Source: an uncultured Clostridia bacterium (lineage in GTDB: Bacteria > Bacillota > Clostridia > TANB77 > CAG-508). Taken from it: a DNA stretch of 64,000 bases. Position numbers and translations under genes: made by a program. Location of the stretch: NCBI GenBank assembly GCA_944393135.1, contig CALXZC010000001.1:75748-139747 (forward strand), in the 5' to 3' direction. How positions within the stretch are numbered: position 1 is the stretch's first letter; every line of letters starts with the position of its first letter. Positions 1 to 64,000 of this stretch are shown here, one piece after another. The notes under the pieces were generated by a model. The model made no database searches, had not been told where the DNA came from, and worked only from the letters and a program-made list of their open reading frames with translations.

Positions 1-30
1 ATGGAACAGTTGCAAGAAGATGAAAGATAA
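1..30 (+). CDS. 3' end of an upstream CDS truncated by the window edge (...EQLQEDER*)
   Basis: In-frame TAA at 28-30; no start within window. Confidence 0.2.
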   Translation: MEQLQEDER

Positions 31-54
31 ATTTAAAAATATTTATATAAACCC

Positions 55-83
55 TTTACAAATTTTAAATAATATGTTATAAC
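55..83 (+). promoter_or_regulatory. sigma70-like promoter (TTTACA-17-TATAAC) with conserved upstream AAACCC; member of a repeated phage promoter family
   Basis: aaaccctTTTACAaattttaaataatatgtTATAACat; same motif recurs >=10x in window. Confidence 0.6.
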
Positions 84-139
84 ATATTTATAAATTAAGT
101 TATTAAAATTTTATATATAATAAAGGAGGAATCTTAAAG

Positions 140-1063
140 ATGAAAAAAGATATTATTAGTGAAACAATGAAATTATTAAATGAGAATTATTTTGAAAGTA
201 AATTACAAGAAACTAGTCCTAGTCAAAATACTCCATATTCTATAGGAGATAATATAATTGAAGATACTGTTTCAAAAGAAGAATGGAGAATTAGTCATTT
301 AGTAGGAGATGCTAACTTTTGTGCTGGAACTCCAGATGATGTATTAGAAGAATTAAGTTATTTATATGGACCTGAAGGAGAAGGTATTGGTTGGACAGAA
401 AAAGAAGTACAACCAATTGAAGATTTAGTAAATAAACATAGAAATGAATGTAAATATGTAGCTGTTGAATTTCCAATGTTTTTAGAAGAACAACCAACAG
501 TTTATATTTATAAGATAGATGAGGATGGTACTATTTTAGAAATTTTAGATTCTTATATTTATAAAAATGAAGACACATTAAATGAAAGTAAATTACAGAT
601 AAATGAAGATTTAGAAGATGGCGACAATAAGGCTTATCATAACGAAGTAAATGAAAAATTAAGACAAGCAGATACAAATATAGACCGGTTAAATGATAAT
701 GATTTTAAATGTGCTATTACTTATTATCAAAATATGTTTCCAGGTGATGAAGGATTAACAGAAAAAGATTATCAAAAAATTTACGAAGCTTTACCTAATA
801 ATGAAATGCAACAAGAATTTTCAAATATGTGGGAAGGAATCACAGAGGAGTGGAATGTAAACCAACAAGAATATGATGCATTTAAAAATGTAATTGAAAA
901 TTTAGATTTACCTTCATATAAACAAGGAATGTTTCCATTATCTGTTAGTTGTATAAATAATGAAAATCGTGATTCTTATTTTATACCAGAATATAAAGAT
1001 ATTAATGATTCTTCAGTAGATATACAAAAAGATGATTTATATACTAAAATGTTAGAAGATTAA
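140..1063 (+). CDS. acidic hypothetical protein, paralog family 1 (N-terminal leader MKKDIISETMKLLNE); candidate packaged/internal protein
   Basis: ORF 307 aa; RBS aaaggagga 9 nt upstream; N-terminus shared with ORFs at 10689 and 13407. Confidence 0.75.
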   Translation: MKKDIISETMKLLNENYFESKLQETSPSQNTPYSIGDNIIEDTVSKEEWRISHLVGDANFCAGTPDDVLEELSYLYGPEGEGIGWTEKEVQPIEDLVNKHRNECKYVAVEFPMFLEEQPTVYIYKIDEDGTILEILDSYIYKNEDTLNESKLQINEDLEDGDNKAYHNEVNEKLRQADTNIDRLNDNDFKCAITYYQNMFPGDEGLTEKDYQKIYEALPNNEMQQEFSNMWEGITEEWNVNQQEYDAFKNVIENLDLPSYKQGMFPLSVSCINNENRDSYFIPEYKDINDSSVDIQKDDLYTKMLED

Positions 1064-1068
1064 TACTC

Positions 1069-1097
1069 TTTACATATTTTAAATTATATGTTATAAT
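1069..1097 (+). promoter_or_regulatory. sigma70-like promoter (TTTACA-17-TATAAT)
   Basis: ctcTTTACAtattttaaattatatgtTATAATatt upstream of ORF 1138. Confidence 0.5.
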
Positions 1098-1137
1098 ATT
1101 AATAGTTATTACATATAATATATAAAGGAGTTTAAAT

Positions 1138-1641
1138 ATGAATATTAAAGATAAGTTAATTGAATCACTATGTAATTTAATAAAGAAAGAGGAACAAACA
1201 CAAAAGTTATGTGAATTTTCAATGTCTAAACAATATATAGTTAATAAATTATGGGATATAAGATTAAAAGTCAATGAACATTTAATTTGTTGTTATATTT
1301 GGAATAATACAGATAATTATAATCATTGGAAAACAGAAGTAGGTGGTTTTTTTGAAAAATTACCTAGAGTAAAAGGAACAAATAAATTTCCAACAGAAAA
1401 ACAATTGCATAAATGGATAATAGATGATACAATAGAAGAAATAGAAGACAGCATTAATTATCTTGTAAGAAGAACAGAACAAGATGAAAAAGTAAATATA
1501 TCAAAATATGATTCTAAAGTATTACAAAATTATTTAATAGACTTTTGGAATTGGTTAGCAAATTATTTAGCAGATGGCAACGAGGTAATGCCAAATGATA
1601 TATACAGTGAAATAGACGAGTTAGTAAATAAATATAAATAG
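1138..1641 (+). CDS. hypothetical protein
   Basis: ORF 167 aa; RBS taaaggag; followed by hairpin terminator. Confidence 0.7.
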   Translation: MNIKDKLIESLCNLIKKEEQTQKLCEFSMSKQYIVNKLWDIRLKVNEHLICCYIWNNTDNYNHWKTEVGGFFEKLPRVKGTNKFPTEKQLHKWIIDDTIEEIEDSINYLVRRTEQDEKVNISKYDSKVLQNYLIDFWNWLANYLADGNEVMPNDIYSEIDELVNKYK

Positions 1642-1670
1642 ATGTATTTTAAAATACATCTATTATTTTT
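1640..1670 (+). terminator. rho-independent terminator
   Basis: agatgtatttt/aaaatacatct 11-bp stem then T-run. Confidence 0.7.
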
Positions 1671-1680
1671 GAAAATACTA

Positions 1681-1709
1681 TTGACATATTTTAAAATACA
1701 TTGTATAAT
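1681..1709 (+). promoter_or_regulatory. consensus sigma70 promoter TTGACA-17-TATAAT (TG immediately upstream of -10)
   Basis: TTGACAtattttaaaatacattgTATAAT, perfect -35/-10 with 17-nt spacer. Confidence 0.7.
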
Positions 1710-1772
1710 ATTTAATGTAAATAAAAATACACATAGTGTAAAATTAGTTTATTTACAGAAAGAGGTAGAAAT

Positions 1773-2501
1773 ATGAATAGTAGTACACAATTAATGATTT
1801 TAAGACCTGGAACAATTCCAGACAGAGATGTAATTTTAGGATTAAGAGGAACAAAAGCATTAAGTGTTTCAATGAAAGGTATGGATAGAGAAACAAAAGT
1901 TACAACTTGGTCATCTTTAGTAAGAACAGTAATTAATTGGTTAGAAGAAGATTTATTAGATATGGTAAATGCCATAGGTGTAGAAAGATTTAATGAAAAA
2001 TATATTGAAACATTAAATCAAAAATTAAAACAAACAGAAATAAAGCTAAATAGTAACTGTCCAGTAGGTATATTTAAAGATAACGATATAGATAATTATA
2101 TAAATAGTTCAGTATATCTTAATAATCAAAATCATAAATTAAAATTATTTGATTATAGTGGACATAGCTGGAATATATGTACAGTATATACAGGTGAAAT
2201 AATATTTGCCTTATCTACATTAATATCTATATTAGATGATTTTAAATGTAATATTTGTATGCAAAAAAGTTTAACTAACATACCAGATATGTTTGATATA
2301 CAAATAGTTTATATAAATAGAAAAGATTTACAATTACAAGAAGTAAATTTAGATAATTTTAATATAGAAGAAGATATAAATAAGAGTAATGTAAAAAATG
2401 CTATTGTAATAGCTTATGCTAGTTGTAAGTCTGTAGAAGCACAATTACTTAGTATATGTAGTATGTTAGATATAGACACAGACTTTTTAGATAAATTTTA
2501 A
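1773..2501 (+). CDS. hypothetical protein
   Basis: ORF 242 aa; RBS agaaagaggtag. Confidence 0.7.
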   Translation: MNSSTQLMILRPGTIPDRDVILGLRGTKALSVSMKGMDRETKVTTWSSLVRTVINWLEEDLLDMVNAIGVERFNEKYIETLNQKLKQTEIKLNSNCPVGIFKDNDIDNYINSSVYLNNQNHKLKLFDYSGHSWNICTVYTGEIIFALSTLISILDDFKCNICMQKSLTNIPDMFDIQIVYINRKDLQLQEVNLDNFNIEEDINKSNVKNAIVIAYASCKSVEAQLLSICSMLDIDTDFLDKF

Positions 2502-2528
2502 TAGTTATTAAATATAATAAATTTGAGT

Positions 2529-2545
2529 AAAATATTAGTAGGTAG
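2529..2545 (+). promoter_or_regulatory. late-type motif variant GTAAAATATTAGTAGG
   Basis: Member of recurring GTAAAATAtT..AG family; overlaps 5' arm of terminator hairpin. Confidence 0.35.
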
Positions 2546-2569
2546 AAATACCTACTAATTTTTATTTTA
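2536..2569 (+). terminator. rho-independent terminator
   Basis: tagtaggta-gaaa-tacctacta 9-bp stem followed by attttt atttt. Confidence 0.7.
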
Positions 2570-2586
2570 TGAAGGAGGAATTTAAA

Positions 2587-2985
2587 ATGGATTGGATGTC
2601 AGTTTTAAATCAATGTTTAGACATTATATTACCAGCTATTGCATCAGTAGTGGCCGTTTTATTTGGAGTACTTGGTACAAAAATTAAACAAATTTATAAT
2701 GAAAAAGCACAAAATGAAACAGTAAAAGTGGTTGTAGACAATGTAGTAAAATGGGTTCAACAAGTATATTATGAATTAGAAGGACCTGAAAAATTACAAA
2801 AAGCATTAACAGAAGCAAGCACAATATTAAATGAAAAAGGTATAACAATATCAGAAACAGAATTAGATATGATGATTGAAAGTGCTGTATATGGATTAAA
2901 AAATGGAACACAACAAGCTGAAGAAGTAGTAGAAATATTACCAGAAACAACAGAAACAACAGAAACAGTTATAGAAAATAAATAA
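2587..2985 (+). CDS. small membrane protein with one N-terminal TM helix and acidic C-terminal tail; candidate holin
   Basis: ATG 2587 follows RBS gaaggagga (the track's ATG at 2569 lies inside the RBS); hydrophobic ILPAIASVVAVLFGVLG. Confidence 0.55.
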   Translation: MDWMSVLNQCLDIILPAIASVVAVLFGVLGTKIKQIYNEKAQNETVKVVVDNVVKWVQQVYYELEGPEKLQKALTEASTILNEKGITISETELDMMIESAVYGLKNGTQQAEEVVEILPETTETTETVIENK

Positions 2986-3041
2986 TATATAAAGATTGTA
3001 ATATTTTAGGTTTATAATTTAAGGAAAGGAGAAATAAAATA

Positions 3042-5273
3042 ATGTCAAGTGGAACAATTTCAGCAAGTGGTTCGTGGCATACAGGTCCTACATTGGCAGC
3101 TTCTGGATCTGTTACATTCACAAGACCAGATGAAGCCAGTACTACTATACAAATATCTGGTTCTTTAGGTAACTATCCTGTTCGCCCAGATGATCCGGAA
3201 TATGAATATCATCTAAGAGTTGGTTATTATATAACTATAGACGGACGTACTGTTTGTAGTGGTACTGTTTGTAGTTCTAGTGAAAATGGTAGTGGTAGTA
3301 CCTCTGTAAATGCTACTGCTTCTTCCGACAATAGTTATCCTCGAATTGAAATACATTATACTTGTGGGGAATCCCCTCAATGTACAAAAGGACATCCTGA
3401 TGAGGTTGTAGGTAGTGGATATATTAGTTTACCTTATAACCCATATAAAACACCTACCATAGGTTGTAGCACTTCTTATAATATTTCAATATTTGATCGA
3501 AGAAGGGAAATGTGGGTTGACGCCAATTATTCAGGTGATGATTCTCCTACAACTACATGGGTCGTAGTAAATGGTAATAGAGAAGATTGGAATATAGGAA
3601 ATAGTGGTGGAACTTATGGATTTATACCTAGTCAAAAAGGTGTGTCTGATGGTGTGTCATATACATTTCAAGCCTATAGACAACATAATTATGCTACAGA
3701 TAAAGTAGCTTCTACAAGTTACACATTATATACATATAGAACACCAATTATTAATAGTGTTAGTGTAGATAATCCTAGTTTTAGTGGATTTGGAAAAGTT
3801 AATTTAAGTTGGAGAACAAATGCCAGAAGATGGAGTACAAGTCCAACAGAGGAACCATTTAAAACATACATTAGATTTAATACATCAAGTCCTTTGGCAG
3901 AATGGTTTGAATGTTCAAATAATAATCCTACTGGACCTAATACAAGTAATGAAACTTCTTTACAGTCCGTACAAATAACAAAAGATATGATTGATACTTA
4001 TTTCACCGTAGCTGAAAGATGCCAAGAATCATATAGTACTACCGTACAAATGAAAAGAACAAATGTATCAAGTACTATTGAAGCTGAGAGTAATACATTT
4101 GCAATTACAATACAATTTGCCCCAAAATATGCTCCTAATCAAATAAATTATTGGGATTACAATTCTTCTGCAAGTAATAATAGAGGTAATAGTATAAGTC
4201 CTGGAACAATATGTTATCTAGATTCACATCCTAGGATAGTTATAGATTGGTCTATGCCAAATCAAATAGATAGAGGTGTAATAGACGGATATGAATTATA
4301 TATTTATTCAAGTAGTTCTTATACAACTCATAAAACATTTGATGTTCCTGTGGGAGGTATTGTTACAGATTTATATGGGCAGTATGTAGCAAATATAAGA
4401 AGTGATTTATATAGGGGACAAATGAATTATGTTGGGGTTAGGGCTTATTATATAAATCCATTAGGTGACAAAATGTACGGACCAGAGTTAAGAAAACAAT
4501 TTGTATTTCCACTTGGAAGATTATATACACCAAAAATATCATACCCTGTTAATAATTCAAGATGGCATAATAAAAATTTTAGAATATTATTTGAGTTACC
4601 AACAGATGATGATTATGATGTTTTAAGTAGTTATATTTCAAATGATACATATACATATAAAGAGATTGAATTAACTATTAATGGAACAGTATATAAATAT
4701 ACAACAGACTCTAATATATTCAGTATAAATAAAATGGGTTATAAGTATAGAGTTTGTGTAAATCCATCAATATTAAGTTCATTTCCTGATACAGATACAT
4801 ATAGAATTACAGTAAGGGTACAAAAAAATTATTTTATGAATATTTGGTCCGGCACAAGTAGTACTACGGTTGTATATAAGACTCCTGTTACAAGACAAAA
4901 TTTAGTACAATTTACACCAATATTGGCAACACATTATAAACACGTACAATCAAGTTCAATACGTTTATATAATACATACCCAATAAAGTCTTTACCAACT
5001 AATAATGTGGATCAGGATGTAGGAGATGTTATTTATGCCAAACATTATCAAGCTATATTTGATACAGTTTTAGCAATACAAGATGGAGTAAATACATGGG
5101 CCCGTTATGATTCGGGTAAAGATCGATGTAAATTTCAACAAAACATAGATGAGTTTTCAGGTTCAGATAAAGCAACTAACGATTTAATAACGGCTCAAGA
5201 TGATGAAAGACCAACAAGACAAGGAAGAAATTATTTTAATATTTTAGTAGATAGTATGAATAAGTTATATTAA
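3042..5273 (+). CDS. Ser/Thr/Gly-rich large protein, candidate receptor-binding/structural protein; 5' ~700 nt noticeably GC-richer than surroundings
   Basis: ORF 743 aa; RBS aaggaaaggag; lies between lysis/structural genes. Confidence 0.7.
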   Translation: MSSGTISASGSWHTGPTLAASGSVTFTRPDEASTTIQISGSLGNYPVRPDDPEYEYHLRVGYYITIDGRTVCSGTVCSSSENGSGSTSVNATASSDNSYPRIEIHYTCGESPQCTKGHPDEVVGSGYISLPYNPYKTPTIGCSTSYNISIFDRRREMWVDANYSGDDSPTTTWVVVNGNREDWNIGNSGGTYGFIPSQKGVSDGVSYTFQAYRQHNYATDKVASTSYTLYTYRTPIINSVSVDNPSFSGFGKVNLSWRTNARRWSTSPTEEPFKTYIRFNTSSPLAEWFECSNNNPTGPNTSNETSLQSVQITKDMIDTYFTVAERCQESYSTTVQMKRTNVSSTIEAESNTFAITIQFAPKYAPNQINYWDYNSSASNNRGNSISPGTICYLDSHPRIVIDWSMPNQIDRGVIDGYELYIYSSSSYTTHKTFDVPVGGIVTDLYGQYVANIRSDLYRGQMNYVGVRAYYINPLGDKMYGPELRKQFVFPLGRLYTPKISYPVNNSRWHNKNFRILFELPTDDDYDVLSSYISNDTYTYKEIELTINGTVYKYTTDSNIFSINKMGYKYRVCVNPSILSSFPDTDTYRITVRVQKNYFMNIWSGTSSTTVVYKTPVTRQNLVQFTPILATHYKHVQSSSIRLYNTYPIKSLPTNNVDQDVGDVIYAKHYQAIFDTVLAIQDGVNTWARYDSGKDRCKFQQNIDEFSGSDKATNDLITAQDDERPTRQGRNYFNILVDSMNKLY

Positions 5274-5280
5274 AAAATTA

Positions 5281-5300
5281 AGTAAAATAATAGTAAAGGA
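5281..5300 (+). promoter_or_regulatory. late-type motif variant GTAAAATAATAGTAAAGGAG abutting RBS
   Basis: Near-identical to copy at 32361 (gtaaaataatagtaggagg). Confidence 0.4.
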
Positions 5301-5311
5301 GTTGATATAAT

Positions 5312-6622
5312 ATGTCATTAAAAGGTATAGATATAAGTAAATGGCAACAAGGTATGGATTTGGGTGCTGTTGATTTTGATTTTGTTATAATTAAAGCGAC
5401 TGAAGGAAAATCATATGTAGATGCTTATTGTGATAGTTTCTTTCAAAAGGCTTTAAGTATGGGTAAAAAAATAGGTGTATATCACTTTGCAAATAACCCA
5501 TCAAATTCTGCCGAACAAGAGGCAAATTGGTTTATTGAAAATACTAAAGGATATATAGGAAAAGCTATTCCAGTTCTTGACTGGGAAAGTAAAGATACAA
5601 GTAATGTGGCTTGGGCTTTAGAATGGTTACAAAGAGTAGAACAAGCTTATGGATGTAAACCAATGATATATATGAGTGAAAGTGTTGTAAACAGACACAA
5701 CTGGAGTTCTGTAGTAGCTGGAAATTATGGATTATGGGTTGCAAAATATAGAGATTATAATCCAGATTATAATTACGATATGAGTAATGCGGGTAGTGCT
5801 CCATCTGTAAAATATTGGTCAACTATTGCAATGTGGCAATGGACTTCTTGTGGAAGACTTAATGGATATAATGGAAATTTAGATTGTGATATATTTTATG
5901 GAGATAGTGCTGCGTGGAATGCTTATGTAGGAAACGGTGAAGGAACAAATGTAGATATAGGTGAATCTACTGTAAAACCGGACCCAGAGCCAACTAAGAA
6001 AACTAATGAAGAGATAGCAGACGAAGTTATTGCTGGACAATGGGGTAACGGAGATGAAAGAAGAAATAAATTAGAAGCAGCTGGATACGATTATGAGTCA
6101 ATACAAAAAATAGTAAACCAAAGATTTGAATCACAACCAGCAAATAGTACATATACAGTTAAATCAGGAGACACTTTAAGTGGTATTGGTTCTAAGTTGG
6201 GTGTAAATTGGCAAAGTATTGCTAGTGCAAATGGAATATCAAGTCCATACACAATATATCCAGGACAAGTGTTAACAATACCAGGAGGAAGTACAACAAG
6301 TACATCTACTTCAACAAATAGTACATATACAGTTAAATCAGGAGACACTTTAAGTGGTATTGGACAAAAATTAGGAGTTAATTGGAAAAATATAGCAAAC
6401 GCTAATGGTATTAGTTCTCCTTATACAATTTATACAGGACAAAAATTAACTATTCCAGGTGGAAATACATCTACAACAACTAGTAGAACATATACTGTAA
6501 AGAGTGGAGATACACTTTCTGAAATAGGACAAAAATTAGGAGTTAATTGGAAAAATATAGCAACAATGAATGGAATATCAAGTCCATATACAATTTATGT
6601 AGGTCAAAAATTAAAATATTAA
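5312..6622 (+). CDS. endolysin: N-terminal GH25 muramidase + CW_7-like repeat (GQWGNGDERR) + 3x LysM
   Basis: GIDISKWQ...DFDFVIIKATEG...GVYHF GH25 signature; three YTVKSGDTLSGIG...NGISSPYTIY LysM modules. Confidence 0.85.
   Translation: MSLKGIDISKWQQGMDLGAVDFDFVIIKATEGKSYVDAYCDSFFQKALSMGKKIGVYHFANNPSNSAEQEANWFIENTKGYIGKAIPVLDWESKDTSNVAWALEWLQRVEQAYGCKPMIYMSESVVNRHNWSSVVAGNYGLWVAKYRDYNPDYNYDMSNAGSAPSVKYWSTIAMWQWTSCGRLNGYNGNLDCDIFYGDSAAWNAYVGNGEGTNVDIGESTVKPDPEPTKKTNEEIADEVIAGQWGNGDERRNKLEAAGYDYESIQKIVNQRFESQPANSTYTVKSGDTLSGIGSKLGVNWQSIASANGISSPYTIYPGQVLTIPGGSTTSTSTSTNSTYTVKSGDTLSGIGQKLGVNWKNIANANGISSPYTIYTGQKLTIPGGNTSTTTSRTYTVKSGDTLSEIGQKLGVNWKNIATMNGISSPYTIYVGQKLKY
6145..6619 (+). repeat. 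three tandem ~150-bp direct repeats encoding LysM modules (copies 1 and 2 near-identical for first ~45 nt)
   Basis: aatagtacatatacagttaaatcaggagacactttaagtggtattgg repeated at 6148 and 6320; diverged third copy at 6484. Confidence 0.8.
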
Positions 6623-6633
6623 TAAAATAAAAA

Positions 6634-6666
6634 TAGTGTAGTGTTTAGTAAGCTACACTATTTTTA
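6634..6666 (+). terminator. rho-independent terminator after endolysin
   Basis: tagtgtag...ctacacta 8-bp stem + ttttt. Confidence 0.65.
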
Positions 6667-6730
6667 TATACTTAAATATTACGACAATCAATTTTAAACC
6701 GTTTTTATATAGAATTAATATAAGATTATA

Positions 6731-6749
6731 GTAAAATATTATTAGATGG
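6731..6749 (+). promoter_or_regulatory. late-type motif GTAAAATATTATTAGATGG
   Basis: Recurring motif; followed ~45 nt later by terminator 6792-6826 (possible short transcript). Confidence 0.4.
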
Positions 6750-6791
6750 AATTTCAAAAGTTCTATCATACATCACTTCCTATAAAATAGT

Positions 6792-6826
6792 AAGAGTAGT
6801 TTATACAAACTACTCTTATTTATTTT
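6792..6826 (+). terminator. rho-independent terminator
   Basis: aagagtagt-ttatacaa-actactctt 9-bp stem + atttatttt. Confidence 0.65.
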
Positions 6827-6846
6827 GTAAAATATTATTAGAGTAA
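6827..6846 (+). promoter_or_regulatory. late-type motif GTAAAATATTATTAGAGTAAG
   Basis: ~38 nt upstream of TTG start at 6873. Confidence 0.45.
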
Positions 6847-6872
6847 GTAACGTAAGGTGGTGAAATAAGAAA

Positions 6873-9800
6873 TTGAAATTTAAATTACAAGAAAAAGCTA
6901 ATATCGATTGGAATAATTATCTTACTAGGGATGAAGTGAAAAAGTTTCTTAGTAAGGATGATAAAATAGAAAGTGCTGAAAATATTATATATGATACACA
7001 AGGTAATTTCTTTAACAAGTATTGGAAAGATTTTAAAAAACAGGGATGGAAAAAATTAGAATTAGTAAACGATTTAGAAAGATTTTATACTAATGGTCAC
7101 TTAATAACAGAAGGAATACATTTAATAGCTTATGTTAAAGATAAAAAGAGTGGAGAGTATTCTACAATAGAAGATAGAGATTATAATTCTAAAAAAGATT
7201 TTGAAAAAGAATTAAAAGCAAATGGATATAGTAATATATCTATATTAGATAATAGAGATATGTATTTAATTGATAATACTAATTACACAAGAGTATCACA
7301 ATTAAAGAAAGATTTACAACAACTTAAAAAAGATATTAATGATACTAAGGATAAATATCCTGCTTTATATAAAAGTTATGTTAAAGAATATGACAAATTA
7401 AAAACTATATATGATAATGTAATGAAAATATCTTTAACAGAAGGATATGTATTAAAAGGAATACAAGATGGAAAATCTTTTAATATTTCTTTTAACGATA
7501 ATAAAGAAAAATTACAAAAATTTATGGATGAATTACAACCAAAACATAGAAATATAGATATGTTTATAGTAGAAGAAAGTAAGAAAATAGAAGCATTAAA
7601 ACCAATTAAAAAAGGACAAATGAAGATATTAAATATTGGTGGTGAAAAATTACAAGAAAACCTTAAAGATATAGTATTATACCACGGTTCATTAAACACT
7701 AATTTAACTTACTTGGATATAGGTAAGAGTACAGGTAATGGTGACCAATTAGGTAGAGGAATATATCTAACAACTGATTATGAACAGGCTCAAAGTTATG
7801 CAGGTAATAATGGAAAAGTATATAAAGTTAAATTAGATGATAGTTTAAAATTATTTAATTTAAATGACAAGTTAAGTGATAGTATTAAACAACAATTAAT
7901 TAAAGAATTAGAGAACTCTAATAACAAAGATATTAAAAATTATATTTGTATGTTTAATAGAAAAGTATATGATGTAAAAGATAAACAAGAGGGTTTAAAA
8001 TTTTATCAAGATAAACAAAAAGAATGGGAACAATTAGACGGTAAATATTTTGGTAACAGACCTAAAGTAGTTAAAAATGGAAATAATCTTCAAGTTATAT
8101 ATACAGATTACAGTGATATACAAAGTGCTATAAATAATATGACAGGTGAAAATCTTATAGATACATTAAGAGGAGATATAGACCCAGATGTATTTGTAAC
8201 AATCATAACAAATAGTGGATATGATGGAGTTATAACAAATAATAATCACTGGTATGTAATATATAAAGACATTAATAAAGTTCATATTTTAAATGAAAAT
8301 AGAAAATTTGATAATAAAAATAAATTAGAAGAAGTAAGTAGAAATGAATTATTAGTAAAAACAAAAGGAGAAACAATAACAAGATATAATAAAGCCGCAG
8401 GATATAAAGGATTTAGTATTATAAATATAGATACATCGGATTTATTAAGAGGAAACACATTAACAGTAACTTGTAGAGTAGGAAAATATAATGATGTATT
8501 ACAACTTGAAGATGTATTATATTGGATACAAATAGTCGCAGAAAATAAACAACAAAATCAAATAAATACAAAAGGAATAACAGAAGCGTTATCTAATTCA
8601 ATAGATGGAATGGATATAAAAGTAGATTGTAATTGTGGGGATTTTTGTTTAGAAGAGAATACATTAATAAAATTATTAAATGGACAGGTTGTAACAGTTA
8701 AACAATTAAAAGAGTTATTCGATAAACAAGAAGAATTGTGGATTTATTCAACGGATGAACAAGGTGATTTTAGACCTGGTAAGGTTAATAACGTATGGAT
8801 AAGTGGATATGTAAATGATATGATAAAAGTTACTTTAGATAATGGAAAAGAAATTATAACTACACCAGAACATAAATATATGATGAGAGATGGAAGTTAT
8901 AAAGAGGCACAAGATTTAAAAGAAAAAGATTCTTTAATGCCTTTGTATTTTAGCTATACAAACGGCTATGAAAATGTAAAAAGAAATAGTATTAAGTATC
9001 CAACTAGATTTGATAGTGTGTATAAAATAGTAGCTGATACAGTTTTACAGGAACAAAAACAACTGGCTAAGGATAGAACAGGGGAAGATATTATACAAAT
9101 ACATCATAAGGATTTTAATAAGTTAAATAATTATCCATCTAATTTATATCCTATGGGTAAAATGGAACATTGGATGTATCACGCTCATCTGGGTGGTAAA
9201 AATTTAGAGGCATTACAGGAAGGTAGTAGACGTTTTTGGACATCTGATCCAAGAAGATTTGAAACTAGAGAAAAACAAAAACAAGCTGCAAGGAATTATC
9301 AGTTAAAAATGTGGAGTAGTTTTACACCAAAACAAAGACAAAAATACATTAAAAAATTATCATATAATACTGATAAACAAAAATTATCCCAATCTTTACA
9401 AAATGTATGGAATAATTATACAGAGGAGGAAAAACAACAAAGATTACAAACTAATAATTTTGTAGTAAATAATCCAATGTTAAATGAACAGTTTATAAAA
9501 TCTGATAAGTTTATAGAGAGAAATAATAATATAAGTAATTCTTTAAATAGTTATCATAGTAAACTAACTAAAGAACAAGAACAGAAAATTTACGGTTGGG
9601 CAAAAAATAAACATTTCACAAAAGAACATAGAAAAAAACAAAGTGAAAGTATGAAACAATTTCACAAACAACACCCCGAATTTATACAACAACATTATGA
9701 AGAAATGGTTAAAGGTGCAGAAAAGGGTAGACAAAATAGAAGAAATAAAAAATTACAAAATATGACGGAAGAAGAAAAAGAATTATTTTTATTTAAAGAA

Positions 9801-10604
9801 CAACTTAATAATGTAGATATTAGTAATTATACACTTTCACAGAAAAACGTTATAGGGCATATAAAACCAGTTCTTATTGAAATATATAAAAATAAAGAAG
9901 ATTTTACAAAAGAAACTTATAATAAATATAGAACTAAATTTAATGCACCTAAATTAGAAACATTAGAAAAGATTTTGGGTAGTTGGGTTGATATATGTAA
10001 TAAATATTGTTTAAGTTACAATCATAAAGTAAAAAGTGTGGAATTTATACATTATAAAGAAGCTATACCTGTTTATGATATAGAAGTAGAAAAATATCAT
10101 AATTTCTATGTAGATGCTGGAGTAATGTTACATAATTGTTATAGATTTGCATATATCGCTACCGAATGGGGATATAAATATGGAAAACCAGAAACAAGAC
10201 CAGCTGATATAAGAAATCCAAATGGATTTGGAGCTCTATGTAAACATTTAACAGCAATGTTAAGTAATAAAAAATGGTTACAACAAGTAACAAGTACAGT
10301 TATGGATTGGTGTGAGAAAAATATAGACAAAATAAATGAATTTTTAAAATTAACAGATGAAGATGAACAATTAACCTTACCAAATGAACTTGCTAGACAA
10401 AATGCAAAATTAAGTTGGCAAAATAGAAGTAAAACTAATATAGGTGATAATAATGAAGAACAAAATGCAGAAGATACTGAAAATGATTTACAAGATGTTG
10501 ATAATAACAACGAAGATACTGATAATTCTAATAGTATTAATAATACTACGAATAGTAATGTAGACGACGAAACAGAGCTTGAAGATATAGATGCCAAAAA
10601 ATAA
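6873..10604 (+). CDS. large multidomain protein (1243 aa incl. intein); N-extein with PARP-like/ADP-ribosyltransferase-like signature (YHGS...GRGIYLT), CNC metal-site-like motif at intein junction; precursor containing HNH intein
   Basis: TTG start with RBS aaggtgg; continuous ORF; extein = 6873-8645 + 10137-10604. Confidence 0.7.
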   Translation: MKFKLQEKANIDWNNYLTRDEVKKFLSKDDKIESAENIIYDTQGNFFNKYWKDFKKQGWKKLELVNDLERFYTNGHLITEGIHLIAYVKDKKSGEYSTIEDRDYNSKKDFEKELKANGYSNISILDNRDMYLIDNTNYTRVSQLKKDLQQLKKDINDTKDKYPALYKSYVKEYDKLKTIYDNVMKISLTEGYVLKGIQDGKSFNISFNDNKEKLQKFMDELQPKHRNIDMFIVEESKKIEALKPIKKGQMKILNIGGEKLQENLKDIVLYHGSLNTNLTYLDIGKSTGNGDQLGRGIYLTTDYEQAQSYAGNNGKVYKVKLDDSLKLFNLNDKLSDSIKQQLIKELENSNNKDIKNYICMFNRKVYDVKDKQEGLKFYQDKQKEWEQLDGKYFGNRPKVVKNGNNLQVIYTDYSDIQSAINNMTGENLIDTLRGDIDPDVFVTIITNSGYDGVITNNNHWYVIYKDINKVHILNENRKFDNKNKLEEVSRNELLVKTKGETITRYNKAAGYKGFSIINIDTSDLLRGNTLTVTCRVGKYNDVLQLEDVLYWIQIVAENKQQNQINTKGITEALSNSIDGMDIKVDCNCGDFCLEENTLIKLLNGQVVTVKQLKELFDKQEELWIYSTDEQGDFRPGKVNNVWISGYVNDMIKVTLDNGKEIITTPEHKYMMRDGSYKEAQDLKEKDSLMPLYFSYTNGYENVKRNSIKYPTRFDSVYKIVADTVLQEQKQLAKDRTGEDIIQIHHKDFNKLNNYPSNLYPMGKMEHWMYHAHLGGKNLEALQEGSRRFWTSDPRRFETREKQKQAARNYQLKMWSSFTPKQRQKYIKKLSYNTDKQKLSQSLQNVWNNYTEEEKQQRLQTNNFVVNNPMLNEQFIKSDKFIERNNNISNSLNSYHSKLTKEQEQKIYGWAKNKHFTKEHRKKQSESMKQFHKQHPEFIQQHYEEMVKGAEKGRQNRRNKKLQNMTEEEKELFLFKEQLNNVDISNYTLSQKNVIGHIKPVLIEIYKNKEDFTKETYNKYRTKFNAPKLETLEKILGSWVDICNKYCLSYNHKVKSVEFIHYKEAIPVYDIEVEKYHNFYVDAGVMLHNCYRFAYIATEWGYKYGKPETRPADIRNPNGFGALCKHLTAMLSNKKWLQQVTSTVMDWCEKNIDKINEFLKLTDEDEQLTLPNELARQNAKLSWQNRSKTNIGDNNEEQNAEDTENDLQDVDNNNEDTDNSNSINNTTNSNVDDETELEDIDAKK
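8646..10136 (+). mobile_element. intein (497 aa) with HNH homing-endonuclease domain
   Basis: Starts Cys (CLEENTLIKLLNG, block A), TPEHKYM (block B), internal HH..N..H (IIQIHHKDFNKLNNYPSNLYPMGKMEHWMYHAHLGG), ends VYDIEVEKYHNFYVDAGVMLHN|C (blocks F/G, +1 Cys). Confidence 0.8.
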
Positions 10605-10627
10605 TTAAAAAATATTTATAAAAATCC

Positions 10628-10656
10628 TTTACAAATTTTTAAAAATATGTTATAAC
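10628..10656 (+). promoter_or_regulatory. sigma70-like promoter family copy (TTTACA-17-TATAAC)
   Basis: aaaatccTTTACAaatttttaaaaatatgtTATAACat. Confidence 0.6.
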
Positions 10657-10688
10657 ATAATTGTAAATTAAATATGGAGGAATTTTAA

Positions 10689-11050
10689 ATGAAAAAGAAT
10701 ATTATAAGTGAAACAATGAAATTGTTAAATGAGGAAACAAGTAGTCAGACAGTTACATTAGGTAATGTAAAAGTAAAGTTTATGGACAGGATGAATTAGA
10801 TTGTTTTAATGCTATAAAAAATAAAATACACGGATTAGAATCAAATGTAACAGCTTTAAATATAGATTTAATGCTAGAGGACAATACATATATAGAGTTT
10901 AAAACAAATGATGGTGCTGGAGAATTTATAGTTATATTTAGTAATGAAAATTTTGGAAAAGTAACAAATGTACAAACAACATTTTCAAATCAAGAAATAA
11001 CACAAGATTTTATAACATTAGCAAATGAATTATATACATTAAAAAATTAA
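10689..11050 (+). pseudogene. frameshifted member of paralog family 1 (MKKNIISETMKLLNE...); -1 frame change near 10781
   Basis: 37-aa ORF ends TAG 10797-99; remaining 89 codons continue in -1 frame with no start. Confidence 0.55.
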
Positions 11051-11094
11051 AAATATAATAAAATGTTATATTATAAATAAGGAGGAGGTAAATT

Positions 11095-11964
11095 ATGAAT
11101 AAAAAGGAAAAATTAGAAGAAGCTACAATAAAAGTATTACAAGGAAAATTAATTGAAAACGAAGATAAAAATTCTATGTTAAAAAGTTTAATAGCAGATA
11201 TAGTTAAAAATAACGATTTTACATTAAACCAAATAAATTTTGTTTTAAGTTGTGATACGACAAGTGGTTGGAGAAAAGAACTTACTACTGAACAAATAAA
11301 ATACATAATAAATAATTATAGTAACTTAATAGGTTCTACAGATAAACAACAAGATAATAATTACGAAGGTAGATTAAATGAATTAATTCGTATTTTAGTT
11401 GTTACTAATGATACTAATTTAACGGATTTCTTATTTAAAAATAATTATTCAGAATCAGACTTATATATACTATTTAGGAATGTGGTATCTGATTTTAAGG
11501 ATAAAAAAATTACTAAAGAACAACTTGATTTTATTATATATTCAAAAATAACAGATGAAGATACTATAGATAGTATAATTAAAGCCTTTAGTGAGGATAA
11601 ATTATCTATAAATCAGATAAAACAAATGATTAAAGACGGTAAAATAGGTTCAAAAAATGATAAAACAAAAACGTCTGGAAATGAACTATTAAATGAATTA
11701 TCTAATCAACTAAATGATGTAATAGACTTAGCATATGGTTGGGAAGTTGATGAGGATAGTATTTCCGGTGTTATAGACGATGATTATACTGTAGACATAT
11801 ATGCAAAAAATAATGGAAATAATATTGTTTTAGAGTATGAAAATAAAGAATATACAGATGTTAATACACTAATAAAAGATGTTATAAAAGATGTGAAAGC
11901 ATATACTCAATCTGTAATAGACGAATATGGTGAATACCCAAATTATTTAAATAATATTAAATAA
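11095..11964 (+). CDS. acidic hypothetical protein, paralog family 2 (N-terminus ..KLEEATIKVLQGKLIE)
   Basis: ORF 289 aa; RBS aaggaggagg; N-terminus shared with ORF 12014. Confidence 0.75.
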   Translation: MNKKEKLEEATIKVLQGKLIENEDKNSMLKSLIADIVKNNDFTLNQINFVLSCDTTSGWRKELTTEQIKYIINNYSNLIGSTDKQQDNNYEGRLNELIRILVVTNDTNLTDFLFKNNYSESDLYILFRNVVSDFKDKKITKEQLDFIIYSKITDEDTIDSIIKAFSEDKLSINQIKQMIKDGKIGSKNDKTKTSGNELLNELSNQLNDVIDLAYGWEVDEDSISGVIDDDYTVDIYAKNNGNNIVLEYENKEYTDVNTLIKDVIKDVKAYTQSVIDEYGEYPNYLNNIK

Positions 11965-12013
11965 TTATTATAATTAGATTTAAAATAAAAAATTAATAAG
12001 GAGTAATCGAAGT

Positions 12014-13255
12014 ATGAATATGAACGATAAATTAACAGAAGCCACTATTAAAGCTTTACAAGGAAAATTAAATTTAACAGAATCGTATGAAGTAACTATT
12101 CAAGAATTAGAAAAGTATATAGACAAACCAACTTCTTACGATGTTGAAGATATAAATAAATATACAACAAAAGGCAATTACCCAACTATAGACCATATAA
12201 TTAAAGTAATGCAAGGTGCTAACGCAGACTGGTTAAATTATACTAATAATGGAAAAGTAGCACATTATTCTATATATCATATTATAGATGTCCTTAGAGC
12301 TTATTCTAAGGGTTACGATGATAAAGGTATACAAGCATTAATGAATTCTTATGGAGTTGAGCATACTGGAGATGTTGGAGAACTTGCTATGAAAGCTTCT
12401 AGATTAAAACTAACAAGTGAACAGATTTCTACAATGGCAAATGAAGATATAGATGATATGTATCAAGAACAAATATTAAATAAAAGAGGTAAAACACAAC
12501 AAACAAATACAAAGAATAAATATACTAATTATTTTAAATCAATAGGATTATCTGATACAGACATACAATATATATTAAATAAATTGCAATCAGAAGACTC
12601 ATATACTGGTAAAGGATACTCAACAACAATTACAAATATGGTTAGGGATAACCTTAATGAGGAAGATGGAAAATTTCTTATACAATTAATAAGAAAATAT
12701 AGACGTGACGACGGTTACAATACAAATAATATGATTGCCTCCTATTATTTAGAAAAAATATTAGCTTCAGGTTTCGGTAGTAAAAACATACCAAATAAAT
12801 TTATTGAAGATATTTATAAAGAACGTGTAAAACCAAAACAAATTGAAGAAATACTATTAGGTATAAAAAATGGTTTAACAACAGAACAAGTATTATCTTA
12901 TATGGACCTAGATTTTAGTCCTCAAAAAATGAGAAAAATAAGACAAGGTTTAGAACAAGGAAAAACAATGGAACAAATATTTGCAAAATCAAAACCAAAA
13001 CAAAAAGAATATTCTGGTTTAACACCAAAACAAATATATGATGACTTATTAAAAGATGAAGGTGAAGATTATTTAAATGATTTAGCTTATGCCTATATGC
13101 AGACTAAAGATTTTGATTATTGGTTAGAGGAAGTAAGTGATTGGTCATTTGAAGAGTATGGTGGATTAATACCAGGAATAATGGAAGAATATAATGTATC
13201 AAGAAGTACAGCTATGGCAGTGGCAAAAAGATTATATAAAGAAGTTTCTGAATAA
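12014..13255 (+). CDS. hypothetical protein, paralog family 2 (..KLTEATIKALQGKLNLTE)
   Basis: ORF 413 aa; RBS taaggag. Confidence 0.75.
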   Translation: MNMNDKLTEATIKALQGKLNLTESYEVTIQELEKYIDKPTSYDVEDINKYTTKGNYPTIDHIIKVMQGANADWLNYTNNGKVAHYSIYHIIDVLRAYSKGYDDKGIQALMNSYGVEHTGDVGELAMKASRLKLTSEQISTMANEDIDDMYQEQILNKRGKTQQTNTKNKYTNYFKSIGLSDTDIQYILNKLQSEDSYTGKGYSTTITNMVRDNLNEEDGKFLIQLIRKYRRDDGYNTNNMIASYYLEKILASGFGSKNIPNKFIEDIYKERVKPKQIEEILLGIKNGLTTEQVLSYMDLDFSPQKMRKIRQGLEQGKTMEQIFAKSKPKQKEYSGLTPKQIYDDLLKDEGEDYLNDLAYAYMQTKDFDYWLEEVSDWSFEEYGGLIPGIMEEYNVSRSTAMAVAKRLYKEVSE

Positions 13256-13287
13256 ATAATTATTAATATAATTAGGAGGTAAAACTT

Positions 13288-13404
13288 ATGATATATAATA
13301 AGGATAAAGAATATACTTTAAAATATGTAACAAGTGAAGGAGAACAAAAAGAATTACAATTATTAAAAGAAGCTAAGAAACAACAAATTAAGAAGGAGTT
13401 TTAA
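13288..13404 (+). CDS. small ORF (38 aa) whose N-terminus (MIYNKDKEYTLKYVT) parallels that of ORF 13979 (MLYNKDTEYNIKYIT)
   Basis: RBS ttaggaggt 9 nt upstream; below track length cutoff. Confidence 0.4.
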   Translation: MIYNKDKEYTLKYVTSEGEQKELQLLKEAKKQQIKKEF

Positions 13405-13406
13405 AA

Positions 13407-13958
13407 ATGAAAAAAGATGTAGTAAGTGAAACAATGAGATTATTAAATGAAAACAATGGAAAATATTATTATGACGTTCATATATCAGAAGATGAAGTAA
13501 CAGGAATGGGATATTCAGTATTTGTAAAATCTGACATACATTTTGACGAAGATCTAGAAGCAGAGGATATAATAGACTTAGCAATACAACAAGGTAAATT
13601 AGATTCAGAAGAAGCACAATATTGTGATTATGTATCAGAAATAGATGAACAAGAATATTTGGACGCAGCACCACACAGTTCATTAACAGAAGATGAACAA
13701 AATACTGATGTATATAATGCATTAAAGGAATTAGAAAAAGAAAATGATTTTAGTTCTGTTTCAAGATATGGTGGTGAAAATATACATATATCTTTATATG
13801 TGGGGGATAGACAAGAAATATATGGCAGTATTGATACAGTAAATAAAACTGCAAAACTAACAGCAGGTTCAGGTCCAAACCCATTAGACCCAGATTTTTT
13901 AGCATTATTAAATAAGTTAGCACAAATATTAAAAGGATATAATATGTTACATTATTAA
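13407..13958 (+). CDS. acidic hypothetical protein, paralog family 1 (MKKDVVSETMRLLNE...)
   Basis: ORF 183 aa; RBS agaaggag. Confidence 0.75.
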   Translation: MKKDVVSETMRLLNENNGKYYYDVHISEDEVTGMGYSVFVKSDIHFDEDLEAEDIIDLAIQQGKLDSEEAQYCDYVSEIDEQEYLDAAPHSSLTEDEQNTDVYNALKELEKENDFSSVSRYGGENIHISLYVGDRQEIYGSIDTVNKTAKLTAGSGPNPLDPDFLALLNKLAQILKGYNMLHY

Positions 13959-13978
13959 TAAAGGGGGTATAATCAATA

Positions 13979-15496
13979 ATGTTATATAATAAAGATACAG
14001 AATACAATATTAAATATATAACAGTAGATGGTGATAAGAAGGAAATAACTTATACACCAGAAAAAGATATGTCAGTACCTGAAATAATTACAATGTTAAA
14101 AAATAAAGATAAAGATTTCTTTAAATTATTAAAAGAAAGTAAGTTTGATAAAGTGTCTAAAAAGATATTTAATAAAGGAAAACAAGATGGTATGACAAAA
14201 GATGATGCTGATGCAATTGCAGCAAGTATAGGAAGAAAAAAGTATGGAAAGGAGAAATTTCAAAAAATGGCACAAAAAGGAAAGAAAACAGAAGCAGATA
14301 ATACTAGTGGAACATTATCAATAGATTTAAATACAGGAGTATTACCTATAGTAGATGTAGATATGTACTCTATGAGTGATATGATAAATGATTTTGATGT
14401 AACACAAAAGGAACTAGATGATATAGTAATGGAGACAGCACCAGAGTATATAGAAGATACATTAAGTGAAATATTATCAGGGGTATCTGTAATTGCAAAA
14501 TCTGTATATCATCCATCACAATATAATTATTCCGGAGATGAATTAGAGTTTACATTAAATTGTGATAAAGGAGGTTATGAATCTCTAAAAGAAAGAACAT
14601 TACAAAATGAATCATTTAGTAAATTCTTAAAAGATAACTATTCTTCACACAGTGGTTTTATATCATCTATGGCAGATAATTTAGATGATTTTGAAACACA
14701 GGAAGAATGGAAACAGGTAGTACAAGTTATAATGTTTAATGTACCACAAAAAACACTAGAATATAATAAAGATGCATATAATGATAAATTTATGGATATA
14801 TTAAGTTCAAATTATCCAATGATAGATGACGAAGATTATGATGACTATGTAAATGAAGATTTAGAAGAAAGTAAAAAAATGATAAAAGAAAATAATGCAA
14901 CTGAAATTGATGAAAATAAAAAAATAGTAGAGGATGATGAGGTAGAAATGATAGATAGTGACAGTAAGGGTGAAGATATGACAGAAACACAAGAAAATAT
15001 GGAACAAGCTGTACAAGAATTAGGGGATATAGATTCTGAGACAGAATTTGGAATAGATACTATTGCAAGTACAATAGATGTATTAATAGCTGATGAACAA
15101 TCTGCAATAGATGGTTATAATTCCTTCTTGGAACAATGTAAAGAAACAATACCGGAAGAATTATATAATACAATAGAAAAAGAATTACAAGAAATAATAC
15201 AAGACGAAGAAGACCATATAAATAAACTAAATACTATTAAAAATGTTCTTCATACAGAAGATGTTCCTTTAGACGAGTCTAAAATATTGGAAAGTGTAAA
15301 AAACATAGAAGATTTAGAAGTTGGGGATGAATTAACAATACCTTATGCTAGAGGTCCTAAATATACAGAGGACAAATCACAATGGGTAAAAGGTAAAGTT
15401 ATAGATATGGGTACTGATTATATAGATTTAGAAGTACCAACAACTTTAACCGTAACAAAAAGACAAGCAGAAGAATGGTTGTCTAAATTACAATAA
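13979..15496 (+). CDS. highly acidic hypothetical protein (505 aa)
   Basis: RBS aaggggg; followed by strong terminator. Confidence 0.75.
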   Translation: MLYNKDTEYNIKYITVDGDKKEITYTPEKDMSVPEIITMLKNKDKDFFKLLKESKFDKVSKKIFNKGKQDGMTKDDADAIAASIGRKKYGKEKFQKMAQKGKKTEADNTSGTLSIDLNTGVLPIVDVDMYSMSDMINDFDVTQKELDDIVMETAPEYIEDTLSEILSGVSVIAKSVYHPSQYNYSGDELEFTLNCDKGGYESLKERTLQNESFSKFLKDNYSSHSGFISSMADNLDDFETQEEWKQVVQVIMFNVPQKTLEYNKDAYNDKFMDILSSNYPMIDDEDYDDYVNEDLEESKKMIKENNATEIDENKKIVEDDEVEMIDSDSKGEDMTETQENMEQAVQELGDIDSETEFGIDTIASTIDVLIADEQSAIDGYNSFLEQCKETIPEELYNTIEKELQEIIQDEEDHINKLNTIKNVLHTEDVPLDESKILESVKNIEDLEVGDELTIPYARGPKYTEDKSQWVKGKVIDMGTDYIDLEVPTTLTVTKRQAEEWLSKLQ

Positions 15497-15542
15497 AGAG
15501 TAGTCTATAAACAGAATTAAATTTAAATTATATTATATTTAT

Positions 15543-15577
15543 GGAATTAGTGTAAAAACTAATTCCTTTTTATTTTT
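15543..15577 (+). terminator. rho-independent terminator
   Basis: ggaattagt-gtaaaa-actaattcc 9-bp stem + tttttattttt. Confidence 0.75.
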
Positions 15578-15586
15578 CTTTAAAAA

Positions 15587-15606
15587 GTAAAATATTATTA
15601 GATATT
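15587..15606 (+). promoter_or_regulatory. late-type motif GTAAAATATTATTAGATATT
   Basis: Directly after terminator, 35 nt upstream of ORF 15630. Confidence 0.45.
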
Positions 15607-15629
15607 AATATAAAGGAGTATTATGAAAT

Positions 15630-15815
15630 ATGTTTTATTTAGTATTAAATGACGGTAGAAAAATAAACATATTATTTATTAGCAAAATATATGTTCAAGA
15701 TACAGATGTTATTTATGAAACGGCAGTAGGAAGTTTAGATGTAACAAAAGAACATTTTGAAACAGAACAAGATGCTAATAACAGATATGAGAATTTAAAA
15801 CAATTATATGTATAA
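15630..15815 (+). CDS. hypothetical small protein (61 aa)
   Basis: RBS aaaggag. Confidence 0.55.
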   Translation: MFYLVLNDGRKINILFISKIYVQDTDVIYETAVGSLDVTKEHFETEQDANNRYENLKQLYV

Positions 15816-15830
15816 GAGGTGAAAAATTAA

Positions 15831-16247
15831 ATGTTTATATTATTAAAATCTGGAACAATGTTAAATACAGTATGGTTACAAGATTATTATCAAGGAAAAC
15901 ACGATAAAACTAAATTAATATATTTAATGGTTAATGGTACAAAAATAGTAGAAGAATATGATAGTGAACAAGAAGTTCAAGATAAAGTACAAGAAATAAC
16001 AGAAAATATAAATTCTGGTTCTACTACACCAAAATTTAATATAAAAGTAGTTGATGAATTACCAACAACTAATATATCGGAGACTACAATATATTTATTA
16101 AGAACAGGTGATGAAGAAGATAATATGTATTCAGAATACATATATGTAAATAATGATTGGGAATTACTTGGTACACAAAAATTAGATTTATCTAATTATT
16201 ATAATAAACAAGAAATAGATACAATGTTACAATGGAAAGAATATTAA
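15831..16247 (+). CDS. hypothetical protein (138 aa)
   Basis: RBS agaggtg. Confidence 0.6.
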   Translation: MFILLKSGTMLNTVWLQDYYQGKHDKTKLIYLMVNGTKIVEEYDSEQEVQDKVQEITENINSGSTTPKFNIKVVDELPTTNISETTIYLLRTGDEEDNMYSEYIYVNNDWELLGTQKLDLSNYYNKQEIDTMLQWKEY

Positions 16248-16265
16248 TATAAAGGGGGTAACAAT

Positions 16266-16781
16266 ATGGATACATTAACATATAGAAAGAAAATACCTAC
16301 AGAAAATATTAATATTGGTGATGTTATAATGCTTGATGTAGAAACTGGCTATATACAAAGAGCTGTACTTGAAAAATTTCCAGAATATAGTATTAATAGT
16401 AGCTTAGTTATTGGTATATGTATAAGTAGTGATAATGAAACACCGCCTACTATAACAATAGATGGAGGCAAATCTAATACTATAGATAGACAGGAACTAA
16501 ATGGAGGAGATTCTACAAGTACACAAACAATAATTATATATGGAGGAGATTCTACACAAAATCCAAGAGAAATAATACAAGTAGCCTACACAGGAGAACA
16601 AATGGTAAATTTATGTAGTTCTGTAAGGATAGGAGATAGATTATGTATTAGTAACCAACCTGGAAAAGCTATGTCAAAAGATTATTTAGGACAAGAATTT
16701 TATAATTTAAGGTCAATAGGAAAAGTTATACGAGTAAATAAACAAACTAAACAAGCAAAAGTATTATTAGATATCGAATAA
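16266..16781 (+). CDS. hypothetical protein, tail-fibre-associated paralog A (pairs with ORF 32646)
   Basis: RBS aaggggg; shared motifs INIGDVI..L and RSIGKVI...LLD[IV]E. Confidence 0.65.
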   Translation: MDTLTYRKKIPTENINIGDVIMLDVETGYIQRAVLEKFPEYSINSSLVIGICISSDNETPPTITIDGGKSNTIDRQELNGGDSTSTQTIIIYGGDSTQNPREIIQVAYTGEQMVNLCSSVRIGDRLCISNQPGKAMSKDYLGQEFYNLRSIGKVIRVNKQTKQAKVLLDIE

Positions 16782-16797
16782 GAGGAGGTTATTAATA

Positions 16798-19700
16798 GTG
16801 GAAGAAAATCAATTATATACAATTATACTACGACACGATACAAGTTCACAATGGATGGTTAATGACCCTATTTTAGCTTTAGGAGAATACGGTGTTGAAG
16901 ATGATACACATAGAGTTAAACGTGGGGATGGACAAACTAAATGGTCAGAATTAACATATGATACATTTGGACTTGAATATATGTTAACATTTGAAAATAT
17001 ACGAGGAGATGTTACAGATAATAAATCATTACAAGAAGCTTTAAACCAAAAATTATCTGTAGATACATTTGAAGATTCTAACAATAGTGTAATTACATCT
17101 ATAACATTAAAAGAAGAAACAGGAAAAATAGGTAGAATAACAAAAGTAAGTAAAAATGTAAAATTTAATAATACTGTAACAAATTATATAGATATTATTT
17201 CAAAAGATAATTCTATTAATGGAATATGGAGTATAGATAATGATGGAGTAAATATATTAAATTTACAAGCTGTTTCTTCTGTAGAAAATTATGCTCCTTA
17301 TAAAGAATACAAAATTAATCAACTATGTTTTTATAATAATGGATTGTATAGATGTATAGAAACACATATAGCAACTCCAGATTTAGATAAAACAAAATGG
17401 ATAACATTATCTTCATTAAATGCTAGTGATATTAATTTTAATCCAGGTTCTACATCTTTAAAATCTAAAACAGTAAAAAATGCTTTACAAGAATTATCAA
17501 ATAAAGTAGATGCAAAAGTAGAACAAACAACACAACCAAATAAAATATATGGAACTAATGGTAAAGGGGAACAAATATTATTAAGTAAAGATGATTTAGG
17601 AAAAGTAGATAGTGTTAATAATATTAATCCAGATGAAAATAAAAATGTAACAATAGAAGCCAAAGATATACAATACGATAGTGAAAATAGTACTTTAAAT
17701 GTAAAACAAGCTATAGATTTAAAAGCAAATAATGTAGATGTAAAAGAACAATTAAATACTAAAATAGATAAAGATATTGGAGACACTGTTGTTACTAATA
17801 TAGAATTATCAACAGACACAGATATACCTGCCTTTCATATTGTAAAAGCTGATACAGATAGTAAAAGTGAAACAGATTTATATTTACATTTAAAATCAGA
17901 AGGAAATATACAAACTTATGTAAAAAATGACGGTATTATAATTGACAGTACAAATATAGATAATAAGTTAAGTGAGATTTCAGGTAATGAAGACGAATTA
18001 CAAGCATCTATACAAGAAATAAATACAAAAGTAGAAACAAATACAAATAGTATAACAACATTACAAGAAAAAACAGATTCATTACAACAAAACATAAACA
18101 CATTAAATACAGATGTGGATAATGTGGAAAAAACGGTGGAAATTTTAAATAACAAATTATTAACAGTAGATTCAACAATAGAAAATATACAAGAGGATAT
18201 TAATACAATAAATGAAACAAATGAACAACAAGATACACAAATTGCTGATAATACACAAAGTATTGAAGATTTAGATACAAAGTTAACAACAGAAGTACAA
18301 AGATTAGATAATAAAAATACAGAACAAGACACACAAATTACAACAATAAATAATACACTAGACGATATTAATAGTGATATTGATAATATAGATGAGAGTA
18401 TTGCCGATTTAAATTCAGATATAGATAGTATAGAACAAGTAAATACAGAACAAGGAAACAAATTAGGATTAATAGATACTAAATTAGTAGATTTAACAAA
18501 TAAAGATACAGATTTACAGGCACAAATAGATAATATTAATGAAGGACAAGGAACACAAGATACAGAAGTTGAAGGTATTAAAAAACAAATAGAAACAATT
18601 AATACACAAATAACAACAATAAATGAAAAAGACACAGAACAAGATAATACAATAGAAGGAATACAAAATGATTTAACACAATATAAATCTGATATGCAAG
18701 AAACAATAGAACAATTACAACAAGAGGATGCTAGTTTACAACAAGAAGATAGAAATATAAATGGACAAATTGAAACTATAAAATTAGATATCACAAATAT
18801 AAGAGATACACAAGATGTATTAAATACTAATATAGAGGCTAATACACAAAGTATAGAAGAATTAGCTGAAAAAGAGGCTAACGATGTAAAAACACTACAA
18901 GCTAAAGATACAGAGTTAGAAACTAAAAATACAGAACAAGATGGTCGATTATCAAGTATTGAAAACGTTAATTCACAACAAAATACAAGATTGGATAGTA
19001 TAGAAAAAACACAAACACAATTAGATACAGATATAAAAGGTGCTTTACAAGAAATACAAGATTTGGATACTAAAGTGGAAGAACAACTTGAAGATATACA
19101 ACAAATTGCAGAAGACCAATCTACTATGATTGAAAGCATTACAAATAGTGTTGATGTAATAAATAATACTATAACAAATATTAAGAATAAAAATACAGAA
19201 CAAGATAAAGCTATAGATAATTTAACAACAAAAGTAAATAGTAATAATGAAATATTAACAGAAGAAATAGATAATATAAATACTTTAAACCAACAACAAG
19301 CACAACAAATATCAGATATAAATAGTTCTATATCAGATATAAATAGTTCTATTATGAACATAAATGATACAGTTGCAGATATAAATGCAAGTAACTCATA
19401 TTTAGATAATAAAGTAACAAGTATGGCAGGTGAATTAACAGCTGCAACTGAAAATAATACAAGACAAGATGGAGAAATAACTACATTACAACAAGATTTA
19501 GAACAACTTGCCGAAAAAGTAAGTGGAGATGAAACAGAAACAGATACAAATATACAAGAAATAAAACAAGATATAGAAGAATTAAATACAAGTTTAGAAC
19601 AAACAAATAGTAATGTAAAAACAAATACACAACATATAGCAACTAACACAAGTGATATAGATAGTTTAAAAGAAAGAATGACAACAGCCGAACACGGTAT

Positions 19701-22700
19701 AGAAACTAATACACAAAATATAACAACAAATACACAAAATATAGCAACTAATACAGAGGCTATAAATACTTTGAAAACTGAAACACAACAAAAATTAGAT
19801 ACAAAATTAGATAAAACATTTGCAGATAATGTAAATAAAGAATTGGTAAGTGATGTTAGAATTAGTCCTGTTACTCAACAAGAAGCCTCAGTATTATTAA
19901 CAATAGAACAAGATAAATTAAATGTTGAAACTGGTGCTGTAAATACAAAGTCATTACAATTTAAATCAACAGATAATACAATACTTGCTACACCAGAACA
20001 GGATGAAGAAGGACATATTACAGCAATTAATTTGGCAACAAATTTAAATACAGATGTAAATTATTTTATAACTTCACAAACACTTGATGAAACAATAGGA
20101 AACACAAATACTATTCCACAAAATACAATAACAGCAATAACAAAAGAAGGAGTAGAAGTAGAAGATATTATAACAGATAGTGAAGGTACTTGGTCAAGAG
20201 TACAAAGTATAGATGAAGAACAAGATACAGTAACAACAATAACATTCCAAAAACAAAAGGATGCTAGTTGGGGAACAATACAAGGTTCAATATCAAATCA
20301 ACAAGATTTACAAAATGTATTAAATACTAAACTTGATAAAACATTTGCAAGTGGTGAACTACAAAATAATATAATGGGAAGTATAGAATTTAGTCCATCA
20401 GGATTAAGAAACGGTGTATTTATAAGAACAAAAACTATTAATCCAACAAATTCACAAATAAATACATTTGAATCTTATATAACTTCTGATACAAAGCAAT
20501 TAACATTTACACCTGGTTCAGATGGAATAGATTTAGGTGTAAATATAGAGAATGTAAATTTTGATAATAGTAATACAGGATTAACAAATAATAAAGTAGG
20601 AAATGTGTTAAGAGAATTAAAAACATTAGATAATGCAAAAGTAACAACAGAGACATTTAATACATTTAAAACTCAAAATACTCAGGATATAAATAATGCT
20701 GTACAAACAGCAACACAAAGTATTACGGAGGCATATACAAATGCTGATAAGGCTTTAAAACAAGAATTACAACAAGCTGATAGTAATTTACAACAAAGTA
20801 TCACAGATTTACAAAATAATAAATTAGATAAAAACCAAGGAACAAGTAATACAGGAAAACATTTAATAGTAGATGAAAATGGATTAATAACTCCACAAAC
20901 ATATACAGTAGATGTAGGTGTAAAAACAGTAACAAGTGATTATAATTTAGTAGATAATACAAATGCTGCAAATCCAAAAATATTACAAGATACTACTAAA
21001 CTTGATAAAGCCTTTAGTGATAAATATTTAACAGCATTAGGTATAGAACAAAATGACGAACAAGGTGTATTAACTGTAACAACAAAACAAGTAGCAAATA
21101 ATTCAGATGTAATAAGTACTGTAGATTTTGTAGGATTAGGAAGTATAAAAGTTACATCCGCATATGATGAAGATAAACAAAATGATACAGTTAAAATAGA
21201 CGGTAGTGAAATAGTTACACAAATAACAAGTGGATTAAGTACAAAAGTAGATAAAGTAACTACACCGAAAGTAATTTATGGAACAACAGCAGATGGACAA
21301 CAAACTACATATAGTACAACAGAAATTGGTTCTGTAAATAGTGTTAATGGAGTAACTCCACAAAAAGATACAACAAATATATTAATTGACGGTTCACAAA
21401 TTAATGTAGATGAAACACAAGAAGATAAAATAACAATTAAAGATAGTTTAAGTAATAAACTAGATAAAGTAAGTGGAGATACAGTATATTACGGTACGAA
21501 TGCCGAAGGTAATCAAACAACATATAAAGTTGTAAATAATTACTTAACAAATCCATTAGTATTATCTGCAACAACACAAGATATAATAAGATTTAGATAT
21601 ACAAGTGTGGATAACCAAGGAGAGGAAACATTAATAGATAGAAAAATAATTGCAGATGATAAAGATATATTAATTACAGGGCAAGAGGATAGTACAGATA
21701 TACATATTTCTGTAAATTCTGAAAATGTACATTTCGATACAAAGGAAAGTGGATTAACAAGTAATACTATATCAAATGCAATAAGAGAATTAAAAACACT
21801 TGATGATAGTAAAGTTACAACAGAAAATTTAACAACACAGCTTGAAACAATAAATAAAACAATAACAAATAATAAAAAAGAAGTAGATACAACAATACAA
21901 GGAATAGAAACAAATATAGATACTATTGAAGGAAATGTTACAAGCTTAACAAATAATAAACTTGATAAAGTAACAACTGCAAATGTACTATATGGTACAA
22001 ATAGTACAGGAGAACAAACTACATATTCTACAAATGAATTAGGAAAAGTAGAAACAGTAAATAGTATAACACCGGATGAAAATAAAAACATATTAATTGA
22101 TGGAACAAAAATTAATGTTGATGAAACAGAAGAAACAAAAGTTACAATAAAAAATGCTTTAGATACAAAATTAAACAAAGTATCACAAGTAAATAAAATA
22201 TATGGTACAAATAAAGACGGAGAACAAACAACATACACAGTAACTAAACAGGATGATACATATTTGGCATATATTACAAATTTATCAGTAACAGATAATG
22301 AACAAACATTAACATTGAATTTATCAAGACCATTAATTGAAACAGGTGTAAGTACAGAACAACAAACTATAACTTTATTAAATGTAAATAAAGGTATTAA
22401 ATTGGATACTGAAAATGATTTAACATTAATTACAGATTCTGAAACAATACCATTTGATACTAAGACAAGTAGTTTGGTAAGTACAAATATTGCGGAAGCA
22501 ATAAGAGAACTAAAAACACTTGATGATAGTAAAGTAAAAACAACTGATTTTAATAATTATAAAACAGAAGTTACACAAGACATACAAGAAGCTGTACAAA
22601 ATAAACCAACATTGTTACAATATACAAAAAATACAGAATATACAGTAGGACAACTTGTATATATAACAAGAACAGATAATATTACTTTAATGGGATTGGT

Positions 22701-22845
22701 ATTAAAAACATTTACAAGCAATAACACAGAAAATAATACAGCAATACAATCATTTAAAGTAGATGTAGACAGTAAAAACATTTCATTAATTGGAATTCCA
22801 GTTGATTGGAATGATGATATTACAAATGCAGAAGTAACAGAATAA
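16798..22845 (+). CDS. giant tail fibre protein 1 (2015 aa), coiled-coil repeats and triplicated internal modules
   Basis: GTG start with RBS agaggagg; NT(E/Q)QD heptad-like repeats; AIRELKTLDDSKVTTE module x3; YGTN..GEQTTY module x4. Confidence 0.8.
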   Translation: MEENQLYTIILRHDTSSQWMVNDPILALGEYGVEDDTHRVKRGDGQTKWSELTYDTFGLEYMLTFENIRGDVTDNKSLQEALNQKLSVDTFEDSNNSVITSITLKEETGKIGRITKVSKNVKFNNTVTNYIDIISKDNSINGIWSIDNDGVNILNLQAVSSVENYAPYKEYKINQLCFYNNGLYRCIETHIATPDLDKTKWITLSSLNASDINFNPGSTSLKSKTVKNALQELSNKVDAKVEQTTQPNKIYGTNGKGEQILLSKDDLGKVDSVNNINPDENKNVTIEAKDIQYDSENSTLNVKQAIDLKANNVDVKEQLNTKIDKDIGDTVVTNIELSTDTDIPAFHIVKADTDSKSETDLYLHLKSEGNIQTYVKNDGIIIDSTNIDNKLSEISGNEDELQASIQEINTKVETNTNSITTLQEKTDSLQQNINTLNTDVDNVEKTVEILNNKLLTVDSTIENIQEDINTINETNEQQDTQIADNTQSIEDLDTKLTTEVQRLDNKNTEQDTQITTINNTLDDINSDIDNIDESIADLNSDIDSIEQVNTEQGNKLGLIDTKLVDLTNKDTDLQAQIDNINEGQGTQDTEVEGIKKQIETINTQITTINEKDTEQDNTIEGIQNDLTQYKSDMQETIEQLQQEDASLQQEDRNINGQIETIKLDITNIRDTQDVLNTNIEANTQSIEELAEKEANDVKTLQAKDTELETKNTEQDGRLSSIENVNSQQNTRLDSIEKTQTQLDTDIKGALQEIQDLDTKVEEQLEDIQQIAEDQSTMIESITNSVDVINNTITNIKNKNTEQDKAIDNLTTKVNSNNEILTEEIDNINTLNQQQAQQISDINSSISDINSSIMNINDTVADINASNSYLDNKVTSMAGELTAATENNTRQDGEITTLQQDLEQLAEKVSGDETETDTNIQEIKQDIEELNTSLEQTNSNVKTNTQHIATNTSDIDSLKERMTTAEHGIETNTQNITTNTQNIATNTEAINTLKTETQQKLDTKLDKTFADNVNKELVSDVRISPVTQQEASVLLTIEQDKLNVETGAVNTKSLQFKSTDNTILATPEQDEEGHITAINLATNLNTDVNYFITSQTLDETIGNTNTIPQNTITAITKEGVEVEDIITDSEGTWSRVQSIDEEQDTVTTITFQKQKDASWGTIQGSISNQQDLQNVLNTKLDKTFASGELQNNIMGSIEFSPSGLRNGVFIRTKTINPTNSQINTFESYITSDTKQLTFTPGSDGIDLGVNIENVNFDNSNTGLTNNKVGNVLRELKTLDNAKVTTETFNTFKTQNTQDINNAVQTATQSITEAYTNADKALKQELQQADSNLQQSITDLQNNKLDKNQGTSNTGKHLIVDENGLITPQTYTVDVGVKTVTSDYNLVDNTNAANPKILQDTTKLDKAFSDKYLTALGIEQNDEQGVLTVTTKQVANNSDVISTVDFVGLGSIKVTSAYDEDKQNDTVKIDGSEIVTQITSGLSTKVDKVTTPKVIYGTTADGQQTTYSTTEIGSVNSVNGVTPQKDTTNILIDGSQINVDETQEDKITIKDSLSNKLDKVSGDTVYYGTNAEGNQTTYKVVNNYLTNPLVLSATTQDIIRFRYTSVDNQGEETLIDRKIIADDKDILITGQEDSTDIHISVNSENVHFDTKESGLTSNTISNAIRELKTLDDSKVTTENLTTQLETINKTITNNKKEVDTTIQGIETNIDTIEGNVTSLTNNKLDKVTTANVLYGTNSTGEQTTYSTNELGKVETVNSITPDENKNILIDGTKINVDETEETKVTIKNALDTKLNKVSQVNKIYGTNKDGEQTTYTVTKQDDTYLAYITNLSVTDNEQTLTLNLSRPLIETGVSTEQQTITLLNVNKGIKLDTENDLTLITDSETIPFDTKTSSLVSTNIAEAIRELKTLDDSKVKTTDFNNYKTEVTQDIQEAVQNKPTLLQYTKNTEYTVGQLVYITRTDNITLMGLVLKTFTSNNTENNTAIQSFKVDVDSKNISLIGIPVDWNDDITNAEVTE

Positions 22846-22948
22846 AATAATATAAGGAGAAGGAGTAGTAATTACAAAATTAGCTACTCCTTTAACAAAT
22901 GATAATAATGAAGAGTCTATTAATTATAACACCTATAATAAATATATA

Positions 22949-22986
22949 AGAGATAGAAAATTATAAAATTAACTATCTCTTTTAAA
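22949..22986 (+). terminator. rho-independent terminator (second hairpin; weaker one at 22862-22893)
   Basis: agagatag-16nt-ctatctct + tttt. Confidence 0.55.
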
Positions 22987-23069
22987 TTATAAAATGAGTT
23001 CTTAAAAATGAACTATAGATATAATAACATTTGTGTAAATATTTGTCAATATTTAATATCAAATATTTT

Positions 23070-23087
23070 GTAAAATATTAATAGAGG
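23070..23087 (+). promoter_or_regulatory. late-type motif variant GTAAAATATTAATAGAGG
   Basis: ~49 nt upstream of tail fibre 2 start. Confidence 0.4.
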
Positions 23088-23126
23088 TAGAAAATTTAGT
23101 AAAGAAAGGAATAGGTGGTACATTAA

Positions 23127-26100
23127 ATGAAAGTTAAGTTTAGTAGATGTAATTCAAGTGATTTGGCTTCATTACCTCTTGTAGATGGACAATTAACCTA
23201 TGTAAAAGACACAGGGGATAACTATCTAGATGTAGGTACCACTAGAAATAAAATAACAGATATAGTATTTCTAGATAATGATGAAGCATTAGAACAAATT
23301 GAAAATCCATTATCTAGTAAATTTTACTATGTTAAAAGTTCTAAAAAACTTATGTATTATAATGGAACAGATTATGATACACTTAACGAAGTTGATGTAA
23401 GTGCAGATGATGTACATTTTACAAGTACAGCTGGAATAACAGCAACAAATGTACAAGATGCTTTTGAACAATTAGAAACAAAAGTAAATTCAAATACAAC
23501 TAATATAACATCAGCTCAAACAGACATACAAGAAAATGCTAATAATATTTCTACAATACAACAACAAGTAAGTAGTATTATAACTAAAAATGATACACAA
23601 GATGAAACATTAGGACAATTACAAACAAATATAGCTTCTATACAAGGGGAAATACAGGATTTAAAAGATAGCGTTCCAACAGATGAATCTTTTACAGAAT
23701 TAACAAATAGAGTATCAGCTGTTGAAGCAAAAAATACAACACAAGATACTAATATAAAAGATTTACAAAATAAGGATAAATCACAAGATACACTTATATC
23801 AGGTCTACAAAGTAATGTTGGTACACTTCAATCAGATTTAGATACAGCTGAAGAAAATATATCAACAATACAAGGTGATATTACTGATATAAAAGAAAAA
23901 GATTCTACACAAGATACAAGTATACAAGCATTACAAGCTTCTGTTGGAAATGTAGAATCAGCTGTAACAAAAGTTAAAGGTGATATTAGTACATTACAGG
24001 CAACAACAGGACAACATACAACAGATATAACAGGTCTTAAAAAGGATGTTTCAACTATTAAAGATACTGTTGGTACTAATACAAGTGATATAAGTTCTTT
24101 AAAAACAAGAGTAGCAACTAATGAAAACGATATAGATACGTTACAATCAAGTGTAGAAAGTATTAATACTAATATAACAAGTATAGAAGGTAATATAGAT
24201 ACTGTTGAAGGCAGTGTAAGTACATTACAACAAACAGTTAATGGACATACAACAGATATAACAGATTTAAAATCCAAAGTACAAAAAAATACAACTAATA
24301 TAACAAGCTTACAAGGTAATGTTAGTACATTGCAAGGAGATTTAGATACTGTTGAAGAAGATGTTAGTACATTACAAACAAGTGTAAGTGGTTTACAATC
24401 AAGTGTGAGTACAAATACACAAAATATAGCAACTAATACACAAAGTATTGAAAGTATACAAGAAGCTATGGCAAGTACACAACACTTTAGAGGATATTAT
24501 CAAACTATTGCTGAAATAACAAAACTTGAAGGACATACAGGAGATTTTGCTTATTGTGCTGAGGATGAATTTAAATATGTATATAATGGTGAACAATGGG
24601 TAAAAACAGATGAAGCTGTACCAGACCAGACAGTAGAAAAAACAACAATACTTCCATTAATGAATGGGACAGCTACTATTGGTACAGATAATAGATATGC
24701 TCCAGGAAATCACATTCACCCAACAGATACAACAAGAGCAAGTGTAGAGGCATTAGAAGCTCATACAACAAATACTTCAAATCCACATAATGTAACAAAA
24801 ACACAAATAGGTTTAGGTAATGTAGATAATACATCAGACTTAAATAAACCAATATCAACAGCTACACAAAGTGCTTTAAATAATAAGGTAGATAAAGTCA
24901 CAGGAAAAGGTTTAAGCACAGAAGATTATACAACAGCAGAAAAGGAAAAACTTGCTACATTAAATAACTATAATGATACAGAAGTTAAAGCCGATATAAC
25001 TAAATTACAAAGCAATGTAGGTACATTACAAAGTGATGTAAGTACAGCTAAAGAAAATATTAGTACGTTACAAGAAGATGTAACAGGTATAGAAGGTAAT
25101 GTAAGTACATTAACACAAAGTGTATCAACATTAGATACAACAGTTGAAGGACTAGAAACAGATGTAACAGAATTACAAGGTACTGTATCAGATGTAGAAG
25201 AAACCGTTGGCACATTGCAAACAAATTTAAATAATAAAGTAGATAAAGTTCAAGGAAAAGGTTTATCAACAAATGATTATACAACAGAAGAGAAACAAAA
25301 ATTAGCTGGTTTAAATAACTACGATGATACAACTGTTAAACAAGATATTAGAGAATTACAAACAGATGTAGGTGCCTTAGAAACAACAGTTGGAAATCAT
25401 ACAAAAAGTATAGAAACAAATACAACTGATATAACTACTTTAAAAGGTAATGTACAAACATTACAAACTAATCTAGGAAATAAAGTAGATAAAGTAACAG
25501 GTAAAGGTCTTTCAACAGAAGATTATACAACAACAGAAAAAAATAAACTTGCTGGGATAGAAGCAAATGCAAATAATTATACTTTACCAAAGGCATCAGG
25601 AACAGTACTTGGTGGTATTAAAATTGGTAATAATTTAAAGATAGATGAAAATGGTGTAGTTAGTGCAACAGATACTAATACAACATATACAACTATGAAG
25701 GGTGCGACATCAAGTACAGCAGGAACAAGTGGATTAGTTCCAGCACCACAACAAGGACAACAAAATTCATTCCTAAAAGGTGACGGTACTTGGGGAACAG
25801 TAGAAAGTGCAACTTATGGTGAAGCTACACAAGACCAATCAGGTTTAATGTCAGCAAATGATAAGAAAAAATTAGATAATATAGAAGCAAATGCAAATAA
25901 CTATACTTTACCAGTTGCAACAACTACAAGACTTGGTGGTGTTAAGGCAGGTAATAACATAACAATTTCAGAAGATGGAACAATAAGTGCAACAGATACA
26001 AATACAACTTATGAGGTTATGGAAGGTGCAACAAGTGAAGCAAATGGACAATCAGGTTTAGTACCAGCTCCTACACAAGGTCAACAAACAAGATTTTTAA

Positions 26101-29100
26101 GAGGGGATGGAACTTGGCAAGTACCAACAAATACTACATATACAAATGCTACACAAAGTAAAGATGGATTAATGAGTAGTAAGGATAAAACTAAACTTGA
26201 CGGTATTGAAGATAATGCAAATAATTATGTACATCCAACAACACCAGGAAATAAACACATTCCATCCGGAGGAAGCACAGGACAAGTTTTAAAATGGAGC
26301 GCAGATGGAACAGCTGTATGGGGTACAGATAATAATACCACATACACAAATGCTACAACATCAAAAGCAGGTTTAATGTCTGCTACAGATAAAACAAAAC
26401 TTGATTCTTTACAAAACTTTGATGATAGTACAATACAAGAAAATATAGGAGATTTACAATCAAGTGTATCAACATTAGAAAATTCTGTTAGTACTATTGA
26501 AGAAAGTTTAGGTAACAAAGTAGATAAAGTAAGTGGTAAACAGTTAAGTACAAACGATTATACAACAACAGAGAAAAATAAACTTTCAGGAATAGCAACA
26601 GGAGCTACAAAAGTTGAAAAAAGTAATACAAACGGAAATATTAAGATAAATGGAACAGAAACAACAGTATATACAAAACCAGATTTAACAAAACAAGAAG
26701 TTGTAGAAGCCTTAGGATATACTCCACCAACAACAAATACAACTTATAGTGTAATGACAGGAGCAACAAGTAGTCAAGCCGGTACTTCTGGTTTAGTACC
26801 ACAACCAACAGCTGGAAAACAAACAAGTTTCTTACGTGGTGATGGTACTTGGGTAATTCCAACAAATACTACATATACAAATGCAACAACTGAAAAAGAC
26901 GGATTAATGAGTAGTGAAGATAAAACTAAACTTGACAATATTGAAGCTGGAGATACAACACCACTTGCAAATGGAACAGCAACAGCAGGTACTTCAAATT
27001 CATATGCAAGAGAAGACCACAGACATCCATTACAAACAACTGTAAGTGGGAATGCTGGTACAGCAACAAGATTACAAACTGCAAGAACTATTGGACTTTC
27101 TGGTGCTGCCACAGGAACAGCAACAAGTTTTAATGGAACAGCAAATATAACAATTCCAGTAACAAGTTTAGATGCTAGTAAATTAACAGGTACAGCTTCA
27201 ATTAATACAACAGGTAATGCCAGTACATCAACAACTTGTACAGGAAATGCTGCAACGGCAACTAAATTACAAACTGCAAGAAAAATAAATGGAGTAGCAT
27301 TTGATGGAACACAAGATATAACAGTAGAAGCGACAGGAACAGGTGGACATATAATACTTAATTCTTCTGGAAGTTCAATGGAAGCCAGAAGTAAATTAAG
27401 GTTTAATCATTCAACAGTTACAGATGATGAAGAAAATGATGTTACTATAATAACTCCTACAGATACTACATATAGTGTCGCAACAACAAGTAAAAATGGA
27501 TTAATGGGTAGTTCAATGGTAACTAAATTAAATGGTATAGCAACGGGTGCTACAAGAAATAGTGCAAGTGATACAACTCCAAAAGCTAATGGTACAGCAA
27601 GTATAGGTACTGAAACAGATTATGCCAGAGGAGACCACGTACATCCACTTCAAACAACTGTAAGTGGAAATGCTGGTAGTGCAACTAAATTACAAACTGC
27701 ACGAACTATATCATTAAGTGGAGCCGTAACAGGTAGTACAACATTTGATGGAAGTGCCAATAGAACTATTACAACAACATTAAGTAATATAGATGCAAGT
27801 AAAATTACATCAGGAACAATAGATATAGCAAGGTTACCTGCAGCAGCACTTGAAAGATGTGTAGTAGTTGCAAATGATACAGCTAGATACGATTTAACAA
27901 CAAGTGATGTACAATTAGGGGATACAGTAAAAGTAACAGATACAAATAAAATGTATATGGTTACAAATACAAGTGAATTAGATAATGCAAATGGATACAC
28001 AGAATTTAGTGCTGGACACGCAGCAACAGCTGACTCGGCTACATCCGCTTCAAGATTAACAACTGCAAGAACTATAAATGGAACTTCATTTAATGGAACA
28101 GCAAATATAACAACAGCAAATTGGGGTACAGCAAGAAATATAGGAATTGTAAATTCAGATGGAACAGGAACAGCTGTTACAACATCAGTAAATGGTAGTG
28201 GAAATGTTAATTTAAAATTACCGGCAACAATAAAAGCGAGTTTAACAGGTAATGCTACAACAGCTTCAACACTTGCAACCGCAAGAACTATTGGACTTTC
28301 TGGAGTAACAGCAACAGCACAAAGTTTTAATGGAAGTAAAAATATAACAATTCCAATTACAGCAGTACCAGCAAGTTTATTAACAGGAACTGCGAGTATT
28401 AATACAACAGGAAATGCGGCAACAGCAGATAGAGCCGATACGGCAACAACTGCCACAACAGCAACAAATGCAAATAATGTTAAATATACATTACAAAATC
28501 CTACATCTTCAAGTACTTATATAGTACCTTTTGTAAGTGGTGCAAGTACTGGTAATAAAACAACATATTTAAATGATGGTTTTCAATATAATACATTACA
28601 AGGTACAACAAGTGCTACGGGTTATGGAACATTAATACTTGGAAATAGTACAAAATCTGGAACAGCTGGAAACAAATATGGACAAATAAGATTATATGGT
28701 ACAAGTACAGGATACACACAATTAAAAGCTGGAAGTTCAACAAATAACTATACATTGACTTTACCAAATGCGACAGATACATTAGTAGGTTTAACAACAT
28801 CACAAGCTTTAACAAATAAAACATATAATGGTTATACACTTGCAGCAGCTTGTGCAAAAGGAGTAGTTACAACGGTTGATACAAGTTCTAATTTACCTAC
28901 ATCAAATGCCGTAAAAACATTTGTTGAAGGAAAGGGATACAAAACAACAGATAATAACTATTATCCAACAACTTGGGCTTGGACAAATGGAACCACAAGT
29001 GGTCCAACTGCCAGATTAACAGGTAGTGGAATGAGTGCTGTATCCGTTGCAGCAATTCCGGCAGCAAGTGGAACAACACAAAGTGGTATTGTAACAACAG

Positions 29101-29513
29101 GAGCACAAACATTTGGAGGTGTAAAAACATTCAGTTCTGCACCTAAATTAAGTACAAATACAATAACAACAAGTTCTGGATATACAGTAACAATACCAAA
29201 TGCCACAAGTACATTGGTAAATCTAAGTACATCACAAAGTTTAACAAATAAAACATACAATGGTTTAACATTAACTGAAAATACAAGTGGATTTACAATT
29301 AAAGGTGGAAGTACAACAGAAAGAACATTAACAGTTAATGGAAATTATACATTAAATGTGGCTTGTGCAAAGGCAGTTGATACTTCTATTACAAAGAGTA
29401 CAACGAGTACAAACTTACCAACAAGTAAGGCAGTAGCAACATTGATTAAAGATACTGCCGGATGTACTACACAGGCAACAAGTTTAACTTGTACATTACC
29501 AGATGATTTATAA
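23127..29513 (+). CDS. giant tail fibre protein 2 (2128 aa) with coiled-coil N-part, repeated GLVP.P...FL(R/K)GDGTW modules, QTARTI[GS]LSG modules and two HxH (DH[RV]HP) motifs
   Basis: RBS aggtgg; N-terminus paralogous to ORF 29598. Confidence 0.8.
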   Translation: MKVKFSRCNSSDLASLPLVDGQLTYVKDTGDNYLDVGTTRNKITDIVFLDNDEALEQIENPLSSKFYYVKSSKKLMYYNGTDYDTLNEVDVSADDVHFTSTAGITATNVQDAFEQLETKVNSNTTNITSAQTDIQENANNISTIQQQVSSIITKNDTQDETLGQLQTNIASIQGEIQDLKDSVPTDESFTELTNRVSAVEAKNTTQDTNIKDLQNKDKSQDTLISGLQSNVGTLQSDLDTAEENISTIQGDITDIKEKDSTQDTSIQALQASVGNVESAVTKVKGDISTLQATTGQHTTDITGLKKDVSTIKDTVGTNTSDISSLKTRVATNENDIDTLQSSVESINTNITSIEGNIDTVEGSVSTLQQTVNGHTTDITDLKSKVQKNTTNITSLQGNVSTLQGDLDTVEEDVSTLQTSVSGLQSSVSTNTQNIATNTQSIESIQEAMASTQHFRGYYQTIAEITKLEGHTGDFAYCAEDEFKYVYNGEQWVKTDEAVPDQTVEKTTILPLMNGTATIGTDNRYAPGNHIHPTDTTRASVEALEAHTTNTSNPHNVTKTQIGLGNVDNTSDLNKPISTATQSALNNKVDKVTGKGLSTEDYTTAEKEKLATLNNYNDTEVKADITKLQSNVGTLQSDVSTAKENISTLQEDVTGIEGNVSTLTQSVSTLDTTVEGLETDVTELQGTVSDVEETVGTLQTNLNNKVDKVQGKGLSTNDYTTEEKQKLAGLNNYDDTTVKQDIRELQTDVGALETTVGNHTKSIETNTTDITTLKGNVQTLQTNLGNKVDKVTGKGLSTEDYTTTEKNKLAGIEANANNYTLPKASGTVLGGIKIGNNLKIDENGVVSATDTNTTYTTMKGATSSTAGTSGLVPAPQQGQQNSFLKGDGTWGTVESATYGEATQDQSGLMSANDKKKLDNIEANANNYTLPVATTTRLGGVKAGNNITISEDGTISATDTNTTYEVMEGATSEANGQSGLVPAPTQGQQTRFLRGDGTWQVPTNTTYTNATQSKDGLMSSKDKTKLDGIEDNANNYVHPTTPGNKHIPSGGSTGQVLKWSADGTAVWGTDNNTTYTNATTSKAGLMSATDKTKLDSLQNFDDSTIQENIGDLQSSVSTLENSVSTIEESLGNKVDKVSGKQLSTNDYTTTEKNKLSGIATGATKVEKSNTNGNIKINGTETTVYTKPDLTKQEVVEALGYTPPTTNTTYSVMTGATSSQAGTSGLVPQPTAGKQTSFLRGDGTWVIPTNTTYTNATTEKDGLMSSEDKTKLDNIEAGDTTPLANGTATAGTSNSYAREDHRHPLQTTVSGNAGTATRLQTARTIGLSGAATGTATSFNGTANITIPVTSLDASKLTGTASINTTGNASTSTTCTGNAATATKLQTARKINGVAFDGTQDITVEATGTGGHIILNSSGSSMEARSKLRFNHSTVTDDEENDVTIITPTDTTYSVATTSKNGLMGSSMVTKLNGIATGATRNSASDTTPKANGTASIGTETDYARGDHVHPLQTTVSGNAGSATKLQTARTISLSGAVTGSTTFDGSANRTITTTLSNIDASKITSGTIDIARLPAAALERCVVVANDTARYDLTTSDVQLGDTVKVTDTNKMYMVTNTSELDNANGYTEFSAGHAATADSATSASRLTTARTINGTSFNGTANITTANWGTARNIGIVNSDGTGTAVTTSVNGSGNVNLKLPATIKASLTGNATTASTLATARTIGLSGVTATAQSFNGSKNITIPITAVPASLLTGTASINTTGNAATADRADTATTATTATNANNVKYTLQNPTSSSTYIVPFVSGASTGNKTTYLNDGFQYNTLQGTTSATGYGTLILGNSTKSGTAGNKYGQIRLYGTSTGYTQLKAGSSTNNYTLTLPNATDTLVGLTTSQALTNKTYNGYTLAAACAKGVVTTVDTSSNLPTSNAVKTFVEGKGYKTTDNNYYPTTWAWTNGTTSGPTARLTGSGMSAVSVAAIPAASGTTQSGIVTTGAQTFGGVKTFSSAPKLSTNTITTSSGYTVTIPNATSTLVNLSTSQSLTNKTYNGLTLTENTSGFTIKGGSTTERTLTVNGNYTLNVACAKAVDTSITKSTTSTNLPTSKAVATLIKDTAGCTTQATSLTCTLPDDL

Positions 29514-29520
29514 AATAAAG

Positions 29521-29576
29521 AATGTTTGTTAAGGTTGTATATATAATCTTAACAAACATTTAAATATAATTTTTTA
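29521..29576 (+). terminator. hairpin terminator
   Basis: aatgtttgttaag...cttaacaaacatt 13-bp stem, T-run downstream. Confidence 0.55.
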
Positions 29577-29597
29577 AATAATAATAGGAGGGTAAAT

Positions 29598-32300
29598 ATG
29601 AAATATCAATTAGCTAAATGTAAGTCTACAACACTACAAGATGTTCCAATAGTAGAAGGTCAGATAGTATATGTAGAAGATACAGGTGATAATTACTTAG
29701 ATACAAATTCTACAAGATTAAAAATTTCCGATATAATATTTTTAGATTCTGAAGCCTTCAAAACAACTATCGTGCCTACTTTAAACAAGTTATATTTTAT
29801 CAAAGATAGTCAAACATTACAAGTATATAATGGTACAATATGGGAAGAGGTAGTAGCTAGAAGTGTAGCTTCAAAAGTATCATATACAAACACGGACTTA
29901 TCTGCTGTAAATGTACAAGGTGCCTTAGATGAAATTAATAATAAAATTAATTTAAAAGTAACACAAACTACATTACCAGATAAATTATATGGTACGGATG
30001 AAAAAGGTAATCAAACTGTATTTGATAAAAATAGTTTAACTGAAGTAGATGATGTACAAGTAGATGGAACATCTATAGTAAAAGAAAAAATAGCAAATAT
30101 AGATTTACAAAGTATTAAATCCGATTATAATACACAAATAAACAGTTTAACACAAATAGTTAATGACAATAAGAATAGTGTGGATAATAATATAGCAAAT
30201 ATAAATACTGTAATTGATAATTTAACTGATACAGTAAATAACAATAAGACAACGACAGATAATAACATACAGGATATAAATAACGAAATTAATAGTATAA
30301 ATACAAATATACAAGAAATGAATACAAATATAAATACTAATACAACAAATATAGAAAATGTATCCAATACTGTAAATACTAATACAACAAATATAGCAAA
30401 TATAAATACTGAATTAAATAATTTAAATGATGTAATAAATGGAAATAAAACAGATGTAGATACAAATATAACAAATTTACAAAACACTAAATTAGATAAA
30501 ACATTTGCAAGTAATGTAGATAATAATATAACAGCAAATATAGAATTTAGTCCATCAGGACAAAGAAATGGTGTTTATATTAAAGCAACTATGTTAAACC
30601 CAACAGATTCTACAACACAGGAATTTGGTTCTTATTTGTATTCAAGTACAGATGATATTGTATATACAGGAAAAGAAGATGGAATAGATACAACAATTCC
30701 CAAATTAAATACACTTGAAGAAACAATAAATACAAATAAAACTGAAACAGATAAGAGTATAGCAGATTTAACTGAAATAGTTTCTAATAATAAAACAGAA
30801 TTAGAACAAAGTATTAATACCAATAGTTCTAATATTTCACAGTTACAAACAAGTGTTAAAACATTAGAAACAAATGTGGATACTAATACAGAAAATATAA
30901 ATACTTTACAAACACAGGTAGAAACAAATACTGGAAATATAACAACTAATACAGAAGATATAAATACATTAAAGTCTAATGTTAGTGAACTACAAACAAG
31001 TGTTGAGGATAATACACAAACTATTACAACAATAAATAGTAATGTTACACAAAATACAAATGATATACAAAGTTTAACAACAAGAGTTACAACAGCTGAA
31101 AATAATATAACTGAAAACACAACTAATATAAGTAATAATACTCAAAGTATTGGCAATATAAATACAACACTTGAAAATCAAGCAGATAGTATAAGTGTAT
31201 TGGAAACACAAACAGAAACAAATAGAGTAACAACACAAGCAAACACAGTTGCAATACAAGGACTTGTAAATCAATTTGATACATATCATCATTATTTTCA
31301 AGGGTATTATGAACATACAGCAGATATACAAGAATTAGAAGCTGAACGTGGAGACTATGCTTATAACGGAGAAACAAATACTATATGGGCATTTGATACA
31401 GTATGGTCTGATACATTTGACCCAATACCTTCAGATATGGGTGGAAAAACACAAACAACTCCACTTATGGATGGAGAAGCAAGTGTTGGTACTGAAAATT
31501 ATTATGCGGCAGGAGACCACAGACATCCTACAGATATTACAAGAGCAAGTGCTGAAGATTTAACGGCACATATTAATAATAAAACAAATCCACATAGTGT
31601 AACAAAGGAACAAGTTGGACTTAGTAATGTAGATAATACAAGTGATATTAATAAGCCAATATCAACTGCAACACAAAACGCTTTAGATTTAAAACAAAAT
31701 ATTACAGATAATACATTATTAACAGATTCAAAAATAATACCAAATTCAATTAATGAAGTATATAATAATTTAAAAGCATTACAAGATTTAATGACACAAA
31801 CATATTTTGTATATAAACATAATAATTTTGAAGTAGTACCTAATAAAACTGTAAGTTTTCAGTTAAGGGAATTTGTGGATATTGATGATGCTATGATAAT
31901 AGATGAAAATTATGCTTATACTAATAGTAAAAATACATATAGATTATTAAGTACAGAAAGTAATATTACAGAACTTGGTTTCTGTTCAAATGGCTGGATA
32001 GGATTTACACAAAACGGTATTGAATATGTATATTTAAATCAAAAATTTATGGAAATGTTTGCAAGAGAATTAGGTATGACAAACGAAGGATATCAAGGAG
32101 ATGGATGGTATAAATATACAATGAGTCTTGGTTCAGGTGTAATAAATATGGACTTTGAAAAAATTAATTATACACAATTAAGTGGTGTACAAACTATGAA
32201 AATAAGTTCTATTACAGAAGGTAGTGCCGCAACACCTGTTACAAGTATAAACAGTAATGATTTACAATATATTGCTAATTTTATTAAAATAGTAGAATAA
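29598..32300 (+). CDS. tail fibre protein 3 (900 aa) with NT..NI coiled-coil repeats and HxH motif (YAAGDHRHPTD)
   Basis: RBS taggaggg; N-terminus and central PLMDG..HxH..NPH block shared with fibre 2. Confidence 0.8.
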   Translation: MKYQLAKCKSTTLQDVPIVEGQIVYVEDTGDNYLDTNSTRLKISDIIFLDSEAFKTTIVPTLNKLYFIKDSQTLQVYNGTIWEEVVARSVASKVSYTNTDLSAVNVQGALDEINNKINLKVTQTTLPDKLYGTDEKGNQTVFDKNSLTEVDDVQVDGTSIVKEKIANIDLQSIKSDYNTQINSLTQIVNDNKNSVDNNIANINTVIDNLTDTVNNNKTTTDNNIQDINNEINSINTNIQEMNTNINTNTTNIENVSNTVNTNTTNIANINTELNNLNDVINGNKTDVDTNITNLQNTKLDKTFASNVDNNITANIEFSPSGQRNGVYIKATMLNPTDSTTQEFGSYLYSSTDDIVYTGKEDGIDTTIPKLNTLEETINTNKTETDKSIADLTEIVSNNKTELEQSINTNSSNISQLQTSVKTLETNVDTNTENINTLQTQVETNTGNITTNTEDINTLKSNVSELQTSVEDNTQTITTINSNVTQNTNDIQSLTTRVTTAENNITENTTNISNNTQSIGNINTTLENQADSISVLETQTETNRVTTQANTVAIQGLVNQFDTYHHYFQGYYEHTADIQELEAERGDYAYNGETNTIWAFDTVWSDTFDPIPSDMGGKTQTTPLMDGEASVGTENYYAAGDHRHPTDITRASAEDLTAHINNKTNPHSVTKEQVGLSNVDNTSDINKPISTATQNALDLKQNITDNTLLTDSKIIPNSINEVYNNLKALQDLMTQTYFVYKHNNFEVVPNKTVSFQLREFVDIDDAMIIDENYAYTNSKNTYRLLSTESNITELGFCSNGWIGFTQNGIEYVYLNQKFMEMFARELGMTNEGYQGDGWYKYTMSLGSGVINMDFEKINYTQLSGVQTMKISSITEGSAATPVTSINSNDLQYIANFIKIVE

Positions 32301-32318
32301 TAATCTAATTTGATAAGA

Positions 32319-32351
32319 GGAAGGGTATTTATATCCTTCCTTTATTTGTTT
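32319..32351 (+). terminator. rho-independent terminator
   Basis: ggaagg(g)tat...atatccttcc stem + tttatttgttt. Confidence 0.6.
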
Positions 32352-32360
32352 AAATTACAA

Positions 32361-32378
32361 GTAAAATAATAGTAGGAG
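32361..32378 (+). promoter_or_regulatory. late-type motif variant GTAAAATAATAGTAGGAGG abutting RBS
   Basis: Near-identical to copy at 5281. Confidence 0.4.
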
Positions 32379-32388
32379 GTATTTGAAA

Positions 32389-32634
32389 ATGGTTATATTT
32401 AATTTAAAAACTATAGCAAATAGTTTAGATAATAAATTAGGTTCAAAAGGACATTTTGAACAAAAATTTGGACTCGAATATTTAGTACCTAATGTAACTG
32501 AAGAAAAAGTATTAGAAGCTGGATTTACTTTTGTCGGTTACGATTTTCAACATAATCATCCAATGTATAGATACCAAAACTTAGAAGCATTTTTTGACGA
32601 AGGAATTTTACATATTTACGAGATGATTAGATAA
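32389..32634 (+). CDS. hypothetical small protein (81 aa)
   Basis: ATG 32389 10 nt after aggagg (track gives TTG 32383). Confidence 0.55.
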   Translation: MVIFNLKTIANSLDNKLGSKGHFEQKFGLEYLVPNVTEEKVLEAGFTFVGYDFQHNHPMYRYQNLEAFFDEGILHIYEMIR

Positions 32635-32645
32635 GTGGTGATAAA

Positions 32646-33017
32646 ATGAATACTTTAAATTATGAAAAATTATATACAGATGAAGATATTAATATAGGAG
32701 ATGTAATAGAATTAGAACCTATATCAAATAAGGTTACACGTAGTTTAAATAAAAAACATAATAACAATAAAGTTATAGGAGTTTGTGTTAAAATCGAAAA
32801 TAACACGATTGTCGTGGCAAATAAAGGTATTACAGATATTAATGTAACAGGATTGATTTGTATAGGTGATAAATTAACTTCAAGTAATATAGCTGGTAAA
32901 GCACAGGCAATTAGATATAGACAAGATGAAACACAATTTAATATTAGAAGTATTGGAAAAGTAATTGAATTATATAAAGTTTATAATATTGTTAAAATAT
33001 TACTTGATGTAGAATAA
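32646..33017 (+). CDS. hypothetical protein, tail-fibre-associated paralog B
   Basis: Shares INIGDVI and RSIGKVI..LLDVE with ORF 16266. Confidence 0.65.
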   Translation: MNTLNYEKLYTDEDINIGDVIELEPISNKVTRSLNKKHNNNKVIGVCVKIENNTIVVANKGITDINVTGLICIGDKLTSSNIAGKAQAIRYRQDETQFNIRSIGKVIELYKVYNIVKILLDVE

Positions 33018-33035
33018 TATGAAAGGAGGCACTAT

Positions 33036-33641
33036 ATGGGACTTTTAGTAAGAGACGATAGTAGATTATTTAGAAAATATTTCGCAGAAATGTGTAAGCT
33101 AATTGGTATAAGTGTTGGATATCAATATGTTGTTAAAAAACAAATGACAATACATAGTGAAGATAATAGTATATTATCTATGCCGATAAGACTCGATATA
33201 ATATTTGATGAAAATCCTACTATTGATACATTAAATAAACTTGGTTGGGTGGCAGAAATTGGTGAACAAAGACCTATAATTATAAATGTTCCTTATAATA
33301 CTCCACATTTAACTGTGAATGCTAGAGTAACAATAGAAACAATAGATGGTGTACAAAAACCTAGAGTATTTAGAATTACTAAAATTAAAAGTGATTTAGA
33401 ATATCCAGATGCTTATACTTGTGCTGTTGTTCCAGTATTTAAACAATATCCTCAAAAGAACCAATATACACTTGTTAATGCTGAAAAAGTAAATCAAGAA
33501 AAATCAGAAAGAACAAGTGAAGACCAACCATACAGATATATTACTAATACCGAAGACATAGATACTACTCCAGATAAATATAAAGAGTGGGAAAATACAT
33601 TTGATTTTATAAATGATAAAAATAGTCCGTATAGTGGTTAA
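33036..33641 (+). CDS. hypothetical protein (201 aa)
   Basis: RBS aaaggagg. Confidence 0.65.
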   Translation: MGLLVRDDSRLFRKYFAEMCKLIGISVGYQYVVKKQMTIHSEDNSILSMPIRLDIIFDENPTIDTLNKLGWVAEIGEQRPIIINVPYNTPHLTVNARVTIETIDGVQKPRVFRITKIKSDLEYPDAYTCAVVPVFKQYPQKNQYTLVNAEKVNQEKSERTSEDQPYRYITNTEDIDTTPDKYKEWENTFDFINDKNSPYSG

Positions 33642-34143
33642 TTATATGTTATTATTTCAATTTCAGTTTTCACAAGTGGAAGACGAAAAAGAATATGAGA
33701 TAATACCTAATTTTTGTAAATGGTTATGTGAACAAGTATATGCTAGAATTGATACAGTTGTTAATAGGCGAAAAATACAATTAAGAATAAATTATTTATA
33801 TACAGTACCTTGGATAAAATGGTTAAAACCTGTTTATATTGATACAGAAATGATTATGGAGTCTATACATAAAAGTTTAACATATAAACAGTATCGAGGT
33901 AATGTATGGAAAATTGAAACAAATACAACAATGCTAATACCTAACACTAAAACAAATTTTGATAGATTAATTAGATTTATTAATTTTGGAGATGCTCAAA
34001 TAACAGCAACAGGTATATTCACGTTAATACAAGAACATTATACTTTTTATGAATTACAAAATTTATGGTATATGTATTGTTTAAAGGAATTAGGTTATAC
34101 CTCAGAAACAAGAATTATAGGTGAGGGAGGTAGAAATAAATAA
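33613..34143 (+). CDS. hypothetical protein; start uncertain (33613 or ATG 33646)
   Basis: ORF in track; no strong RBS at either start. Confidence 0.5.
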   Translation: MIKIVRIVVNYMLLFQFQFSQVEDEKEYEIIPNFCKWLCEQVYARIDTVVNRRKIQLRINYLYTVPWIKWLKPVYIDTEMIMESIHKSLTYKQYRGNVWKIETNTTMLIPNTKTNFDRLIRFINFGDAQITATGIFTLIQEHYTFYELQNLWYMYCLKELGYTSETRIIGEGGRNK

Positions 34144-34853
34144 TGAGTGATAACAGAGATTTAGTAGAACAACAAATAAATGAACAAGATGTCAGTGTTT
34201 ATGCTTATGACAGAGCTTTAGTATCTGACTTAAGAGCTAGGTTTAGTCGCTCTCCTATTAAAGATAGTGAAGTTAATAAAAATGTACAAATAGGTTCTCC
34301 AGATTTAATGTATAACATTATAGGACAATTAAGTGAAGATGAACCTGTATTACCTTTTGTAAGCTTACAAAGATTAAATTGGCAATTAAATTTGGATAGA
34401 CAAGGATATCAAACTTTTGTGGGTGATAGAGTATATACAAGACTAGGTCCAGATAATAAACCAATTGAAGTTAGAGCTAGAGTTATTCCAGTTACAATTA
34501 ATTGGCAACTTAGTGTTTGGACAAAAGATAGAATTACAAATGACGCTTTAGTAAGAGAACTTTTATGGTATTATCATTTACGTCCTTCACTTCTTGTTTA
34601 TGTACAACACGGTATAAATATTGCACATAAATTTAATATATATTTTAATAGTGGTATCGAAGATAATAGTGATATAGCAAATCAACTTAATAACGGTACA
34701 TATTTTAGACAAGATTTAAGTTTATATAGTGACGACACTTATTTATGGAAGGCTAATTATCAAAATAAAGTGGAAATTGCTCCACATTTATATTTTAATT
34801 ATGGAGTAGATAATAATACACAACCAATATCCAATATAGATATTGAAATTTAA
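34143..34853 (+). CDS. hypothetical protein (236 aa)
   Basis: RBS ggtgagggaggtag; ATGA overlap with upstream stop. Confidence 0.7.
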   Translation: MSDNRDLVEQQINEQDVSVYAYDRALVSDLRARFSRSPIKDSEVNKNVQIGSPDLMYNIIGQLSEDEPVLPFVSLQRLNWQLNLDRQGYQTFVGDRVYTRLGPDNKPIEVRARVIPVTINWQLSVWTKDRITNDALVRELLWYYHLRPSLLVYVQHGINIAHKFNIYFNSGIEDNSDIANQLNNGTYFRQDLSLYSDDTYLWKANYQNKVEIAPHLYFNYGVDNNTQPISNIDIEI

Positions 34854-34885
34854 GTAAAATAATTATTGAAAGGTGGGAGATATAA

Positions 34886-35266
34886 GTGAGTAAAAAAGTT
34901 ATTAATATAACTAAAAAGAAATTAAATATTGGTAAATTTACATTAGAACCTTTAAAACCTGTCGTTTTTAAAGATGTTGAATTAACAATTTCTAATACAA
35001 GGTTAATAAATGAATATGTAAATTTAGGTTTTTTAAAAGTGTTTGATGTGCAGGAAAAACCGTTATTATATACACAATTACAGGAATATAAAGAAGAACA
35101 ACAAATTAATTTACAACAGGAAGAACAAAAAATTGAAGAACAAAAAGAAGTAGAAATAGTTAAAGTAGATGAAACTAAAGAAGATGTAGAAAAGAAAACT
35201 AGTAAAACAACAAATAAAAGAAAAAATACTAAAAAACAAGAGGAGGAAGAAGTAAATGAACAATAA
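34886..35266 (+). CDS. hypothetical protein with K/E-rich C-terminal tail
   Basis: GTG start after RBS aaggtgggag. Confidence 0.55.
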   Translation: MSKKVINITKKKLNIGKFTLEPLKPVVFKDVELTISNTRLINEYVNLGFLKVFDVQEKPLLYTQLQEYKEEQQINLQQEEQKIEEQKEVEIVKVDETKEDVEKKTSKTTNKRKNTKKQEEEEVNEQ

Positions 35267-35942
35267 ATTACAAGAAGCAATAGAAGTACACGATACTTTA
35301 AATCCTCTATTATGGAATGAAAATAATACATTAAAACAAGATGTATTTGAAAAACTATCAAATATCGCTCAAGAGTTTTTAAAATTTATAGAAATACCAC
35401 TTAATATAGTAGACATTGAAATAGTTGGTTCTAATGCTTCTTATAATTATAACGAAAAAAGTGATATAGATTTACATATTATAGTTAATAGTGAAGTGAA
35501 TTATATTGAACCTACAATATTAAGACAACTATATAATGACAGAAAAGGTGCGTTTAATAGAGATTATGAATTAGAAATAAATGGACTTCCAGTTGAATTA
35601 TATATAGAAGATGTTAAAGATGGGAATGCGACTAATGGTAGATTTAGTATTTTAAAAAATGAATGGGTAAAATTTCCTGAACCAATTACTTATGAAGTAC
35701 CAGATATAAGTAAAGATTTAAATGAAATGCTAGATAAATGTTTTAAAACATTACAAAGTAGTGATGCTGAAGAAGTAAGAACACTTATTAATGATATTTA
35801 TATGATGAGAAAATTAGGACTTGCAGAGGATGGAGAAGCAAGTGTTGGTAATTTAGTATTTAAAGAGTTAAGAAATATGGATATTATGTCTGATTTAAAA
35901 GACCATTATTATGAATTAAGAAGTGAAGAATTAAGTTTATAA
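35256..35942 (+). CDS. putative nucleotidyltransferase (minimal Pol-beta-type NTase fold)
   Basis: IEIVGSNASYNYNEKSDIDLHIIV = hG[GS]-x13-DhDh signature; RBS gaggagg. Confidence 0.6.
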   Translation: MNNKLQEAIEVHDTLNPLLWNENNTLKQDVFEKLSNIAQEFLKFIEIPLNIVDIEIVGSNASYNYNEKSDIDLHIIVNSEVNYIEPTILRQLYNDRKGAFNRDYELEINGLPVELYIEDVKDGNATNGRFSILKNEWVKFPEPITYEVPDISKDLNEMLDKCFKTLQSSDAEEVRTLINDIYMMRKLGLAEDGEASVGNLVFKELRNMDIMSDLKDHYYELRSEELSL

Positions 35943-35973
35943 AAATATTTTATAAAAATATTTGTAAAAACCC

Positions 35974-36002
35974 TTTACAAATTTTTAAAAATATGTTATA
36001 AA
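35974..36002 (+). promoter_or_regulatory. sigma70-like promoter family copy (TTTACA-17-TATAAA)
   Basis: aaaaccctTTACAaatttttaaaaatatgtTATAAAaat. Confidence 0.6.
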
Positions 36003-36035
36003 AATAATTGTAAATTAAATAAGGAGGTAAAATAA

Positions 36036-37862
36036 ATGAAAGCAAGATTTAAAAGAAGTGTAATAAATGAAAGTATAAACTCAGATGGATTTTCAAATGA
36101 TGAAGAATTACAAAAGTATTTTCAAGATTTAGGTGATTTACCTGATGAAGTAGAAATTGATGGTATTGAATATAAAATGGAACAATATGGTGGTTCAGGA
36201 GATAATGCTTATGTTATTTATACTGATGTAAATAATGATGATAGTTATATTAAAGTATTTTATACATTAAATAAAACAGGTGAAAATAGTTATGAAGGAA
36301 TTAAAGAAATAAAAGGAGTATCAGACTTAAGAGAAAGTAAAAAAATAACAGAATCAGAAAGTTCATTAGATGGAAAAGATGTTACAAACGATTTTCAAAT
36401 GATGAAAGCCTTTACTAGTAATTTTGGACCAGTAAAAATAATTAAAAATTCTTATGATAAAAATTATTACATTTATAAAGCAGATGAAACAGATAGTAAA
36501 AATTATATAGATTTTTCTAAAAATAAAGATTATATAGAAGGTTGGTTAAGTGGTGCTATAAAAGCTAATAACAAAATAATAAATAGTGTAACAGAATCTG
36601 TAGAAGGACAAGATATTTTAACAACATTAAAACAACGTAAGAACGCTATAATACGATTAATAACTAAATATGATGATGTAGGAGACGAAGATAAAATAAA
36701 AGATTTAAATAAAAAATTACAACAAGTTGAAATAGATATAGAAAATTATTCTAATCCGGATAAACCTATGATAATGTCTAATTTAGAGGAATCTAATACT
36801 GAAAGAAAAAGAATACCAACAGAAGATTTACCAGATTTATGTTATGGATATAATCATACAACACAAGAAATTATAATACTTAAAAAAGGTGTTATGGGAT
36901 ATTATCCATCAAAAGTAAATTTAGATAATTTACCAGAAGGAACAGACAGAGACAAATGGGCAGAAGATTATGTTAAAGAACAAAATAAAATATTAGGTGT
37001 TACAGAAGAGCAGGCACAGCAAATGCAAATAAATAGTATGTTTGGTTGGGAGGATACAAAAATGGAAAGTAAAAAATTAAAAACAGAAGTAACTGAAGTT
37101 GGAGGAGAAGATATTAGTATAGACTCTATATTTCATTTTCCAAATGTAATTGAAGCTATGCAGGAAACTTGTCGTGAAGCTATTTTTGAATTACAAAACG
37201 AAACAAATGCTCCTGTTACAGAAGCTGATGTAAGAGTTATATATAATTCTTTGGATGAACTTCAAGATAAAGTAGATAAATATTTAGAAAAAGCTAATCC
37301 AGATGAAGATATAAATGAAAGTAAAAAAGTAGAATCTTATAATTCTGATGGATTTCCAAATGACGAAGATTTACAAAAGTATTTTCAAAAATTAGGTAAA
37401 TTACCTGATAAAATAGAGTTAGATGGTATTACTTATAATATGGAACAATATGGTGGAAGTGGAGAAAATTCTTATGTAATATATACAGATGCTAATAATA
37501 ATGATAGTTATATTAAAGTATTTTATTCTATGAATAAAGTAGACGATAATTCATATAAGGGTGTAAAAGAAATAACTGGAGTATCTGATTTAAGAGAAAA
37601 TAAAAAATTAAATGAATCTACACAACAATTTATTATAGGTTTAACAAATAAAAGTGTTAAAGAATTAATAGAAGATGAAACATACGATAGTTATGTTAAA
37701 GATATTAAAGCTAAAGATGATGGAAATGGAGTCGAAATTGAATTAACAGACAATAAAGAGGAAGCTTTAAAATTTGAAAATAAAATTGATGCTGAAATAG
37801 CAGCTTCTGAAATAGAGCAAATACAAAATGATTTTTCAACAGTAATAGTAATAGCTCTTTAA
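36036..37862 (+). CDS. acidic protein (608 aa) with internal ~95-aa duplicated module
   Basis: RBS aaggaggt; SDGF.NDE.LQKYFQ.LG.LPD..E.DGI.Y.MEQYGGSG.N.YVIYTD module at aa ~10-105 and ~430-525. Confidence 0.75.
   Translation: MKARFKRSVINESINSDGFSNDEELQKYFQDLGDLPDEVEIDGIEYKMEQYGGSGDNAYVIYTDVNNDDSYIKVFYTLNKTGENSYEGIKEIKGVSDLRESKKITESESSLDGKDVTNDFQMMKAFTSNFGPVKIIKNSYDKNYYIYKADETDSKNYIDFSKNKDYIEGWLSGAIKANNKIINSVTESVEGQDILTTLKQRKNAIIRLITKYDDVGDEDKIKDLNKKLQQVEIDIENYSNPDKPMIMSNLEESNTERKRIPTEDLPDLCYGYNHTTQEIIILKKGVMGYYPSKVNLDNLPEGTDRDKWAEDYVKEQNKILGVTEEQAQQMQINSMFGWEDTKMESKKLKTEVTEVGGEDISIDSIFHFPNVIEAMQETCREAIFELQNETNAPVTEADVRVIYNSLDELQDKVDKYLEKANPDEDINESKKVESYNSDGFPNDEDLQKYFQKLGKLPDKIELDGITYNMEQYGGSGENSYVIYTDANNNDSYIKVFYSMNKVDDNSYKGVKEITGVSDLRENKKLNESTQQFIIGLTNKSVKELIEDETYDSYVKDIKAKDDGNGVEIELTDNKEEALKFENKIDAEIAASEIEQIQNDFSTVIVIAL
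37333..37625 (+). repeat. intragenic duplication: second copy of ~300-bp module first seen at 36063-36365
   Basis: Long diverged direct repeat at DNA and protein level. Confidence 0.7.
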
Positions 37863-37921
37863 AATTTTTAGGAGGTGTTAAAAATTAAGAAGTTATTAAC
37901 ACATAAGGAGTTGGTAGAAGC

Positions 37922-39245
37922 TATGAATAAGAGGAATAAAATACAAGAGACATATGAAAGTTCTTTTGAACAATATAAAGATAAAGTTGATTATGATATT
38001 ATTTTAGAAGGAACTATTGGTTATGAAGTAGTGGGGGCAGATGAATCATCTACTCCTACTGAAGAACAATTACAAGACGGTGAAGAAAAAATATTCGAAC
38101 AAATAAAAAGTTTAATAAATAATGAAGACTTTTTATATGACATATTTGAGGATACAGGTATTGCAAGAGGAAGAATATACGGAGAGTTTACAGACCAAGA
38201 AGTTAACGATAATAAATTATATTTTAAATTAGGTATATCAAAAGAAGAATCTACAAAAAAATTAGATGTAAATGAAATAAAAGAATATTTTGAACAATTT
38301 TTAGAAGACTTAGGTTCTAATGTAGATTTAGAATCCGTTATGGGTTGGTCAAACGAGGAAGAAGATGTAGAACCAACACACGTAGAATTAGATATAACAG
38401 GTAAACCTGAAATAAAAATATTAAAAAATGAAACAGAATCAGTAAAAGATAATAAAATAACAGAATCTAAAATTATTGATAGTATTGATAGAAAATTAGT
38501 AATGGAAGGAAAACTAAAGTTTATAAAAGAAAATAACATTAAATCTATTATATTAAATGACGACGGTATTATGGAATTATATGAGAATAAAAAATTGATA
38601 GATTCTAAACCTTTTTCAAAACTAGGTATACAAAGACTATGTAAATCTATTATGCAAGAGAATTATTCTATTTATATAACAACAGGTGAATATCCTGTAT
38701 ATAATTCTAAAAAATATGATACAGTAGATACAGAAGAGCAGGCACAAGATATAGTTGCAGAACTAAATTCACAAGGTATAAGTGCCGGATATGAAAAAGA
38801 CGAAAATTTACAAGAAGATGTTAAATCAGATGAAATAAAAGATTCAAACGGTGATAATATAGATTTAGAACAAACAAAACAAAATATTGAACAAAGTATT
38901 GAAAAAGTAGATGAACTACAAGATTTAAAAGATGAACTACAAGATAAAGTAGATAATTTATATAATGAATCAAAAATGGAAGAAGAAAAAATAGATTCTT
39001 TTGTTTCTACTCCTTTTACACAACAACTTTTAAATACACAAGATATATATAATCTAAAACCTGAACAAGAGTTGACAGTTGAACAAGTTGCGTATATAAC
39101 AAATTTATTTGGTTCATTAGACGATTTTAAAGAAAGTTTAATACAGCTTGCTGATATGACAGCTTTACCTATTGAAACACATTTCATTAGTATAGACGAA
39201 TATATAAAGGAAATGGAAAATGAATTTAATAAGGAGGTTAATTAA
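37922..39245 (+). CDS. acidic hypothetical protein
   Basis: ATG 37922 10 nt after ataaggag preferred over track's GTG 37875, which abuts the RBS. Confidence 0.65.
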
Positions 39246-39250
39246 TAGTT

Positions 39251-40390
39251 ATGGAACTAGGAAAAATTAAAAATTATTCACAAACATCAAAATTAGAAAT
39301 GTTAAAACATTTAAAAGAAGGTAAAGTTTTTGATGTAGACGAAAATACAGATTTAAAAACTTCCGAAGTAAGTACTAATATTCCAAAAGATGCTAAAATA
39401 GAAAAAGACGATAAAAAGGCATTTGAGGAATATAAAGCTATGTATAAAGATATTATAACCCAAAAATGTATTGAAGACTACGGTACTGATATAGATAAAC
39501 AATTATGGGAAGATACAGCTAAAGAATTATTTTTAAAAACTAAAACATATATTCCAACAGGAGAAGAGAAATCACAAGGAACTTTAGATAAAAAAGAAGA
39601 AAACAAATTACAATTAGAAAGTAGAGATAGAGTTGCAGAAAATTTATCTAAGTTTATATATGATTTAACTACAGAACAAGATACAGAAGCTTACGGGGAA
39701 ACAGCTTGGTCTGGAAACCAACCTACAAAAATGGGTAATGGTGTTACTGTATATGAAGTATATAAAAATGGTAAATCAAATTACACAATGGACGATATTA
39801 AAAAAGCTGTACTTGAAAAATTTCCAGAATTAGATGTATATGGTACATCATACTCTAGTATATTTTTCTATAAACCACAAAAAACAGAAAATAAATTACA
39901 AGAAGATACTACAAACTTAGAATATAATTATATGTTATTAGATAGATTAAAACAAGACTGTGAATATTTTTTAGGTAATGGAAACGGTAATGTAGATACA
40001 TTATGGGCAAAAGATATAGACGAGCAAATTGCTAAAATGAAAGAATTATATAATTCTTTTACAGATGATGAAAAACCTGAATGGATAACAATAGAAGATA
40101 TAGATAATTACGAAAAGAAAATGAAAGCCTTAAAAGACAGTAAAGAAAAGAAAACAGAAGTTACTGAAAAAGATTTAGATAATGAAGATAAGAAAGAAGA
40201 AACAGTAGTTACAGATTATACATTAAGTGAAATTAAAAAAATTATAGATTCTAATGGAAATGATTTTACAATAAAGATAGTAAATTCAAACGAAGATGTT
40301 GAAACAAAAACATTAAATATTGATAGAGAGGATTTAATTAATATTTATAATGTATTAGGTAATAGTAAAATTACAGAAAACAAAATTTAG
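39251..40390 (+). CDS. hypothetical protein (379 aa)
   Basis: ORF; weak RBS. Confidence 0.65.
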   Translation: MELGKIKNYSQTSKLEMLKHLKEGKVFDVDENTDLKTSEVSTNIPKDAKIEKDDKKAFEEYKAMYKDIITQKCIEDYGTDIDKQLWEDTAKELFLKTKTYIPTGEEKSQGTLDKKEENKLQLESRDRVAENLSKFIYDLTTEQDTEAYGETAWSGNQPTKMGNGVTVYEVYKNGKSNYTMDDIKKAVLEKFPELDVYGTSYSSIFFYKPQKTENKLQEDTTNLEYNYMLLDRLKQDCEYFLGNGNGNVDTLWAKDIDEQIAKMKELYNSFTDDEKPEWITIEDIDNYEKKMKALKDSKEKKTEVTEKDLDNEDKKEETVVTDYTLSEIKKIIDSNGNDFTIKIVNSNEDVETKTLNIDREDLINIYNVLGNSKITENKI

Positions 40391-40466
40391 TTAATGTAGT
40401 TATAGATTATTTTGAAGACCCTGATATGTTTGAATAATATTAAAAATATACTTATAAATTCATTAA

Positions 40467-40501
40467 AAGTAGTGTAAAAATACACTACTTTTTTATTTTT
40501 C
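40467..40501 (+). terminator. rho-independent terminator
   Basis: aagtagtgta-aaa-tacactactt 10-bp stem + ttttttattttt. Confidence 0.8.
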
Positions 40502-40513
40502 TAAAAGTGTAAA

Positions 40514-40533
40514 GTAAAATATTATTGAGTAAG
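40514..40533 (+). promoter_or_regulatory. late-type motif GTAAAATATTATTGAGTAAG
   Basis: Immediately after terminator, upstream of prohead protease-like gene. Confidence 0.45.
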
Positions 40534-40578
40534 ATTTATGATTAATTATAAATTAATAAGAAGGAGATAGATAGAATT

Positions 40579-42033
40579 ATGGGAAAAGCAACTATTATAG
40601 AAGCACAAAATTCTAATACTGTTTATGAGCAAGGTAAAAGTAAAGGTACTTTAGGAAAACTTAAAGGTATTTTCGCTGATTATAAACACGGAACAAGAAA
40701 TAGTGATAGATTATATACAGAAGAACTTTGGGATAATAGAGTGTTTGGTTCTTCTGATGTTATGGAGGCATTACAAACAAAAACATTATTTGGAGAATTA
40801 GACCATCCTGAAGGAGATAGATGTGAAACACTTGCAAAAAATGCTGCGATTACAATTACTAAATTAGAGAAGAGACCAGATGAAGGAGTTATATATGGTG
40901 AAGCAGAAATATTAGATACACCTACTGGAAGAATTGTAAAAGCACTTGCAGATAGTGGAGCACAACTTGGTATAAGTTCAAGAGGTATGGGTGAAGAAAT
41001 ATATCAAGAAGGAAAAAATATTATCGACCCTGAAACCTATGATTTTATAACATTTGATGTTGTTGTAACACCAGCAAATACAAAAGCAAGAGTATCCTTA
41101 ACAGAAAGTAAACACTTAAATAAATTAACAGAAAGTGTAACACGTGAAATAAACGAAAGTGAAACTCAAAATCAATTAAACCAAATTAAATCTGTATTAC
41201 AAAATACTAATATAGAAAATAAAAATACTTTGTTAAAACAAGTAGAGAATAAACTACAAACATTAAATAAACCTGTTAATAATAAATTAACTGAGGCAAA
41301 TAAAACAATAGCTTTGAATTTATTAAAAAAGAGATTTACAGAACAGGCAACTACATTAGAACAAACAATAGAAGCAAGTAACCAACTTGCAAAAGAAAAT
41401 AAACAATTAATAGAAGAAAAACAGTTTTTAGATGAATCAAGAACAACAATAAAATCAAAATTAAAAGAAGCTAAAATACAAATAAATACTTTAAATAAAA
41501 ATATAGAAGATATGAAAACTTCTAATAAAAAAGCTATTAGTCAAAATACACAAGTATTACAAAAACAATTACAGATAGCTTTACAAAAAGCCGAAATGTT
41601 AGAAAGTGTTAATAAAGAATTACAAAAAAGTAATACTAATTTAACAGAAAATAATAAAAAATTAGATAAACAATTAAATAATATACAAGAAATTAATAAA
41701 CAACTAAGTAATGACTTAGATTATAATAATAAACTATTAATAGAAATGGATAATAAAAATAAATCTTTACAAAATAAAGTAAAAATATTACAAGAACAAA
41801 AACAAACAACACAAAATACAAATATAAAATTAACAGAAAATAAAAAATTACAAGAACAAAAAACAAAACAACTAGAAAATAAAGTTAAAGAATTAGAAGA
41901 TGAAGTAAATAGATTTTCAAAATTATCATTTAATCCTGTTATAAAAGCTACAAATATTGTAACAGAAAATTACGAAAATACTGAATATACACAGGACGAA
42001 ATTGATTTATTAAATACTTTAATTAATAAATAG
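40579..42033 (+). CDS. putative prohead protease-scaffold fusion (globular N-domain ~190 aa with His/Ser motifs + ~290-aa coiled coil), T4 gp21/gp22-like by position
   Basis: RBS aaggag; N-domain ELDHPEGD...GISSRGMG; C-terminal K/N/Q heptad coiled coil; immediately upstream of MCP. Confidence 0.5.
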   Translation: MGKATIIEAQNSNTVYEQGKSKGTLGKLKGIFADYKHGTRNSDRLYTEELWDNRVFGSSDVMEALQTKTLFGELDHPEGDRCETLAKNAAITITKLEKRPDEGVIYGEAEILDTPTGRIVKALADSGAQLGISSRGMGEEIYQEGKNIIDPETYDFITFDVVVTPANTKARVSLTESKHLNKLTESVTREINESETQNQLNQIKSVLQNTNIENKNTLLKQVENKLQTLNKPVNNKLTEANKTIALNLLKKRFTEQATTLEQTIEASNQLAKENKQLIEEKQFLDESRTTIKSKLKEAKIQINTLNKNIEDMKTSNKKAISQNTQVLQKQLQIALQKAEMLESVNKELQKSNTNLTENNKKLDKQLNNIQEINKQLSNDLDYNNKLLIEMDNKNKSLQNKVKILQEQKQTTQNTNIKLTENKKLQEQKTKQLENKVKELEDEVNRFSKLSFNPVIKATNIVTENYENTEYTQDEIDLLNTLINK

Positions 42034-42055
42034 TCTTAATTTTAAATTGCGTTAC

Positions 42056-42077
42056 GTAAAATATTATTGAAGTTAAG
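42056..42077 (+). promoter_or_regulatory. late-type motif GTAAAATATTATTGAAGTTAAG
   Basis: Upstream of major capsid gene. Confidence 0.4.
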
Positions 42078-42255
42078 TTTTTAATTTTAAATTACTTTGA
42101 AAGATATTTGGTAATTTGTTTAATATAAAGATTCTATAAAGATATTATGGACGGCTGAAGGAAACAGTTAGAAATTCCAAAAACTATAAAAATAAAATTT
42201 AAAAGAAAAGTATTAATTAAAAAAAAATAAAAAATAATAAGGAGTGAATTTAATA

Positions 42256-42557
42256 ATGGCAAAGGTTATAACAAAGGAATCTTTAAACAGACAAGTTGCT
42301 ACTAGCCCTATGGCTGCTAAATATGCTAAAAGAATTAATCTTTTAGAAACAGCTAGAAAAGTTGCAGGAGCACAACCAATGACAGCATATCAAAAACATT
42401 ATGTTGGTCAATTATTTGAAAATACACAAAAAGGAAATTTATATGAAGCATATACACAAGCTTCAAACGTAGGTAATTGGAGAAGAGATGCTATGAACAT
42501 AGTTTCAATAGCAGTTCAAAATACAATCCTAGACCAAATCGTTTCTATGCAAGCCAT
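42256..42557 (+). CDS. major capsid protein, exon 1 (T4 gp23-like); 3' boundary is a model
   Basis: ATG 42256 after aaggag; ORF runs to stop at 42574-76; P1-like pairing gccau/agtggc places U.G at 42557. Confidence 0.55.
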
Positions 42558-43798
42558 TAACGTTGAAGTGGCATAGTATAGTAATATACTATTCAAAACT
42601 CCGTGAACTGCTGGAAACTCCTAAAGCCTAAACAACGAAGCCTAAGTAACATAGTTTAGGATGATACAATGGACAATCAGCAACCGTTATAAAATAAGAG
42701 AGGCAAATAAAAATGAATAATAAACGACCTAAAACAGATTTAAATAAATTAAAAGATTTATATTTAAATACTAACTTAACAATAAAGGAAATTTGTAAAG
42801 AACTAGATGTAACATTTAGTACAGTAAAAAAGTGGATAAAAAGATTAGACTTACATAGAAGTGAGGAACTACAAAAACAAAGTTTTAAGAAAAAATATAT
42901 AACAAGAGAACAAAACTTATTAAATAAATATGGTGTAACAAATGTTTCTAAATTACCCCAAGTACAAGAAAAACAAAAACAACAAAGTTTAAAAATGTGG
43001 AAAAATAGAACATCACAAGAAAAAGAAGATTTATTTAATAAAGTAAATAATACTAAAATAAAACTGTATGGTAGTACAAAATATAATAATATAGAAAAAT
43101 GTCTACAAACAAAATTAAATAGATATGGCAGTTCTTCATATAATAATATGGAAAAAAATATACAGACAAGAATAAAAAATAGAACTTCTGGTAAATCTAA
43201 AGAAGAACAAGAATTAGAACAAGAATTAATAAATAAATATGGTAAAGAAAATGTACAAAAACAAGTAAGATTATCAAATAGAAGTGCTTTAAAATTTGAT
43301 TTTGTAATAAATAATACTTTATATATAGAACTAAATGGAGAATTTTGGCATAACTACAGACCGTTTAATCCAAATAATCCACAACATTTACAAGAATATT
43401 ATTCATTAAAAGAAAAGGGAAATGGTATCTATAAAGCAGTTGCAAAACATTGGAGATATAATGACCCTAGAAAATTAAAGTTTTGTATGGATAATAATAT
43501 AAATTACATAGTTTTATATTTTGATAAGTTACCTAATAATATAATGGATTTATTGGAAGAATATAAAGAAGGACAAATAATATTAACATACAAAAATAAT
43601 AAATTAACGGTTCAACGACTATCGAAAGCATAAATTAAGAGAAAAACTTAATTGAAGAAGTGAGTAGAGTACAATTCAAGTGAATTGGAAGTGCGGAGAT
43701 TCCTATAAAGGATAAAACAATATAGGAATATGATATAGTCTAATCTATATAGAAATATATAGAAAATAAGTGGAAACGACTTATTTGTAATATTAATG
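42558..43798 (+). mobile_element. group I intron (td-like, subgroup IA) interrupting major capsid gene, with internal homing-endonuclease ORF
   Basis: R element GGTTCAACGACTATCG at 43609-24 and S element ATGATATAGTCTAATC at ~43736-51 (10-mers identical to td); P8 hairpin cctata...tatagg; ends in G before exon 2. Confidence 0.7.
42713..43633 (+). CDS. intron-encoded homing endonuclease: N-terminal K[YL]G DNA-binding repeats + C-terminal Vsr-like nuclease (FDFVI...YIELNGEFWH)
   Basis: ORF 306 aa with RBS agagagg; 3' end overlaps intron P7 (R element). Confidence 0.65.
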   Translation: MNNKRPKTDLNKLKDLYLNTNLTIKEICKELDVTFSTVKKWIKRLDLHRSEELQKQSFKKKYITREQNLLNKYGVTNVSKLPQVQEKQKQQSLKMWKNRTSQEKEDLFNKVNNTKIKLYGSTKYNNIEKCLQTKLNRYGSSSYNNMEKNIQTRIKNRTSGKSKEEQELEQELINKYGKENVQKQVRLSNRSALKFDFVINNTLYIELNGEFWHNYRPFNPNNPQHLQEYYSLKEKGNGIYKAVAKHWRYNDPRKLKFCMDNNINYIVLYFDKLPNNIMDLLEEYKEGQIILTYKNNKLTVQRLSKA

Positions 43799-44888
43799 GA
43801 CAACGGCAGCAGAACTATTACCAATTCTAGAATTTAAATATGGAACAGACAAAGGTGAAACAAAAGCCGGAGATGTTGTATTAGATTCAACAGGATATGG
43901 TAAAACAGATAAATTCTATGATTCAAACATAGTAAATAATCAAGCAATCGGAGCTGGAGTAAAAACATACTTAGCACCATTTACACCAATTACAGCTGGA
44001 ACAGTTAAAGTTGTAAAAGCTGACGGAACAGTTGTAACAGATGATGGACAAGGTGCATTAAGTGATGGAGGTAGAGTAGATTATGCAACAGGTGAAGTTA
44101 CATTAAATGCTGCTGCAGCAGAAGGAGATACAATCTCTTATACATATAATAACTCACAAATACCAAACTACTTATATCCAGAATTAGATGGACATAATAA
44201 ACAACAAGTTGGAGACGTTACATTAGGAATTAAACCAGTTCTTATTGAAGCTGAAGAACACAAAATCAGAGCTGTATATGGATTAACAGCAGCTTACAGA
44301 ATCAATAAAGAATACAATGTAAATCTTCCACTTGAATTTGAAAAACAAGTTGCAAATGAAATGAACAAAGAGCAAGAAAGACTTGTTATGAACGATATAT
44401 TCACACAAGCAGCTGGTGGAAATGCTATCGTATGGTCAGCAACACCACGTCCAGGTGTAAGTGATGCAGAACACGTTGAAAGTTTACCAATTAAAATAAA
44501 CTTAGCAGCTTCTGAAATTTACACAAGAACAGGTGGTAACTTACAACCAAACTTTATCGTTGCAGGTTCAAACGTAGTTGCTTACTTAGCAAAAACAAAG
44601 AACTTCGAAGCAAACGAAGCACCAAAAAACGGAGGTTCTTTCTTAGCTGGTAGATTAGGAACATTAGATGTTTACCAAACACCAGGTATTGGAACTAACG
44701 ACTTCTTCCTAGGTGGAATTGGAAATGACTACTGGCAAGCTGGATATGTTGTTGGAAACTATATGCCAATTACATATACCCAACCAGTAACACTAGCAGA
44801 TTTCACAACACAATCAGGATGGGTTTCAATTTATGGTAGAAAAATGGTTAACCCACAACTATACCTAAGAGGAAGAATCACAGTTTAG
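43799..44888 (+). CDS. major capsid protein, exon 2 (T4 gp23-like C-terminal region)
   Basis: ~560 nt of strongly biased coding sequence in-frame upstream of first ATG (44361) with no possible start; NFIVAGSNVVAYLA and FLAGRLG...YVVGNYMP segments resemble gp23 family. Confidence 0.6.
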
Positions 44889-44940
44889 TCCTACAGACAA
44901 CAGACTTCTAAAGAAGTTTTTCATAAATTTTTCTCTTCGA

Positions 44941-44971
44941 ACAGGTACATTTCTGTACCTGTTTTTATTTT
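44941..44971 (+). terminator. rho-independent terminator after capsid gene
   Basis: acaggtaca-tttc-tgtacctgt 9-bp stem + tttttatttt. Confidence 0.8.
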
Positions 44972-45033
44972 GACTTTTTCCGGTTGGGTCTTGTATTTTG
45001 GTAATAAAATATTTAATTTTTGTAAAAAATACC

Positions 45034-45062
45034 TTTACGAAACCAGTAACTTATGTTATAAT
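45034..45062 (+). promoter_or_regulatory. sigma70-like promoter family copy (TTTACG-17-TATAAT, TGT extended -10)
   Basis: aataccTTTACGaaaccagtaacttatgtTATAAT. Confidence 0.5.
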
Positions 45063-45082
45063 AATTATGGAGGTAGAAATTT

Positions 45083-46762
45083 ATGAAAACAAATATATGT
45101 AAAAATTGTGGAAAAGAATTTAATTTAAATAAAGTGCAGGAATTAAATTATACTAAATACAATAAGCTAGTACAGTATTGTAATGAAGAATGTGGAAAAG
45201 AATTAATAAAACAATATTTAGAAACTACAAATTTAAAAAGAGAGTTAATTGCAAAAGAGTTAGGTATTAGTATAACAACATATGAAACACTTGCTAAAAA
45301 ATATAATTTAAAAAGAACAAAAGAACAAATTGCCAGATTAAAAGTACAAAATATGCAAACTACTATGCAAGAAAAATATGGTATAACAAATGCAATGGAA
45401 AAGAAAGAATTTAGACAAGCAATTAGTAATACTTATAGTAATCAAACAAAAGAAGAAAAACAAGAAAAAGTAAAAAGAATTAAACAAACAAAATTAGAAA
45501 AATATGGTGATGAGAATTACCATAATATAGAACAAGCCAAACAAACAATGCAAGAAAAATATGGAGTACAAATAGGATACCAAACAGAAAAATCTGTACA
45601 AAATAGAATTAAAAGTTCTATGGAGAAATACGGTGTAGACAATCCATTTAAATCCAGTGAAGTTCATAAATTAGCTAGACAAAGAATGAAAGAAAAATAT
45701 GGTGTAGAATATGGTTATAAAAGTAAAATTATTAGAAATAAAATTAATAAGTCAATAAAAGAAAAATATGGAGTAGACAATATAATGCACAGTTTTAAAT
45801 ATCAACGAAAAGTTAAACAAACTATGTTTGATAAATATAAAGTAACAAGTGGATTTTTAACACCTAATGCTATAAAATCTCATAAACAAGGTACTATATC
45901 AAAAATTAATAAGAAATGTGCTGAAGAGTTAAAACAAATTACCAATAAGCAAATTAAATTAGAAAAACCTATTTTCAAATATATTTATGATATACAATTA
46001 GGGGAGAATATTTTAATTGACATTAATCCAACTATATCACATAATGTTTATATAAGTTATCCATATTTATTAAAAGTTGTTAAGGATAATATACCTGTAT
46101 CTAAAGAATATCATTTAGATAGATTAAAAATAGCTGTAGAAAATGGTTATGATTTAATTAGTGTATTTGATTGGGATGATTGGGAAAAAATTAAATATTT
46201 ATTACAAGATAAAGAAACATTATATGCAAGAAAACTGGAAATTAAAGAAGTAGATAAAAAAGAATGTAATGAATTTTTAAATAATTATCATTTACAAAAT
46301 ACTTGTAACGGACAAGAAATTAGATTAGGACTATACAAGGATAACGAATTAATAGAAATAATGACATTTGGAAAACCAAGGTATAATAAAAATTATGAAT
46401 GGGAATTATTAAGACTTTGTACTAAACCGGAATATAAAGTAGTTGGTGGAGCTGAAAAATTATTTAAACATTTTATTAAATTAGTTAATCCTAAATCTAT
46501 TATATCTTATTGTGATAATTCTAAATTTAGTGGAGAAGTGTATACTAGATTAGGATTTACACAAAAAGGAAAACCAAGTCCTTCTTTACATTGGAGTAAA
46601 GGTAGTGAACATATAACAGATAATTTGTTAAGACAAAGAGGATTTGACCAGTTATTTAATACTAATTATGGTAAGGGTACAAGTAACGAAGAATTAATGA
46701 TAGAACACGGTTGGTTACCTATATATGATTGTGGACAAATGACTTTTATATGGCATAAATAA
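45083..46762 (+). CDS. free-standing homing-endonuclease-like protein: CxxC..CxxC zinc finger, 7 tandem ~22-aa EKYGV repeats, Vsr/DUF559-like nuclease-like segment, and extra C-terminal GNAT-like domain
   Basis: ORF 559 aa; RBS ggaggt; repeats shared with intron HEG at 42713. Confidence 0.6.
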   Translation: MKTNICKNCGKEFNLNKVQELNYTKYNKLVQYCNEECGKELIKQYLETTNLKRELIAKELGISITTYETLAKKYNLKRTKEQIARLKVQNMQTTMQEKYGITNAMEKKEFRQAISNTYSNQTKEEKQEKVKRIKQTKLEKYGDENYHNIEQAKQTMQEKYGVQIGYQTEKSVQNRIKSSMEKYGVDNPFKSSEVHKLARQRMKEKYGVEYGYKSKIIRNKINKSIKEKYGVDNIMHSFKYQRKVKQTMFDKYKVTSGFLTPNAIKSHKQGTISKINKKCAEELKQITNKQIKLEKPIFKYIYDIQLGENILIDINPTISHNVYISYPYLLKVVKDNIPVSKEYHLDRLKIAVENGYDLISVFDWDDWEKIKYLLQDKETLYARKLEIKEVDKKECNEFLNNYHLQNTCNGQEIRLGLYKDNELIEIMTFGKPRYNKNYEWELLRLCTKPEYKVVGGAEKLFKHFIKLVNPKSIISYCDNSKFSGEVYTRLGFTQKGKPSPSLHWSKGSEHITDNLLRQRGFDQLFNTNYGKGTSNEELMIEHGWLPIYDCGQMTFIWHK

Positions 46763-46789
46763 AATGTTTACAGATTTTAGTATAAACCC

Positions 46790-46818
46790 TTTACATATTT
46801 TTAATAATAATGTATAAT
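46790..46818 (+). promoter_or_regulatory. sigma70-like promoter family copy (TTTACA-17-TATAAT with TG)
   Basis: aaaccctTTACAtatttttaataataatgTATAAT. Confidence 0.6.
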
Positions 46819-46841
46819 ATAATTATAAGGAGGCTTTATAT

Positions 46842-47414
46842 ATGTATATAGTTAAATGGAAAAGTAAAAAATTAATAAGTGGAAACGATAGAACTTATTA
46901 TAGTAAAGCTGAAACATACTTTAAAGAATTTGAAGATAAAGATGAAGCTTTAGCATTATATAATAAGTTGCTAAATAGTGATAGTAAAAATTATATAAGA
47001 ACAAATGTTGAATTTATAAATACAAACAAAAATGTTGTAAACGAAACAATTAGATTAATAACAGAAAATGAAATATTAATGGAGATGGCTAACTTATCAC
47101 CTAAAAGAACTCATCTACAAGCTACTATTTGGTCAGACAATAACGGTGTTAGTAGAAATAAAAAAGATAAACAACCAAGAGTAAAAATTGAAACAAGTAA
47201 TTCAGAAGTATCTGTTTCTATTGAAAAAGAACCAAAAATATTAGCACAAACAAAAAATATAAAACAAAGTGATATGAAAAAAATAAAAGATGCTATGAAA
47301 TATGTAGGTCGTAATTATGATTTATTTTTAAAACATTATAACAGTAGTAATGACATATTTGATGATTACGATTTATTTAAAGCACTTGCGGAAAGAGGAG
47401 ATTATACATTATAA
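46842..47414 (+). CDS. hypothetical protein (190 aa)
   Basis: RBS aaggagg. Confidence 0.7.
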   Translation: MYIVKWKSKKLISGNDRTYYSKAETYFKEFEDKDEALALYNKLLNSDSKNYIRTNVEFINTNKNVVNETIRLITENEILMEMANLSPKRTHLQATIWSDNNGVSRNKKDKQPRVKIETSNSEVSVSIEKEPKILAQTKNIKQSDMKKIKDAMKYVGRNYDLFLKHYNSSNDIFDDYDLFKALAERGDYTL

Positions 47415-47434
47415 ATATAGAAAGGAAATTAAAT

Positions 47435-47569
47435 ATGTGGTGTAATAGATATAATAAAGAATGTGAGGAAGCTTTAAAATTTAATTGTAATATACTGAGT
47501 AGTAATGTTGATACGTCTAATGAATATATAGAGTGTATAAACTGTCTATTTGTAGAGGAGGATAAATAA
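47435..47569 (+). CDS. small Cys-rich protein (44 aa; 6 Cys incl. one CxxC pair), possible zinc ribbon
   Basis: RBS agaaaggaa; stop overlaps next start (taaATG). Confidence 0.4.
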   Translation: MWCNRYNKECEEALKFNCNILSSNVDTSNEYIECINCLFVEEDK

Positions 47570-47824
47570 ATGATTAATAAAGGGTCTGTAGAAAAATTAA
47601 ATTATTTCGGTAGTGTTATGCAGGCTTATGGATATATAGACGATTATGTATTTGGTATAACAGAGAATAATAGAGATAAAATGGAATTTACTTATAAAGG
47701 ACTTAATTGTATAGTTGTTTATATACCTACAAAAGGTTTTCAATGTTATGTGGAAAATGAAGATATTGGCATATTTCCAAATTATGAAAAATTTAAAAAC
47801 TATGTGGATAAAATAATTTTATAA
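47570..47824 (+). CDS. hypothetical protein (84 aa)
   Basis: RBS gaggagg. Confidence 0.65.
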   Translation: MINKGSVEKLNYFGSVMQAYGYIDDYVFGITENNRDKMEFTYKGLNCIVVYIPTKGFQCYVENEDIGIFPNYEKFKNYVDKIIL

Positions 47825-47906
47825 AATTTAATTATTTCTGTATGTGTGGGTATTTGTACTTACACATTTTTATTTAGGTGTTATTAAGAATAAAGGAGTG
47901 ATTTAA

Positions 47907-48254
47907 TTGAAAGTAAAAAATGTAGAACTTAAATGGAATGTGTTATATTGGAATACTAATAAAAATAAAGTAGAAAATTATAACATATTTAGTGACGATT
48001 TTAAAAATAATTTATATAAAAAAATTAAAACAAAGAAGATAACAAATTATAATGAATTAAGAGAAGATGTAAATAAATGGGCTATGTATCATTATTGGTC
48101 TAAAACAGAATGTGAAATGGCAATAGGACCATTGTGGCCTGACAAATTAGAGGATTTAGAACAATTTGAAAAAATAGATATGTATAGACAAATTGAAATG
48201 AATTTGGATAGAATTGTAGAATATATTATAAACACAATGCAAATTAAATTTTAA
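47907..48254 (+). CDS. hypothetical protein (115 aa), TTG start
   Basis: RBS aaaggagtg. Confidence 0.55.
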   Translation: MKVKNVELKWNVLYWNTNKNKVENYNIFSDDFKNNLYKKIKTKKITNYNELREDVNKWAMYHYWSKTECEMAIGPLWPDKLEDLEQFEKIDMYRQIEMNLDRIVEYIINTMQIKF

Positions 48255-48265
48255 GGGGAGATTAA

Positions 48266-49039
48266 ATGAAAGTATTATTTGTTGGCGATATACATACACA
48301 CGATTATATGATAGAAGATATAAAAAGATTAGATAAGGAATATAATTTTTATCGTATTGTATGTTTAGGAGATTATGTAGATGATTGGTTAAGTAGTGGT
48401 TATGATTCAATTGAAACATTAAATAAAATAATAGAATTAAAAAATAGTAATAAAGATAAATATATATTATTACTTGGTAATCACGAATTAAGTTATTTAG
48501 GTTTTCCCTGTTCAGGACACCAGTATAATCAAGAAAAGGAAATCCAAAATATATTATTAAAAAATATAGATTTATTTGATTTGTATTATTCAATTGATTT
48601 AGGTGACAAATATTATTATTGCACACACGCTGGAATAACAAATAGTTATATACACGGTGTATTAAACAAAATTAATGAGGAAGATTTTTATTTATATAAA
48701 ACAAATAGCTATATAAAAAATTTAGATACTATGAATAACGATAAATTACATTCTTTACATCTATTAAATAAGGTATCCAGTTTAAGAGGTGGTATAGACA
48801 ATTATAGTTCTATGGTATGGTGTGATAAAAGAGAACACGAATATTTTAGTATGGCAGAAAAATACTTAATTCCTTATCAAATTATAGGACATACACCTGT
48901 AACCACTGTATCCAATATATCTAGTGAAAATGGTGTGTTGTATTTTATAGATACACATTCTACATATAGGGATGGTAGAAATATAGGTGATAAAAGTTAT
49001 TTAATATGGAACGATGATAAATTTCAAATAGTTAAATAA
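48266..49039 (+). CDS. calcineurin-like metallophosphoesterase (Ser/Thr phosphatase / ApaH-like)
   Basis: GDIH, GDYVD, GNHE motifs in order; RBS aaggggag. Confidence 0.8.
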   Translation: MKVLFVGDIHTHDYMIEDIKRLDKEYNFYRIVCLGDYVDDWLSSGYDSIETLNKIIELKNSNKDKYILLLGNHELSYLGFPCSGHQYNQEKEIQNILLKNIDLFDLYYSIDLGDKYYYCTHAGITNSYIHGVLNKINEEDFYLYKTNSYIKNLDTMNNDKLHSLHLLNKVSSLRGGIDNYSSMVWCDKREHEYFSMAEKYLIPYQIIGHTPVTTVSNISSENGVLYFIDTHSTYRDGRNIGDKSYLIWNDDKFQIVK

Positions 49040-49083
49040 AGATATATTTTTATATCTTTATTTATTTTTATTAAAAATTATCC

Positions 49084-49112
49084 TTTACAAATTTTATATT
49101 ATATTATATAAT
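49084..49112 (+). promoter_or_regulatory. sigma70-like promoter family copy (TTTACA-17-TATAAT)
   Basis: tccTTTACAaattttatattatattaTATAAT. Confidence 0.55.
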
Positions 49113-49159
49113 ACTTCACATATCAAGGTGTTAATAATAATTGAAAGGAAGTGTAGTAA

Positions 49160-49345
49160 ATGGAGAAGGAAATTATTATTAAAGTAATAACTGATTCAAA
49201 ACAATCAGATATAGAACTTTGTAAAGATGCTATACAAGCTTTAAATGAAAAATTATTATTGGTACATAAAGTAGATATAAATAATAAATGTATTTATAAC
49301 TACGACCAGGGAGGCTTTATAAAGGAGGATAATAAAGATGAATAA
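49160..49345 (+). CDS. hypothetical small protein
   Basis: RBS aaaggaagtg. Confidence 0.55.
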   Translation: MEKEIIIKVITDSKQSDIELCKDAIQALNEKLLLVHKVDINNKCIYNYDQGGFIKEDNKDE

Positions 49346-50069
49346 TAAACTTGCTAAATTTAAAGCGACAATAAAAATAATAGCAAATAGCGAGTGTTTA
49401 CAAGAAATAAAAAATACAGCAGTAGAACCAGATGTATCTACACCTACATTAGACAAATACAATAGATTGTTTGATAGTTTAAGTAAAGAAGAGTCTATGC
49501 AGGTAATTGACAATTTGGATACGGCAACAAATTTAAAAATAGATAAAGAATTCTTATCTACAAATTTATACATAGATAATTTGAGTGACGAGTGTATAAA
49601 AGGATTAGTACTTTTTGGACAATTAGAATTATTGGAATATAATTTTACTATAAATTATAATGTATTTAATAAAACTGTTTATACATTTGAATTTAAAAAT
49701 GTATTAAATCTACCTATTAAAGATTATACATTTAAAGGTGAATTTAATATGTCAAAAATGTTATATAATAAATTAATTAATAGTTTTATCGCAAATAATG
49801 TTTGTTTTGAATATAATACAAAAGATATGTCCGAAAAAGATAAATATTTAAAAGTAAAAGAAGAATTTGAAGAAAATATAAATAATTTAATTAAATCCGG
49901 TAATTTAGATACTTCTGATATTAAATTTGATACACAACATATTCCTGAAGGAATAACAGAAGAAACAATGGACCAGTTAAATGATTTTATAGAGGATATA
50001 ACAGAAATAATAGAAAAACAATTAAGACACAGAAGAGAACAGGAGGATAATGAAGAAGATTATGAATAA
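49338..50069 (+). CDS. hypothetical protein (243 aa)
   Basis: RBS aaaggagga. Confidence 0.7.
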   Translation: MNNKLAKFKATIKIIANSECLQEIKNTAVEPDVSTPTLDKYNRLFDSLSKEESMQVIDNLDTATNLKIDKEFLSTNLYIDNLSDECIKGLVLFGQLELLEYNFTINYNVFNKTVYTFEFKNVLNLPIKDYTFKGEFNMSKMLYNKLINSFIANNVCFEYNTKDMSEKDKYLKVKEEFEENINNLIKSGNLDTSDIKFDTQHIPEGITEETMDQLNDFIEDITEIIEKQLRHRREQEDNEEDYE

Positions 50070-50637
50070 AGTAGAAAAAATTAAAAAAATTTCTAAAATT
50101 GCAAGTACTTGGTGGTCTAGTGTAATAGAGAATGCGAAAATGGATAATGGAGATACAACAGATTCAGGTACAATGGCAATGTTATTACTTAAATTACATA
50201 CTCCAAAAGTTACACCAGAACAACAAAAACAATTTAAACAAGAATTATATGAAAAGATTATAGATACTATAAAAGATTACGAAGATAATAATATTATGTG
50301 GTTAGACGTAGATTATGGACCTAATAAATATTTAAGTGAACCGGCAGAAAAATGTGGTATAAATTTACTTAGTTTTCCAATAAAAACAACAATGCAAGTA
50401 ACTATACATAGTGTAAGAGTTAAATACGGTTATACAGGCGAATATGAAACTTTATATGCTGATAAATTTTATTGGAAAAATAAAATTAAAGATTGTAAGG
50501 AAACAATTAAATATTATAAATCTAAAGATAATTCCTATTTTGAAAGTTGGACAAGTGTAAGTAAAGAAAGTTGCATTAAAGAACAAGAAAATGCTATTAA
50601 ATACTATGAAAATTATTTAAATACTTGTGAGGAATAA
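50050..50637 (+). CDS. hypothetical protein; start 50050 or 50062
   Basis: RBS aggagga (spacing ambiguous). Confidence 0.6.
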   Translation: MKKIMNKVEKIKKISKIASTWWSSVIENAKMDNGDTTDSGTMAMLLLKLHTPKVTPEQQKQFKQELYEKIIDTIKDYEDNNIMWLDVDYGPNKYLSEPAEKCGINLLSFPIKTTMQVTIHSVRVKYGYTGEYETLYADKFYWKNKIKDCKETIKYYKSKDNSYFESWTSVSKESCIKEQENAIKYYENYLNTCEE

Positions 50638-50703
50638 AATTATATTACTTTTTATTAAAAACTTGTTAGAATTGATTGTCGTAAGAATTAGGAGGGTATT
50701 ATA

Positions 50704-51000
50704 ATGCATATTGTATTAACATTAGATAATGTTATCCAAATAATATTAATTGGAATAATAATTCTTATAATATTAATCGGTGTTACAAAACATTTTTTAA
50801 ATAAATTTTTAATTAAAATAAAGTATTATCACAACTGTTTAGATTGTAACAATTACAAATTAACAGGTGTTACAAGTTATGGAGGAATAGCTCATTATCA
50901 TTGTAATAAAACAGGTAAATATGACAATTTAGATTTTAATGATTCTACTGTTTTTTGTCATTGTGAGTATTTTGAAGAAAAGGAGGATAAAAATGTATAG
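50704..51000 (+). CDS. small membrane-anchored Cys/His-rich protein
   Basis: RBS taggaggg; TM IILIGIIILIILIGV then C..C...HYHC...CHC. Confidence 0.6.
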   Translation: MHIVLTLDNVIQIILIGIIILIILIGVTKHFLNKFLIKIKYYHNCLDCNNYKLTGVTSYGGIAHYHCNKTGKYDNLDFNDSTVFCHCEYFEEKEDKNV

Positions 51001-51232
51001 TTATACAAGGAAACAAAAAGAAACTATTTATAGAAGTTTACAAGAATATATTGTAAAAAGTATTAAATATGGTTTACAGAGAAAATGGAATAAACAACAG
51101 ATAAAAAATTTTACTATTGATAATTTAAATGTGAGACAAGTACCTGAATTAAAATGGCATCAATTTAGAAGTGAATCTAGAATAGAAAATATATTTGAGT
51201 CTATATGGGAGGGCTATTTTAATTATGAGTAA
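50993..51232 (+). CDS. hypothetical protein (79 aa)
   Basis: ATG after aaggagga (track's earlier ATG lacks RBS). Confidence 0.55.
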   Translation: MYSYTRKQKETIYRSLQEYIVKSIKYGLQRKWNKQQIKNFTIDNLNVRQVPELKWHQFRSESRIENIFESIWEGYFNYE

Positions 51233-51506
51233 TCAACAATTAGATTTAGATAAAAAATTTGAAGAATTAAACGATAAATTCCTAGAATTAGATAAACAAC
51301 TCTTACAACAATTAAAAGAGTGTATAGGATATTGTAAAAAACAAAGTATAGGTAAAGATGATTGTATGGACATATATTTGTCTACAATACTAGGTAAGTT
51401 TTATGAAAAAGAAATTATTGTTAATTCTATAAAAAACAACGTAAATGTTAAAAATTTGTTTAATAAATTATGGGAGGAAATTGGTTATGAGTATATTGAT
51501 AGATAA
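51225..51506 (+). CDS. hypothetical protein
   Basis: ATG 51225 after gggaggg. Confidence 0.5.
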   Translation: MSNQQLDLDKKFEELNDKFLELDKQLLQQLKECIGYCKKQSIGKDDCMDIYLSTILGKFYEKEIIVNSIKNNVNVKNLFNKLWEEIGYEYIDR

Positions 51507-51681
51507 ATTAAAAAATTATGAAAATAACCAAGTTGAAATAAATGGTAAATGGTATATAGCAAAACCTTTAAATAATTTACCAGTTAAAAATAGGATAAAA
51601 GATTCAATAAAAGTTTTAATGGGTAAAGCCATTACTGTACATTATAAAGAAAATGAAATAAAAAGAAGGAGGAACAAATAA
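51487..51681 (+). CDS. hypothetical protein (64 aa)
   Basis: ATG 51487 after tgggagga. Confidence 0.5.
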   Translation: MSILIDKLKNYENNQVEINGKWYIAKPLNNLPVKNRIKDSIKVLMGKAITVHYKENEIKRRRNK

Positions 51682-51894
51682 ATGAGTGCTTTATTATTTT
51701 TATTAAGTATATGGCTTATAGGCGCTTTATTATTTTTCTTATTATTTATATTTGGAAAATATCACGTTAAAATAACAAGTTATAAAACAGGTGAAATTTA
51801 TTTTGCATCAGGTTGGAAAAAAGTTAGTATCTGTTTTTTATTAGCAATTTTATGGCCTTATATAGTAATTAAAAATCTAATAAAAGGAGAATAA
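51682..51894 (+). CDS. small 2-TM membrane protein
   Basis: RBS gaaggagga; two hydrophobic helices. Confidence 0.65.
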   Translation: MSALLFLLSIWLIGALLFFLLFIFGKYHVKITSYKTGEIYFASGWKKVSICFLLAILWPYIVIKNLIKGE

Positions 51895-51896
51895 TA

Positions 51897-52235
51897 ATGA
51901 ATTTAAAAATAATAAATAAACAATATCCTAGAAATGATAAATATAATAAAAATAAAGTTAAATTTACAGTAGATGGGTACGAATTATATATTAATATAAT
52001 ATATTTAGAAATGACATTTGAAGTAAATCATTTGAGAAGATTTAACGCATTTTTAGATGATAAATTATACGAACAATGTGAACAATTTATAACAGGAAGA
52101 TATCCTAATATTGACTTTGAAGATTTTAAAAAATATTTTATGTACAAATTATATAAATATAGTAGAGGTGTTGGTTTAGATAAAGAATGTTTAGATATTA
52201 CACCTGAAATAATTAAAAGAATTGAGGAGGCATAA
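51897..52235 (+). CDS. hypothetical protein
   Basis: RBS aaaaggaga. Confidence 0.65.
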   Translation: MNLKIINKQYPRNDKYNKNKVKFTVDGYELYINIIYLEMTFEVNHLRRFNAFLDDKLYEQCEQFITGRYPNIDFEDFKKYFMYKLYKYSRGVGLDKECLDITPEIIKRIEEA

Positions 52236-52490
52236 ATGTTTAATAAAGAAACTCAGCAAGAAACAATGAAAAGAATTTTAAAACTAACTAATATAAAAAA
52301 TGACCCAGATGTTGTACCTTATATAAAGGCACAGACAGCATTAGATGAATTATGTAGGTTTTTTCTAGGAGAAGATTGGTATGTAGTAGACCCACTAAGT
52401 ACAGAACAAGTAAATGTACATATCGTGTATGAAATTGAAAGAAAATTTAAAAATAAATGTAAAAAGGGTAAACATTTTAAAAATTCTTAA
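52236..52490 (+). CDS. hypothetical protein
   Basis: RBS gaggagg. Confidence 0.65.
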   Translation: MFNKETQQETMKRILKLTNIKNDPDVVPYIKAQTALDELCRFFLGEDWYVVDPLSTEQVNVHIVYEIERKFKNKCKKGKHFKNS

Positions 52491-52518
52491 TATATTTATA
52501 TTAAGGAGGTTGATAAAA

Positions 52519-52737
52519 ATGTTTATTATTAATCAAGATAGGGATGAATTATATTTTATACAAAAACCATATACAATAGATGGAAAAGTTATCTTATATG
52601 ATAATAGAACTTACTTTGGGATAAATTTATATATTGATAATGTATTTTTAGGTACATTTGATACACTAGAAGAATTCATGGATGAAGTATATAATATAGA
52701 TAATAATAAAACAGGGTTACATATAATTAAAAATTAG
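52519..52737 (+). CDS. hypothetical protein (72 aa)
   Basis: ATG after taaggaggt. Confidence 0.6.
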   Translation: MFIINQDRDELYFIQKPYTIDGKVILYDNRTYFGINLYIDNVFLGTFDTLEEFMDEVYNIDNNKTGLHIIKN

Positions 52738-52748
52738 GGGGATTATAC

Positions 52749-52958
52749 ATGAATTATGCACAAATAATAACTATTTTAAAGTTCAAAGATTATGAATTGT
52801 CTTTTAAGGAATTTCAAAAAATTTTACCTTATATTCATATTACAAATATGTATAAAGATTTAAATGAAGATATAAAAGTTAAAGCTGAAATTACAGAAAC
52901 TAATAGTATTATGAAAATTGAATTTATTATAAAAAATTTATATGTGGAAGGAGATTAA
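52749..52958 (+). CDS. hypothetical protein
   Basis: RBS taggggga. Confidence 0.6.
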   Translation: MNYAQIITILKFKDYELSFKEFQKILPYIHITNMYKDLNEDIKVKAEITETNSIMKIEFIIKNLYVEGD

Positions 52959-52960
52959 CT

Positions 52961-53200
52961 ATGAGTCACTCAGAAATATGTCCAGTATGTGGTGGAACAG
53001 GTATATTCAAATGTGTACAATATGAACAACTTAATGCACCTTATCCTTTTGTAACAAGTCCTATTAAAAGTTATACGGAAAGAACTTGTCATGGTTGTCA
53101 AGGGAAAGGTTGGATAACTGTACCAGATACAAATGATATATATAAATATGATTACAGTAAAAAAAGTTATTTAGATATAAATACATATAAGGAGGAATAG
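52961..53200 (+). CDS. small zinc-finger protein with two DnaJ-type CxxCxGxG motifs
   Basis: CPVCGGTG ... CHGCQGKG; RBS ggaaggagat. Confidence 0.6.
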   Translation: MSHSEICPVCGGTGIFKCVQYEQLNAPYPFVTSPIKSYTERTCHGCQGKGWITVPDTNDIYKYDYSKKSYLDINTYKEE

Positions 53201-53205
53201 ATTGC

Positions 53206-53646
53206 ATGTCATCTAATATAATAGATTTTAATAAATATTTAATTATAAAACAGGAACAGGAATTTAAAGGGAGTATGTATAAAAATCCTACAAATGATAT
53301 GTTTAAAGAGTACAGTAAATTGTTTCAAAAGGATTATCCTGTATTAAAATATCTTTGTCAAAAATCAAAAATTAATAAGTTAAATGATGAAACGGATTCT
53401 ATAGTGGGTATATTTGATTTACCCGAAAATTATTACAATTACATATATTCAGATGCTATGTCCACTTATTTACAAATATATATCCCAACGAAATTAAAAT
53501 TTAAAAGAATTAATTTAGATGAATACTATTTTATTATATTTAAATATAGAAGTTTAAATAAATATGATGAGATTTGTTTGGAATATCCTTTTTTATTATC
53601 TGGTTATATAGTGGAAAAATTATTGGTTATATTTGAAATAGTATAA
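53206..53646 (+). CDS. hypothetical protein
   Basis: RBS taaggagga. Confidence 0.65.
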   Translation: MSSNIIDFNKYLIIKQEQEFKGSMYKNPTNDMFKEYSKLFQKDYPVLKYLCQKSKINKLNDETDSIVGIFDLPENYYNYIYSDAMSTYLQIYIPTKLKFKRINLDEYYFIIFKYRSLNKYDEICLEYPFLLSGYIVEKLLVIFEIV

Positions 53647-53668
53647 ATCGGGTAAGGAGGTTTTATAA

Positions 53669-54040
53669 GTGAATATACAAGAAGCAATAGAAACATATAA
53701 TGCCTTAAAGAATAATATTTTAATAGAAAAATATGAAAAGGCTTTGGATGTATTAATAAAGGATATGTCTAAAAAATCTGAAAAGAAATATTATAAATCA
53801 GATAATGAAAATGATTACTACATTGAATTACCCTATGAAAGATTAACATTTGTACAGGAAGGTGCTATATTACAACACAGAGATTATAATTGTGTTTATT
53901 GTAAAAAGGGTAAGGATATTGATAAAGTTATAGGTCCAGGTAATTTTTGTTTAAGTCTTTGTAAATTGACAGAAGAGGAAGTAAAACAAAGAATTGATGA
54001 TTTTATCAATTCTAAAATGAGTAAGGAGAAATCTATATGA
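53669..54040 (+). CDS. hypothetical protein (GTG start) with C..C / C..C pairs
   Basis: RBS taaggagg 9 nt before GTG. Confidence 0.55.
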   Translation: MNIQEAIETYNALKNNILIEKYEKALDVLIKDMSKKSEKKYYKSDNENDYYIELPYERLTFVQEGAILQHRDYNCVYCKKGKDIDKVIGPGNFCLSLCKLTEEEVKQRIDDFINSKMSKEKSI

Positions 54041-54276
54041 ATGATAATATGATAGAAGAAGTTATAAGGAAAACTATTAAGGAACAAATATCTAAAGAAG
54101 TGGATAAAGAAATACAAGAAAAAGTAGAAAAATTTGCTGATGAGTTAACTCTCAGAAAAGATGATTATATCTCACAGATAATGAAAGGAATAAGAATTCA
54201 ACATGAAAGAGATTTTGGTAGTATGGGTATAAATTACAGAATAATTTTTGAGAATTATTATAAATTAGAAAAATAG
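54037..54276 (+). CDS. hypothetical protein
   Basis: RBS taaggaga. Confidence 0.6.
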   Translation: MNDNMIEEVIRKTIKEQISKEVDKEIQEKVEKFADELTLRKDDYISQIMKGIRIQHERDFGSMGINYRIIFENYYKLEK

Positions 54277-54293
54277 AAAGGAAGTATTTGATA

Positions 54294-55088
54294 ATGAGTA
54301 AAAAGAAAAAGAAGTATGAATATGATATGGGAGATGTAGTATATTTAAAAAGTCAGGAGGATATATTATATACCTATGACGAAGAACTAAAACATTTAAT
54401 AGATACACAACATAGATTTGTTGTAATAACTTATACAAAAAAATATTCCCATTCCAATATAGCCTTACTATCAACTAGTAAATATCTTAATAAGGATAAT
54501 GAAATGGGACTATTATTAAAAGGAAATTATAGTAAATATGGTAATGGTAAGGATTTGTACATTGATTATACTTCCGTCTGGTGTATAAGAAATAGTTTTA
54601 TAAAAGAGAAATCTTATAAATTGGAAACTATTGATTGGTTAAAATTAGCACATATTTCAGCTTATAGATTCAAACAAATTAAAAAAGGTGTTATTGACCA
54701 TTCTATATTAAATGGTATTCAACCACTGTTACAAGCTAAGTCCTTAATGAGTCTAAACGTAGAACAAAGACTAAACCAATATAAACAATTTATAGATATG
54801 TATATATTCTATACAACAGAAGAAGATTGTAGAAATACTCTACTAGAATTCAGTAATGAGGAATGCTTAAAAGATGCTGAATGTAGGTATTTATCTAAAT
54901 TTGTAGATACAGATGTAATGTATCATTCAATATTACAATCCGTAGTAGATACTTATAAAAGTAAATCTGATTTTAAATTTATTTCTCATTTATATGCTTA
55001 TATGATGAGGGGTTATGATTGTAAACAAGATTATAAATTATATGAAAAGGAGATATTATTAAATGAGCAAACAAACGGTAGTATTTGA
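54294..55088 (+). CDS. hypothetical protein (~264 aa)
   Basis: RBS aaaggaag. Confidence 0.65.
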   Translation: MSKKKKKYEYDMGDVVYLKSQEDILYTYDEELKHLIDTQHRFVVITYTKKYSHSNIALLSTSKYLNKDNEMGLLLKGNYSKYGNGKDLYIDYTSVWCIRNSFIKEKSYKLETIDWLKLAHISAYRFKQIKKGVIDHSILNGIQPLLQAKSLMSLNVEQRLNQYKQFIDMYIFYTTEEDCRNTLLEFSNEECLKDAECRYLSKFVDTDVMYHSILQSVVDTYKSKSDFKFISHLYAYMMRGYDCKQDYKLYEKEILLNEQTNGSI

Positions 55089-55587
55089 TTTTGATGGGGT
55101 TGTACATAAGTATTCAAAAGGTTGGCAGGATGGTTCAATATATGATGTACCTAATGAAGGAATAAAAGAAACAATAAATAGATTAAGATTAAACAATTAT
55201 GAAGTAGTTATAGTTAGTACAAGATGTAATACAGAAGAAGGTAGAATGGCAATATTAACTTGGTTATTTAGTTATGGAATAGTTGTAGATAAAGTATGTA
55301 AAGAAAAACCACCCGCAATATGTTATATAGATGATAGAGCTATATGCTATGACCCTAAAATGAATAATCTTTATGATTTAATTATAAATTTTAAACCTAA
55401 TCAAACCATATATAAGGAAATAAATGAAATGGACGCTTTTAACCTTTTATTACAACAAAGTGTTCTAAAAACAAAATTTGATGAAGTAAATAAAAAGATT
55501 GAAGAAAAATATCCTGTAAAAGAGAACATAGATATTTATACAAAGATACTTCAAGAATGGATAAATTCTGTAGAAAAATACTTATAA
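55063..55587 (+). CDS. HAD-superfamily phosphatase (nucleotidase/PNK-phosphatase-like)
   Basis: Motif I VVFDFDGVV near N-terminus, ...CYIDD motif later; RBS aaaaggag. Confidence 0.7.
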   Translation: MSKQTVVFDFDGVVHKYSKGWQDGSIYDVPNEGIKETINRLRLNNYEVVIVSTRCNTEEGRMAILTWLFSYGIVVDKVCKEKPPAICYIDDRAICYDPKMNNLYDLIINFKPNQTIYKEINEMDAFNLLLQQSVLKTKFDEVNKKIEEKYPVKENIDIYTKILQEWINSVEKYL

Positions 55588-55601
55588 GGAGGTATTAATA
55601 T

Positions 55602-55817
55602 ATGGAAACTTATTTATCACTATATAAATTATACGAATCAAACGATATTTCTTATAAAGCTTTTTGTGATTTTTTATGTTATTATTGTAAAAGATTTAAA
55701 ATATGTTTGTGTGATGATAATTGTGAAATTGCCAAAATGAAATTATATAAATTAAATCAGAACTATTTAAAAGATTATAGGAGAAGTTATGGAAGAATAT
55801 TTAGATTTAATAAGTAA
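55602..55817 (+). CDS. small Cys-rich protein
   Basis: RBS taaggagg. Confidence 0.6.
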   Translation: METYLSLYKLYESNDISYKAFCDFLCYYCKRFKICLCDDNCEIAKMKLYKLNQNYLKDYRRSYGRIFRFNK

Positions 55818-56109
55818 ATGTGATACTTGTATTCAAAAAACATATACTACTACTAGTTGTTTTAATTGTGAAGTATATATATTAAAGGTTACAATGGCAA
55901 AACTACAAAATGAAATAACAAAATTAAAAATTAATAACAAAGATTTATCTAATTATTGTTGTTTTATTAACAATAAATATTTTAACATAATAACAACTAT
56001 AATTGATTTTGATACAATTAAAGTGTATAAAAGAGATTTAAATTATTTATTACCGGAAGAAAATATTATAGCTATATTATATGATAAAGGAGTGTATAAT
56101 GGGTGGTAG
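55789..56109 (+). CDS. hypothetical protein with CDTC...CFNC
   Basis: RBS taggagaag. Confidence 0.55.
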   Translation: MEEYLDLISKCDTCIQKTYTTTSCFNCEVYILKVTMAKLQNEITKLKINNKDLSNYCCFINNKYFNIITTIIDFDTIKVYKRDLNYLLPEENIIAILYDKGVYNGW

Positions 56110-56341
56110 AAAAGAAGGTTATAAAGATTTAAATAAATGGAGAATATATAAACGTAAACAACAAAAACAAAATTATGCTAAGGGTAGAATTAATTGTAAA
56201 AGACATAAATGGACTGAAGAGGAGAAAAAACTATTATTTAATTGTCCTTTAACTGACAGGGAATTATCTAAAATAATACACCATTCTGTACAAGCTATAC
56301 AAGTACAAAGGTGTAAATTAAAAAGAAAGGAAGTGATATAA
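56099..56341 (+). CDS. small basic protein with SANT/Myb-like motif (HKWTEEEKKLL)
   Basis: ATG 56099 after aaaggag (the track's start lies within the RBS). Confidence 0.5.
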   Translation: MGGRKEGYKDLNKWRIYKRKQQKQNYAKGRINCKRHKWTEEEKKLLFNCPLTDRELSKIIHHSVQAIQVQRCKLKRKEVI

Positions 56342-56611
56342 ATGCAAATATTAACATATATACAACTATTAAATAAATTAGAAAATAAACAAATTAATCC
56401 ATTTAATTATTATTTAAGAGTAAATAACGAAACTTATACTTATAACGGATTTGAATTTGTAAATACTGAAGGTGTTAAATTTATCAGTAAATTTGTTAAA
56501 AGTGAGTCGGAATTAATAAATCTTAAAGTTTATTTGTATAAAAAAGATGAAAAAATGATAAAGAATTCTAACTATGAAATTAAAAAACTAAGACAAGCAA
56601 AAGGGAAATAA
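56342..56611 (+). CDS. hypothetical protein
   Basis: RBS aaaggaagtg. Confidence 0.6.
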   Translation: MQILTYIQLLNKLENKQINPFNYYLRVNNETYTYNGFEFVNTEGVKFISKFVKSESELINLKVYLYKKDEKMIKNSNYEIKKLRQAKGK

Positions 56612-56733
56612 TAAAGGAATTATGGGATAGGTATTTAGATTTAGATTGGGATATTAGTGTAACTCAAGGCTGTATAAATGATTTAGATAAACAATATGAA
56701 AAAGTACATATTTATCAAAGATTGTTAGAATAT

Positions 56734-56994
56734 ATGGGTGTTTGTGTAGAAAAGGATAAGAATAAAAAATTTGACATATGGTATAAGGAACAAATTGAAA
56801 AACAGGAAAAAGCTGAGGAACACAAAAATAAACAATTAGAACCTTTGGGAATAAATTGGATACAACTTGCCCAATATGAAGATACAGAAATAAAACCAAT
56901 TTTAGAGTTATATACTGAACTTGCACACAGATTAAATGATGTATTAACTTATTTAAGAAATAAAGACAATAAAGAAAAGGAGAAGGATAAATAA
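56734..56994 (+). CDS. hypothetical protein; true start unresolved (in-frame coding-like sequence extends back to 56584 without canonical start)
   Basis: First ATG 56734 lacks RBS; TTG 56722 also lacks RBS. Confidence 0.35.
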   Translation: MGVCVEKDKNKKFDIWYKEQIEKQEKAEEHKNKQLEPLGINWIQLAQYEDTEIKPILELYTELAHRLNDVLTYLRNKDNKEKEKDK

Positions 56995-57368
56995 TGGAAT
57001 TAGGAAATTTAATGTTTAACACTAATAAAAATCAACAATATGAATGTCCAAAATGGATTGTGGCTTTATTAAACGAATTGGATAATCAGTTGGATAGAGT
57101 AATGTGGAATAATACACAAAAGGAATATCCTAGTCCTTTTGAAAATACAGCCAATTCATTTAAAAATGATGTATTTGAAGTACAAGCCTTTGACTGGAAT
57201 GATGATATAGAACAACCTTATAATTTTAAGTGTGAGGATATTGAAATTAGTTGGTACAAATATTTAGGAAGGGATACAACTATAAATGGTGAATATGAAC
57301 CACAAAAAATAATAGATATGTTTAATAAATGTTTAAAAAGTATTTTGGATATGGATGTAAAAGATTAG
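56994..57368 (+). CDS. hypothetical protein
   Basis: RBS aaaggagaagg. Confidence 0.65.
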   Translation: MELGNLMFNTNKNQQYECPKWIVALLNELDNQLDRVMWNNTQKEYPSPFENTANSFKNDVFEVQAFDWNDDIEQPYNFKCEDIEISWYKYLGRDTTINGEYEPQKIIDMFNKCLKSILDMDVKD

Positions 57369-57385
57369 ATTATTTTACAAAACCC

Positions 57386-57414
57386 TTTACAAATTTTATA
57401 AAATATTATATACT
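57386..57414 (+). promoter_or_regulatory. sigma70-like promoter family copy (TTTACA-17-TATACT)
   Basis: aaaaccctTTACAaattttataaaatattaTATACT. Confidence 0.55.
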
Positions 57415-57429
57415 GGAAGTGATATAAAA

Positions 57430-57603
57430 ATGAATGCCCAACTATGGAGCCGACCGGATGAGGACTCACAAAAAAGAACCTTATTATGTTGGTTTAAAGA
57501 CAATAATATTAATTTAAATAATATATTTGAAAATATAGAAAATGTAACAATAGAAGAATTAAGAAATTTATACATATATTATGAAACACATACGATAAAT
57601 TAA
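57430..57603 (+). CDS. small hypothetical protein (57 aa) with locally GC-rich 5' end
   Basis: Short ORF just after promoter; weak RBS. Confidence 0.3.
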   Translation: MNAQLWSRPDEDSQKRTLLCWFKDNNINLNNIFENIENVTIEELRNLYIYYETHTIN

Positions 57604-57619
57604 ATGTGGAGGAAAATTT

Positions 57620-58432
57620 ATGGAAAGAACACAATACATAAAAGAACAAGTATTAAGACATTATAATTATATTAAAGATAAATATGATGTATTATATCTA
57701 GCCTTGCAAGGAAGTCAAAATTATGGGTTGGATGTATATGATAAAGATTATAAATCAGATGTGGATACCAAAGCAATTATATTACCTAGTTTTGAAGATA
57801 TTGTTTATAATAGACAACCTGTTAGTAAAACTATTGTATTAGATAATGATGAACACATTGACGTTAAAGATATAAGAGTAATGTTTGAAAATTTTAAAAA
57901 ACAAAATGTAAATTTTTTAGAAATATTATTTACAGAATTTTATATATTAAATGAAGAATATAGTGAATATATATATAACCTTCGAACTTCTGCAGAACAA
58001 ATTGCGAGACTTAATATTAACCAGGCTTTAAGATGTATGGCAGGGATGAGTAAAGAAAAATTAAAAGCATTAAAACATCCATACCCAGCAACTACGAATA
58101 AAATAGAAAAATATGGTTATGACCCTAAACAACTTCATCATATATTAAGAATGAATGATTTTATTAAAAAATATGGAATAGAGCAAAGAAATTTTAAAGA
58201 TTGTTTAATACCTAATAACAAAGATTATTTAGTACAAATTAAAAAAGGTATATTAAATGAACAAGAAGCAACAGAGTTAGCAGAAAATACAGATATAGAT
58301 ACTTATAATATTAAAGAAAAATTAGTAACAGAACAAGATATTATTAATAAAGAAGCCATAGATACATTAAATAAGATAAAATATGGTATATTAAAACAAA
58401 AGTTTAAAAAAGAATTATTGGAGGATATGTAG
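57620..58432 (+). CDS. putative nucleotidyltransferase (Pol-beta superfamily)
   Basis: LALQGSQNYGLDVYDKDYKSDVDTKAI = hGS-x13-DhDh; RBS gtggagg. Confidence 0.6.
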   Translation: MERTQYIKEQVLRHYNYIKDKYDVLYLALQGSQNYGLDVYDKDYKSDVDTKAIILPSFEDIVYNRQPVSKTIVLDNDEHIDVKDIRVMFENFKKQNVNFLEILFTEFYILNEEYSEYIYNLRTSAEQIARLNINQALRCMAGMSKEKLKALKHPYPATTNKIEKYGYDPKQLHHILRMNDFIKKYGIEQRNFKDCLIPNNKDYLVQIKKGILNEQEATELAENTDIDTYNIKEKLVTEQDIINKEAIDTLNKIKYGILKQKFKKELLEDM

Positions 58433-58433
58433 A

Positions 58434-58673
58434 TTGAAAAATATAAGTCTTAAAGAAATGTTTGATATACTAATAGATTGTATAATGAATAAAAAAGAAC
58501 AATATCCTACATTTTATTATAAAAGAGAAAATTATAATACAGGAAATCCCGAATTTATAGAAATAACAGAAGTTGATTTATTATATGGAAGATTTAATAC
58601 TATTGATGGAGATTTTTCAGAATTTGAGTGGGAAATAGAAAATAGTAATATTTATATGGAGGAAAATAAATGA
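58434..58673 (+). CDS. hypothetical protein (TTG start)
   Basis: RBS tggaggat. Confidence 0.5.
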   Translation: MKNISLKEMFDILIDCIMNKKEQYPTFYYKRENYNTGNPEFIEITEVDLLYGRFNTIDGDFSEFEWEIENSNIYMEENK

Positions 58674-58873
58674 TAAAAATTTTTATACAAATTAGAGATA
58701 AAGAAACCTCTAAAATATCTGATGCTGTTAGTTTACAAGATATTGTATATAGGCAAAATGAAATAGAGTTTGAATTTGGAGAATATGGCACAGAAGAATA
58801 TGAAACTTTATCATATAAAGATTTTCTATTTTATAAAGATAATTATGATTTATTAGTACAAATAAAAGATTAA
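58670..58873 (+). CDS. hypothetical protein
   Basis: RBS atggaggaaaa. Confidence 0.6.
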   Translation: MIKIFIQIRDKETSKISDAVSLQDIVYRQNEIEFEFGEYGTEEYETLSYKDFLFYKDNYDLLVQIKD

Positions 58874-58900
58874 TAATAAAAATAGAGGAGGTATAAAATA

Positions 58901-59059
58901 ATGCCATATATATTTAAATTAATAAGAAGTTGGTTTTGTGAGCATTTTTACGGAGATGGAACACCTTGTCCATTTACGGATGAATATGGTAATCATTTCG
59001 CTGTATATACTTGTGAAAAATGTGGAAAAAGAAAATTAGTTAGATTTAATGAAAGGTAG
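58901..59059 (+). CDS. small zinc-ribbon protein (52 aa; C..C...CEKCG)
   Basis: Strong RBS agaggaggt; below track cutoff. Confidence 0.5.
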   Translation: MPYIFKLIRSWFCEHFYGDGTPCPFTDEYGNHFAVYTCEKCGKRKLVRFNER

Positions 59060-59068
59060 GTTATATAA

Positions 59069-59365
59069 ATGTATTTTATAACCGCATTACAAATACAAAA
59101 TAAATTAGATAATTTAGTTTTAGGTGATAGTAGATGTATTGGTTATTTTGAAACATTCGAGGAAGCAGAAAACATAGTATTAAATAATATTGGTGATATT
59201 GAAGAAACTATTTATAATTATTGTGTAATTGAAAACATACCGGCGGGTTTATATCAATATGACCAAAATGCTAAATGGTATAAATTTAATGAGTTATTAG
59301 AAGTATTTAAGCCTTGTGAAAAACCTAAAGAATTTCAGAATTATGTCGGTTTTGGTATAGGATAA
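59069..59365 (+). CDS. hypothetical protein
   Basis: RBS gaaaggtagg. Confidence 0.6.
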   Translation: MYFITALQIQNKLDNLVLGDSRCIGYFETFEEAENIVLNNIGDIEETIYNYCVIENIPAGLYQYDQNAKWYKFNELLEVFKPCEKPKEFQNYVGFGIG

Positions 59366-59378
59366 GGAGGCGAATATT

Positions 59379-59552
59379 ATGAAAGATTTTAAACCTATAA
59401 TAAATACAGTTTCTTGTTCTCTAAATTATAATGAACAAGAATATAGTGAAAAACATAATAAACCACTAAAACCATATTACTATGATTTTTATTGCACTCA
59501 GTATATATCTATAACAAATCACAATAAAAATAATAAAATAATAATTTATTAA
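59379..59552 (+). CDS. small hypothetical protein (57 aa)
   Basis: Strong RBS ataaggaggc. Confidence 0.45.
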   Translation: MKDFKPIINTVSCSLNYNEQEYSEKHNKPLKPYYYDFYCTQYISITNHNKNNKIIIY

Positions 59553-59572
59553 ATTAATGAGGAGCCTGTACA

Positions 59573-60415
59573 ATGAGTAGTAAAGAAACATATTTAAAAA
59601 TTAATAAAAGATTACCACAAATACATATTTCTCAAAAACAAGTTGATTTATTTATAAACTGGTGGAATCAAGATATACGTTTTCAAAAAACTGTGCCACA
59701 CAGTTTTGAAGAAGGCTATTTAAAATGTGATTTAGATTTTAATATAGATATAAATAAATTTAATAATTTATTTAAACAAATGGCTAAAACATACCATACA
59801 ACTTATAGAAAAATGGAAACTATGTTTAAAGATTTTATTAACTCTTTGGAACATATTATTATGTATTTTAAATTTATTAAGAATAATGAAATAATAATAA
59901 ATACATATGATATTAATAATAAAATACTATCAAATATATCTTTTGGTTTTGGAGAAAATAGTAGGGATATAGAAGAAGAATTTTCCTATGAAAAATTAAC
60001 AAGTTTAATACTTACAAGTGAAGGTTTAAATAATGATAACTTAATGAATAGTTTTAATATACTATATATGATTATTTTAATAACAAGTCTTTGGTATATA
60101 GCAACTACTAAAAATACAACAAAATATATCTATGAGAATAAAACACCTGTTATAACAAATAGAAAGAAAAATATTGTAAAAGTATCTGATACTAAAGTAA
60201 TTAGTACACCTATTTACGATATAACTAAAATTAAAACAAAAAAAGTAGACGGACTTATTAAACATAGAAAAGGATGGACATATAGTCACGCTTTTCAAGT
60301 ACACGGACATTATAGACATTATAAAAATGGTAAAGTTATATTCGTGAATTCTTATATTAAAGGTAAAAATAAAGAATTTAAATCTCAAACTATTGAATTA
60401 CAACCTACTCAATAA
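59573..60415 (+). CDS. hypothetical protein with one central TM segment
   Basis: RBS tgaggag. Confidence 0.65.
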   Translation: MSSKETYLKINKRLPQIHISQKQVDLFINWWNQDIRFQKTVPHSFEEGYLKCDLDFNIDINKFNNLFKQMAKTYHTTYRKMETMFKDFINSLEHIIMYFKFIKNNEIIINTYDINNKILSNISFGFGENSRDIEEEFSYEKLTSLILTSEGLNNDNLMNSFNILYMIILITSLWYIATTKNTTKYIYENKTPVITNRKKNIVKVSDTKVISTPIYDITKIKTKKVDGLIKHRKGWTYSHAFQVHGHYRHYKNGKVIFVNSYIKGKNKEFKSQTIELQPTQ

Positions 60416-60441
60416 TTTTTTAAAGTTATTTTATAAAAACC

Positions 60442-60470
60442 TTTACAAATCTTAAAAAATATTATACAAA
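60442..60470 (+). promoter_or_regulatory. promoter family copy (TTTACA present; -10 weak; overlaps tandem repeat tattatacaaa x2)
   Basis: aaaaccTTTACAaatcttaaaaaatattatacaaatattatacaaa. Confidence 0.35.
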
Positions 60471-60497
60471 TATTATACAAATATTAAGGTGATATTA

Positions 60498-61037
60498 ATG
60501 AAAAATTTAAATACATTAACAGATTATGAAATTACAAAGTATTATACAAATAAGTATTATTTAAACTTTAAACATATATTATCTTATAATGAAATTTTTA
60601 ACGAAATATATATAATTATATTAGAGGGTAAAAATACAAAAAGTTATAAACTAAATAAATCTGCCTATATAAAGAAACATATATTATTACTTAAAAATAA
60701 ATATATAAAAGAACATAAAAGTACTTCATATTTGGAAGATTTAAAAATAGAATTAACAGATAATTATAGTTTAGAAAATTATATGAAAAATATAGATTTA
60801 CAAATTATTTTTAAAAATATATTATATACAATAAGACCTAGAGACTTAGCTGTACTTAAATATTATTATGGTTTTTATACCACAAAATATACAGTAAATG
60901 AATTAAGTAAAAAGTATAAGGTATGTTCTCATAGAATTTTACAATTAAAGAATAGAGCTATTAAACAAATACAACATCCTGCTCGTAGTTATAAATTCAT
61001 AGAATATATAAATCCTAAATTCTATACTAAAAAATAA
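60498..61037 (+). CDS. sigma-70-family region-4-like transcription factor (putative phage sigma factor)
   Basis: RDLAVLKYYYGFYTTKYTVNELSKKYKVCSHRILQLKNRAIKQI matches region 4 pattern L..RE..VL.LRYG...T..EI...LGVS.ERVRQIE.RAL.KL. Confidence 0.5.
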   Translation: MKNLNTLTDYEITKYYTNKYYLNFKHILSYNEIFNEIYIIILEGKNTKSYKLNKSAYIKKHILLLKNKYIKEHKSTSYLEDLKIELTDNYSLENYMKNIDLQIIFKNILYTIRPRDLAVLKYYYGFYTTKYTVNELSKKYKVCSHRILQLKNRAIKQIQHPARSYKFIEYINPKFYTKK

Positions 61038-61092
61038 TAAAGTATAGGTGTTATAATATATAGGTAATAAAGAAGTGTTATCTATACTATAT

Positions 61093-61167
61093 GCTCCTTT
61101 GGTGTAATTGGTAGCATACCAGTCTCCAAAACTGTTGGTTGAGGTTCAAATCCTTGAGGGAGTGCCA
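61093..61167 (+). tRNA. tRNA-Trp (anticodon CCA), CCA-encoded
   Basis: Hand-folded cloverleaf: acceptor gctcctt/agggagt (2 G.U), anticodon loop cuCCAaa with U33, T-loop GGTTCAAATCC. Confidence 0.7.
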
Positions 61168-61359
61168 TTGAATATATTACAATATTTTAATAAAGTTCCG
61201 AAGATATCTAATAAAAGTGTAAGTTAAATATTGTCAATCTGACTATATTGTAATATATTCAAATAAATGATTAAAAGAATATATATTATGACGTGAAACT
61301 GCCTGGTCAGAGCTGTAGGTTTCCATTTTTGATATTTACTTACACTTGTCATCTTATAT

Positions 61360-61448
61360 GGGTATGTGGCGGAACTGGTAGACGCACAGGACTTAAAATC
61401 CTGTATCTGAAATACGGTGTAAGGGTTCAAGTCCCTTCATACCCACCA
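61360..61448 (+). tRNA. tRNA-Leu (anticodon UAA), class II long variable arm, CCA-encoded
   Basis: Acceptor gggtatg/cataccc perfect; anticodon stem cagga/tcctg, loop cuUAAaa; T-arm aaggg-ttcaagt-ccctt. Confidence 0.8.
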
Positions 61449-61664
61449 GCTCCTAATAAAAAGTTTAGGAGGTGTTATATAGTAATATATAACAATAGGT
61501 TGGTGGTTATCCTTTTATACAATATTTTAATTAGTTTTAAGAACCTTTTATAGTTTTCAATGTTTATAATAAGTTTGTAAATAAATTTACTAATATTGTT
61601 TAATTTTGTTAATATAGATTTTTAAGTATAATAAAAACCACAATTTTATTATTGGAGTACTGTA

Positions 61665-61955
61665 ATGTTTAAATATAAAAGAAAAACAATTAAATTCAAA
61701 TTAACAAAAAATGATTATAAATATGATATAAATGTAAATGACATAGTATATACAACAATTAATCCAGGCATATTACAACAATATATCACAAAATTTTGTG
61801 TAGAAAATAAAATAGATATAATTTCTATTAAAGCTGAAAATACTTGGAACTATAAATTCTACATTACAGTAAAAACAACTAGAGAAAATATAAATAAACT
61901 AGCTTATTTTTTATTAGATAACTTTTCAAAATATATACATAATTTACAATATTAG
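61665..61955 (+). CDS. hypothetical protein
   Basis: ORF 96 aa; weak RBS. Confidence 0.5.
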   Translation: MFKYKRKTIKFKLTKNDYKYDINVNDIVYTTINPGILQQYITKFCVENKIDIISIKAENTWNYKFYITVKTTRENINKLAYFLLDNFSKYIHNLQY

Positions 61956-61968
61956 GAGGATACAAAAA

Positions 61969-62442
61969 ATGACACAAAAAGAAGTTAAAGTATTTGATTT
62001 ATATAGTGTAACAAAAGAAGACGAAAAATATTATGAAGAATTAGGTATACCTACATATTGTCTTGACGAATACCATAATCAAATAGTTAAGAAAGATGGA
62101 ACAGTAAAACCCAAATACAGTTCAAAAGTTCTTAAAAATATTAAACCTTTAGAAAATAATATTACAACTAAAGTAAAATGGGAATTGGATTCTACTGAAG
62201 GAGAAACTTTATCTATGCTAAAAAATTCTGTTAAAAAATCTAAAGATTTATATGATAGTTGTAAAAGAAAATATGAAAGATACGAACATTTACTAGTAGG
62301 TTCTTTACCTATTGAAGATAAAATATTTGAAGGTGAAAGACATAAGTGTAATTTAAGTCCTATTGGTAGATGTATGTATAAAGAAGATGCTTCCGGAGAA
62401 TATGAATGTGTATTTTGTGGGGAACCCGAAGAAAGGAAATAA
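61969..62442 (+). CDS. hypothetical protein with C-terminal Cys cluster (CVFCG)
   Basis: RBS taggagga. Confidence 0.65.
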   Translation: MTQKEVKVFDLYSVTKEDEKYYEELGIPTYCLDEYHNQIVKKDGTVKPKYSSKVLKNIKPLENNITTKVKWELDSTEGETLSMLKNSVKKSKDLYDSCKRKYERYEHLLVGSLPIEDKIFEGERHKCNLSPIGRCMYKEDASGEYECVFCGEPEERK

Positions 62443-62446
62443 GTTT

Positions 62447-62668
62447 ATGGAAGAAAATATTTACAATAAAACTTGTATTAAATGTGGTAAAACTTATTAT
62501 AGTAAAGGAAAAGCTCCTGTCGGTATGTGTCCTGACTGTTTAAGTAAAGAAGAATATTTTTGTAATAAATGTGGACAACCTATTGATTATTGGGAATATA
62601 ATGATAATGTAGAAGGTTATTGTGAAGATTGTATGGAACAAGAAGAACTCGAAGAAGAAAATAATTAA
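62447..62668 (+). CDS. small double zinc-ribbon protein (CIKCG..CPDC..CNKCG..CEDC)
   Basis: ATG 62447 after gaaaggaaat; four CxxC pairs. Confidence 0.55.
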   Translation: MEENIYNKTCIKCGKTYYSKGKAPVGMCPDCLSKEEYFCNKCGQPIDYWEYNDNVEGYCEDCMEQEELEEENN

Positions 62669-62725
62669 TATTCTTATAAATTAATTATTTTATTATTAAT
62701 AAAAAAAAGGAGGATTTTTATAAAT

Positions 62726-63616
62726 ATGAAAAAGAAAAAATTAAAAGATTATAGTGATGAAGAATTAGCAAGAATGGATTATAATACAAAAGAACGTTTA
62801 ATTTTAGAAGATAAAATACATAAAATTGTGAAATATGTATTATTAGCAATAATAGTAATATTTTTAATAATAACATTCTTCAATTCGTTTAAAACTATTC
62901 CAACAGGTTTTGTAGGAGTAAAGACTCGTTTTGGACAAGTACAAGACACAATGTTAAATGAAGGATTAAATCTAAAAGTTCCATTTATAGAAAAAATTGT
63001 ATTAATGGACTGCCGTACACAAAAAACAGAATATACAATGGAAGCTAGTTCAAAAGATTTACAAAAAATATCTAATTTTAAAATTGCCATTAATTATAAC
63101 ATAACTAATGATACAGCAAACAAATTATATAGAAGTGTTGGAGTTGATTATAAATCTATTATAGTAGAACCGGCAATACAAGAAGCGATGAAGGCAACAG
63201 TTGCAAATTATACAGCTGAAGAATTAATTACAAAAAGAAATGAAGTATCAGAATTTGCTTTAAATAAATTATCACCCAAACTTCAAGAAAATGGAATTAC
63301 ACTAACATCTTTAAATATATTGGATTTATCTTTTAGTGAAGAATTTGATACAGCTGTAGAACAAAAACAAATTGTAGAACAAGAAACACAAAAAGCACAA
63401 TATGAACTTGAAAAAGCCAAAGTTGAAAATCAAAAGAAAATAGAAAATGCTCAAGCTGATGCAGAAGTAATGGCAGCACAAAATGCTCAAATTACAGATA
63501 ACTATTTAAGACTTAAGGAAATTGAAAATCAAAAAGCTATGATTGAAAAATGGAATGGTCAATTACCTACAACAATGACAGGTAGTGATGTTTCTAGTAT
63601 ATTTAATGTAAATTAG
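62726..63616 (+). CDS. SPFH/Band-7 (prohibitin/HflKC-like) domain membrane protein with C-terminal coiled coil
   Basis: N-terminal TM then GFVGVKTRFGQV...LNEGLN.KVPFIEKI...EPAIQEAMKATVANYTAEELITKRNEVS; RBS aaaaggagga. Confidence 0.65.
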   Translation: MKKKKLKDYSDEELARMDYNTKERLILEDKIHKIVKYVLLAIIVIFLIITFFNSFKTIPTGFVGVKTRFGQVQDTMLNEGLNLKVPFIEKIVLMDCRTQKTEYTMEASSKDLQKISNFKIAINYNITNDTANKLYRSVGVDYKSIIVEPAIQEAMKATVANYTAEELITKRNEVSEFALNKLSPKLQENGITLTSLNILDLSFSEEFDTAVEQKQIVEQETQKAQYELEKAKVENQKKIENAQADAEVMAAQNAQITDNYLRLKEIENQKAMIEKWNGQLPTTMTGSDVSSIFNVN

Positions 63617-63759
63617 TTATTAATCTTATGTTTAGATAAAAAGTGATGGCTACCAAATTTTGAAATAATTGAAACAACTCGGCAGTGAGATTCGTTGACT
63701 GTCCAAACTCACATATGAAGGTTGGAATACCCTATCTAAACATAATAAATATAAACCCA

Positions 63760-63805
63760 TCATTTAGTTAGTATGTACATATTTTATAGATATTTCCGTC
63801 AAATA
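63760..63805. repeat. perfect 15-bp inverted repeat (agtatgtacatattt / aaatatgtacatact) with 16-nt spacer
   Basis: Exact reverse-complement arms; no T-run after. Confidence 0.7.
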
Positions 63806-64000
63806 TGTACATACTCCCTTATATATATGCCTTGATAGTTTAAAGGTAAAATAACTCGACGGAGTAGATGGAGGTTCGATTCCCCAAAAGGCTAATGTTT
63901 TTTACTTATTTCAAACTAATAGCAAATAAGCAAATCAACTAGAATAATAAAGGAAACTAATTGATATGGAGTATTCCTTAAAAAACTTTTTAGATATGTA

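Follow-up and report, generated by a model that had tools for sequence, protein, structure and literature searches.

A short N-terminal leader of 14 to 25 amino acids marks more than 100 protein clusters in related uncultured phages, and is present on a group of acidic proteins encoded in the 64,000-nucleotide stretch of DNA analyzed here (the window), which belongs to a low-GC phage with a T4-type head. Because the leader ends in a motif that the phage head protease should cut, its most likely role is that of an address label by which proteins are loaded into the capsid. Given this sequence evidence and the analogy to phage T4, we consider it probable that the leader is a capsid-targeting propeptide carried by acidic cargo proteins.

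The leaders in the window, all on the forward strand, had been sorted by a sequence-only reading into three families. As proposed, ORFs 140, 10689, and 13407 begin with MKK[DN][IV][IV]SETM[KR]LLNE (family 1), and ORFs 11095 and 12014 begin with MN..[ED]KL.EATIK.LQGKL(I or NLT)E (family 2). Alignment indicates that these two families form a single leader superfamily with two length forms. The short form ends in ..T[MI][KR]LL[NK]E, and the long form has the consensus MN.KDKL.E[AN]T[MI]..LQGKL.E. In the long form, the last E of the short form is replaced by G, and a new L-x-E appears four residues downstream. The bodies were said to be unrelated and acidic, and both statements hold: BLASTP similarity in families 1 and 2 is limited to the first 15 to 48 residues, and the full-length proteins have pI values of 4.2 to 5.2.

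ORF 140 (140-1063; 307 aa, pI 4.16), for which no known domain was found, carries the short-form leader MKKDIISETMKLLNE (140-184), with a predicted cut after E15 and with the leader kept in orthologues P0001-P0003. Its AlphaFold2 model is poor (pLDDT 49) and depicts the leader as a helix at residues 2-13 followed by a disordered stretch; the hydrophobic moment of the long-form leader gave no sign of amphipathicity. The other leader genes are clustered. ORFs 10689 (36 aa) and 10871 (59 aa) are one gene (10689-11050; leader MKKNIISETMKLLNE at 10689-10733) split by a 1-nt deletion near position 10775. This lesion is shared with L020 and L021, and the gene is intact (about 120 aa) in a close relative (L019, P0006). 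Next are ORF 11095 (11095-11964; 289 aa, pI 4.55), with the long-form leader MNKKEKLEEATIKVLQGKLIE at 11095-11157, and ORF 12014 (12014-13255; 413 aa, pI 5.18), with the long-form leader MNMNDKLTEATIKALQGKLNLTE at 12014-12082. Searches found no Pfam or PDB relative for ORF 11095 and no PDB relative for ORF 12014, whose body is an orphan with a 97%-identical cluster as its sole match. ORF 13407 (13407-13958; 183 aa, pI 4.25) carries the short-form leader MKKDVVSETMRLLNE at 13407-13451, which is retained in its L022 orthologue.

The third proposed family was only partly borne out. The mini-ORF at 13288 (13288-13404; 38 aa) and ORF 13979 (13979-15496; 505 aa, pI 4.30) do share M[IL]YNKD.EY..KY[IV]T, but we rejected this sequence as a portable leader, since it represents one conserved gene and a truncated remnant of that gene's 5′ end. 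The remnant, whose stop lies 2 nt ahead of the ORF 13407 start, shares 65% identity over 23 aa with the ORF 13979 orthologues of L016 and L017. ORF 13979 itself is conserved in all relatives, with full-length orthologues that share a roughly 53-aa N-terminal domain (13979-14137) ending in ..FFKLLKE and then diverge up to a conserved C-terminal region. No PDB relative was found for this protein.

Selection on the leader acts at the level of the peptide, because synonymous sites are nearly randomized while the amino acids are kept. Among eight long-form leaders on unrelated bodies, pS is 0.53 (0.58 for unrelated codons) and pN is 0.185 (0.68 for unrelated codons). For the short form, pS is 0.41 and pN is 0.10. 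The leucine codons of the leaders vary among TTA, CTG, CTA, CTT, and TTG, and the DNA upstream of the leaders differs among paralogues, with no conservation seen.

When 1.84 billion proteins were searched with a leader profile, 122 real proteins, each representing a cluster, matched at E≤1e-3. The match lies at the extreme N-terminus in 121 of these, and 121 have the conserved Thr at residues 7-13; so many real proteins matching at the very N-terminus argue that the leader is not a product of chance. BLASTP sorts the 93 bodies that are 60 aa or longer into 58 clusters, in which Pfam domains are almost absent, so that the unrelated bodies number at least 58. One relative (L004) carries seven leader paralogues in its genome, and the leader occurs at 12 further metagenome loci. 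Furthermore, three body families occur with both forms, the short leader being attached in one phage and the long one in a different phage. The body of ORF 13407 recurs in P0105 with a long-form leader (2e-22), and the homology begins five residues past the final E of the leader. Likewise, a gene body from L019 matches P0033 (4e-17) and that of L017_12545 matches P0073 (3e-19) across leader forms. The two forms are thus interchangeable on homologous bodies, and these comparisons place the boundary between leader and body at the final E.

That boundary also appears to behave like a protease site. The last residues of the leader are L-x-E, and a small or polar residue comes next. The P3 position is Leu in 23 of 26 and in 102 of 122 leaders (the other 20 of the 122 have a different residue), P2 accommodates 10 to 11 different residues, P1 is Glu, and P1′ is S, N, D, G, E, A, or T in 25 of 26 and 103 of 122. 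By itself, [LI]-x-E carries little weight as a signal: 1.5% of positions in the window proteome have it, and 19 of the 65 window genes have a copy ending at residues 8-25. The same motif is nevertheless seen in the head proteins of this phage. The predicted gp21/gp22-like protease-scaffold fusion (40579-42033) was confirmed by matches to Peptidase_S77, the T4 gp21 type (6.6e-13), and to the phrog_207 head maturation protease (5e-41). Both its catalytic His motif (GELDHP) and its catalytic Ser motif (ISSRGMG) have been retained and align with those of T4 gp21. The protein has L-x-E/S sites (the slash follows P1) at residues 176 and 185 and NKLTE/A at 239, all conserved in relatives; SLTE/SK and KLTE/S lie at the junction of protease and scaffold and NKLTE/AN in the scaffold part, and all three are present in six relatives. 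The major capsid gene (42262-44888; two exons at about 42262-42561 and 43806-44888) is of the Gp23 type, as had been suggested (Pfam Gp23, 1.5e-10), and the N-terminal region of its product contains ..KRINLLE/TAR, conserved as KRI[GNS]LLE/[STN]AR. Judging by these sites, the leader end, the protease-scaffold junction, and the capsid N-terminal region carry one motif.

We compared the leader with the capsid-targeting sequences of T4, as had been recommended, and the outcome was mixed. The T4 sequences have the same type of Glu ending (..FIAE/A in ipII and ipIII, ..ITE/A in ipI, ..LLRE/S in gp24, ..LFDE/D in Alt, and ..LTE/A in gp23), but they have no sequence similarity to the leader. In addition, the acidity of the cargo here (pI 4.2-5.2) contrasts with the basic internal proteins of T4 (pI 8.9-9.5). 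Among T4 proteins, gp67 has an extremely acidic composition, as the bodies described here are acidic too. If the leader does target proteins to the prohead core in the T4 manner, then during head assembly it would dock its protein onto the scaffolding core that the ORF 40579 fusion builds, and the shell would close around this core. The S77 protease would then cut past the terminal L-x-E, as it is predicted to do in itself, the scaffold, and the capsid protein. The leader peptide would depart, leaving the mature acidic protein in the head to enter the host with the DNA and perhaps to act there as an effector. Candidate cargo in the window would comprise ORF 140, the frameshifted 10689 gene, and ORFs 11095, 12014, and 13407. 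ORF 13979 might also be cargo by way of its longer 53-aa N-terminal domain, which ends in KLLKE. The leader locus seems to be hyperplastic, and the leader-coding 5′ ends may double as recombination points that leave remnants behind. T4 alt.-1 and alt.-2 are annotated as a partial duplication similar to such 5′-end remnants.

The arrangement of the genes bears on when these proteins are made. The cluster is part of a terminator-bounded transcription unit (6873-15496), whose start is marked by an element at 6789-6842 comprising a terminator-like hairpin (6789-6820) and the late-type motif GTAAAATATTATTAGA (6827-6842), with a second copy of the motif at 6731. ORF 13979 is the last gene of the unit, which is closed by another terminator-like hairpin (15543-15566), and the next late-type motif is at 15587-15602. 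In the window, GTAAAATATTATTAGA has six matches at two or fewer mismatches (1.17 expected) and precedes the capsid, tail-fibre, holin-like, and ADP-ribosyltransferase genes; a copy with three mismatches lies ahead of the protease gene. Relatives have it ahead of leader genes at L001 15988, L004 13408 and 18415, and L007 13232. A sigma70-like (host sigmaA-type) promoter, CTTTACAAATTTT-N6-TATGTTATAA, is also present in six copies (0.02 expected), including those upstream of ORF 140 (54-82) and, within the unit, ORF 10689 (10627-10655). Besides the leader, these two genes have some 90 nt of upstream sequence in common, comprising the promoter and the ribosome-binding site. The proposal that each family 1 gene follows such a promoter is correct for ORFs 140 and 10689 but not for ORF 13407, which has no copy of its own. 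Other copies lie upstream of ORFs 1138 and 46842 and in the presumed early region. Such a promoter points to early or constitutive expression and not to a strictly late one, and any late expression of the window cluster would have to come entirely from transcription that reads through from the motif at 6827.

The first gene of the unit (6873-10604), directly upstream of the leader genes, encodes a polyvalent-type protein of 1243 aa that contains an ADP-ribosyltransferase region (YHGS..GRGIYLT) and is interrupted by an intein (Intein_splicing, 1.1e-24). The intein is absent in relatives L016 and L017, and the orthologues in L022-L024 have precomputed DUF3990 and (weak) ART-PolyVal Pfam matches. 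L001 encodes a stand-alone ART-PolyVal protein (9.3e-16) with the N-terminus MNLQEIYIKLRE/S. Packaging in virions is predicted for polyvalent ADP-ribosyltransferases and occurs with T4 Alt (PMC5512222). The protease gene of L031 is immediately followed by a leader gene, which is placed between the protease and capsid genes. Leader genes in L026, L028, and L036 have a putative neck-type gene on one side and tail-sheath/terminase-like genes on the other, the latter identities having been assigned by eye from sequence. On these annotations, leader genes appear to reside in late or structural modules, beside ADP-ribosyltransferase polyvalent proteins, but in L004 and L043 they are interleaved with a metallophosphatase gene and small genes of the early-region type.

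Some of these features would also be expected if the leader were an uncleaved N-terminal module that binds a common intracellular partner, such as a host target, a phage chaperone, or an oligomerization partner. The leader proteins would then be ordinary intracellular early proteins rather than virion cargo. The sigma70-like promoters, the gene neighborhoods in L004 and L043, the acidity of the cargo, and the predicted shape of the leader (a short helix leading into disorder, from a model of low confidence) are all compatible with this explanation. However, a Leu-any-Glu-small/polar ending resembles a protease site and not the face of a helix, the long form regains L-x-E where the final E of the short form is lost, and the motif is also conserved in the protease-scaffold and capsid proteins. 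Leader genes in relatives also follow the protease/capsid-type motif or adjoin the protease gene, and no leader was found among the approximately 35 genes at 47.5-64 kb. We consequently regard an interaction module as unlikely. A different possibility is that the leader does target proteins to the prohead core, where they serve as assembly components and, as happens to T4 gp67, gp68, and gp22, are broken down or expelled when the head matures. The evidence for targeting and cleavage applies equally to this possibility, and the bodies, being acidic, of low complexity, and poorly conserved, look much like scaffold or core proteins such as gp67. Moreover, three acidic proteins (ORFs 36036, 37875, and 39251, the last with polyvalent-protein domain LPD11 at 6.6e-32) are encoded directly upstream of the protease, in a region (35973-40390) that opens with a sigma70-like promoter copy (35973-36001), and the L031 gene is situated between protease and capsid genes. 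Such a role seems doubtful at best, given that the 58 or more unrelated body families, up to seven in one genome and rapidly gained and lost, are a poor fit to essential parts, and that the neighbors are ADP-ribosyltransferase polyvalent effectors. The 10689 gene in particular is dispensable, because several assemblies contain a phage lineage in which it carries the frameshift.

Two further explanations were considered. The conserved segment might function as DNA or RNA, either as a translation-initiation or regulatory region or as a recombination cassette akin to the promoter stem-loop cassettes of T4-type phages, with incidental coding potential. The upstream sequence shared by ORFs 140 and 10689, the remnants at 13288 and in L016 (12505-12600), and the T4 alt.-1/alt.-2 annotation could be taken this way. 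This is highly improbable when the pS and pN values, the mixed Leu codons, the differing upstream DNA, and the promoterless leader gene at ORF 13407 are considered, and recombination at the leaders is better regarded as something that results from them than as their function. Alternatively, the leader might be a degradation or processing tag (a Clp-type N-degron or a Prp substrate) for a host protease, with no involvement of the phage S77 enzyme. The host is probably a Firmicute, as indicated by the endolysin domains (GH25, CW_7, and LysM) and the hosts of the nearest cultured relatives (Bacillus, Listeria, and Streptococcus). Prp, the ribosomal-protein-L27 protease, is used by some Firmicutes phages, and capsid and scaffold proteins of Staphylococcus phage 80alpha are processed by it. 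However, the leader is unlike the L27-type motif (..LQFFA/S), and its end fits the gp21-type specificity for Glu at P1 and the phage protease's own junction sites, such that we give a host-protease tag very little credence.

Two other genes in the window have leader-like stretches. ORF 1138 (1138-1641; 167 aa, weak HMM match with an E value of 0.12), which has its own promoter copy at 1068-1096, begins with MNIKDKLIES and matches the first nine residues of the long form only, and is therefore a possible degenerate member. ORF 46842 (46842-47414), the first gene past the capsid gene and its homing endonuclease, has a leader-like stretch, NKNVVNETIRLITE, at residues 62-75 (47025-47066), whose internal position counts against a targeting role; relatives carry leader genes at this location.

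Five ORFs in the window (140, 10689, 13407, 11095, and 12014, each numbered by its start position) share a short N-terminal peptide, the leader, and are otherwise unrelated. The sequence-only reading had sorted such genes into family 1 (ORFs 140, 10689, and 13407), family 2 (ORFs 11095 and 12014), and family 3 (ORF 13979 and the mini-ORF 13288). The N-termini it quoted for all families are encoded where it placed them, and the portions following the leader, hereafter called bodies, are unrelated as described: BLASTP similarity spans only 15 to 28 residues within family 1 and 48 residues within family 2. The proteins are also acidic, with full-length pI values of 4.2 to 5.2. However, family 3 lacks a portable leader. 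Full-length orthologues of ORF 13979, which share a conserved N-terminal domain of ~53 aa, occur in L016, L017, and L022, and ORF 13288 is a 38-aa remnant of the 5′ end of a family 3 gene. ORF 10689 does begin with the family 1 leader, but the gene is broken, such that ORF 10689 (36 aa) and ORF 10871 (59 aa) represent one gene with a 1-nt deletion. This gene is intact in L019 and in the protein cluster representative P0006, and the same lesion is present in L020 and L021, two of several ENA metagenome assemblies that also contain the window phage lineage, which is known from metagenome assemblies only. Among the related loci, L019 is a close relative of the window phage, and L001 to L007, L016, L017, and L022 are more distant.

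Families 1 and 2 represent a single leader with two length forms. A common core, L/I-x-E-x-T-[MI]-x-x-L-[QN], emerges when 21 leaders of the window and related loci are aligned. The short form terminates with ..L-[NKTQ]-E. The long form carries Gly in place of this final Glu and extends by K-L-x-E, so that L-x-E is regained four residues later. Leaders intermediate between the two forms occur in L022 (MNQKDLLLENTIKKLQE) and L004 (MNQKDKLLEATIKVLTE). In addition, three body families are found with a short leader in one phage and a long leader in another: ORF 13407 and P0105 (2e-22), an L019 gene and P0033 (4e-17), and L017_12545 and P0073 (3e-19). In these three exchange pairs, homology of the bodies starts at the terminal Glu or just past it. 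A simple leader swap is less certain for L022 and L019, because BLASTP aligns both N-termini; this pair thus shows divergence between leader flavors. The idea that the leader forms an amphipathic helix was dropped, because the hydrophobic moment of the long form is not above that of shuffled sequences. An AlphaFold2 model of ORF 140 (4 sequences) reached a pLDDT of 49, which is too poor for a fold search.

A degenerate DNA pattern retrieved 12 further metagenome loci, and the leader resides at an ORF start in all of them. A leader profile was then searched exhaustively against 1.84 billion cluster representatives and gave 124 matches at E ≤ 1e-3, of which 122 are real. The conserved Thr is located at residues 7 to 13 in 121 of these 122 leader proteins, and the first Glu follows the GK[L] core by 2 to 5 residues in 120. 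The 93 bodies of at least 60 aa form 58 BLASTP clusters. The exhaustive search succeeded where a word-indexed search with a 45-aa leader alignment returned just 4 short matches. A homologue search with ORF 140 gave 4 matches, all of them orthologues, and one with ORF 12014 gave a single, 97%-identical cluster. On viral contigs, a strict DNA pattern for the short-form core produced 8 matches, every inspected one being internal and due to chance, and a longer pattern found one relative only.

Pfam recognizes almost nothing in the bodies of leader proteins, and Pfam, PHROGs, and PDB sequence searches of the bodies gave no usable annotation. The leader itself has no Pfam match and is not among the described polyvalent-protein domains. 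A tblastn search of cultured phages with the leader found none. The cultured Streptococcus phage vB_SagM-GXN1 (L040, PQ819873) carries its own 8-aa leader, MRL[VI][RK]L[TN]E, on four small genes located after the capsid gene. These genes (at 24590, 24846, 26406, and 35101) encode proteins of 80 to 116 aa that start with this sequence or with MRLIRISRITE, and each has a strong ribosome-binding site. They constitute an independent short leader family that ends in L-x-E, and their presence in a cultured phage makes the capsid-leader idea testable in the laboratory.

The window has a G+C content of ~25%, and nearly all genes are on the + strand. The earlier assignment of a gp21-like protease-scaffold and a gp23-like capsid protein is well founded. 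ORF 40579 (40579–42033) encodes a T4 gp21-type prohead protease (Peptidase_S77, 6.6e-13 in Pfam; phrog_207, 5e-41) fused to a coiled-coil scaffold that forms a C-terminal extension, and the major capsid protein is of the Gp23 type (Pfam Gp23, 1.5e-10). The His (GELDHP) and Ser (ISSRGMG) motifs of the protease are retained and align with those of T4 gp21. Judged by the protease, the closest cultured phages are Bacillus SP-15, Listeria LIS04, and Streptococcus vB_SagM-GXN1, at identities of only 31 to 37%. The endolysin carries GH25, CW_7, and LysM domains, which indicates a Gram-positive host. The leader family belongs to a remote branch of the gp21/gp23 head lineage, whose hosts are probably Firmicutes.

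The capsid gene (42262–44888) is split into exon 1 (~42262–42561) and exon 2 (~43806–44888) by a 1.24-kb insert. Within this insert are an ORF (42713–43633) that resembles a homing endonuclease and a stretch (43600–43765) with 69 to 79% identity to unannotated DNA in Thomasclavelia, Bacillus, Fusobacterium, and Staphylococcus phages. No Rfam intron family matched the insert, even at E ≤ 1. Directly 3′ of the capsid gene is a 559-aa ORF (45083–46762) with a precomputed DUF7487 match that appears homing-endonuclease-like from its sequence, and L001 and L044 have counterparts of it in the same place.

In its sequence pattern, the leader terminus resembles a site of protease cleavage. The terminal residue (P1) is Glu in both the curated and the library sets of leaders. 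Leu occupies P3 in 23 of 26 curated leaders and in 102 of 122 library leaders, P2 accommodates 10 and 11 different residues, respectively, and P1′ is S, N, D, G, E, A, or T in 25 of 26 and 103 of 122. The same motif is conserved in the head proteins (↓ follows the Glu). The junction between protease and scaffold contains SLTE↓SK and KLTE↓S, and the scaffold portion contains NKLTE↓AN; six relatives have all three. KRI[GNS]LLE↓[STN]AR is conserved near the N-terminus of the capsid protein. T4 gp21 has ..ITE↓S at its C-terminus, and this aligns with the junction. At all of these motifs, cleavage by gp21-type proteases would be expected.

In T4, the capsid-targeting sequence (CTS) is a propeptide of 10 to 20 residues that is removed by gp21, and it is the sole common part of the diverse T-even internal proteins (PMC5694885, PMC3012670). 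The T4 sequences (NC_000866) used for comparison were MKTYQEFIAE↓A of ipII and ipIII, ..STITE↓A of ipI, MAKINELLRE↓S of gp24, MELITELFDE↓D of Alt, and ..FLTE↓AEIGG of gp23. Set beside these sequences, the leaders resemble them in the terminal hydrophobic-x-E alone, and there is no sequence homology. The description of leaders as ending in L-x-E is accurate at the sequence level, but [LI]-x-E occupies 1.5% of proteome positions and ends at residues 8 to 25 in 19 of 65 window genes. Because it is frequent in this proteome, the motif by itself is weak proof. A separate gene, ORF 36036 (36036–37862, 608 aa, acidic), contains two internal repeats of ~95 aa, each followed by DLRE[SN]KK[IL][TN]ES and thus by clustered [LI]-x-E sites, and its translated N-terminus reads MKARFKRSVINE followed by S.

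Gene content between the large ADP-ribosyltransferase gene (ORF 6873) and the family 3 gene differs from phage to phage, and the leader locus is hyperplastic. L016 retains only a leader remnant, a 31-aa ORF (12505–12600) with MDLQEATMK.., where L017 has an intact leader gene. There is one leader gene in L017 and two in L022, and the window holds one broken and three intact leader genes plus the family 3 remnant. In L004, seven paralogues with long leaders and unrelated bodies are located directly 3′ of the capsid gene. The T4 genome bears the same kind of scar in alt.-1 and alt.-2, for which the annotation gives an old duplication of the 5′ portion of alt. The ORF 140 family is also variable. 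In L019 (9384–10597) it is split into ORFs of 155 aa and 198 aa, the latter with extra sequence at its start that is absent from ORF 140, and P0003 (399 aa) has a similar extra segment in frame.

A host-type promoter, type A (CTTTACAAATTTT-N6-TATGTTATAA), is present in six copies in the window compared to 0.02 expected. These copies precede ORFs 140, 1138, 10689, 36036, and 49338, with another at 57385, and a more diverged copy at 46788 lies upstream of ORF 46842. The suggestion that each family 1 gene sits behind a sigma70-like promoter therefore applies to ORFs 140 and 10689 but not to ORF 13407, which starts 2 nt after the stop codon of ORF 13288. A second, 16-nt motif, type B (GTAAAATATTATTAGA), has six window matches with at most 2 mismatches, compared to 1.17 expected, and these precede the holin-like, ADP-ribosyltransferase, tail-fibre, and capsid genes; a copy with 3 mismatches is upstream of the protease gene. 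Type B positions (2527, 6731, 6827, 15587, 23070, 40514, and 42056) are upstream of late, structural, and lysis genes. In relatives the motif is kept in the same places, before the protease and capsid genes, and it also precedes leader genes at 15988 in L001, 13408 and 18415 in L004, and 13232 in L007. Type B probably serves as the late promoter in this group of phages. Terminator-like hairpins are located at 6789–6820 and 15543–15566 with none between them, and thus the cluster at 10689–15496 forms one unit with the large ADP-ribosyltransferase protein. This unit has a type B motif at its start and a type A promoter internally.

Leader genes have recurring neighbors. Orthologues of ORF 6873 carry DUF3990 and, weakly, ART-PolyVal, and ORF 39251, directly 5′ of the protease gene, has an LPD11 polyvalent-protein domain (6.6e-32). 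In L044, the order is Gp23, homing endonuclease, ART-PolyVal protein, leader protein, and metallophosphatase, and in L001 a stand-alone ART-PolyVal protein has a leader-like start (MNLQEIYIKLRE followed by S). L031 has a leader gene directly 3′ of the protease gene. Leader genes in L026, L028, L035, and L036 are flanked by a putative neck-type gene on one side and by putative tail sheath/terminase genes on the other, roles that were assigned by visual inspection of the sequences. Packaging is predicted for polyvalent ADP-ribosyltransferases and is the case for T4 Alt (PMC5512222). ORF 6873 itself (6873–10604, polyvalent-type) contains an intein (Intein_splicing, 1.1e-24) inside a Cys-rich motif; its counterpart is intact and inteinless in L016 and L017 and is in two pieces, without an intein, in L022.

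The leader resembles the T4 CTS in several respects. In both systems, otherwise unrelated proteins of one phage have in common a short N-terminal peptide whose final (L/I/F)-x-E precedes a small residue, and the phage pairs a gp23-type capsid with a protease of the gp21 family (S77). The genes for the cargo are hypervariable and map away from the core head cluster, an ADP-ribosyltransferase belongs to the cargo or is encoded next to it, and partial 5′ duplications are left in the genome. However, the leader has no sequence similarity to MKTYQEFIAE, is usually longer (14 to 25 aa), and has two length forms that are interchangeable. The T4 internal proteins are basic (pI 8.9 to 9.5) and comprise 95 to 193 aa, whereas the window cargo is acidic (pI 4.2 to 5.2) and comprises 183 to 505 aa, and so differs from IPI–III, which are small basic DNA-associated proteins. 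Body families are also far more numerous here (58 clusters or more, with as many as 7 per genome), and the hosts are probably Firmicutes. Given the lack of CTS homology and of basic internal proteins, we class the leader as one that works like a CTS rather than as a homologue of the T4 internal-protein system. By this analogy, it is the T4 CTS principle in kind, and a new family by sequence, cargo chemistry, and scale.

Other phage systems are similar in some features. The phiKZ-like giant phages (phiKZ, 201phi2-1, and SPN3US) likewise use a gp21-type protease with Glu at P1. The paralogous SPN3US head proteins gp53 and gp54 share 15 identical N-terminal residues, and the giant-phage propeptide has been proposed to target proteins into the prohead. 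Cleavage in these phages is at S/A/G-x-E, and most of their propeptides are longer than 100 residues (PMC5694885). The leaders examined here, with Leu at P3 and lengths of 14 to 25 aa, are nearer to T4 and are not propeptides of the phiKZ type. For polyvalent proteins, packaging and delivery together with the DNA have been predicted (Iyer et al. 2017, PMC5512222). The window has an LPD11 protein and a large protein with ART-PolyVal/DUF3990 orthologues as leader-gene neighbors, but polyvalent proteins place many effector domains on one chain, in contrast to many small proteins with one address peptide, and such domains occur in the neighbors only and not in leader proteins. The Dar proteins of phage P1 (DarA, DarB, and Hdf) are nonessential, are put in the head during morphogenesis, are in some cases proteolytically processed, and are injected against host defense. 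They resemble the leader cargo as a set of head-packaged proteins (packaging being predicted here), but P1 has no shared short leader, its incorporation is hierarchical via DarA and Hdf, and its protease and capsid lineages are different.

For eight long-form leaders on unrelated bodies, pS is 0.53 and pN is 0.185, compared to 0.58 and 0.68 for the 21 unrelated codons that follow; the short-form leader has values of 0.41 and 0.10. Selection on the leader acts at the peptide level. This contrast, together with the use of five different codons for the leader Leu and the unconserved DNA upstream, leads us to reject a DNA- or RNA-level element as the primary explanation, and we regard it as very improbable.

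We lean toward a capsid-leader function, whose steps are all inferred. Cargo would be docked on the scaffold core by the leader, the S77 protease would trim the leader after L-x-E, the mature acidic proteins would be retained in the head, and these proteins would reach the host along with the DNA. Evidence against this function includes the host-type promoters in the window, the acidic nature of the cargo compared to the basic T4 internal proteins, the lack of T4 CTS similarity, the nonamphipathic long form, and the mixing of leader genes with early-looking genes in some relatives. The peptide might instead serve as an interaction module that is never cleaved, a reading that we judge unlikely. 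It is more doubtful still that leader proteins are core-assembly proteins that are degraded rather than injected, and a role for the leader as a tag for a host protease seems scarcely credible.

On the assumption of a capsid-leader function, a broader proposal can be made, although we advance it tentatively and with some doubt. The leader would be a universal, sequence-readable address across a large uncultured clade of phages with T4-type heads, probably infecting Firmicutes, wherein a start of MN.KDKL.EAT..ALQGKL.E or of the short form would direct capsid loading, S77 trimming, and injection with DNA. The body families (at least 58, strongly acidic, and almost all without known domains) would then be prepackaged first-strike effectors, such as DNA-mimic anti-restriction proteins or partners of the neighboring ADP-ribosyltransferases, and recombination at the 5′ end that encodes the leader would suffice to bring in new cargo.

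Should the leader prove to be a capsid address, the injected protein set of a clade without a cultured member could be read from metagenomic sequence, and would here amount to 122 protein clusters with at least 58 unrelated, unannotated bodies. Because injected proteins act ahead of phage gene expression, these would be prime candidates for anti-defense or host-takeover functions. Such a finding would mean that the T4 principle, an address peptide that is short and terminates in L-x-E, extends to a distant gp21/gp23 branch. Leader-form exchange, partial 5′ duplications, and frameshift decay also illustrate the routes by which such loci evolve. The T4 CTS is in use as a capsid-loading tag in E. 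coli, and the leader could serve as a tag for loading foreign proteins into capsids of phages that infect Gram-positive bacteria.

No leader was found among the ~35 genes at 47.5–64 kb. Just before this region, the first gene past the capsid gene and its homing endonuclease is ORF 46842 (46842–47414), located behind a sigma70-like promoter. It contains a leader-like sequence (NKNVVNETIRLITE) internally, at residues 62 to 75, with no start codon or ribosome-binding site before the stretch, and it had no relatives among the loci fetched. A leader gene and a small gene upstream of it may have fused to give ORF 46842. Farther downstream, a 627-nt gap contains tRNA genes for Trp (CCA; 61093–61167) and Leu (TAA; 61360–61448).

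Follow-up and report, generated by a model that had tools for sequence, protein, structure and literature searches.

What reads the AT-rich signal that recurs ahead of structural and lysis genes in this uncultivated ~200-kb phage, and what does it do there? The window (the whole 64,000-nt stretch of DNA analysed) carries repeated copies of a 16-base signal with the consensus GTAAAATAWTAKTAGR, as do relatives of this phage, and a first-pass annotation had proposed that it is a late promoter lacking a −35. Judged by its sequence and surroundings, the element is most likely the late-gene promoter of this phage and its relatives.

Copies of the motif and their surroundings

The nine copies listed in the first-pass annotation are all present. 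Seven start where they had been placed (6731, 6827, 15587, 23070, 32361, 40514 and 42056); the other two are equally real, with starts corrected by 1–2 nt (2529 to 2527, and 5281 to 5282). A tenth, weaker copy is intergenic at 34854, its 5′ half intact and its 3′ half shifted or degenerate. Copies and associated hairpins are as follows.

2527..2542, + strand: motif copy GTAAAATATTAGTAGG, upstream of the holin gene (ATG 2587)
2534..2559, + strand: terminator-like 11-bp hairpin and T-run, 5′ arm overlapping motif positions 8–16
5282..5297, + strand: motif copy GTAAAATAATAGTAAA, upstream of the endolysin gene (ATG 5312)
6731..6746, + strand: motif copy GTAAAATATTATTAGA, first of a tandem pair, followed by the terminator 6789–6820
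6789..6820, + strand: intrinsic-terminator-like hairpin between tandem copies 6731 and 6827
6827..6842, + strand: motif copy GTAAAATATTATTAGA, 6 nt past the terminator, upstream of a 1243-aa intein-bearing ORF (start 6873)
15543..15566, + strand: terminator-like hairpin, 20 nt ahead of copy 15587
15587..15602, + strand: motif copy GTAAAATATTATTAGA, upstream of the cluster 15630 to 22845
23070..23085, + strand: motif copy GTAAAATATTAATAGA, upstream of a 2128-aa fibre-like ORF (ATG 23127)
32316..32343, + strand: terminator-like hairpin, 17 nt ahead of copy 32361
32361..32376, + strand: motif copy GTAAAATAATAGTAGG, its final bases being the start of the Shine-Dalgarno sequence AGGAGG (ATG 32389)
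34854..34869, + strand: degenerate motif copy GTAAAATAATTATTGA, in the 32-nt gap ahead of ORF 34886
40465..40492, + strand: terminator-like hairpin upstream of copy 40514
40514..40529, + strand: motif copy GTAAAATATTATTGAG, upstream of the prohead protease-scaffold gene (ATG 40579)
42056..42071, + strand: motif copy GTAAAATATTATTGAA, heading the ~187-nt leader of the major capsid gene (ATG 42256)

Each full copy lies upstream of a lysis or virion gene (holin, endolysin, protease, capsid, fibres), in agreement with the late-type targets first proposed. Profile matches identify the holin (PHROG 608, E = 4e-21; its start at 2587 matches a called gene in relative L142), the endolysin (PHROG 291, E = 1.6e-103) and the prohead protease-scaffold (PHROG 207, E = 5e-41). 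The 1243-aa ORF has an Intein_splicing match at 1.1e-24, and the cluster behind copy 15587 ends in a 2015-aa tail-fibre-like ORF with a tail PHROG match. The early region, at 45–63 kb of the window, is free of copies, as is its counterpart in relatives L139, L140 and L141.

Spacing to the start codon, put at 20–60 nt in the first-pass annotation, is 28–65 nt from the motif start in eight of the ten copies; the exceptions are 6731, where a terminator intervenes and the distance is 142 nt, and 42056, which lies 200 nt ahead of the capsid ATG. The motif-to-RBS distance spans 0 to about 170 nt. Of two copies said to abut the RBS, 32361 does so (TAGGAGG) and 5282 only roughly. Several copies directly follow a terminator hairpin, as first noted (6827, 15587, 32361 and 40514). 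In the window and relatives together, 17 of 38 copies have a hairpin with T-run within 37 nt upstream, often separated by a gap of 6–8 nt that leaves no room for another promoter. Many copies start 6–20 nt past a terminator T-tract and would therefore rarely be transcribed from upstream.

The bare 8-mer core GTAAAATA is not over-represented genome-wide (15 observed versus 17.3 expected). Its distribution is skewed: 14 of the 15 copies are on the + strand, 12 of these 14 in intergenic DNA, which makes up 9% of the sequence (binomial p = 2e-11). Enrichment had been suggested as a check on the motif, and the 15-mer GTAAAATAWTAKTAG is strongly enriched, with 5 exact occurrences against 0.02 expected and 7 against 0.39 at ≤1 mismatch. 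All seven are intergenic, and the minus strand holds none. Four further copies of GTAAAATA were not counted: 5807 and 11639 are in coding sequence and miss the motif 3′ half, which is likewise absent at 36027 (between RBS and ATG) and at 63846 (within a tRNA-like stretch).

Conservation in relatives and a late-promoter reading

The motif occupies the orthologous place upstream of the protease gene in six of six genomes, where the proteases of relatives are 49–59% identical and the flanks of the motif are unalignable. Upstream of the capsid gene it is found in five of six, some of which have two or three copies in tandem. All 38 matches across 212 kb (window and relatives) fall on the coding strand, and 34 of them are intergenic. 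In relatives, what follows the motif is in some cases a hairpin-terminator instead of a gene. A 36-site profile reveals no conservation upstream of the motif; there is therefore no −35 element and no upstream activator site.

Strand bias, intergenic restriction, gene class, terminator position and conservation all fit a late-promoter reading, which we consider well supported. The proposal of a late promoter without a −35 thus stands as regards the −35, and placement and conservation suggest the promoter function. We infer late timing and promoter activity from gene function and placement. Stated in full—a late-class promoter of the phage clade, formed by one uninterrupted DNA signal that lacks a −35 partner—the reading is one we favour tentatively, as falling just short of probable.

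In such a promoter, T2–T7 (TAAAAT) would serve as the −10 hexamer, with A at −11 and T at −7. The invariant G would then be −13, and the conserved A-W-T-A-K-T would occupy the discriminator. The first transcribed base would be the A or the G of the conserved TAG, at motif position 14 or 15. In copy 32361, and in the orthologous copies with the same fusion, L121:1430 and L126:447, motif position 14 is the first base of the Shine-Dalgarno sequence AGGAGG, which places the RNA start at or before position 15. Leader hairpins conserved in relatives begin at motif position 14–16. At the holin copy, where motif and hairpin are fused (an arrangement that recurs at L142:2971), the full fold 2534..2559 has −13.0 kcal/mol (z = −4.6), of which only −4.7 kcal/mol is left in an RNA beginning at motif position 14 (2540).

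The window offers a contrasting promoter class, of about ten members with the pattern TTTACA, 17 nt, TRTG-n-TATAAY.

55..83, + strand: sigma-A-type promoter (TTTACA, 17 nt, tgTATAAC)
1069–1097: sigma-A-type promoter
1681–1709: sigma-A-type promoter
10628–10656: sigma-A-type promoter
35974–36002: sigma-A-type promoter
45034–45062: sigma-A-type promoter
46790–46818: sigma-A-type promoter
49084–49112: sigma-A-type promoter
57386–57414: sigma-A-type promoter
60442–60470: sigma-A-type promoter

This family is present in the 20-kb early region from which the late motif is absent, and the host is evidently of low-GC Firmicute type. We envisage a programme in which this separate, strong family would drive the early genes, after which a late, phage-specified factor would redirect the host RNA polymerase core to the GTAAAATA element. 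Such a factor would need no upstream contact, following the logic of T4 gp55 or phiEco32 gp36. Neither a T4 gp55 homologue nor a homologue of the LIS04_95 sigma of the nearest isolates was detectable in the roughly 84 kb searched of this roughly 200-kb genome type.

Candidate readers of the motif

The window encodes one visible candidate, already pointed out in the first-pass annotation; it lies within an accessory cassette.

60416..61077, + strand: 662-nt accessory cassette with a sigma-A-type promoter (60442–60470) and a sigma-like ORF (60498–61037)

The ORF product does belong to the sigma-70 family, of which it is a minimal member: NCBIfam RpoD C-terminal models match it at about 1e-10, its AlphaFold model (pLDDT 86.6) has two helical domains, and the top Foldseek matches are all sigma-A or sigma-70 chains in holoenzymes. 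An SPO1-like cascade can be drawn from this, in which host sigma-A transcribes the phage sigma early and the phage sigma directs RNA polymerase to GTAAAATA. The promoter upstream of the ORF suits that scheme, and same-family genes sit at the same locus in L149, L128, L145 and L147 as well as in the window; in the last three relatives the motif is present and the gene lies behind a sigma-A-type promoter. In an alignment, residues at the positions of the sigma-70 −35-contacting helix differ, which could suit a promoter without a canonical −35, but the protein retains a sigma-4 domain with no −35 element to engage. The cassette is also dispensable: L139, 97% identical on both flanks, has 177 nt in its place, it is absent from L132, L133, L140 and L141, and identical copies of the motif persist in all five. 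None of the 199–205-kb contigs yielded a family member in a profile search, and the proteins of the window and L128 are only 38% identical, yet motif and neighbouring genes are conserved. We regard this cascade as improbable, and the link between motif and ORF implied in the first-pass annotation is not supported, given the five cassette-free relatives. Recurring as they do at one locus in several clade members, genes of this family may still have some part in the system. The cassette probably stands outside the late-promoter system, and the recognising factor is probably something other than this ORF product.

A phage-encoded RNA polymerase, single-subunit (T7/N4-like) or multisubunit (phiKZ/AR9-like), is an unlikely reader. 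Polymerases of these types recognise one contiguous, highly conserved block ending at the start site. The motif is likewise contiguous: its 16 bp hardly vary among diverged genomes and are not bipartite, with a conserved G near the putative start. Some 115 kb of these genomes of about 200 kb, moreover, lies outside the DNA read. The AR9/phiKZ virion-RNAP promoters, read by a phage multisubunit polymerase, resemble the motif as long, highly conserved AT-rich blocks with a conserved start purine (AAATATATATTAT-N6-G+1), but they serve early genes (PMC5312081), whereas the targets here are late. Nor was any RNA polymerase gene found when about 60 ORFs, from the window and from flanking loci, were scanned against PHROGs and 20 of these also against Pfam or NCBIfam. 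The virion genes form a T4-like module (gp13, sheath, tube, gp21-type protease, gp23-type capsid), and T4-like phages, as far as is known, use the host polymerase. Unmodified host sigma-A holoenzyme, treating the motif as a weak −10-only promoter, is quite unlikely; late timing would then come from gene dosage, DNA state or a non-sigma co-factor, with no new specificity subunit. TAAAAT does agree with TATAAT at five of six positions, including A at −11 and T at −7, and no late factor was found in the roughly 84 kb searched. Sigma-A promoters of the host, as in the phage early class, have a TRTG −16 region. Against this reading, the motif has no TG at −15/−14 and no −35 element. TAAAAT-like hexamers are everywhere in this 25% GC genome (163 sites versus 165 expected in a sigma-70-type scan), so the invariant G and the conserved downstream 8 bp argue for a different reader; conservation through the discriminator and start site is also unusual for sigma-A promoters.

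An RNA-level site is highly improbable, whether a RegA-like translational operator, the alternative raised in the first-pass annotation, or a processing or stability site of late mRNAs. The strict sense-strand orientation and the Shine-Dalgarno sequences abutting copies 32361 and 5282 would suit it. Against it, the distance to the RBS is variable, a terminator separates tandem copies 6731 and 6827, and some copies in relatives precede a hairpin-terminator and not a gene. Copies just past a T-tract would, besides, be transcribed only by read-through, and no other promoter fits between.

Comparison with known systems

As a late promoter, the element would be of an ordinary kind, belonging to an already known class; single-element phage late promoters have precedents in T4 TATAAATA, the predicted rV5 motif and phiEco32 TAATGTATA. 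The T4 late promoter (gp55 sigma-like factor, gp33 co-activator, gp45 clamp) is likewise a single AT-rich element around −10 with no −35. As in T4, the motif stands ahead of virion and lysis genes, and the virion module is of T4 type, including a gp13-like neck. The likeness in sequence first claimed is one of flavour: GTAAAATA and TATAAATA agree at 5/8 positions, sharing the last five bases (AAATA), whereas the first three are invariantly GTA here and TAT in T4. The conserved block is also 16 bp rather than 8, reaching the putative start site, and no gp55 homologue accompanies it in the roughly 84 kb searched.

The SPO1 sigma cascade (gp28, then gp33/34) similarly has a phage sigma-like gene behind a host-type early promoter and separate promoter classes for early and late genes. 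Its late promoters are bipartite (−35 CGTTAGA, −10 GATATT), whereas the motif has no −35 and the sigma-like gene here is accessory. Coliphage rV5, an unrelated Gram-negative phage without gp55, gp33 or gp45 homologues, has a late motif, TggTAaAAtA, predicted (as is ours) by motif search upstream of late genes (PMC3606486). It has the same GTAAAATA core, but with TG two bases upstream, giving an extended −10 look, and no conserved 3′ half. In phiEco32, host core polymerase with the phage-encoded sigma-70-family protein gp36 reads a lone −10-like element of 9 bp, with no −35, that drives structural genes (PMC4331800). The architecture is shared and the sequence differs; the phiEco32 sigma is one of the core genes and its role has been shown by experiment, whereas the only visible sigma-like gene here is dispensable.

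TAAAAT is in itself a 5/6 match to the host −10 hexamer, and unaided host sigma-A might use the motif.

Occurrence and sequence of the motif

The window is phage DNA, with 25% GC and long ORFs essentially all on the plus strand. Its products include a holin, a GH25/LysM endolysin, very large fibre-like proteins and a T4 gp21-type prohead protease; the gene for a gp23-type capsid protein is interrupted by an insertion that carries an HNH ORF. Genomes with identical or near-identical proteins are 179–205 kb long and continue beyond the window's downstream end with a gp13-like neck gene, sheath and tube. Among isolates, the Thorneviruses SP-15 and LIS04 and Streptococcus phage GXN1 come closest, with proteases only 31–37% identical to that of the window. 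Two ORFs were compared with SP-15 genes, the 1243-aa ORF (6873–10604) with the large terminase and a 608-aa ORF with the portal, and neither showed similarity. The former contains an intein (Intein_splicing, residues 607–1088) that has an HNH-like insert.

The first-pass annotation had listed nine copies of an AT-rich motif proposed as a late promoter. All nine are present (two positions were off by 1–2 nt), and a degenerate tenth lies at 34854.

Motif copies and associated genes in the window
2527, 5282, 6731, 6827, 15587, 23070, 32361, 40514 and 42056, plus strand: motif copies
34854, plus strand: degenerate motif copy
40579, plus strand: start codon of the prohead protease-scaffold gene
42256, plus strand: start codon of the capsid gene

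The 8-mer core, GTAAAATA, is not over-represented overall; 12 of its 14 plus-strand copies fall in intergenic DNA, which makes up 9% of the sequence (p = 2e-11). The 15-mer GTAAAATAWTAKTAG occurs five times exactly (0.02 expected) and seven times at one mismatch or fewer (0.39 expected), with no match on the other strand. Within the window the GTAAAATA element is placed solely before lysis and virion genes, and the 45–63 kb small-gene block has none. A literature search found no paper containing the exact motif. Scanning a raw sequence collection with the exact 15-mer gave, among the matches listed, mostly single chance matches in AT-rich viral contigs; at least three of those listed proved to be on contigs of this phage clade.

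A profile built from 36 sites in the window and its relatives defines a contiguous 16-bp block, counted from an invariant G, with 12–13 positions invariant across diverged genomes. Positions 2–7 form an invariant TAAAAT, resembling a TATAAT-like −10 hexamer with A at −11 and T at −7, and position 16 shows a purine preference only. Upstream of the G the profile carries no information apart from the T-rich tails of terminators. There is thus no −35 element in these sites and no TG (TRTG) extension, the G directly abutting the hexamer at −13 and the bases before it varying. Beyond the block, the copies have nothing in common.

Conservation in relatives and a sigma-A-type promoter class

Querying with the protease recovered seven loci (contigs of 24–175 kb) at 49–59% amino-acid identity. 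Six genomes were compared: all have the motif upstream of the protease gene, mostly close behind a terminator, and five have it upstream of the capsid gene, in some as two or three tandem copies. The intergenic DNA around these copies is not alignable. More copies occur in further loci of relatives (L128, L132, L133 and L139–L142). Across 212 kb of window and relatives there are 38 matches at one mismatch or fewer, every one on the coding strand; 34 are intergenic under a crude ORF model, and 17 have a hairpin and T-run ending at most 37 nt upstream, often only 6–8 nt. The more distant clade members L145 and L147 keep GTAAAATAWTA and vary in the 3′ half. The motif is a real, conserved regulatory signal. 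It is absent from SP-15, LIS04 and GXN1, which have 35–39% GC and evidently use other signals.

Two relatives also have a full copy inside the reading frame of the protease-scaffold gene, at matching codons (L121:11178, L124:11193), which the window lacks; this copy may serve as an internal promoter of a C-terminal scaffold fragment or simply reflect shared coding sequence. Loci L134 and L135 were rejected as relatives, having only one gene in common with the window; they belong to unrelated phages with tRNA arrays. The last gene of L140, used as a query to extend beyond that locus, found no relatives.

The k-mer screen also picked up another family of intergenic sites, in which aaaCC-TTTACA is followed by a 17-nt spacer ending in TRTG-n and by TATAAY, the classical form of a Gram-positive sigma-A promoter that includes a −16 region. 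The ten sites of this family in the window are highly self-similar.

Sigma-A-type promoters in the window
55–83
1069–1097
1681–1709
10628–10656
35974–36002
45034–45062
46790–46818
49084–49112
57386–57414
60442–60470

These promoters dominate the small-gene block at 45–63 kb (early) and stand before a few virion-region genes as well; downstream of the capsid gene, a 559-aa homing endonuclease ORF (45083–46762) lies behind one of its own. The family is kept in L128 and L147. In a scan with the early-promoter 14-mer, meant to sample further parts of these genomes, chance matches predominated among those listed.

Probable promoter function and candidate readers of the motif

We regard promoter function as highly likely, and the phages of this clade very probably use the motif as their late promoter. 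It would seldom be transcribed from upstream, because the element starts right after terminator T-tracts and leaves no space for another promoter. The terminator (6789–6820) that parts the tandem copies 6731 and 6827 likewise speaks for a promoter over an RNA signal. The alternative raised at first, a RegA-type translational operator, draws on copies that abut the ribosome-binding site (RBS). Of the ten copies, 32361 clearly overlaps the RBS and 5282 does so approximately; the others stand roughly 5–170 nt upstream, so that the motif-to-RBS distance spans 0 to about 170 nt, and the operator reading is disfavoured. As a promoter, with TAAAAT read as a −10 hexamer, the motif would start transcription at the A or G of its conserved TAG (which ends at position 15). 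Two features bracket this start indirectly. At 32361 and its orthologues the Shine–Dalgarno AGGAGG begins at position 14, and therefore the start should not be later than position 15; conserved leader hairpins in relatives begin at positions 14–16.

T4-type late promoters comprise an 8-bp element, TATAAATA, centred at −10; they depend on gp55, gp33 and gp45, start 6–7 nt downstream and are active only late. The likeness to T4 suggested in the first-pass annotation holds for architecture, both being single elements without a −35 or other upstream sequence requirement, and breaks down in sequence: GTAAAATA agrees with TATAAATA at only 5 of 8 positions, the first three never matching at any of the 36 sites. 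The single-element late promoter of phiEco32, TAATGTATA, used with gp36 (PMC4331800), works as the motif would, and a predicted, unverified late motif of rV5 (PMC3606486) has the GTAAAATA core in common with it. In form it also resembles the long AT-rich virion-polymerase promoters of AR9 and phiKZ (PMC5312081). Promoters of phage RNA polymerases (T7-like, phiKZ/AR9-like) are contiguous conserved blocks ending at the start site, a description that the 16-bp block fits. Compared with a host sigma-A promoter, the motif fits the −10 hexamer but has neither a −35 at 16–18 bp upstream nor a TG extension; a TTGACA-like −35 is present in the phage's own sigma-A-type class (ten sites) and absent here. 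The category into which the motif falls, that of phage-specific single-element late promoters, is well known, and the motif by itself changes no concept. Host core polymerase together with a phage specificity factor is a credible reader, a mechanism that we put forward tentatively.

The sigma-like ORF proposed as that factor is a real, minimal sigma-70-family protein.

Sigma-like gene
60498–61037, plus strand: sigma-like ORF
60416–61077: 662-nt presence/absence cassette comprising the gene and its sigma-A-type promoter

Residues 51–175 match RpoD C-terminal models (about 1e-10), and the region-4 signature seen in the homologues has RHPSR at its end. AlphaFold predicts two helical domains with good confidence (pLDDT 86.6), and the top Foldseek matches are all sigma-A or sigma-70 chains. 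The best NCBIfam match is the sigma of the MZA anti-phage system, over regions 3–4 only. The cassette is present in L149 as well, with its family member at this locus, and L128, L145 and L147 have divergent homologues (26–38% identical) in the corresponding place. In L139 the cassette is replaced by 177 nt between flanks 97% identical to the window, and L140, L141, L132 and L133 also lack it at this locus. All five of these relatives keep the motif, so the proposed link between gene and motif fails on co-occurrence. A profile search placed no family member on any 199–205-kb contig, and a single-protein search of IMG/VR with the gene found no relatives. The ORF is accessory, and on the simplest reading it is not the obligate late factor.

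Other candidate readers were sought. In LIS04 and SP-15 an unrelated sigma-70-family gene adjoins the replication module; this Thornevirus sigma (LIS04_95) has no detectable homologue in the clade loci examined, nor, Thorneviruses apart, in the protein database. When every ORF of the window and of 19 loci was searched by phmmer with T4 gp55, no match had an E below 0.8; this set covers roughly 84 kb of the genome type, with about 115 kb beyond it. PHROG scans of ORFs from accessible DNA found no late sigma, and no RNA polymerase gene appeared among about 60 scanned ORFs, most of the genome being outside that scan. A new reader of the 16-bp element could exist, because the sole visible sigma-family gene is dispensable and the accessible DNA has no detectable gene of the gp55-like, LIS04-sigma-like or RNA-polymerase kind. 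We nevertheless consider it improbable that this clade (~200 kb, 25% GC, T4-type virion module) runs late transcription with undescribed machinery, in which a new kind of specificity factor or polymerase reads the element. The motif is also built into unusual local arrangements, described below.

If confirmed as a promoter, the motif would provide an immediate map of late transcription units in widespread, uncultivated large gut or rumen-type phages, and late genes could be called without homology in genomes with most ORFs unannotated. It also raises a clean question: with the obvious sigma candidate dispensable, what protein recognises a 16-bp promoter that has no −35? Of the loose ends, the most interesting are the missing factor and the architectures, promoter-terminator and hairpin, joined to the motif.

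Putative promoter-terminator and hairpin architectures

At 2527 the 3′ half of the motif forms the 5′ arm of an 11-bp terminator hairpin, a fusion seen again at L142:2971. The 2527 hairpin is worth −13.0 kcal/mol for a transcript from upstream and only −4.7 kcal/mol for an RNA starting at position 14; the site could therefore stop early transcripts and launch late ones. Where a terminator has its 5′ arm inside the promoter in this way, only upstream transcripts would terminate. Elsewhere, tandem copies (6731 and 6827, 96 nt apart) have a strong terminator between them (6789–6820), and the first of them would yield no more than an RNA about 80 nt long.

In relatives, a stable hairpin (z = −3.3 to −5.2) directly follows a motif copy located before the neck-gene module, and it starts at motif position 14–16. 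RNAalifold mis-registered the 3′ arms of leader hairpins, which were judged from single-sequence folds.

Motif and hairpin units ahead of the neck-gene module
L139:14584–14650
L140:12748–12810
L141:13484–13545
L132:14215–14275
L128:6790–6855
L147:16750–16810

These hairpins carry AAAGATATT in the loop, and their stems differ by compensatory changes. After the T-rich tail, a second motif copy follows 95–150 nt on in L139, L140, L141 and L128; L147 and L132 have a small ORF in between, and there the distance to the second copy is about 280–350 nt. The unit may be a small late RNA of roughly 40–50 nt or a terminator overlapping the promoter. Promoter-hairpin-terminator units in general would make RNAs of roughly 40–85 nt ahead of a second promoter copy.

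The capsid mRNA leader (42072–42255, ~187 nt) is conserved in L121, L122, L126 and L127. A TTTAAAAGATATT box, which may be a regulatory site on RNA or DNA, occurs in it two or three times; a weak hairpin (42088–42122) has the first of these in its loop. The capsid gene itself (42256–44888) has an N-terminal exon running to about 42576 and an HNH endonuclease ORF at 42713–43633; capsid coding resumes somewhere within 43634–44360 and continues to 44888. The capsid gene of SP-15 is likewise a joined one that encloses an endonuclease. In the window the insertion is likely to be a group I intron; an Rfam search for one in the split gene gave nothing at threshold. Bases 43600–43765 resemble unannotated DNA in many unrelated large phages. 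Directly 3′ of the gene, 44867–44976 gives a sub-threshold L20 leader match (29.6 bits, where the gathering score is 58.7) that is probably due to chance. Genes for tRNA-Trp(CCA) and tRNA-Leu(TAA) lie at 61093–61167 and 61360–61448, and a weak tRNA-like stretch at the window end (~63830–63895; 25 bits in L139, below threshold) includes a non-motif GTAAAATA copy at 63846.

Follow-up and report, generated by a model that had tools for sequence, protein, structure and literature searches.

In the window (the whole 64,000-nt stretch of DNA that was analysed), one gene of a large uncultured phage encodes a protein in which a class-1 intein divides a SWIM-type zinc-finger module lying C-terminal to a predicted ADP-ribosyltransferase (ART) domain. 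The intein itself is of an ordinary kind, and the host protein family has not previously been noted as an intein host. We think it probable that the gene encodes a late-expressed effector of the polyvalent type whose carrier module would become functional only after splicing, with packaging into the virion and injection suggested by the gene context and by analogy with polyvalent proteins. The features referred to below are as follows:

6789..6820, + strand, terminator-like hairpin 3' of the endolysin gene, a 14-pair stem followed by a T-run
6854..6863, + strand, Shine-Dalgarno sequence AAGGTGGTGA, read from the sequence, 9 nt before the TTG start
6873..10604, + strand, whole gene, a 1243-aa precursor with a TTG start, predicted after splicing to give a 746-aa protein and a free 497-aa intein
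6873..7637, + strand, N-terminal region (aa 1–255) of uncharacterised function, with alpha/beta units and a coiled coil, variable in length among relatives
7656..8147, + strand, ART-PolyVal ADP-ribosyltransferase domain (aa 262–425; PF18760), predicted catalytic residues H271, Y298 and D412
8313..8645, + strand, N-terminal half of the SWIM-type module (aa 481–591), ending VDCNCGDF with the CxC zinc-ligand pair
8646..10136, + strand, intein (aa 592–1088, 497 aa) with Cys1, block B TPEH, HNH module, long basic/polar linker, blocks F/G and terminal HN
9099..9188, + strand, HNH motif within the intein, IHHKDFNKLNNYPSNLYPMGKMEHWMYHAH, with a sub-threshold HNH_3 match, a PHROG 7545 match and a regional dN/dS of 0.08
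10137..10433, + strand, C-terminal half of the SWIM-type module (aa 1089–1187), beginning with the +1 Cys (CYRFAY) and containing the CKH ligand pair C1123 and H1125
10434..10601, + strand, acidic, Asn-rich low-complexity tail (19 D/E and 14 N per 56 aa)

Identity and boundaries of the intein

The original prediction, made from sequence motifs, was of an intein at residues 592–1088, and this was confirmed. Over aa 607–1088 the Pfam Intein_splicing profile (PF14890) scored 87.5 bits (cut-off 35.8; E = 1e-24), and the quoted motifs were all found in their places: Cys592 (in CLEENT), block B ITTPEH at aa 662–667 with T664-P-E-H667, and VYDIEVEKYHNFYVDAGVMLHN at aa 1067–1088, which ends in H1087-N1088 and is followed by the +1 residue Cys1089. 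Two inteins of known structure in the PDB, Npu DnaE and Pho RadA, also align with these blocks, at weak similarity. The boundaries are given by an intein-less allele, L003, on a syntenic contig (98% identical by blastn), which lacks exactly 1491 nt corresponding to window positions 8646–10136 (end 10135/6). The intein-less target site reads GATTGTAACTGTGGTGATTTT and then GTATATAGATTTGCGTATGAAGC, with the insertion point between them, and three stand-alone phage homologues, including the HSE3 and LIS04 proteins, align directly across the junction. The splicing blocks are under purifying selection (dN/dS 0.03–0.11), which lends indirect support to the predicted splicing activity, and residues 592–1088 are a class-1 intein with exact boundaries.

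Mobility of the intein and its predicted endonuclease

Around the junction there are 11 substitutions relative to the intein-less allele within −13 to +25 nt, including a Val to Cys change at +1, and the ~100 nt surrounding this cluster are identical in the two alleles. The intein and exteins also differ in their relationships: the P0013 intein is 99.6% identical to that of the window, with exteins just 73–85% identical, and P0004 has exteins 97–99% identical to those of the window and an intein just 87.5% identical. The intein is itself a mosaic, with the first 200 codons near-identical to L010 and a dS of 0.55 across the remainder. Its occurrence is sporadic (~9/120 close clusters and 25 clusters overall), and homologous inteins range in size from 140-aa mini-inteins to 545-aa HNH forms. 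The signatures of homing, namely presence/absence polymorphism, flank co-conversion and intein–extein discordance, are therefore present, and because the exact indel, the junction substitution cluster and the discordance are accompanied by an intein dN/dS of 0.14–0.24 overall, they indicate a homing intein that is probably still active, with a predicted endonuclease activity.

The internal HNH module that had been proposed was substantiated in part. The motif is where it was expected (IHHKDF...HWMYHAH, aa 743–772) and PHROG 7545 ('HNH endonuclease') matched at 1.2e-5, whereas Pfam HNH_3 stayed below its gathering score on the window's intein (14.6–18.5 bits versus 24.8; E = 0.0016–0.025). A sub-threshold HNH_3 match was found at the same place in 7/7 divergent homologous inteins (best 23.5 bits), and the HH...N...N...H core is intact and is conserved across inteins down to ~45% identity. 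A NUMOD3 match above GA was obtained for the homologous intein P0145, and Pfam gave no NUMOD3 match at E ≤ 1 in the window's own intein.

The insertion site within a SWIM-type module

The intein lies within a module of ~200 aa belonging to a family of 606 clusters at 50% identity, and on the evidence of its ligand residues the D-C-N-C-G-D-F motif at the insertion site is the CxC half of a predicted SWIM-type CxC...CxH finger. Across 61 sequences, residues C586, C588, D590, C1123 and H1125 do not vary, and AF2 modelled the spliced module with a pLDDT of 95. Weak Pfam SWIM matches were found in 35/61 family members, with no SWIM (PF04434) match to the window's own module, and its structural neighbours in BFVD are annotated as SWIM-type. 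The module shares the CxCx(n)CxH signature of the SWIM zinc finger (PF04434) but differs in the long spacer between CxC and CxH (~34 aa), which has conserved YRFAY and RP..NP motifs. No second SWIM copy was found within the window. Similar acidic tails to that which follows the module here are seen in many stand-alone family members.

The DCNCGDF motif had been likened to the CxC element of MuF/SPP1 gp7-like head proteins, and this relationship was not upheld, as no Phage_Mu_F match was found at E ≤ 1 in the full protein or the extein. MuF/SPP1 gp7 (PF04233) was also rejected for the C-terminal module, where there was no match at E ≤ 10, and the gene is not beside a portal gene. The T4 gp2 DNA-end protector was likewise rejected as a relative of the SWIM module, for which hhalign gave a probability of 0.5%.

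Some relatives have a second, unrelated LAGLIDADG or mini-intein in the same finger, at the CKH cysteine, while the HNH or mini forms of the intein sit before YRFAY and two further variants are a few residues away. As two unrelated inteins target the same 45-aa finger, this is likely to be the functionally critical and most conserved part of a widespread and uncharacterised phage protein.

The ART domain and N-terminal region

The original prediction of a PARP-like or H-Y-E ART signature in the N-extein was correct as to an ART but not as to the H-Y-E type, and we assign the domain to the H-Y-D ART-PolyVal clade with a predicted enzymatic activity. PF18760 scored 35.2 bits (GA 31.2) when aa 256–473 were scanned alone and 27.7 bits, below GA, when the whole 746-aa extein was scanned. 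A profile alignment to tankyrase recovered the HGS and GIY(FA) motifs (E = 0.04), a DUF3990 match was sub-threshold, and relatives match PARP. The predicted catalytic residues are H271 in LYHGS (aa 269–273), Y298 in GRGIYLTT (aa 294–301) and D412 in YTDY, with a helical insert of ~100 aa separating Y298 from D412, and neither these residues nor the motifs around them vary among sequences down to 44% identity. ART-PolyVal domains have been described as having an H-Y-D configuration in which strand 1 supplies the His, strand 2 the Tyr and strand 5 the Asp (PMC5512222), and D412 presumably lies in strand 5. It should be noted that the ART core is poor in the AF2 model of the full extein (25 close homologues; pLDDT 57.6), and so the assignment of D412 rests on conservation and the range of the profile match.

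The region preceding the ART domain (aa 1–255) had no match amongst Pfam and PHROG profiles, and the AF2 model over it is of low to moderate confidence. Relatives have additional N-terminal segments or lack some of them, and certain relatives carry an unrelated domain in place of the ART (P0099 and P0110); Pfam gave no match for these alternative middle domains or for other N-terminal fusions.

Gene start and genomic context

The hairpin at 6789..6820 suggests that the gene is the start of a new transcription unit (2 hairpin and T-run sites of this sort were seen compared with 0.5 expected). A promoter scan returned 48 matches compared with 39.5 expected and was uninformative for DNA of 26% GC. 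The predicted TTG start was supported, as there is an in-frame TGA 12 nt 5' of the TTG, which makes this the earliest possible start after that stop, the Shine-Dalgarno sequence lies 9 nt before it, and TTG is the sole workable start because homologues share the first ~130 residues, among which there is no Met.

An endolysin/lysis cassette is found upstream of the gene and uncharacterised or fibre-like genes downstream, with the gene located outside the neck cluster in this phage, whose structural background is T4-like (a gp23-like capsid protein and an S77 protease). Six metagenomic contigs, the longest 202 kb, encode a protein identical to the gene product (P0002), and a megablast search with the gene found no match amongst GenBank phages.

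We inspected the context of the module in five myovirus lineages, with SP-15 counted for its stand-alone copy alone. In HSE3, LIS04, GXN1 and two metagenomic T4-like contigs a stand-alone module is encoded between the tail sheath gene and a gp13-like neck gene, and members of the ~200-kb lineage have the module either by itself (259 aa) or joined to differing N-terminal domains. Distant copies in Maribacter phages are amongst replication genes, beside primase and ligase, and not structural genes. The module was found in just 5–13 cultured phages by tblastn.

Proposed mechanism and alternative explanations

In the explanation we favour, the protein consists of the uncharacterised N-terminal region, an H-Y-D ART-PolyVal domain and a C-terminal SWIM-type zinc-finger module, into whose coding sequence a mobile class-1 HNH intein has inserted between the CxC and CxH ligand pairs. 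As the intein separates these pairs, the 1243-aa precursor would be unable to form the finger. Autocatalytic splicing through Cys592, the TPEH block, His-Asn1088 and Cys1089 would join ...DCNCGDF to CYRFAY... and release the functional 746-aa protein and the free 497-aa intein. The endonuclease would cut intein-less alleles of co-infecting relatives, and gene conversion would then introduce the intein along with a few codons on its flanks. The SWIM module probably ties the enzyme to the virion, neck or DNA, by analogy with T4 Alt and with MuF- or portal-fused effectors, and the ART would act on host proteins early in infection. The stand-alone copies near neck genes, the varied N-terminal fusions and the position of the gene between the lysis cassette and fibre-like genes favour such a carrier role; the location of the gene outside the neck cluster and the Maribacter copies count against it. 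More tentatively, and as a possibility we hold to be distinctly doubtful, the module might be an unrecognised virion or neck carrier of large myoviruses that delivers interchangeable N-terminal effectors, with the finger an intein hot spot for at least two unrelated lineages and splicing perhaps timed by zinc or redox state; splicing could be sensitive to either, and so time effector maturation, because the catalytic Cys1 and Cys+1 adjoin or are zinc ligands.

The SWIM module might instead be an intracellular DNA- or protein-binding factor involved in head completion, DNA handling or regulation, with the ART acting late in the producing cell and not injected. The Maribacter phage homologues beside primase and ligase genes would fit such a role, as would the lack of a fold match between the module and solved phage neck, tail and head proteins, and we found no virion proteomics in the literature for SP-15, HSE3, LIS04 or GXN1. 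We consider this unlikely, however, given that the position between the gp13-like neck gene and sheath gene is conserved in the five lineages inspected, that PHROG 1722, labelled 'tail protein', matches the module, and that domains of this family are characteristic of polyvalent proteins that are injected (PMC5512222).

Slightly less probable still is a decaying passenger intein in which splicing is intact, the HNH is inactive, and inheritance is vertical or by ordinary recombination. Although every HNH_3 match is below the gathering score, mini-inteins at the same site show that the endonuclease has been lost within the family, and general recombination could explain the mosaicism, decay is hard to reconcile with the dN/dS of 0.08 in the HNH region (0.22 in the linker), the intact and conserved HNH core, the near-identical inteins found within diverged exteins and the tight cluster of substitutions at the junction. 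We regard as the least likely of these alternatives a catalytically dead ART-like domain, structural or binding NAD or ADP-ribose, in a structural protein with an unusual decoration and no effector function. The whole-extein score, the low-confidence core of the model, the insert between the Y and D motifs and the substitution of unrelated domains in P0099 and P0110 are all in keeping with this, but the invariance of H271, Y298 and D412 and their motifs, the agreement with the H-Y-D arrangement reported for ART-PolyVal domains that are active (PMC5512222) and the score of the isolated domain above GA argue for a functional enzyme.

Comparison with known systems and significance

The nearest known kind of intein, which has been counted as rare and 'non-canonical' in actinobacteriophages (bioRxiv 10.1101/2025.01.02.630785), shares with the one described here a Hint domain with Cys1, TxxH and a terminal HN followed by Cys, an endonuclease between blocks B and F, insertion at a conserved functional motif, and a sporadic distribution with mini-intein derivatives. 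It differs in its host, which here is the SWIM-type finger of a neck-cluster/polyvalent protein and not a replication, packaging or nucleotide-metabolism enzyme, and our intein has a basic/polar linker of ~240 aa after the HNH, with NUMOD3 in one homologue only. The expectation that the host is an unusual one is borne out by the literature, in which we found no paper that connects inteins with SWIM modules or with ART proteins.

Like the phage polyvalent ART-PolyVal proteins (Iyer et al. 2017, PMC5512222), the host has an H-Y-D ART in a large multidomain protein encoded amid late or structural genes and varies in domain make-up between orthologues. Unlike them, it has just one recognisable effector domain and lacks MPTase, MuF, portal and RNAP modules. 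Its conserved partner is of the SWIM type, which is not described there as a carrier, and it contains an intein, a word absent from that paper. A virion-associated conserved module with interchangeable effectors is a logic perhaps held in common with the MuF/SPP1 gp7 fusions, in which the effector is C-terminal to the conserved module and not N-terminal as here, and from which the present protein also differs in having no Phage_Mu_F match and a gene that does not adjoin a portal gene. T4 Alt, likewise, is an ART from a phage of similar structural background, with host proteins as its expected targets, but it is a member of the R-S-E clade and reaches the head by means of a capsid-targeting sequence, which is cleaved by the prohead protease.

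A phage protein family of structural or effector type can be added to the known intein hosts, most of which are enzymes of replication, repair or packaging. The domain swapping in this family is typical of injected effectors, with a carrier module that differs from MuF or portal, and if packaging proves to be true it would widen the known ways in which phage enzymes are delivered. The near-identical intein-plus and intein-minus alleles, together with a sharply bounded conversion tract, provide a natural system for the study of homing in uncultured ~200-kb phages.

The intein and its borders

6873-10604, + strand: ORF encoding a 1243-aa precursor, with the intein at aa 592-1088 (746 aa after joining of the exteins)

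The ORF is present and follows an endolysin gene and a terminator-like hairpin. Its predicted TTG start is sound, as it is the earliest start codon beyond an in-frame TGA located 12 nt upstream of the gene start, has AAGGTGGTGA 9 nt upstream as read from the sequence, and opens an N-terminal region of ~130 residues which lacks Met yet is conserved among homologues. The motifs quoted in the original prediction were likewise all found at their residues when checked on the sequence.

The Pfam Intein_splicing profile matched aa 607-1088 with 87.5 bits (cut-off 35.8), and weak alignments were obtained between its blocks A/B and F/G and the PDB inteins Npu DnaE and Pho RadA. A database search using the conceptually spliced 746-aa sequence recovered insert-free proteins of 746-747 aa with 95-98% identity (P0001, P0003 and P0007), as well as 1243-aa insert-bearing proteins, one of them identical and present on six contigs (maximum 202 kb). 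L003, the contig encoding P0001, is syntenic with the window, and blastn gave a single clean gap at window 8646-10135/6, while stand-alone homologues from the Bacillus phage HSE3 and the Listeria phage LIS04 align gap-free over the junction (DCNCGDF^CYRFAY against DCTCPDFKYRYAY, with ^ marking the junction). These comparisons indicate that the predicted intein is real and that its borders are exact.

At the profile level, the HNH endonuclease is the weakest link of this reading. The motif occurs at the predicted residues and PHROG 7545 matches the intein at 1e-5, but the HNH_3 profile scored 14.6-18.5 bits, below the gathering threshold of 24.8. All seven divergent homologues of the intein gave a partial HNH_3 match at this position, the best scoring 23.5 bits, and NUMOD3 was above threshold in one of the seven.

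A zinc finger with two intein sites

The insertion site had been likened to MuF-like head proteins, an identity that is not supported for the C-terminal region, as profile searches gave no MuF match to the protein, the extein or the C-terminal module. Instead, aa 481-591 and aa 1089-1187 form a single SWIM-type module, represented by 606 clusters at the 50% identity level, with invariant C-x-C-x-D and G-x-x-C-K-H motifs and a near-invariant YR. Weak Pfam SWIM matches were obtained for 35 of 61 members, an AF2 model of the module had a pLDDT of 95 and pTM of 0.89 (61-sequence alignment), and its BFVD neighbours include jumbo-phage proteins labelled 'SWIM-type domain-containing protein'. T4 gp2, considered as a relative of the module, is unrelated.

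Among SWIM-module representatives, 25 clusters have an insert at or adjoining this site, and all 25 share the signature CL(E/H)E(N/D)T...NFYVDAGV(M/I)LHN^C. The inserts range from mini-inteins of 140-160 aa to forms of 250-545 aa with an HNH motif, and two variants are displaced by a few residues, with the insert ahead of the second Cys of CxC (P0191) or shifted one residue downstream of the usual site (P0193). The finger is a repeated intein target, as an unrelated intein directly precedes the CKH cysteine in seven more clusters (N-extein ending in ...L, intein starting with CF.G.T, and resumption at ...VHN^CKH), either as a form of ~360 aa with a LAGLIDADG_3 match or as one of ~150 aa. Numerous database proteins terminate or start exactly at the intein site, most likely because the presence/absence polymorphism interrupts metagenome assembly there.

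Mobility and selection

Compared with L003, the spliced gene carries 11 substitutions between -13 and +25 nt around the junction, among them GAA to ATC and GTA to TGT, the latter generating the +1 Cys; beyond this cluster ~100 nt on either side are identical. This is the pattern that would be expected of homing co-conversion, of changes shielding the occupied allele, or of both. Intein and extein identities with the window are discordant between relatives (99.6% and 73-85%, respectively, for P0013; 87.5% and 97-99% for P0004), and the intein is a mosaic when compared with that of contig L010, the initial 200 codons being almost identical and the remainder having a dS of ~0.55. The intein as a whole had a dN/dS ratio of 0.14-0.24, compared with 0.03-0.11 in its splicing blocks, 0.08 in the HNH region and 0.22 in the linker. 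Flanking substitutions, discordance, mosaicism and selection can all be read as signs of a mobile and functional intein.

The ADP-ribosyltransferase domain

ART-PolyVal (gathering score 31.2) scored 35.2 when aa 256-473 were scanned alone and 27.7 within the whole extein; DUF3990 was slightly under threshold in the former scan, and relatives also had PARP matches. Using a profile built from twelve diverse ART domains of the family, LYHGSP...GDQYGRGIYLTT aligned to tankyrase LFHGSP...GMFGAGIYFAE (E = 0.04), so that H271 and Y298 coincide with the PARP His and Tyr. Iyer et al. (PMC5512222) characterise polyvalent-protein ARTs as H-Y-D, and D412 (VIYTDYSD) lies within the Pfam match and is invariant. 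The predicted PARP-like ART was thus right in kind but belongs to the H-Y-D rather than the H-Y-E clade. For the full extein, AF2 gave a model of insufficient quality to confirm the ART fold.

Phage context and role of the host protein

16798-22845: fibre-like ORF of 2015 aa, with internal DNA repeats relative to L003
23127-29513: fibre-like ORF of 2128 aa

The PHROG matches of both giants and of an ORF of 900 aa are to repetitive fibre, minor-tail or head-decoration families. The phage (26% GC) also encodes a holin, an endolysin of the GH25/CW_7/LysM type, a prohead protease of the S77 type and a gp23-like capsid protein; these features identify it as uncultured and myovirus-like, with a genome of ~200 kb and a Gram-positive host.

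In HSE3, LIS04 and GXN1, a stand-alone module has the tail sheath on one side and a gp13-like neck gene, with an additional gene, on the other. Two metagenomic contigs have the same placement, with matches to T4-like portal, S77, gp23, gp13, gp19 and baseplate proteins, and a stand-alone copy is present in SP-15. Homologues of the three genes downstream of the module in contig L006 are found at 33-35 kb in the window; the module was therefore relocated in this lineage. At the orthologous position, members of the ~200-kb lineage vary between the module alone (259 aa in L008) and its fusion to the ART or to an unrecognised middle domain of another kind. At the same type of locus, P0099 and P0110 retain the N-terminal region and SWIM module and have a different ~200-aa domain (LITLYHNT...GIWCST...) without a Pfam match in place of ART-PolyVal.

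A constant module from the structural cluster with variable N-terminal domains is the architecture that would be expected of a delivered effector. A caveat comes from the module copies of Maribacter phage, which lie among replication genes, and our literature search found no virion proteomics bearing on the module. The protein may instead act inside the cell without delivery by the virion, which we consider improbable though deserving of some weight, and virion-borne delivery remains our preferred reading.

Further endonuclease genes, tRNA genes and differences from L003

3042-5273: 743-aa ORF between the holin and endolysin, without a family match and with no alignment to its 723-aa L003 counterpart over the initial ~230 codons (window 2964-3732)
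10689-11047: 120-aa ORF 3' of the gene in L003 and L010, frameshifted in the window (residues 1-30 and 27-120 in different frames)
11095-11964: 289-aa ORF missing from L003, without Pfam or PHROG matches
13979-15496: ORF of 505 aa, against 276 aa for the L003 version, which lacks window 14136-14972
42244-44888: gp23-like major capsid gene, seemingly split
45083-46762: 559-aa ORF directly past the capsid gene, matching homing-endonuclease PHROGs 3339 (2e-68) and 559 ('HNH endonuclease')
61093-61164 and 61360-61445: tRNA genes (Rfam RF00005, 54.5 and 62.9 bits)

Capsid residues ~9-91 are encoded at 42301-42561 and ~96-460 at 43815-44882, with a 306-aa HNH-endonuclease ORF between them (42713-43633, PHROG 7545). 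The split is probably an intron or other mobile insertion, and Rfam gave no group I/II intron match there. This genome has several selfish endonuclease genes. A ~130-nt duplication derived from the beginning of the following gene (12014-13255) flanks the 289-aa ORF, which resembles the N-terminus of that gene over its initial ~20 residues, and the frameshift in the 120-aa ORF accounts for an apparent 490-nt intergenic gap. In a distant T4-like metagenomic contig with a stand-alone SWIM module, the Portal_T4 portal also matches Intein_splicing (L007, 1-1040).

Proposed mechanism

With the CxC and CxH pairs 497 residues apart, the precursor would be unable to assemble the zinc finger. Splicing would rebuild the finger and the carrier-module function would be regained, which may account for both the tolerance of an intein able to splice and the selection acting on it. 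Once released, the intein would act as a homing endonuclease cutting empty alleles in co-infection, and the mature protein would modify host targets by ADP-ribosylation, most probably following virion-borne delivery.

HNH inteins and phage polyvalent ART proteins are both already known, and our literature search found no paper connecting inteins with SWIM modules or phage ARTs. What appears to be new is that inteins occur in the SWIM/ART protein family, that one zinc finger serves two or three times as an insertion site, and that the SWIM module stays constant while the effector domains joined to it vary.

Follow-up and report, generated by a model that had tools for sequence, protein, structure and literature searches.

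The split capsid gene

The analysed stretch of DNA (64,000 nt, hereafter the window) contains a phage capsid gene in two pieces, with a putative homing endonuclease gene between them. We compared this locus with that of L001, a near-identical metagenomic phage from the same sample series (97% identical to the window phage), in which the capsid gene is uninterrupted. The main features are:

42239-42244, + strand: candidate Shine-Dalgarno sequence AAGGAG of the capsid gene, 11 nt 5' of ATG 42256
42256-42557, + strand: capsid exon 1, 100 codons plus 2 nt, ending ...CAA GCC AU; colinear with L001 1244-1545
42558-43798, + strand: group I intron of 1241 nt, starting UAACG and ending UUAAUG, with its terminal G at 43798; missing from L001
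42574-42576, + strand: in-frame TAG stop, 17 nt into the intron, which terminates exon 1 translation on unspliced RNA
42698-42703, + strand: candidate Shine-Dalgarno sequence GAGAGG of the endonuclease ORF, 9 nt ahead of its ATG
42713-43633, + strand: putative homing endonuclease of 306 aa, made up of an HTH at residues ~16-57, helical KYG repeats at ~66-160 and, at ~160-306, a nuclease domain of Vsr fold with the EDxHD motif
43799-44888, + strand: capsid exon 2, 1 nt plus 362 codons and a stop; matches Pfam Gp23 and is colinear with L001
44939-44974, + strand: terminator-like hairpin with T-run, 3' of the capsid gene

Both Shine-Dalgarno sequences, like the P10 pairing listed below, were read from the sequence. 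The first ORF, from ATG 42256, closes at the TAG, and related phages likewise have an in-frame stop at or before this position. The frame of the downstream ORF, for which the ORF tool reports a start at 44361, is open back to 43797 (43797-44888 translates without a stop) and contains no ATG, GTG or TTG over this extension. An initial annotation of the sequence had explained these observations by a gene split by an intron, with the last exon 1 nucleotide at U42557, the terminal intron G at 43798 and a spliced product of 463 aa. Conceptual joining of 42256-42557 to 43799-44888 indeed yields an in-frame 463-aa product, and L001 shows the model to be exact. Because the intron-less allele permits a single junction (...GCCAU / UAACG...UUAAUG / GACAAC...), we place the intron at 42558-43798. 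The exon sequences that meet there are ...CAAGCCAU (exon 1) and GACAACGG (exon 2), the intron-less L001 junction reads ...TCTATGCAAGCTATGACAACAGCTGCAGAA..., and the spliced protein would read ...VSMQAM-TTAAELLPILEFK.

Over the 1392 nt of coding sequence, the joined exons and the L001 gene differ by 20 mismatches, without any indel (98.6% DNA identity), and the spliced product is 99% identical to the L001 protein, P0001, over 100% of its length. Both proteins begin with MAKVITK, and the protein alignment is gap-free at the junction. Around the locus the two genomes are 96-97% identical (96.9% over 5.2 kb apart from the intron), and the exon differences are mostly synonymous (12 of the 18 changed codons).

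The initial annotation had also assigned the gene to the T4 gp23 family, and profile and pairwise comparisons agree. Exon 2 alone matches Pfam Gp23 (PF07068) with 65.9 bits (E 5.7e-18), and splicing raises the score to 84.6 bits (cut-off 24.4; profile positions 1-352 of 376), with a match that runs unbroken across the junction; BLASTP of the spliced product against T4 gp23 gives 3e-7. The gene is preceded by that of an S77 prohead protease, as in T4. By homology, then, the interrupted gene is a gp23-family major capsid gene. The insertion site falls within the Met codon of a conserved VQ(P/A)M motif, equivalent to Met117 of T4 gp23, where the junction aligns to GVQPM.

Structure of the intron

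The sequence between the exons can be folded into the helices of a group I ribozyme, from P1 to P9.1, with a P3/P7 pseudoknot:

42553-42572, + strand: P1, exon GCCAU (42553-42557) with internal guide GUGGC (42568-42572); 2 of 5 pairs compensatory (C-G to U-A, G-C to C-G)
42561-42565, + strand: P10 guide strand CGUUG, predicted to pair with CAACG of exon 2 (43801-43805)
42573-42592, + strand: P2 hairpin, AUAGUAUA with UAUACUAU; two compensatory pairs; recovered by MFE folding
42599-42603, + strand: P3 5' strand CUCCG, pairing with CGGAG (43694-43698); 3 of 5 pairs compensatory, 100% of cells paired
42609-42682, + strand: P4-P5-P5a domain (P4 42609-42614/42677-42682; P5 42618-42621/42671-42674; P5a 42627-42633/42654-42660)
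42684-42689, + strand: P6 5' strand CCGUUA, pairing with UAACGG (43605-43610); the endonuclease ORF lies in the P6 loop
43617-43622, + strand: P7 5' strand GACUAU, within the R element, pairing with AUAGUC (43735-43740) of the S element
43633-43687, + strand: P7.1 (43633-43639/43647-43653) and P7.2 (43672-43677/43682-43687); 4 of 7 and 6 of 6 pairs compensatory
43700-43728, + strand: P8 hairpin between the R and S elements, UUCCUAUA with UAUAGGAA; 3 of 8 pairs compensatory
43745-43784, + strand: P9 (43745-43751/43756-43762) and P9.1 (43766-43771/43779-43784); two and one compensatory pairs

The 306-aa ORF, the R and S elements and the P8-like hairpin described in the initial annotation were all found. 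The sequences CAACGACTATC (43613-43623) and GATATAGTCT (43732-43741) each have one exact match within the window, and no further introns of this type were found there. The identity of the P7 10-mers (AACGACUAUC and GAUAUAGUCU) to those of the T4 td intron was confirmed in NC_000866. P7.1 and P7.2 are additional helices that typify subgroup IA introns, td among them. In the predicted fold they lie between P7 and P3', which points to a subgroup IA (td-like) architecture. As a designation, however, "td-like" lacks specificity: at least 120 IMG/VR stretches share the R...S core, which differs little from the Rfam consensus.

We assessed the fold by covariation among eight distinct intron copies that occupy the identical capsid site in related phages. 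Across P1-P9.1, the share of pair cells that are paired is 97.4%. Double changes occur in 28 of the 81 pairs; slid controls yield 0-3 and shuffles 13.6 +/- 2. Covariation is seen in 11 of the 13 helices. P4 and P7 (invariant in all eight copies) are neither supported nor contradicted by this analysis because they never vary; P4 has the same sequence in the Rfam consensus of related introns. Within the same domain, P5a has 4 compensatory pairs out of 7, and P5 is weak (81% of cells paired). The single compensatory pair among the six of P6 (C-G to U-A) changes the ORF side by a synonymous Thr codon.

Both exons take part in the covariation, through P1 and P10. At the 5' splice site U42557 is paired with G42568, and this pair is U-G in eight of eight sequences, while the intron ends in G in all ten loci with mapped splice sites. 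P10 is kept with other bases in relatives (GUA/UAC in L002, GCA/UGC in L131, GUAC/GUAC in L138). MFE folding of a mini-intron also recovers the helices (z = -4.1).

The lack of a covariance-model match had been named in the initial annotation as grounds for rejecting an intron, and Rfam RF00028 indeed gave no match, either in the whole window at the gathering threshold or in 42400-44000 at E <= 10. The positive match that is thus lacking does not, in our view, count against the intron, because two ORF-bearing introns of T4, those of td and nrdB, served as a control and went undetected in the same scan. In the same scan 33 ORF-less relatives score 50-108 bits. When the ORF was deleted, the intron matched a profile of 32 RF00028-validated phage introns with E 1.3e-46 (nhmmer), and none of 200 shuffled sequences did so. 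Its boundaries, its conserved and covarying fold and its homology to validated introns show that the insert is a group I intron. That the predicted ribozyme splices is the reading we favor from this architecture.

Two other readings would do without RNA splicing. The insert could be a mobile cassette that leaves either a capsid pseudogene in a defective phage or two separate capsid fragments, as might be thought from the stop 17 nt past the junction, from the two or three ORFs that gene callers report and from the empty Rfam scan. Yet exon 2 runs for 188 codons without ATG, GTG or TTG and has no ribosome-binding site; the 28 compensatory pairs in the flanking RNA are explicable only by selection on the fold; changes relative to the intron-less allele are predominantly synonymous; and the arrangement persists across many diverged phages. 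We consider this reading very improbable. Still less credible, to the point of near dismissal, is removal at the level of protein or translation, by an intein, ribosomal bypass or frameshifting. Unconventional decoding is conceivable, given that the capsid gene of relatives repeatedly shows a 1-nt frame break at another place; however, the capsid frame is closed by stops within the insert, whose ORF has its own start and stands in a different context, Pfam finds no intein blocks, and the RNA structure evidence is specific to group I introns. To our knowledge, 1241 nt also far exceeds any known ribosomal bypass.

The intron-encoded protein

Outside its N-terminus, the protein encoded in the P6 loop is poorly covered by family libraries. 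Pfam recognizes the N-terminal HTH (HTH_28, 28.0, cut-off 25; HTH_23, 26.0, cut-off 24.6), and the KYG repeats resemble DUF7487 weakly, at 20.1 bits with a cut-off of 27. No meaningful match to the nuclease domain was found in Pfam, PHROGs or NCBIfam, nor to the protein among PDB sequences, using the single sequence, two profiles or the C-terminal domain alone. Fold comparison places the C-terminal domain in the Vsr fold. BLASTP directly against I-Bth0305I gives E 8e-6, a value for one pairwise comparison, with an alignment that stays colinear from the HTH through the motif; hhalign aligns 39 columns only (69.6% probability, E 4e-5).

Among 27 diverse relatives, E165, D196, H213 and D251 are the sole invariant columns, which form an E-D-x-H-D motif with N208 at x. 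D196, N208 and H213 align residue for residue to D196, N208 and H213 of I-Bth0305I; E165 and D251 probably correspond to the remaining residues of that motif, judging by the alignment and the local context D-x-R-K-L. Fold, EDxHD residues and direct alignment thus agree with the initial annotation in supporting a Vsr-like nuclease of the I-Bth0305I (EDxHD) type. The family to which it belongs comprises about 700 clusters at 50% identity, and EDxHD/Vsr-like homing endonucleases have been little studied.

The ORF is intact in eight of eight copies and is under purifying selection (dN/dS 0.11-0.50). The final 29 nt of the ORF, stop codon included, also form part of the P6 3' strand, J6/7 and the P7 5' strand, so that its translation should compete with folding of the ribozyme. 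A T4-late-type promoter ahead of the ORF (TATAAAATA at 42688-42696) was considered and rejected, as it is unconserved in relatives.

Distribution among related phages

Sixteen other contigs carry the same intron and ORF at the identical insertion site, and the distribution of the intron among capsid homologues is sporadic. Contigs of this lineage are 165-210 kb, and the G+C content of the window is about 26%. A megablast search of 42000-45000 against GenBank phages returned no match, which implies that there is no close cultured relative.

Introns in gp23-type capsid genes occupy at least three sites among the phages examined: the one described here, that in SP-15 (see below) and that in L147, a 52%-identical relative with an ORF-less intron elsewhere in the capsid gene. 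An apparent second intron site in P0083-P0088, capsid proteins ending in ...TPRP, was rejected; one extra C breaks the frame there and leaves no room for an intron.

The window phage and L001, at 97% identity, differ by clean presence and absence of the intron. Of the 20 exon differences between them, five are no more than 35 nt away from the junction (post hoc P about 0.003), a cluster that is suggestive of a homing signature.

It could be argued that the intron splices and is now inherited vertically, its ORF product being no longer a homing endonuclease and instead maturase-like, DNA-binding or a relic. The nuclease domain is unseen by curated family libraries, and co-evolution of the P1 and P10 guides with exon variants particular to each lineage suggests a period of vertical residence. 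Against this stand the four EDxHD positions kept in the window protein and its 27 relatives, the purifying selection on intact ORFs, and the clean difference between near-identical genomes within a sporadic distribution. We regard loss of homing function as improbable. Taken together, the evidence makes it very probable that a mobile, IA/td-like group I intron of 1241 nt interrupts the gp23-family major capsid gene.

Proposed splicing and homing, and their implications

According to the mechanism that we propose, the capsid gene would be transcribed as one unit from exon 1 through the terminator at 44939, and no + strand terminator was found within the intron. The ribozyme would fold into P1-P9.1 with the P3/P7 pseudoknot, and an external guanosine would attack after U42557, which the guide GUGGC keeps in P1. 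Exon 1, once released, would then attack after G43798, with exon 2 aligned by P10, to give an mRNA encoding the 463-aa capsid protein. The HTH and helical KYG repeats of the endonuclease would bind DNA, and in a mixed infection the enzyme may cleave a capsid allele that lacks the intron, close to the insertion site; recombinational repair would then transfer the intron, along with short stretches of flanking exon, to the cut allele.

If the predicted splicing holds, the phage relies on an efficient ribozyme to make its most abundant virion protein. More speculatively, the endonuclease could be a weapon, as was shown for PhiPA3 gp210, that cuts the major capsid gene of near-identical phages lacking the intron; such phages are found together in nature, L001 being from the same sample series. 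Its translation and capsid splicing could also be mutually exclusive. We think these possibilities rather unlikely; if true, virion production of the intron-less phages would be blocked or their flanking capsid sequence co-converted, and exclusivity brought about by the conserved overlap of the ORF with P6, J6/7 and P7 would time endonuclease expression against capsid production. The intron-plus and intron-minus alleles in 97%-identical genomes offer a natural system for homing or interference competition.

There are also consequences for annotation. In every intron-bearing contig examined, gene callers fragment the capsid gene into products of 106, 306 and 175-353 aa, which leaves an entire lineage of uncultivated phages with mis-annotated capsid proteins. 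Since a standard Rfam scan misses ORF-bearing group I introns, that of T4 td included, such introns are probably under-counted in metagenomic phages.

Comparison with known systems

The T4 td intron (subgroup IA2, encoding I-TevI) has P7 strands identical to those of the window intron. Both have P7.1 and P7.2 between P7 and P3', share the junction motif GAGUAG(A/G)GU, loop the endonuclease ORF out of P6, follow a 5' exon ending in U, end in G and interrupt a phage protein-coding gene at a conserved motif. They differ in host gene (capsid here, thymidylate synthase in T4), in endonuclease (Vsr-fold EDxHD here, GIY-YIG in td) and in the spacing of R and S (about 110 nt here, 60 nt in td). A further difference is that in the window intron the last 29 nt of the ORF run into P6 3', J6/7 and P7 5'. 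The core of the window intron is nearer to a large set of introns from gut and Firmicutes phages than to td.

I-Bth0305I, of the EDxHD family, is encoded in the recA/UvsX intron of Bacillus phage 0305phi8-36 (PMC3239194; PDB 3R3P). It shares about 20% residue identity with the window protein, has NUMOD motifs where the latter has KYG/DUF7487 repeats, and lacks the ~29-residue insertion that the window protein carries between the H and the last D. The two ORFs also differ in position (P5 for I-Bth0305I, P6 here), and the target genes are different. The PhiPA3 gp210 intron endonuclease damages a co-infecting relative without the intron (PMC11620839). Its gene, like that of the window protein, lies in an intron that interrupts an essential late-function gene of a large phage; however, gp210 is an HNH nickase directed against a virion RNA polymerase gene, unlike the EDxHD enzyme described here.

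The initial annotation had called an intron in such a gene uncommon, which overstates the case. In mycobacteriophage LittleE, splicing of an intron in the gp13 capsid gene was demonstrated by RT-PCR and N-terminal sequencing (PMC3706429), and in Bacillus phage SP-15 (KT624200) a gp23-like capsid gene is annotated as a two-part join, with an intron that contains both P7 10-mers. In all three phages the major capsid gene is interrupted by an endonuclease-bearing intron. LittleE differs in its HK97-type capsid gene and in having an unrelated intron and endonuclease. The SP-15 intron lies about 165 codons further downstream than the window intron, and its ORF, which is T7 endonuclease I-like, lies downstream of P7 5' rather than in P6. 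Capsid-gene introns are thus already known as mobile elements in phages, and the window intron adds another.

Split capsid gene and intron boundaries

The ORF features that the initial annotation listed for a split capsid gene are all present in the sequence, and the features of this region are as follows.

40579-42033, + strand: S77 prohead protease gene, upstream of the capsid gene, as in T4
42256 (ATG, preceded by AAGGAG) to 42574-42576 (TAG), + strand: capsid exon 1 ORF
42558-43798, + strand: proposed intron, UAACG...UUAAUG; exon 1 ends in ...GCCAU (42557) and exon 2 starts with GACAACG
42698-42703, + strand: GAGAGG, predicted to be the putative endonuclease's own ribosome-binding site
42713-43633, + strand: intron ORF, 306 aa
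43613-43623, + strand: R element CAACGACTATC, one exact match in the 64-kb window
43732-43741, + strand: S element GATATAGTCT, one exact match in the 64-kb window
45083-46762, + strand: 559-aa ORF, directly downstream of the capsid gene
61093-61164 and 61360-61445, + strand: two tRNA genes (Rfam, 54.5 and 62.9 bits), the second with a long variable arm

The frame of the ORF at 44361-44888 is open back to 43797, with no ATG, GTG or TTG before 44361, and joining 42557 to 43799 yields the in-frame 463-aa product originally predicted. Exon 2 alone matches Pfam Gp23 (PF07068) at 65.9 bits and the spliced product at 84.6 bits, with the match unbroken across residue 101, which bears out the proposed T4 gp23-like capsid identity.

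A search of 5.8 billion proteins with the spliced protein recovered approximately 75 homologues without an interruption, 446-493 aa in length. P0001, the closest of them, has 463 aa and is 99% identical across its full length. Its gene lies on a metagenomic phage contig (L001) without the insert, whose flanking genome matches the window at 96.9% identity over 5.2 kb. At the DNA level, the L001 capsid gene differs from the spliced model by 20 substitutions and no indels, and a single junction, 42557|43799, reproduces the intron-less sequence, confirming the earlier splice model. The boundaries show both hallmarks of group I introns, a U before the 5' splice site and a G at the intron 3' end. 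The insertion point falls within the Met codon of VSMQAM and aligns to GVQPM (Met117) of T4 gp23; this gp23 motif is conserved, and conserved motifs are typical targets of homing endonucleases.

Two further observations concern the capsid region. The prohead protease ORF encodes 484 aa, of which only residues 27-176 form the S77 domain; the remaining ~300 residues are Q/N/K/E-rich and coiled-coil-looking, and may represent a fused scaffolding domain. In some relatives (metagenomic loci L002 and L136), an ORF of ~380-405 aa stands on its own between the protease and capsid genes instead. Related capsid genes from six different clusters at 90% identity (P0083-P0088) have an ORF that breaks at ...WSSTPRP|GVSDAEH, a break absent from the window. 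In L136 (4955-4975), the only locus read (L137 is identical), it consists of one extra C (CCA-C-GGAGTA), beyond which the +1 frame carries the rest of the capsid through to the usual end; this may be an assembly error that recurs, or else a genuine frameshift or pseudogene.

Ribozyme structure

Sixteen other contigs, drawn from several studies, carry this intron at the corresponding capsid position together with a homologous ORF of 303-306 aa, and eight distinct ORF-deleted intron sequences obtained from them were aligned. In the structure scored (P1, P2, P3, P4, P5, P5a, P6, P7, P7.1, P7.2, P8, P9, and P9.1), standard pairs occupy 97.4% of cells across the eight sequences. Both-sided changes affect 28 of 81 pairs (slid controls, 0-3; shuffles, 13.6 +/- 2.0), and at least one compensatory pair is found in 11 of the 13 helices, P4 and P7 being invariant. 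P1 covaries with the exon (GCCAU/GUGGC in the window; GCUAU/GUAGC and CCUAU/GUAGG in others) and P10 tracks the 3' exon (CAACG/CGUUG in the window; GUA/UAC and GCA/UGC in relatives). Thermodynamic folding of the mini-intron independently recovered all non-pseudoknotted helices (z = -4.1). A splicing-competent group I intron with boundaries 42558-43798 is very probable.

In the T4 reference genome, both P7 10-mers lie within the td intron at a distance of 60 nt, which agrees with the identity to td stated in the initial annotation. P7.1 and P7.2 are placed between P7 and P3' and the ORF lies within the P6 loop, the subgroup IA arrangement common to td and the window intron. The label "td-like" holds for this arrangement but is unspecific, because the core is of a type common to many gut and Firmicutes-phage introns (PBS1/AR9, Twort-like Staphylococcus phages, and Lak phages).

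Rfam scans and ORF-bearing introns

Rfam found no group I intron in the window, an outcome that the initial annotation had counted as refuting its own reading, yet Rfam also misses T4 td and nrdB, which are textbook group I introns. At least 120 IMG/VR stretches contain the control pattern GTTCAACGACTATCG-N(90-120)-GATATAGTCT, and in 12 of these loci 33 ORF-less introns reach RF00028 scores of 50-108 bits. The same scan missed td and nrdB (T4 NC_000866, 134000-150000, gathering threshold) as well as the homologous capsid intron of L002. Such introns are missed because the model cannot bridge an ORF of 0.3-0.9 kb. Once its ORF is deleted, the window intron matches an HMM of 32 Rfam-validated introns nearly end to end (E 1.3e-46; 0 of 200 shuffles match). 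ORF-bearing introns are systematically missed when raw phage genomes are scanned with covariance models, and the practical value of this intron lies in annotation and in showing what standard scans overlook.

Intron-encoded protein

Pfam detects only an N-terminal HTH in the intron ORF, plus a weak DUF7487 match over the KYG repeats. An alignment of seventeen protein clusters (53-100% identity) and more distant relatives gave an AlphaFold model with a mean pLDDT of 83. The nuclease domain has 698 relatives in 1.84 billion representative proteins and nearly always forms the C-terminal end of a protein of 200-400 aa. Four columns alone, E165, D196, H213, and D251, are invariant in 27 diverse relatives; they spell the E-D-x-H-D signature by which the I-Bth0305I family is defined (PMC3239194). 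The ORF aligns colinearly with I-Bth0305I (gp29 of phage 0305phi8-36) from the HTH to FDFVINNTLYIELNGEFWHN / VDFYLGKKLAIEVNGVYWHS, with D196, N208, and H213 identical position by position (BLASTP, 8e-6; hhalign, 70% probability, E 4e-5). Although sequence-level library searches with the ORF did not recover this assignment, fold and motif support the Vsr-like, I-Bth0305I class suggested initially, and the protein is likely an EDxHD-type homing endonuclease. The ORF is intact in all eight cases examined (dN/dS 0.11-0.50).

Proposed expression and homing

A terminator-like hairpin follows the capsid gene at 44939 and none was found inside the intron on the + strand; the capsid gene would be transcribed as one unit. 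On unspliced RNA, ribosomes would halt at UAG 42574, 17 nt inside the intron, whereas excision of 42558-43798 by the ribozyme would give an mRNA encoding the 463-aa capsid protein. The last 29 nt of the endonuclease ORF, including the stop codon (LTVQRLSKA*), double as P6 3', J6/7, and P7 5'. Translation to its end would have to unfold the catalytic core, and the C-terminal peptide VQRLSK is probably conserved because the ribozyme is.

Five of the 20 exon differences from L001 cluster near the junction, none of them more than 35 nt away from it (post hoc P about 0.003), resembling a co-conversion tract. Given this cluster, the clean presence or absence of the intron in 97%-identical genomes and its sporadic occurrence among capsid homologues, we infer that it spreads by homing. 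By analogy, interference competition of the PhiPA3 gp210 type (PMC11620839) is a possibility.

Related putative endonuclease genes

BLASTP shows homology (2e-14) between the N-terminal HTH and KYG/DUF7487 repeats of the 559-aa ORF and the N-terminal half of the intron endonuclease. The C-terminal domain of the 559-aa ORF differs, matching PHROG 3339 "homing endonuclease" (E 2e-68) with a weak XF1762/GNAT-like signal, which suggests that one DNA-binding module has been shuffled between two nuclease types. Present irrespective of the intron (L001 and two other loci, L126 and L131), the 559-aa ORF looks like a free-standing homing-endonuclease gene, paralleling T4, where segD directly follows gene 23.

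Relatives of the intron endonuclease were also detected by tblastn in Prevotella phage Lak megaphage genomes (MK250015-MK250029; ~30% identity, 5-6 places per genome) and in Vibrio phages (K469 etc.), where they are annotated "homing endonuclease"; the intron core also matches Lak-A2. These matches hint that the window comes from the gut or rumen and that Lak phages have many introns not yet annotated.

Comparison with known capsid-gene introns

Phage group I introns that encode homing endonucleases are a classical finding. Splicing of a capsid-gene intron has been demonstrated experimentally for gp13 of mycobacteriophage LittleE (PMC3706429). In Bacillus phage SP-15, a gp23-like capsid gene is annotated as a two-part join, and its intron has the same P7 10-mers at a different capsid site (KT624200, 23973-29484): AACGACTATC and GATATAGTCT lie 916 nt from each other and flank a T7 endonuclease I-like ORF. 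The SP-15 intron belongs to the ribozyme class of the window intron but has another endonuclease, inserted downstream of P7 5'. A further capsid homologue (52% identity; IMGVR_UViG_3300045988_082442, ~3214-3565) carries an ORF-less insertion of ~350 nt, ~27 codons upstream of the window's site, that matches a group I intron profile (E 1.4e-42) and went unreported by Rfam at the gathering threshold; counting that of SP-15, it would be a third intron site, and a second Rfam miss. The endonuclease family of the window intron is known but rarely identified. Since the intron class is known and capsid-gene hosts have precedent, the window intron extends known kinds, and its novelty is modest.
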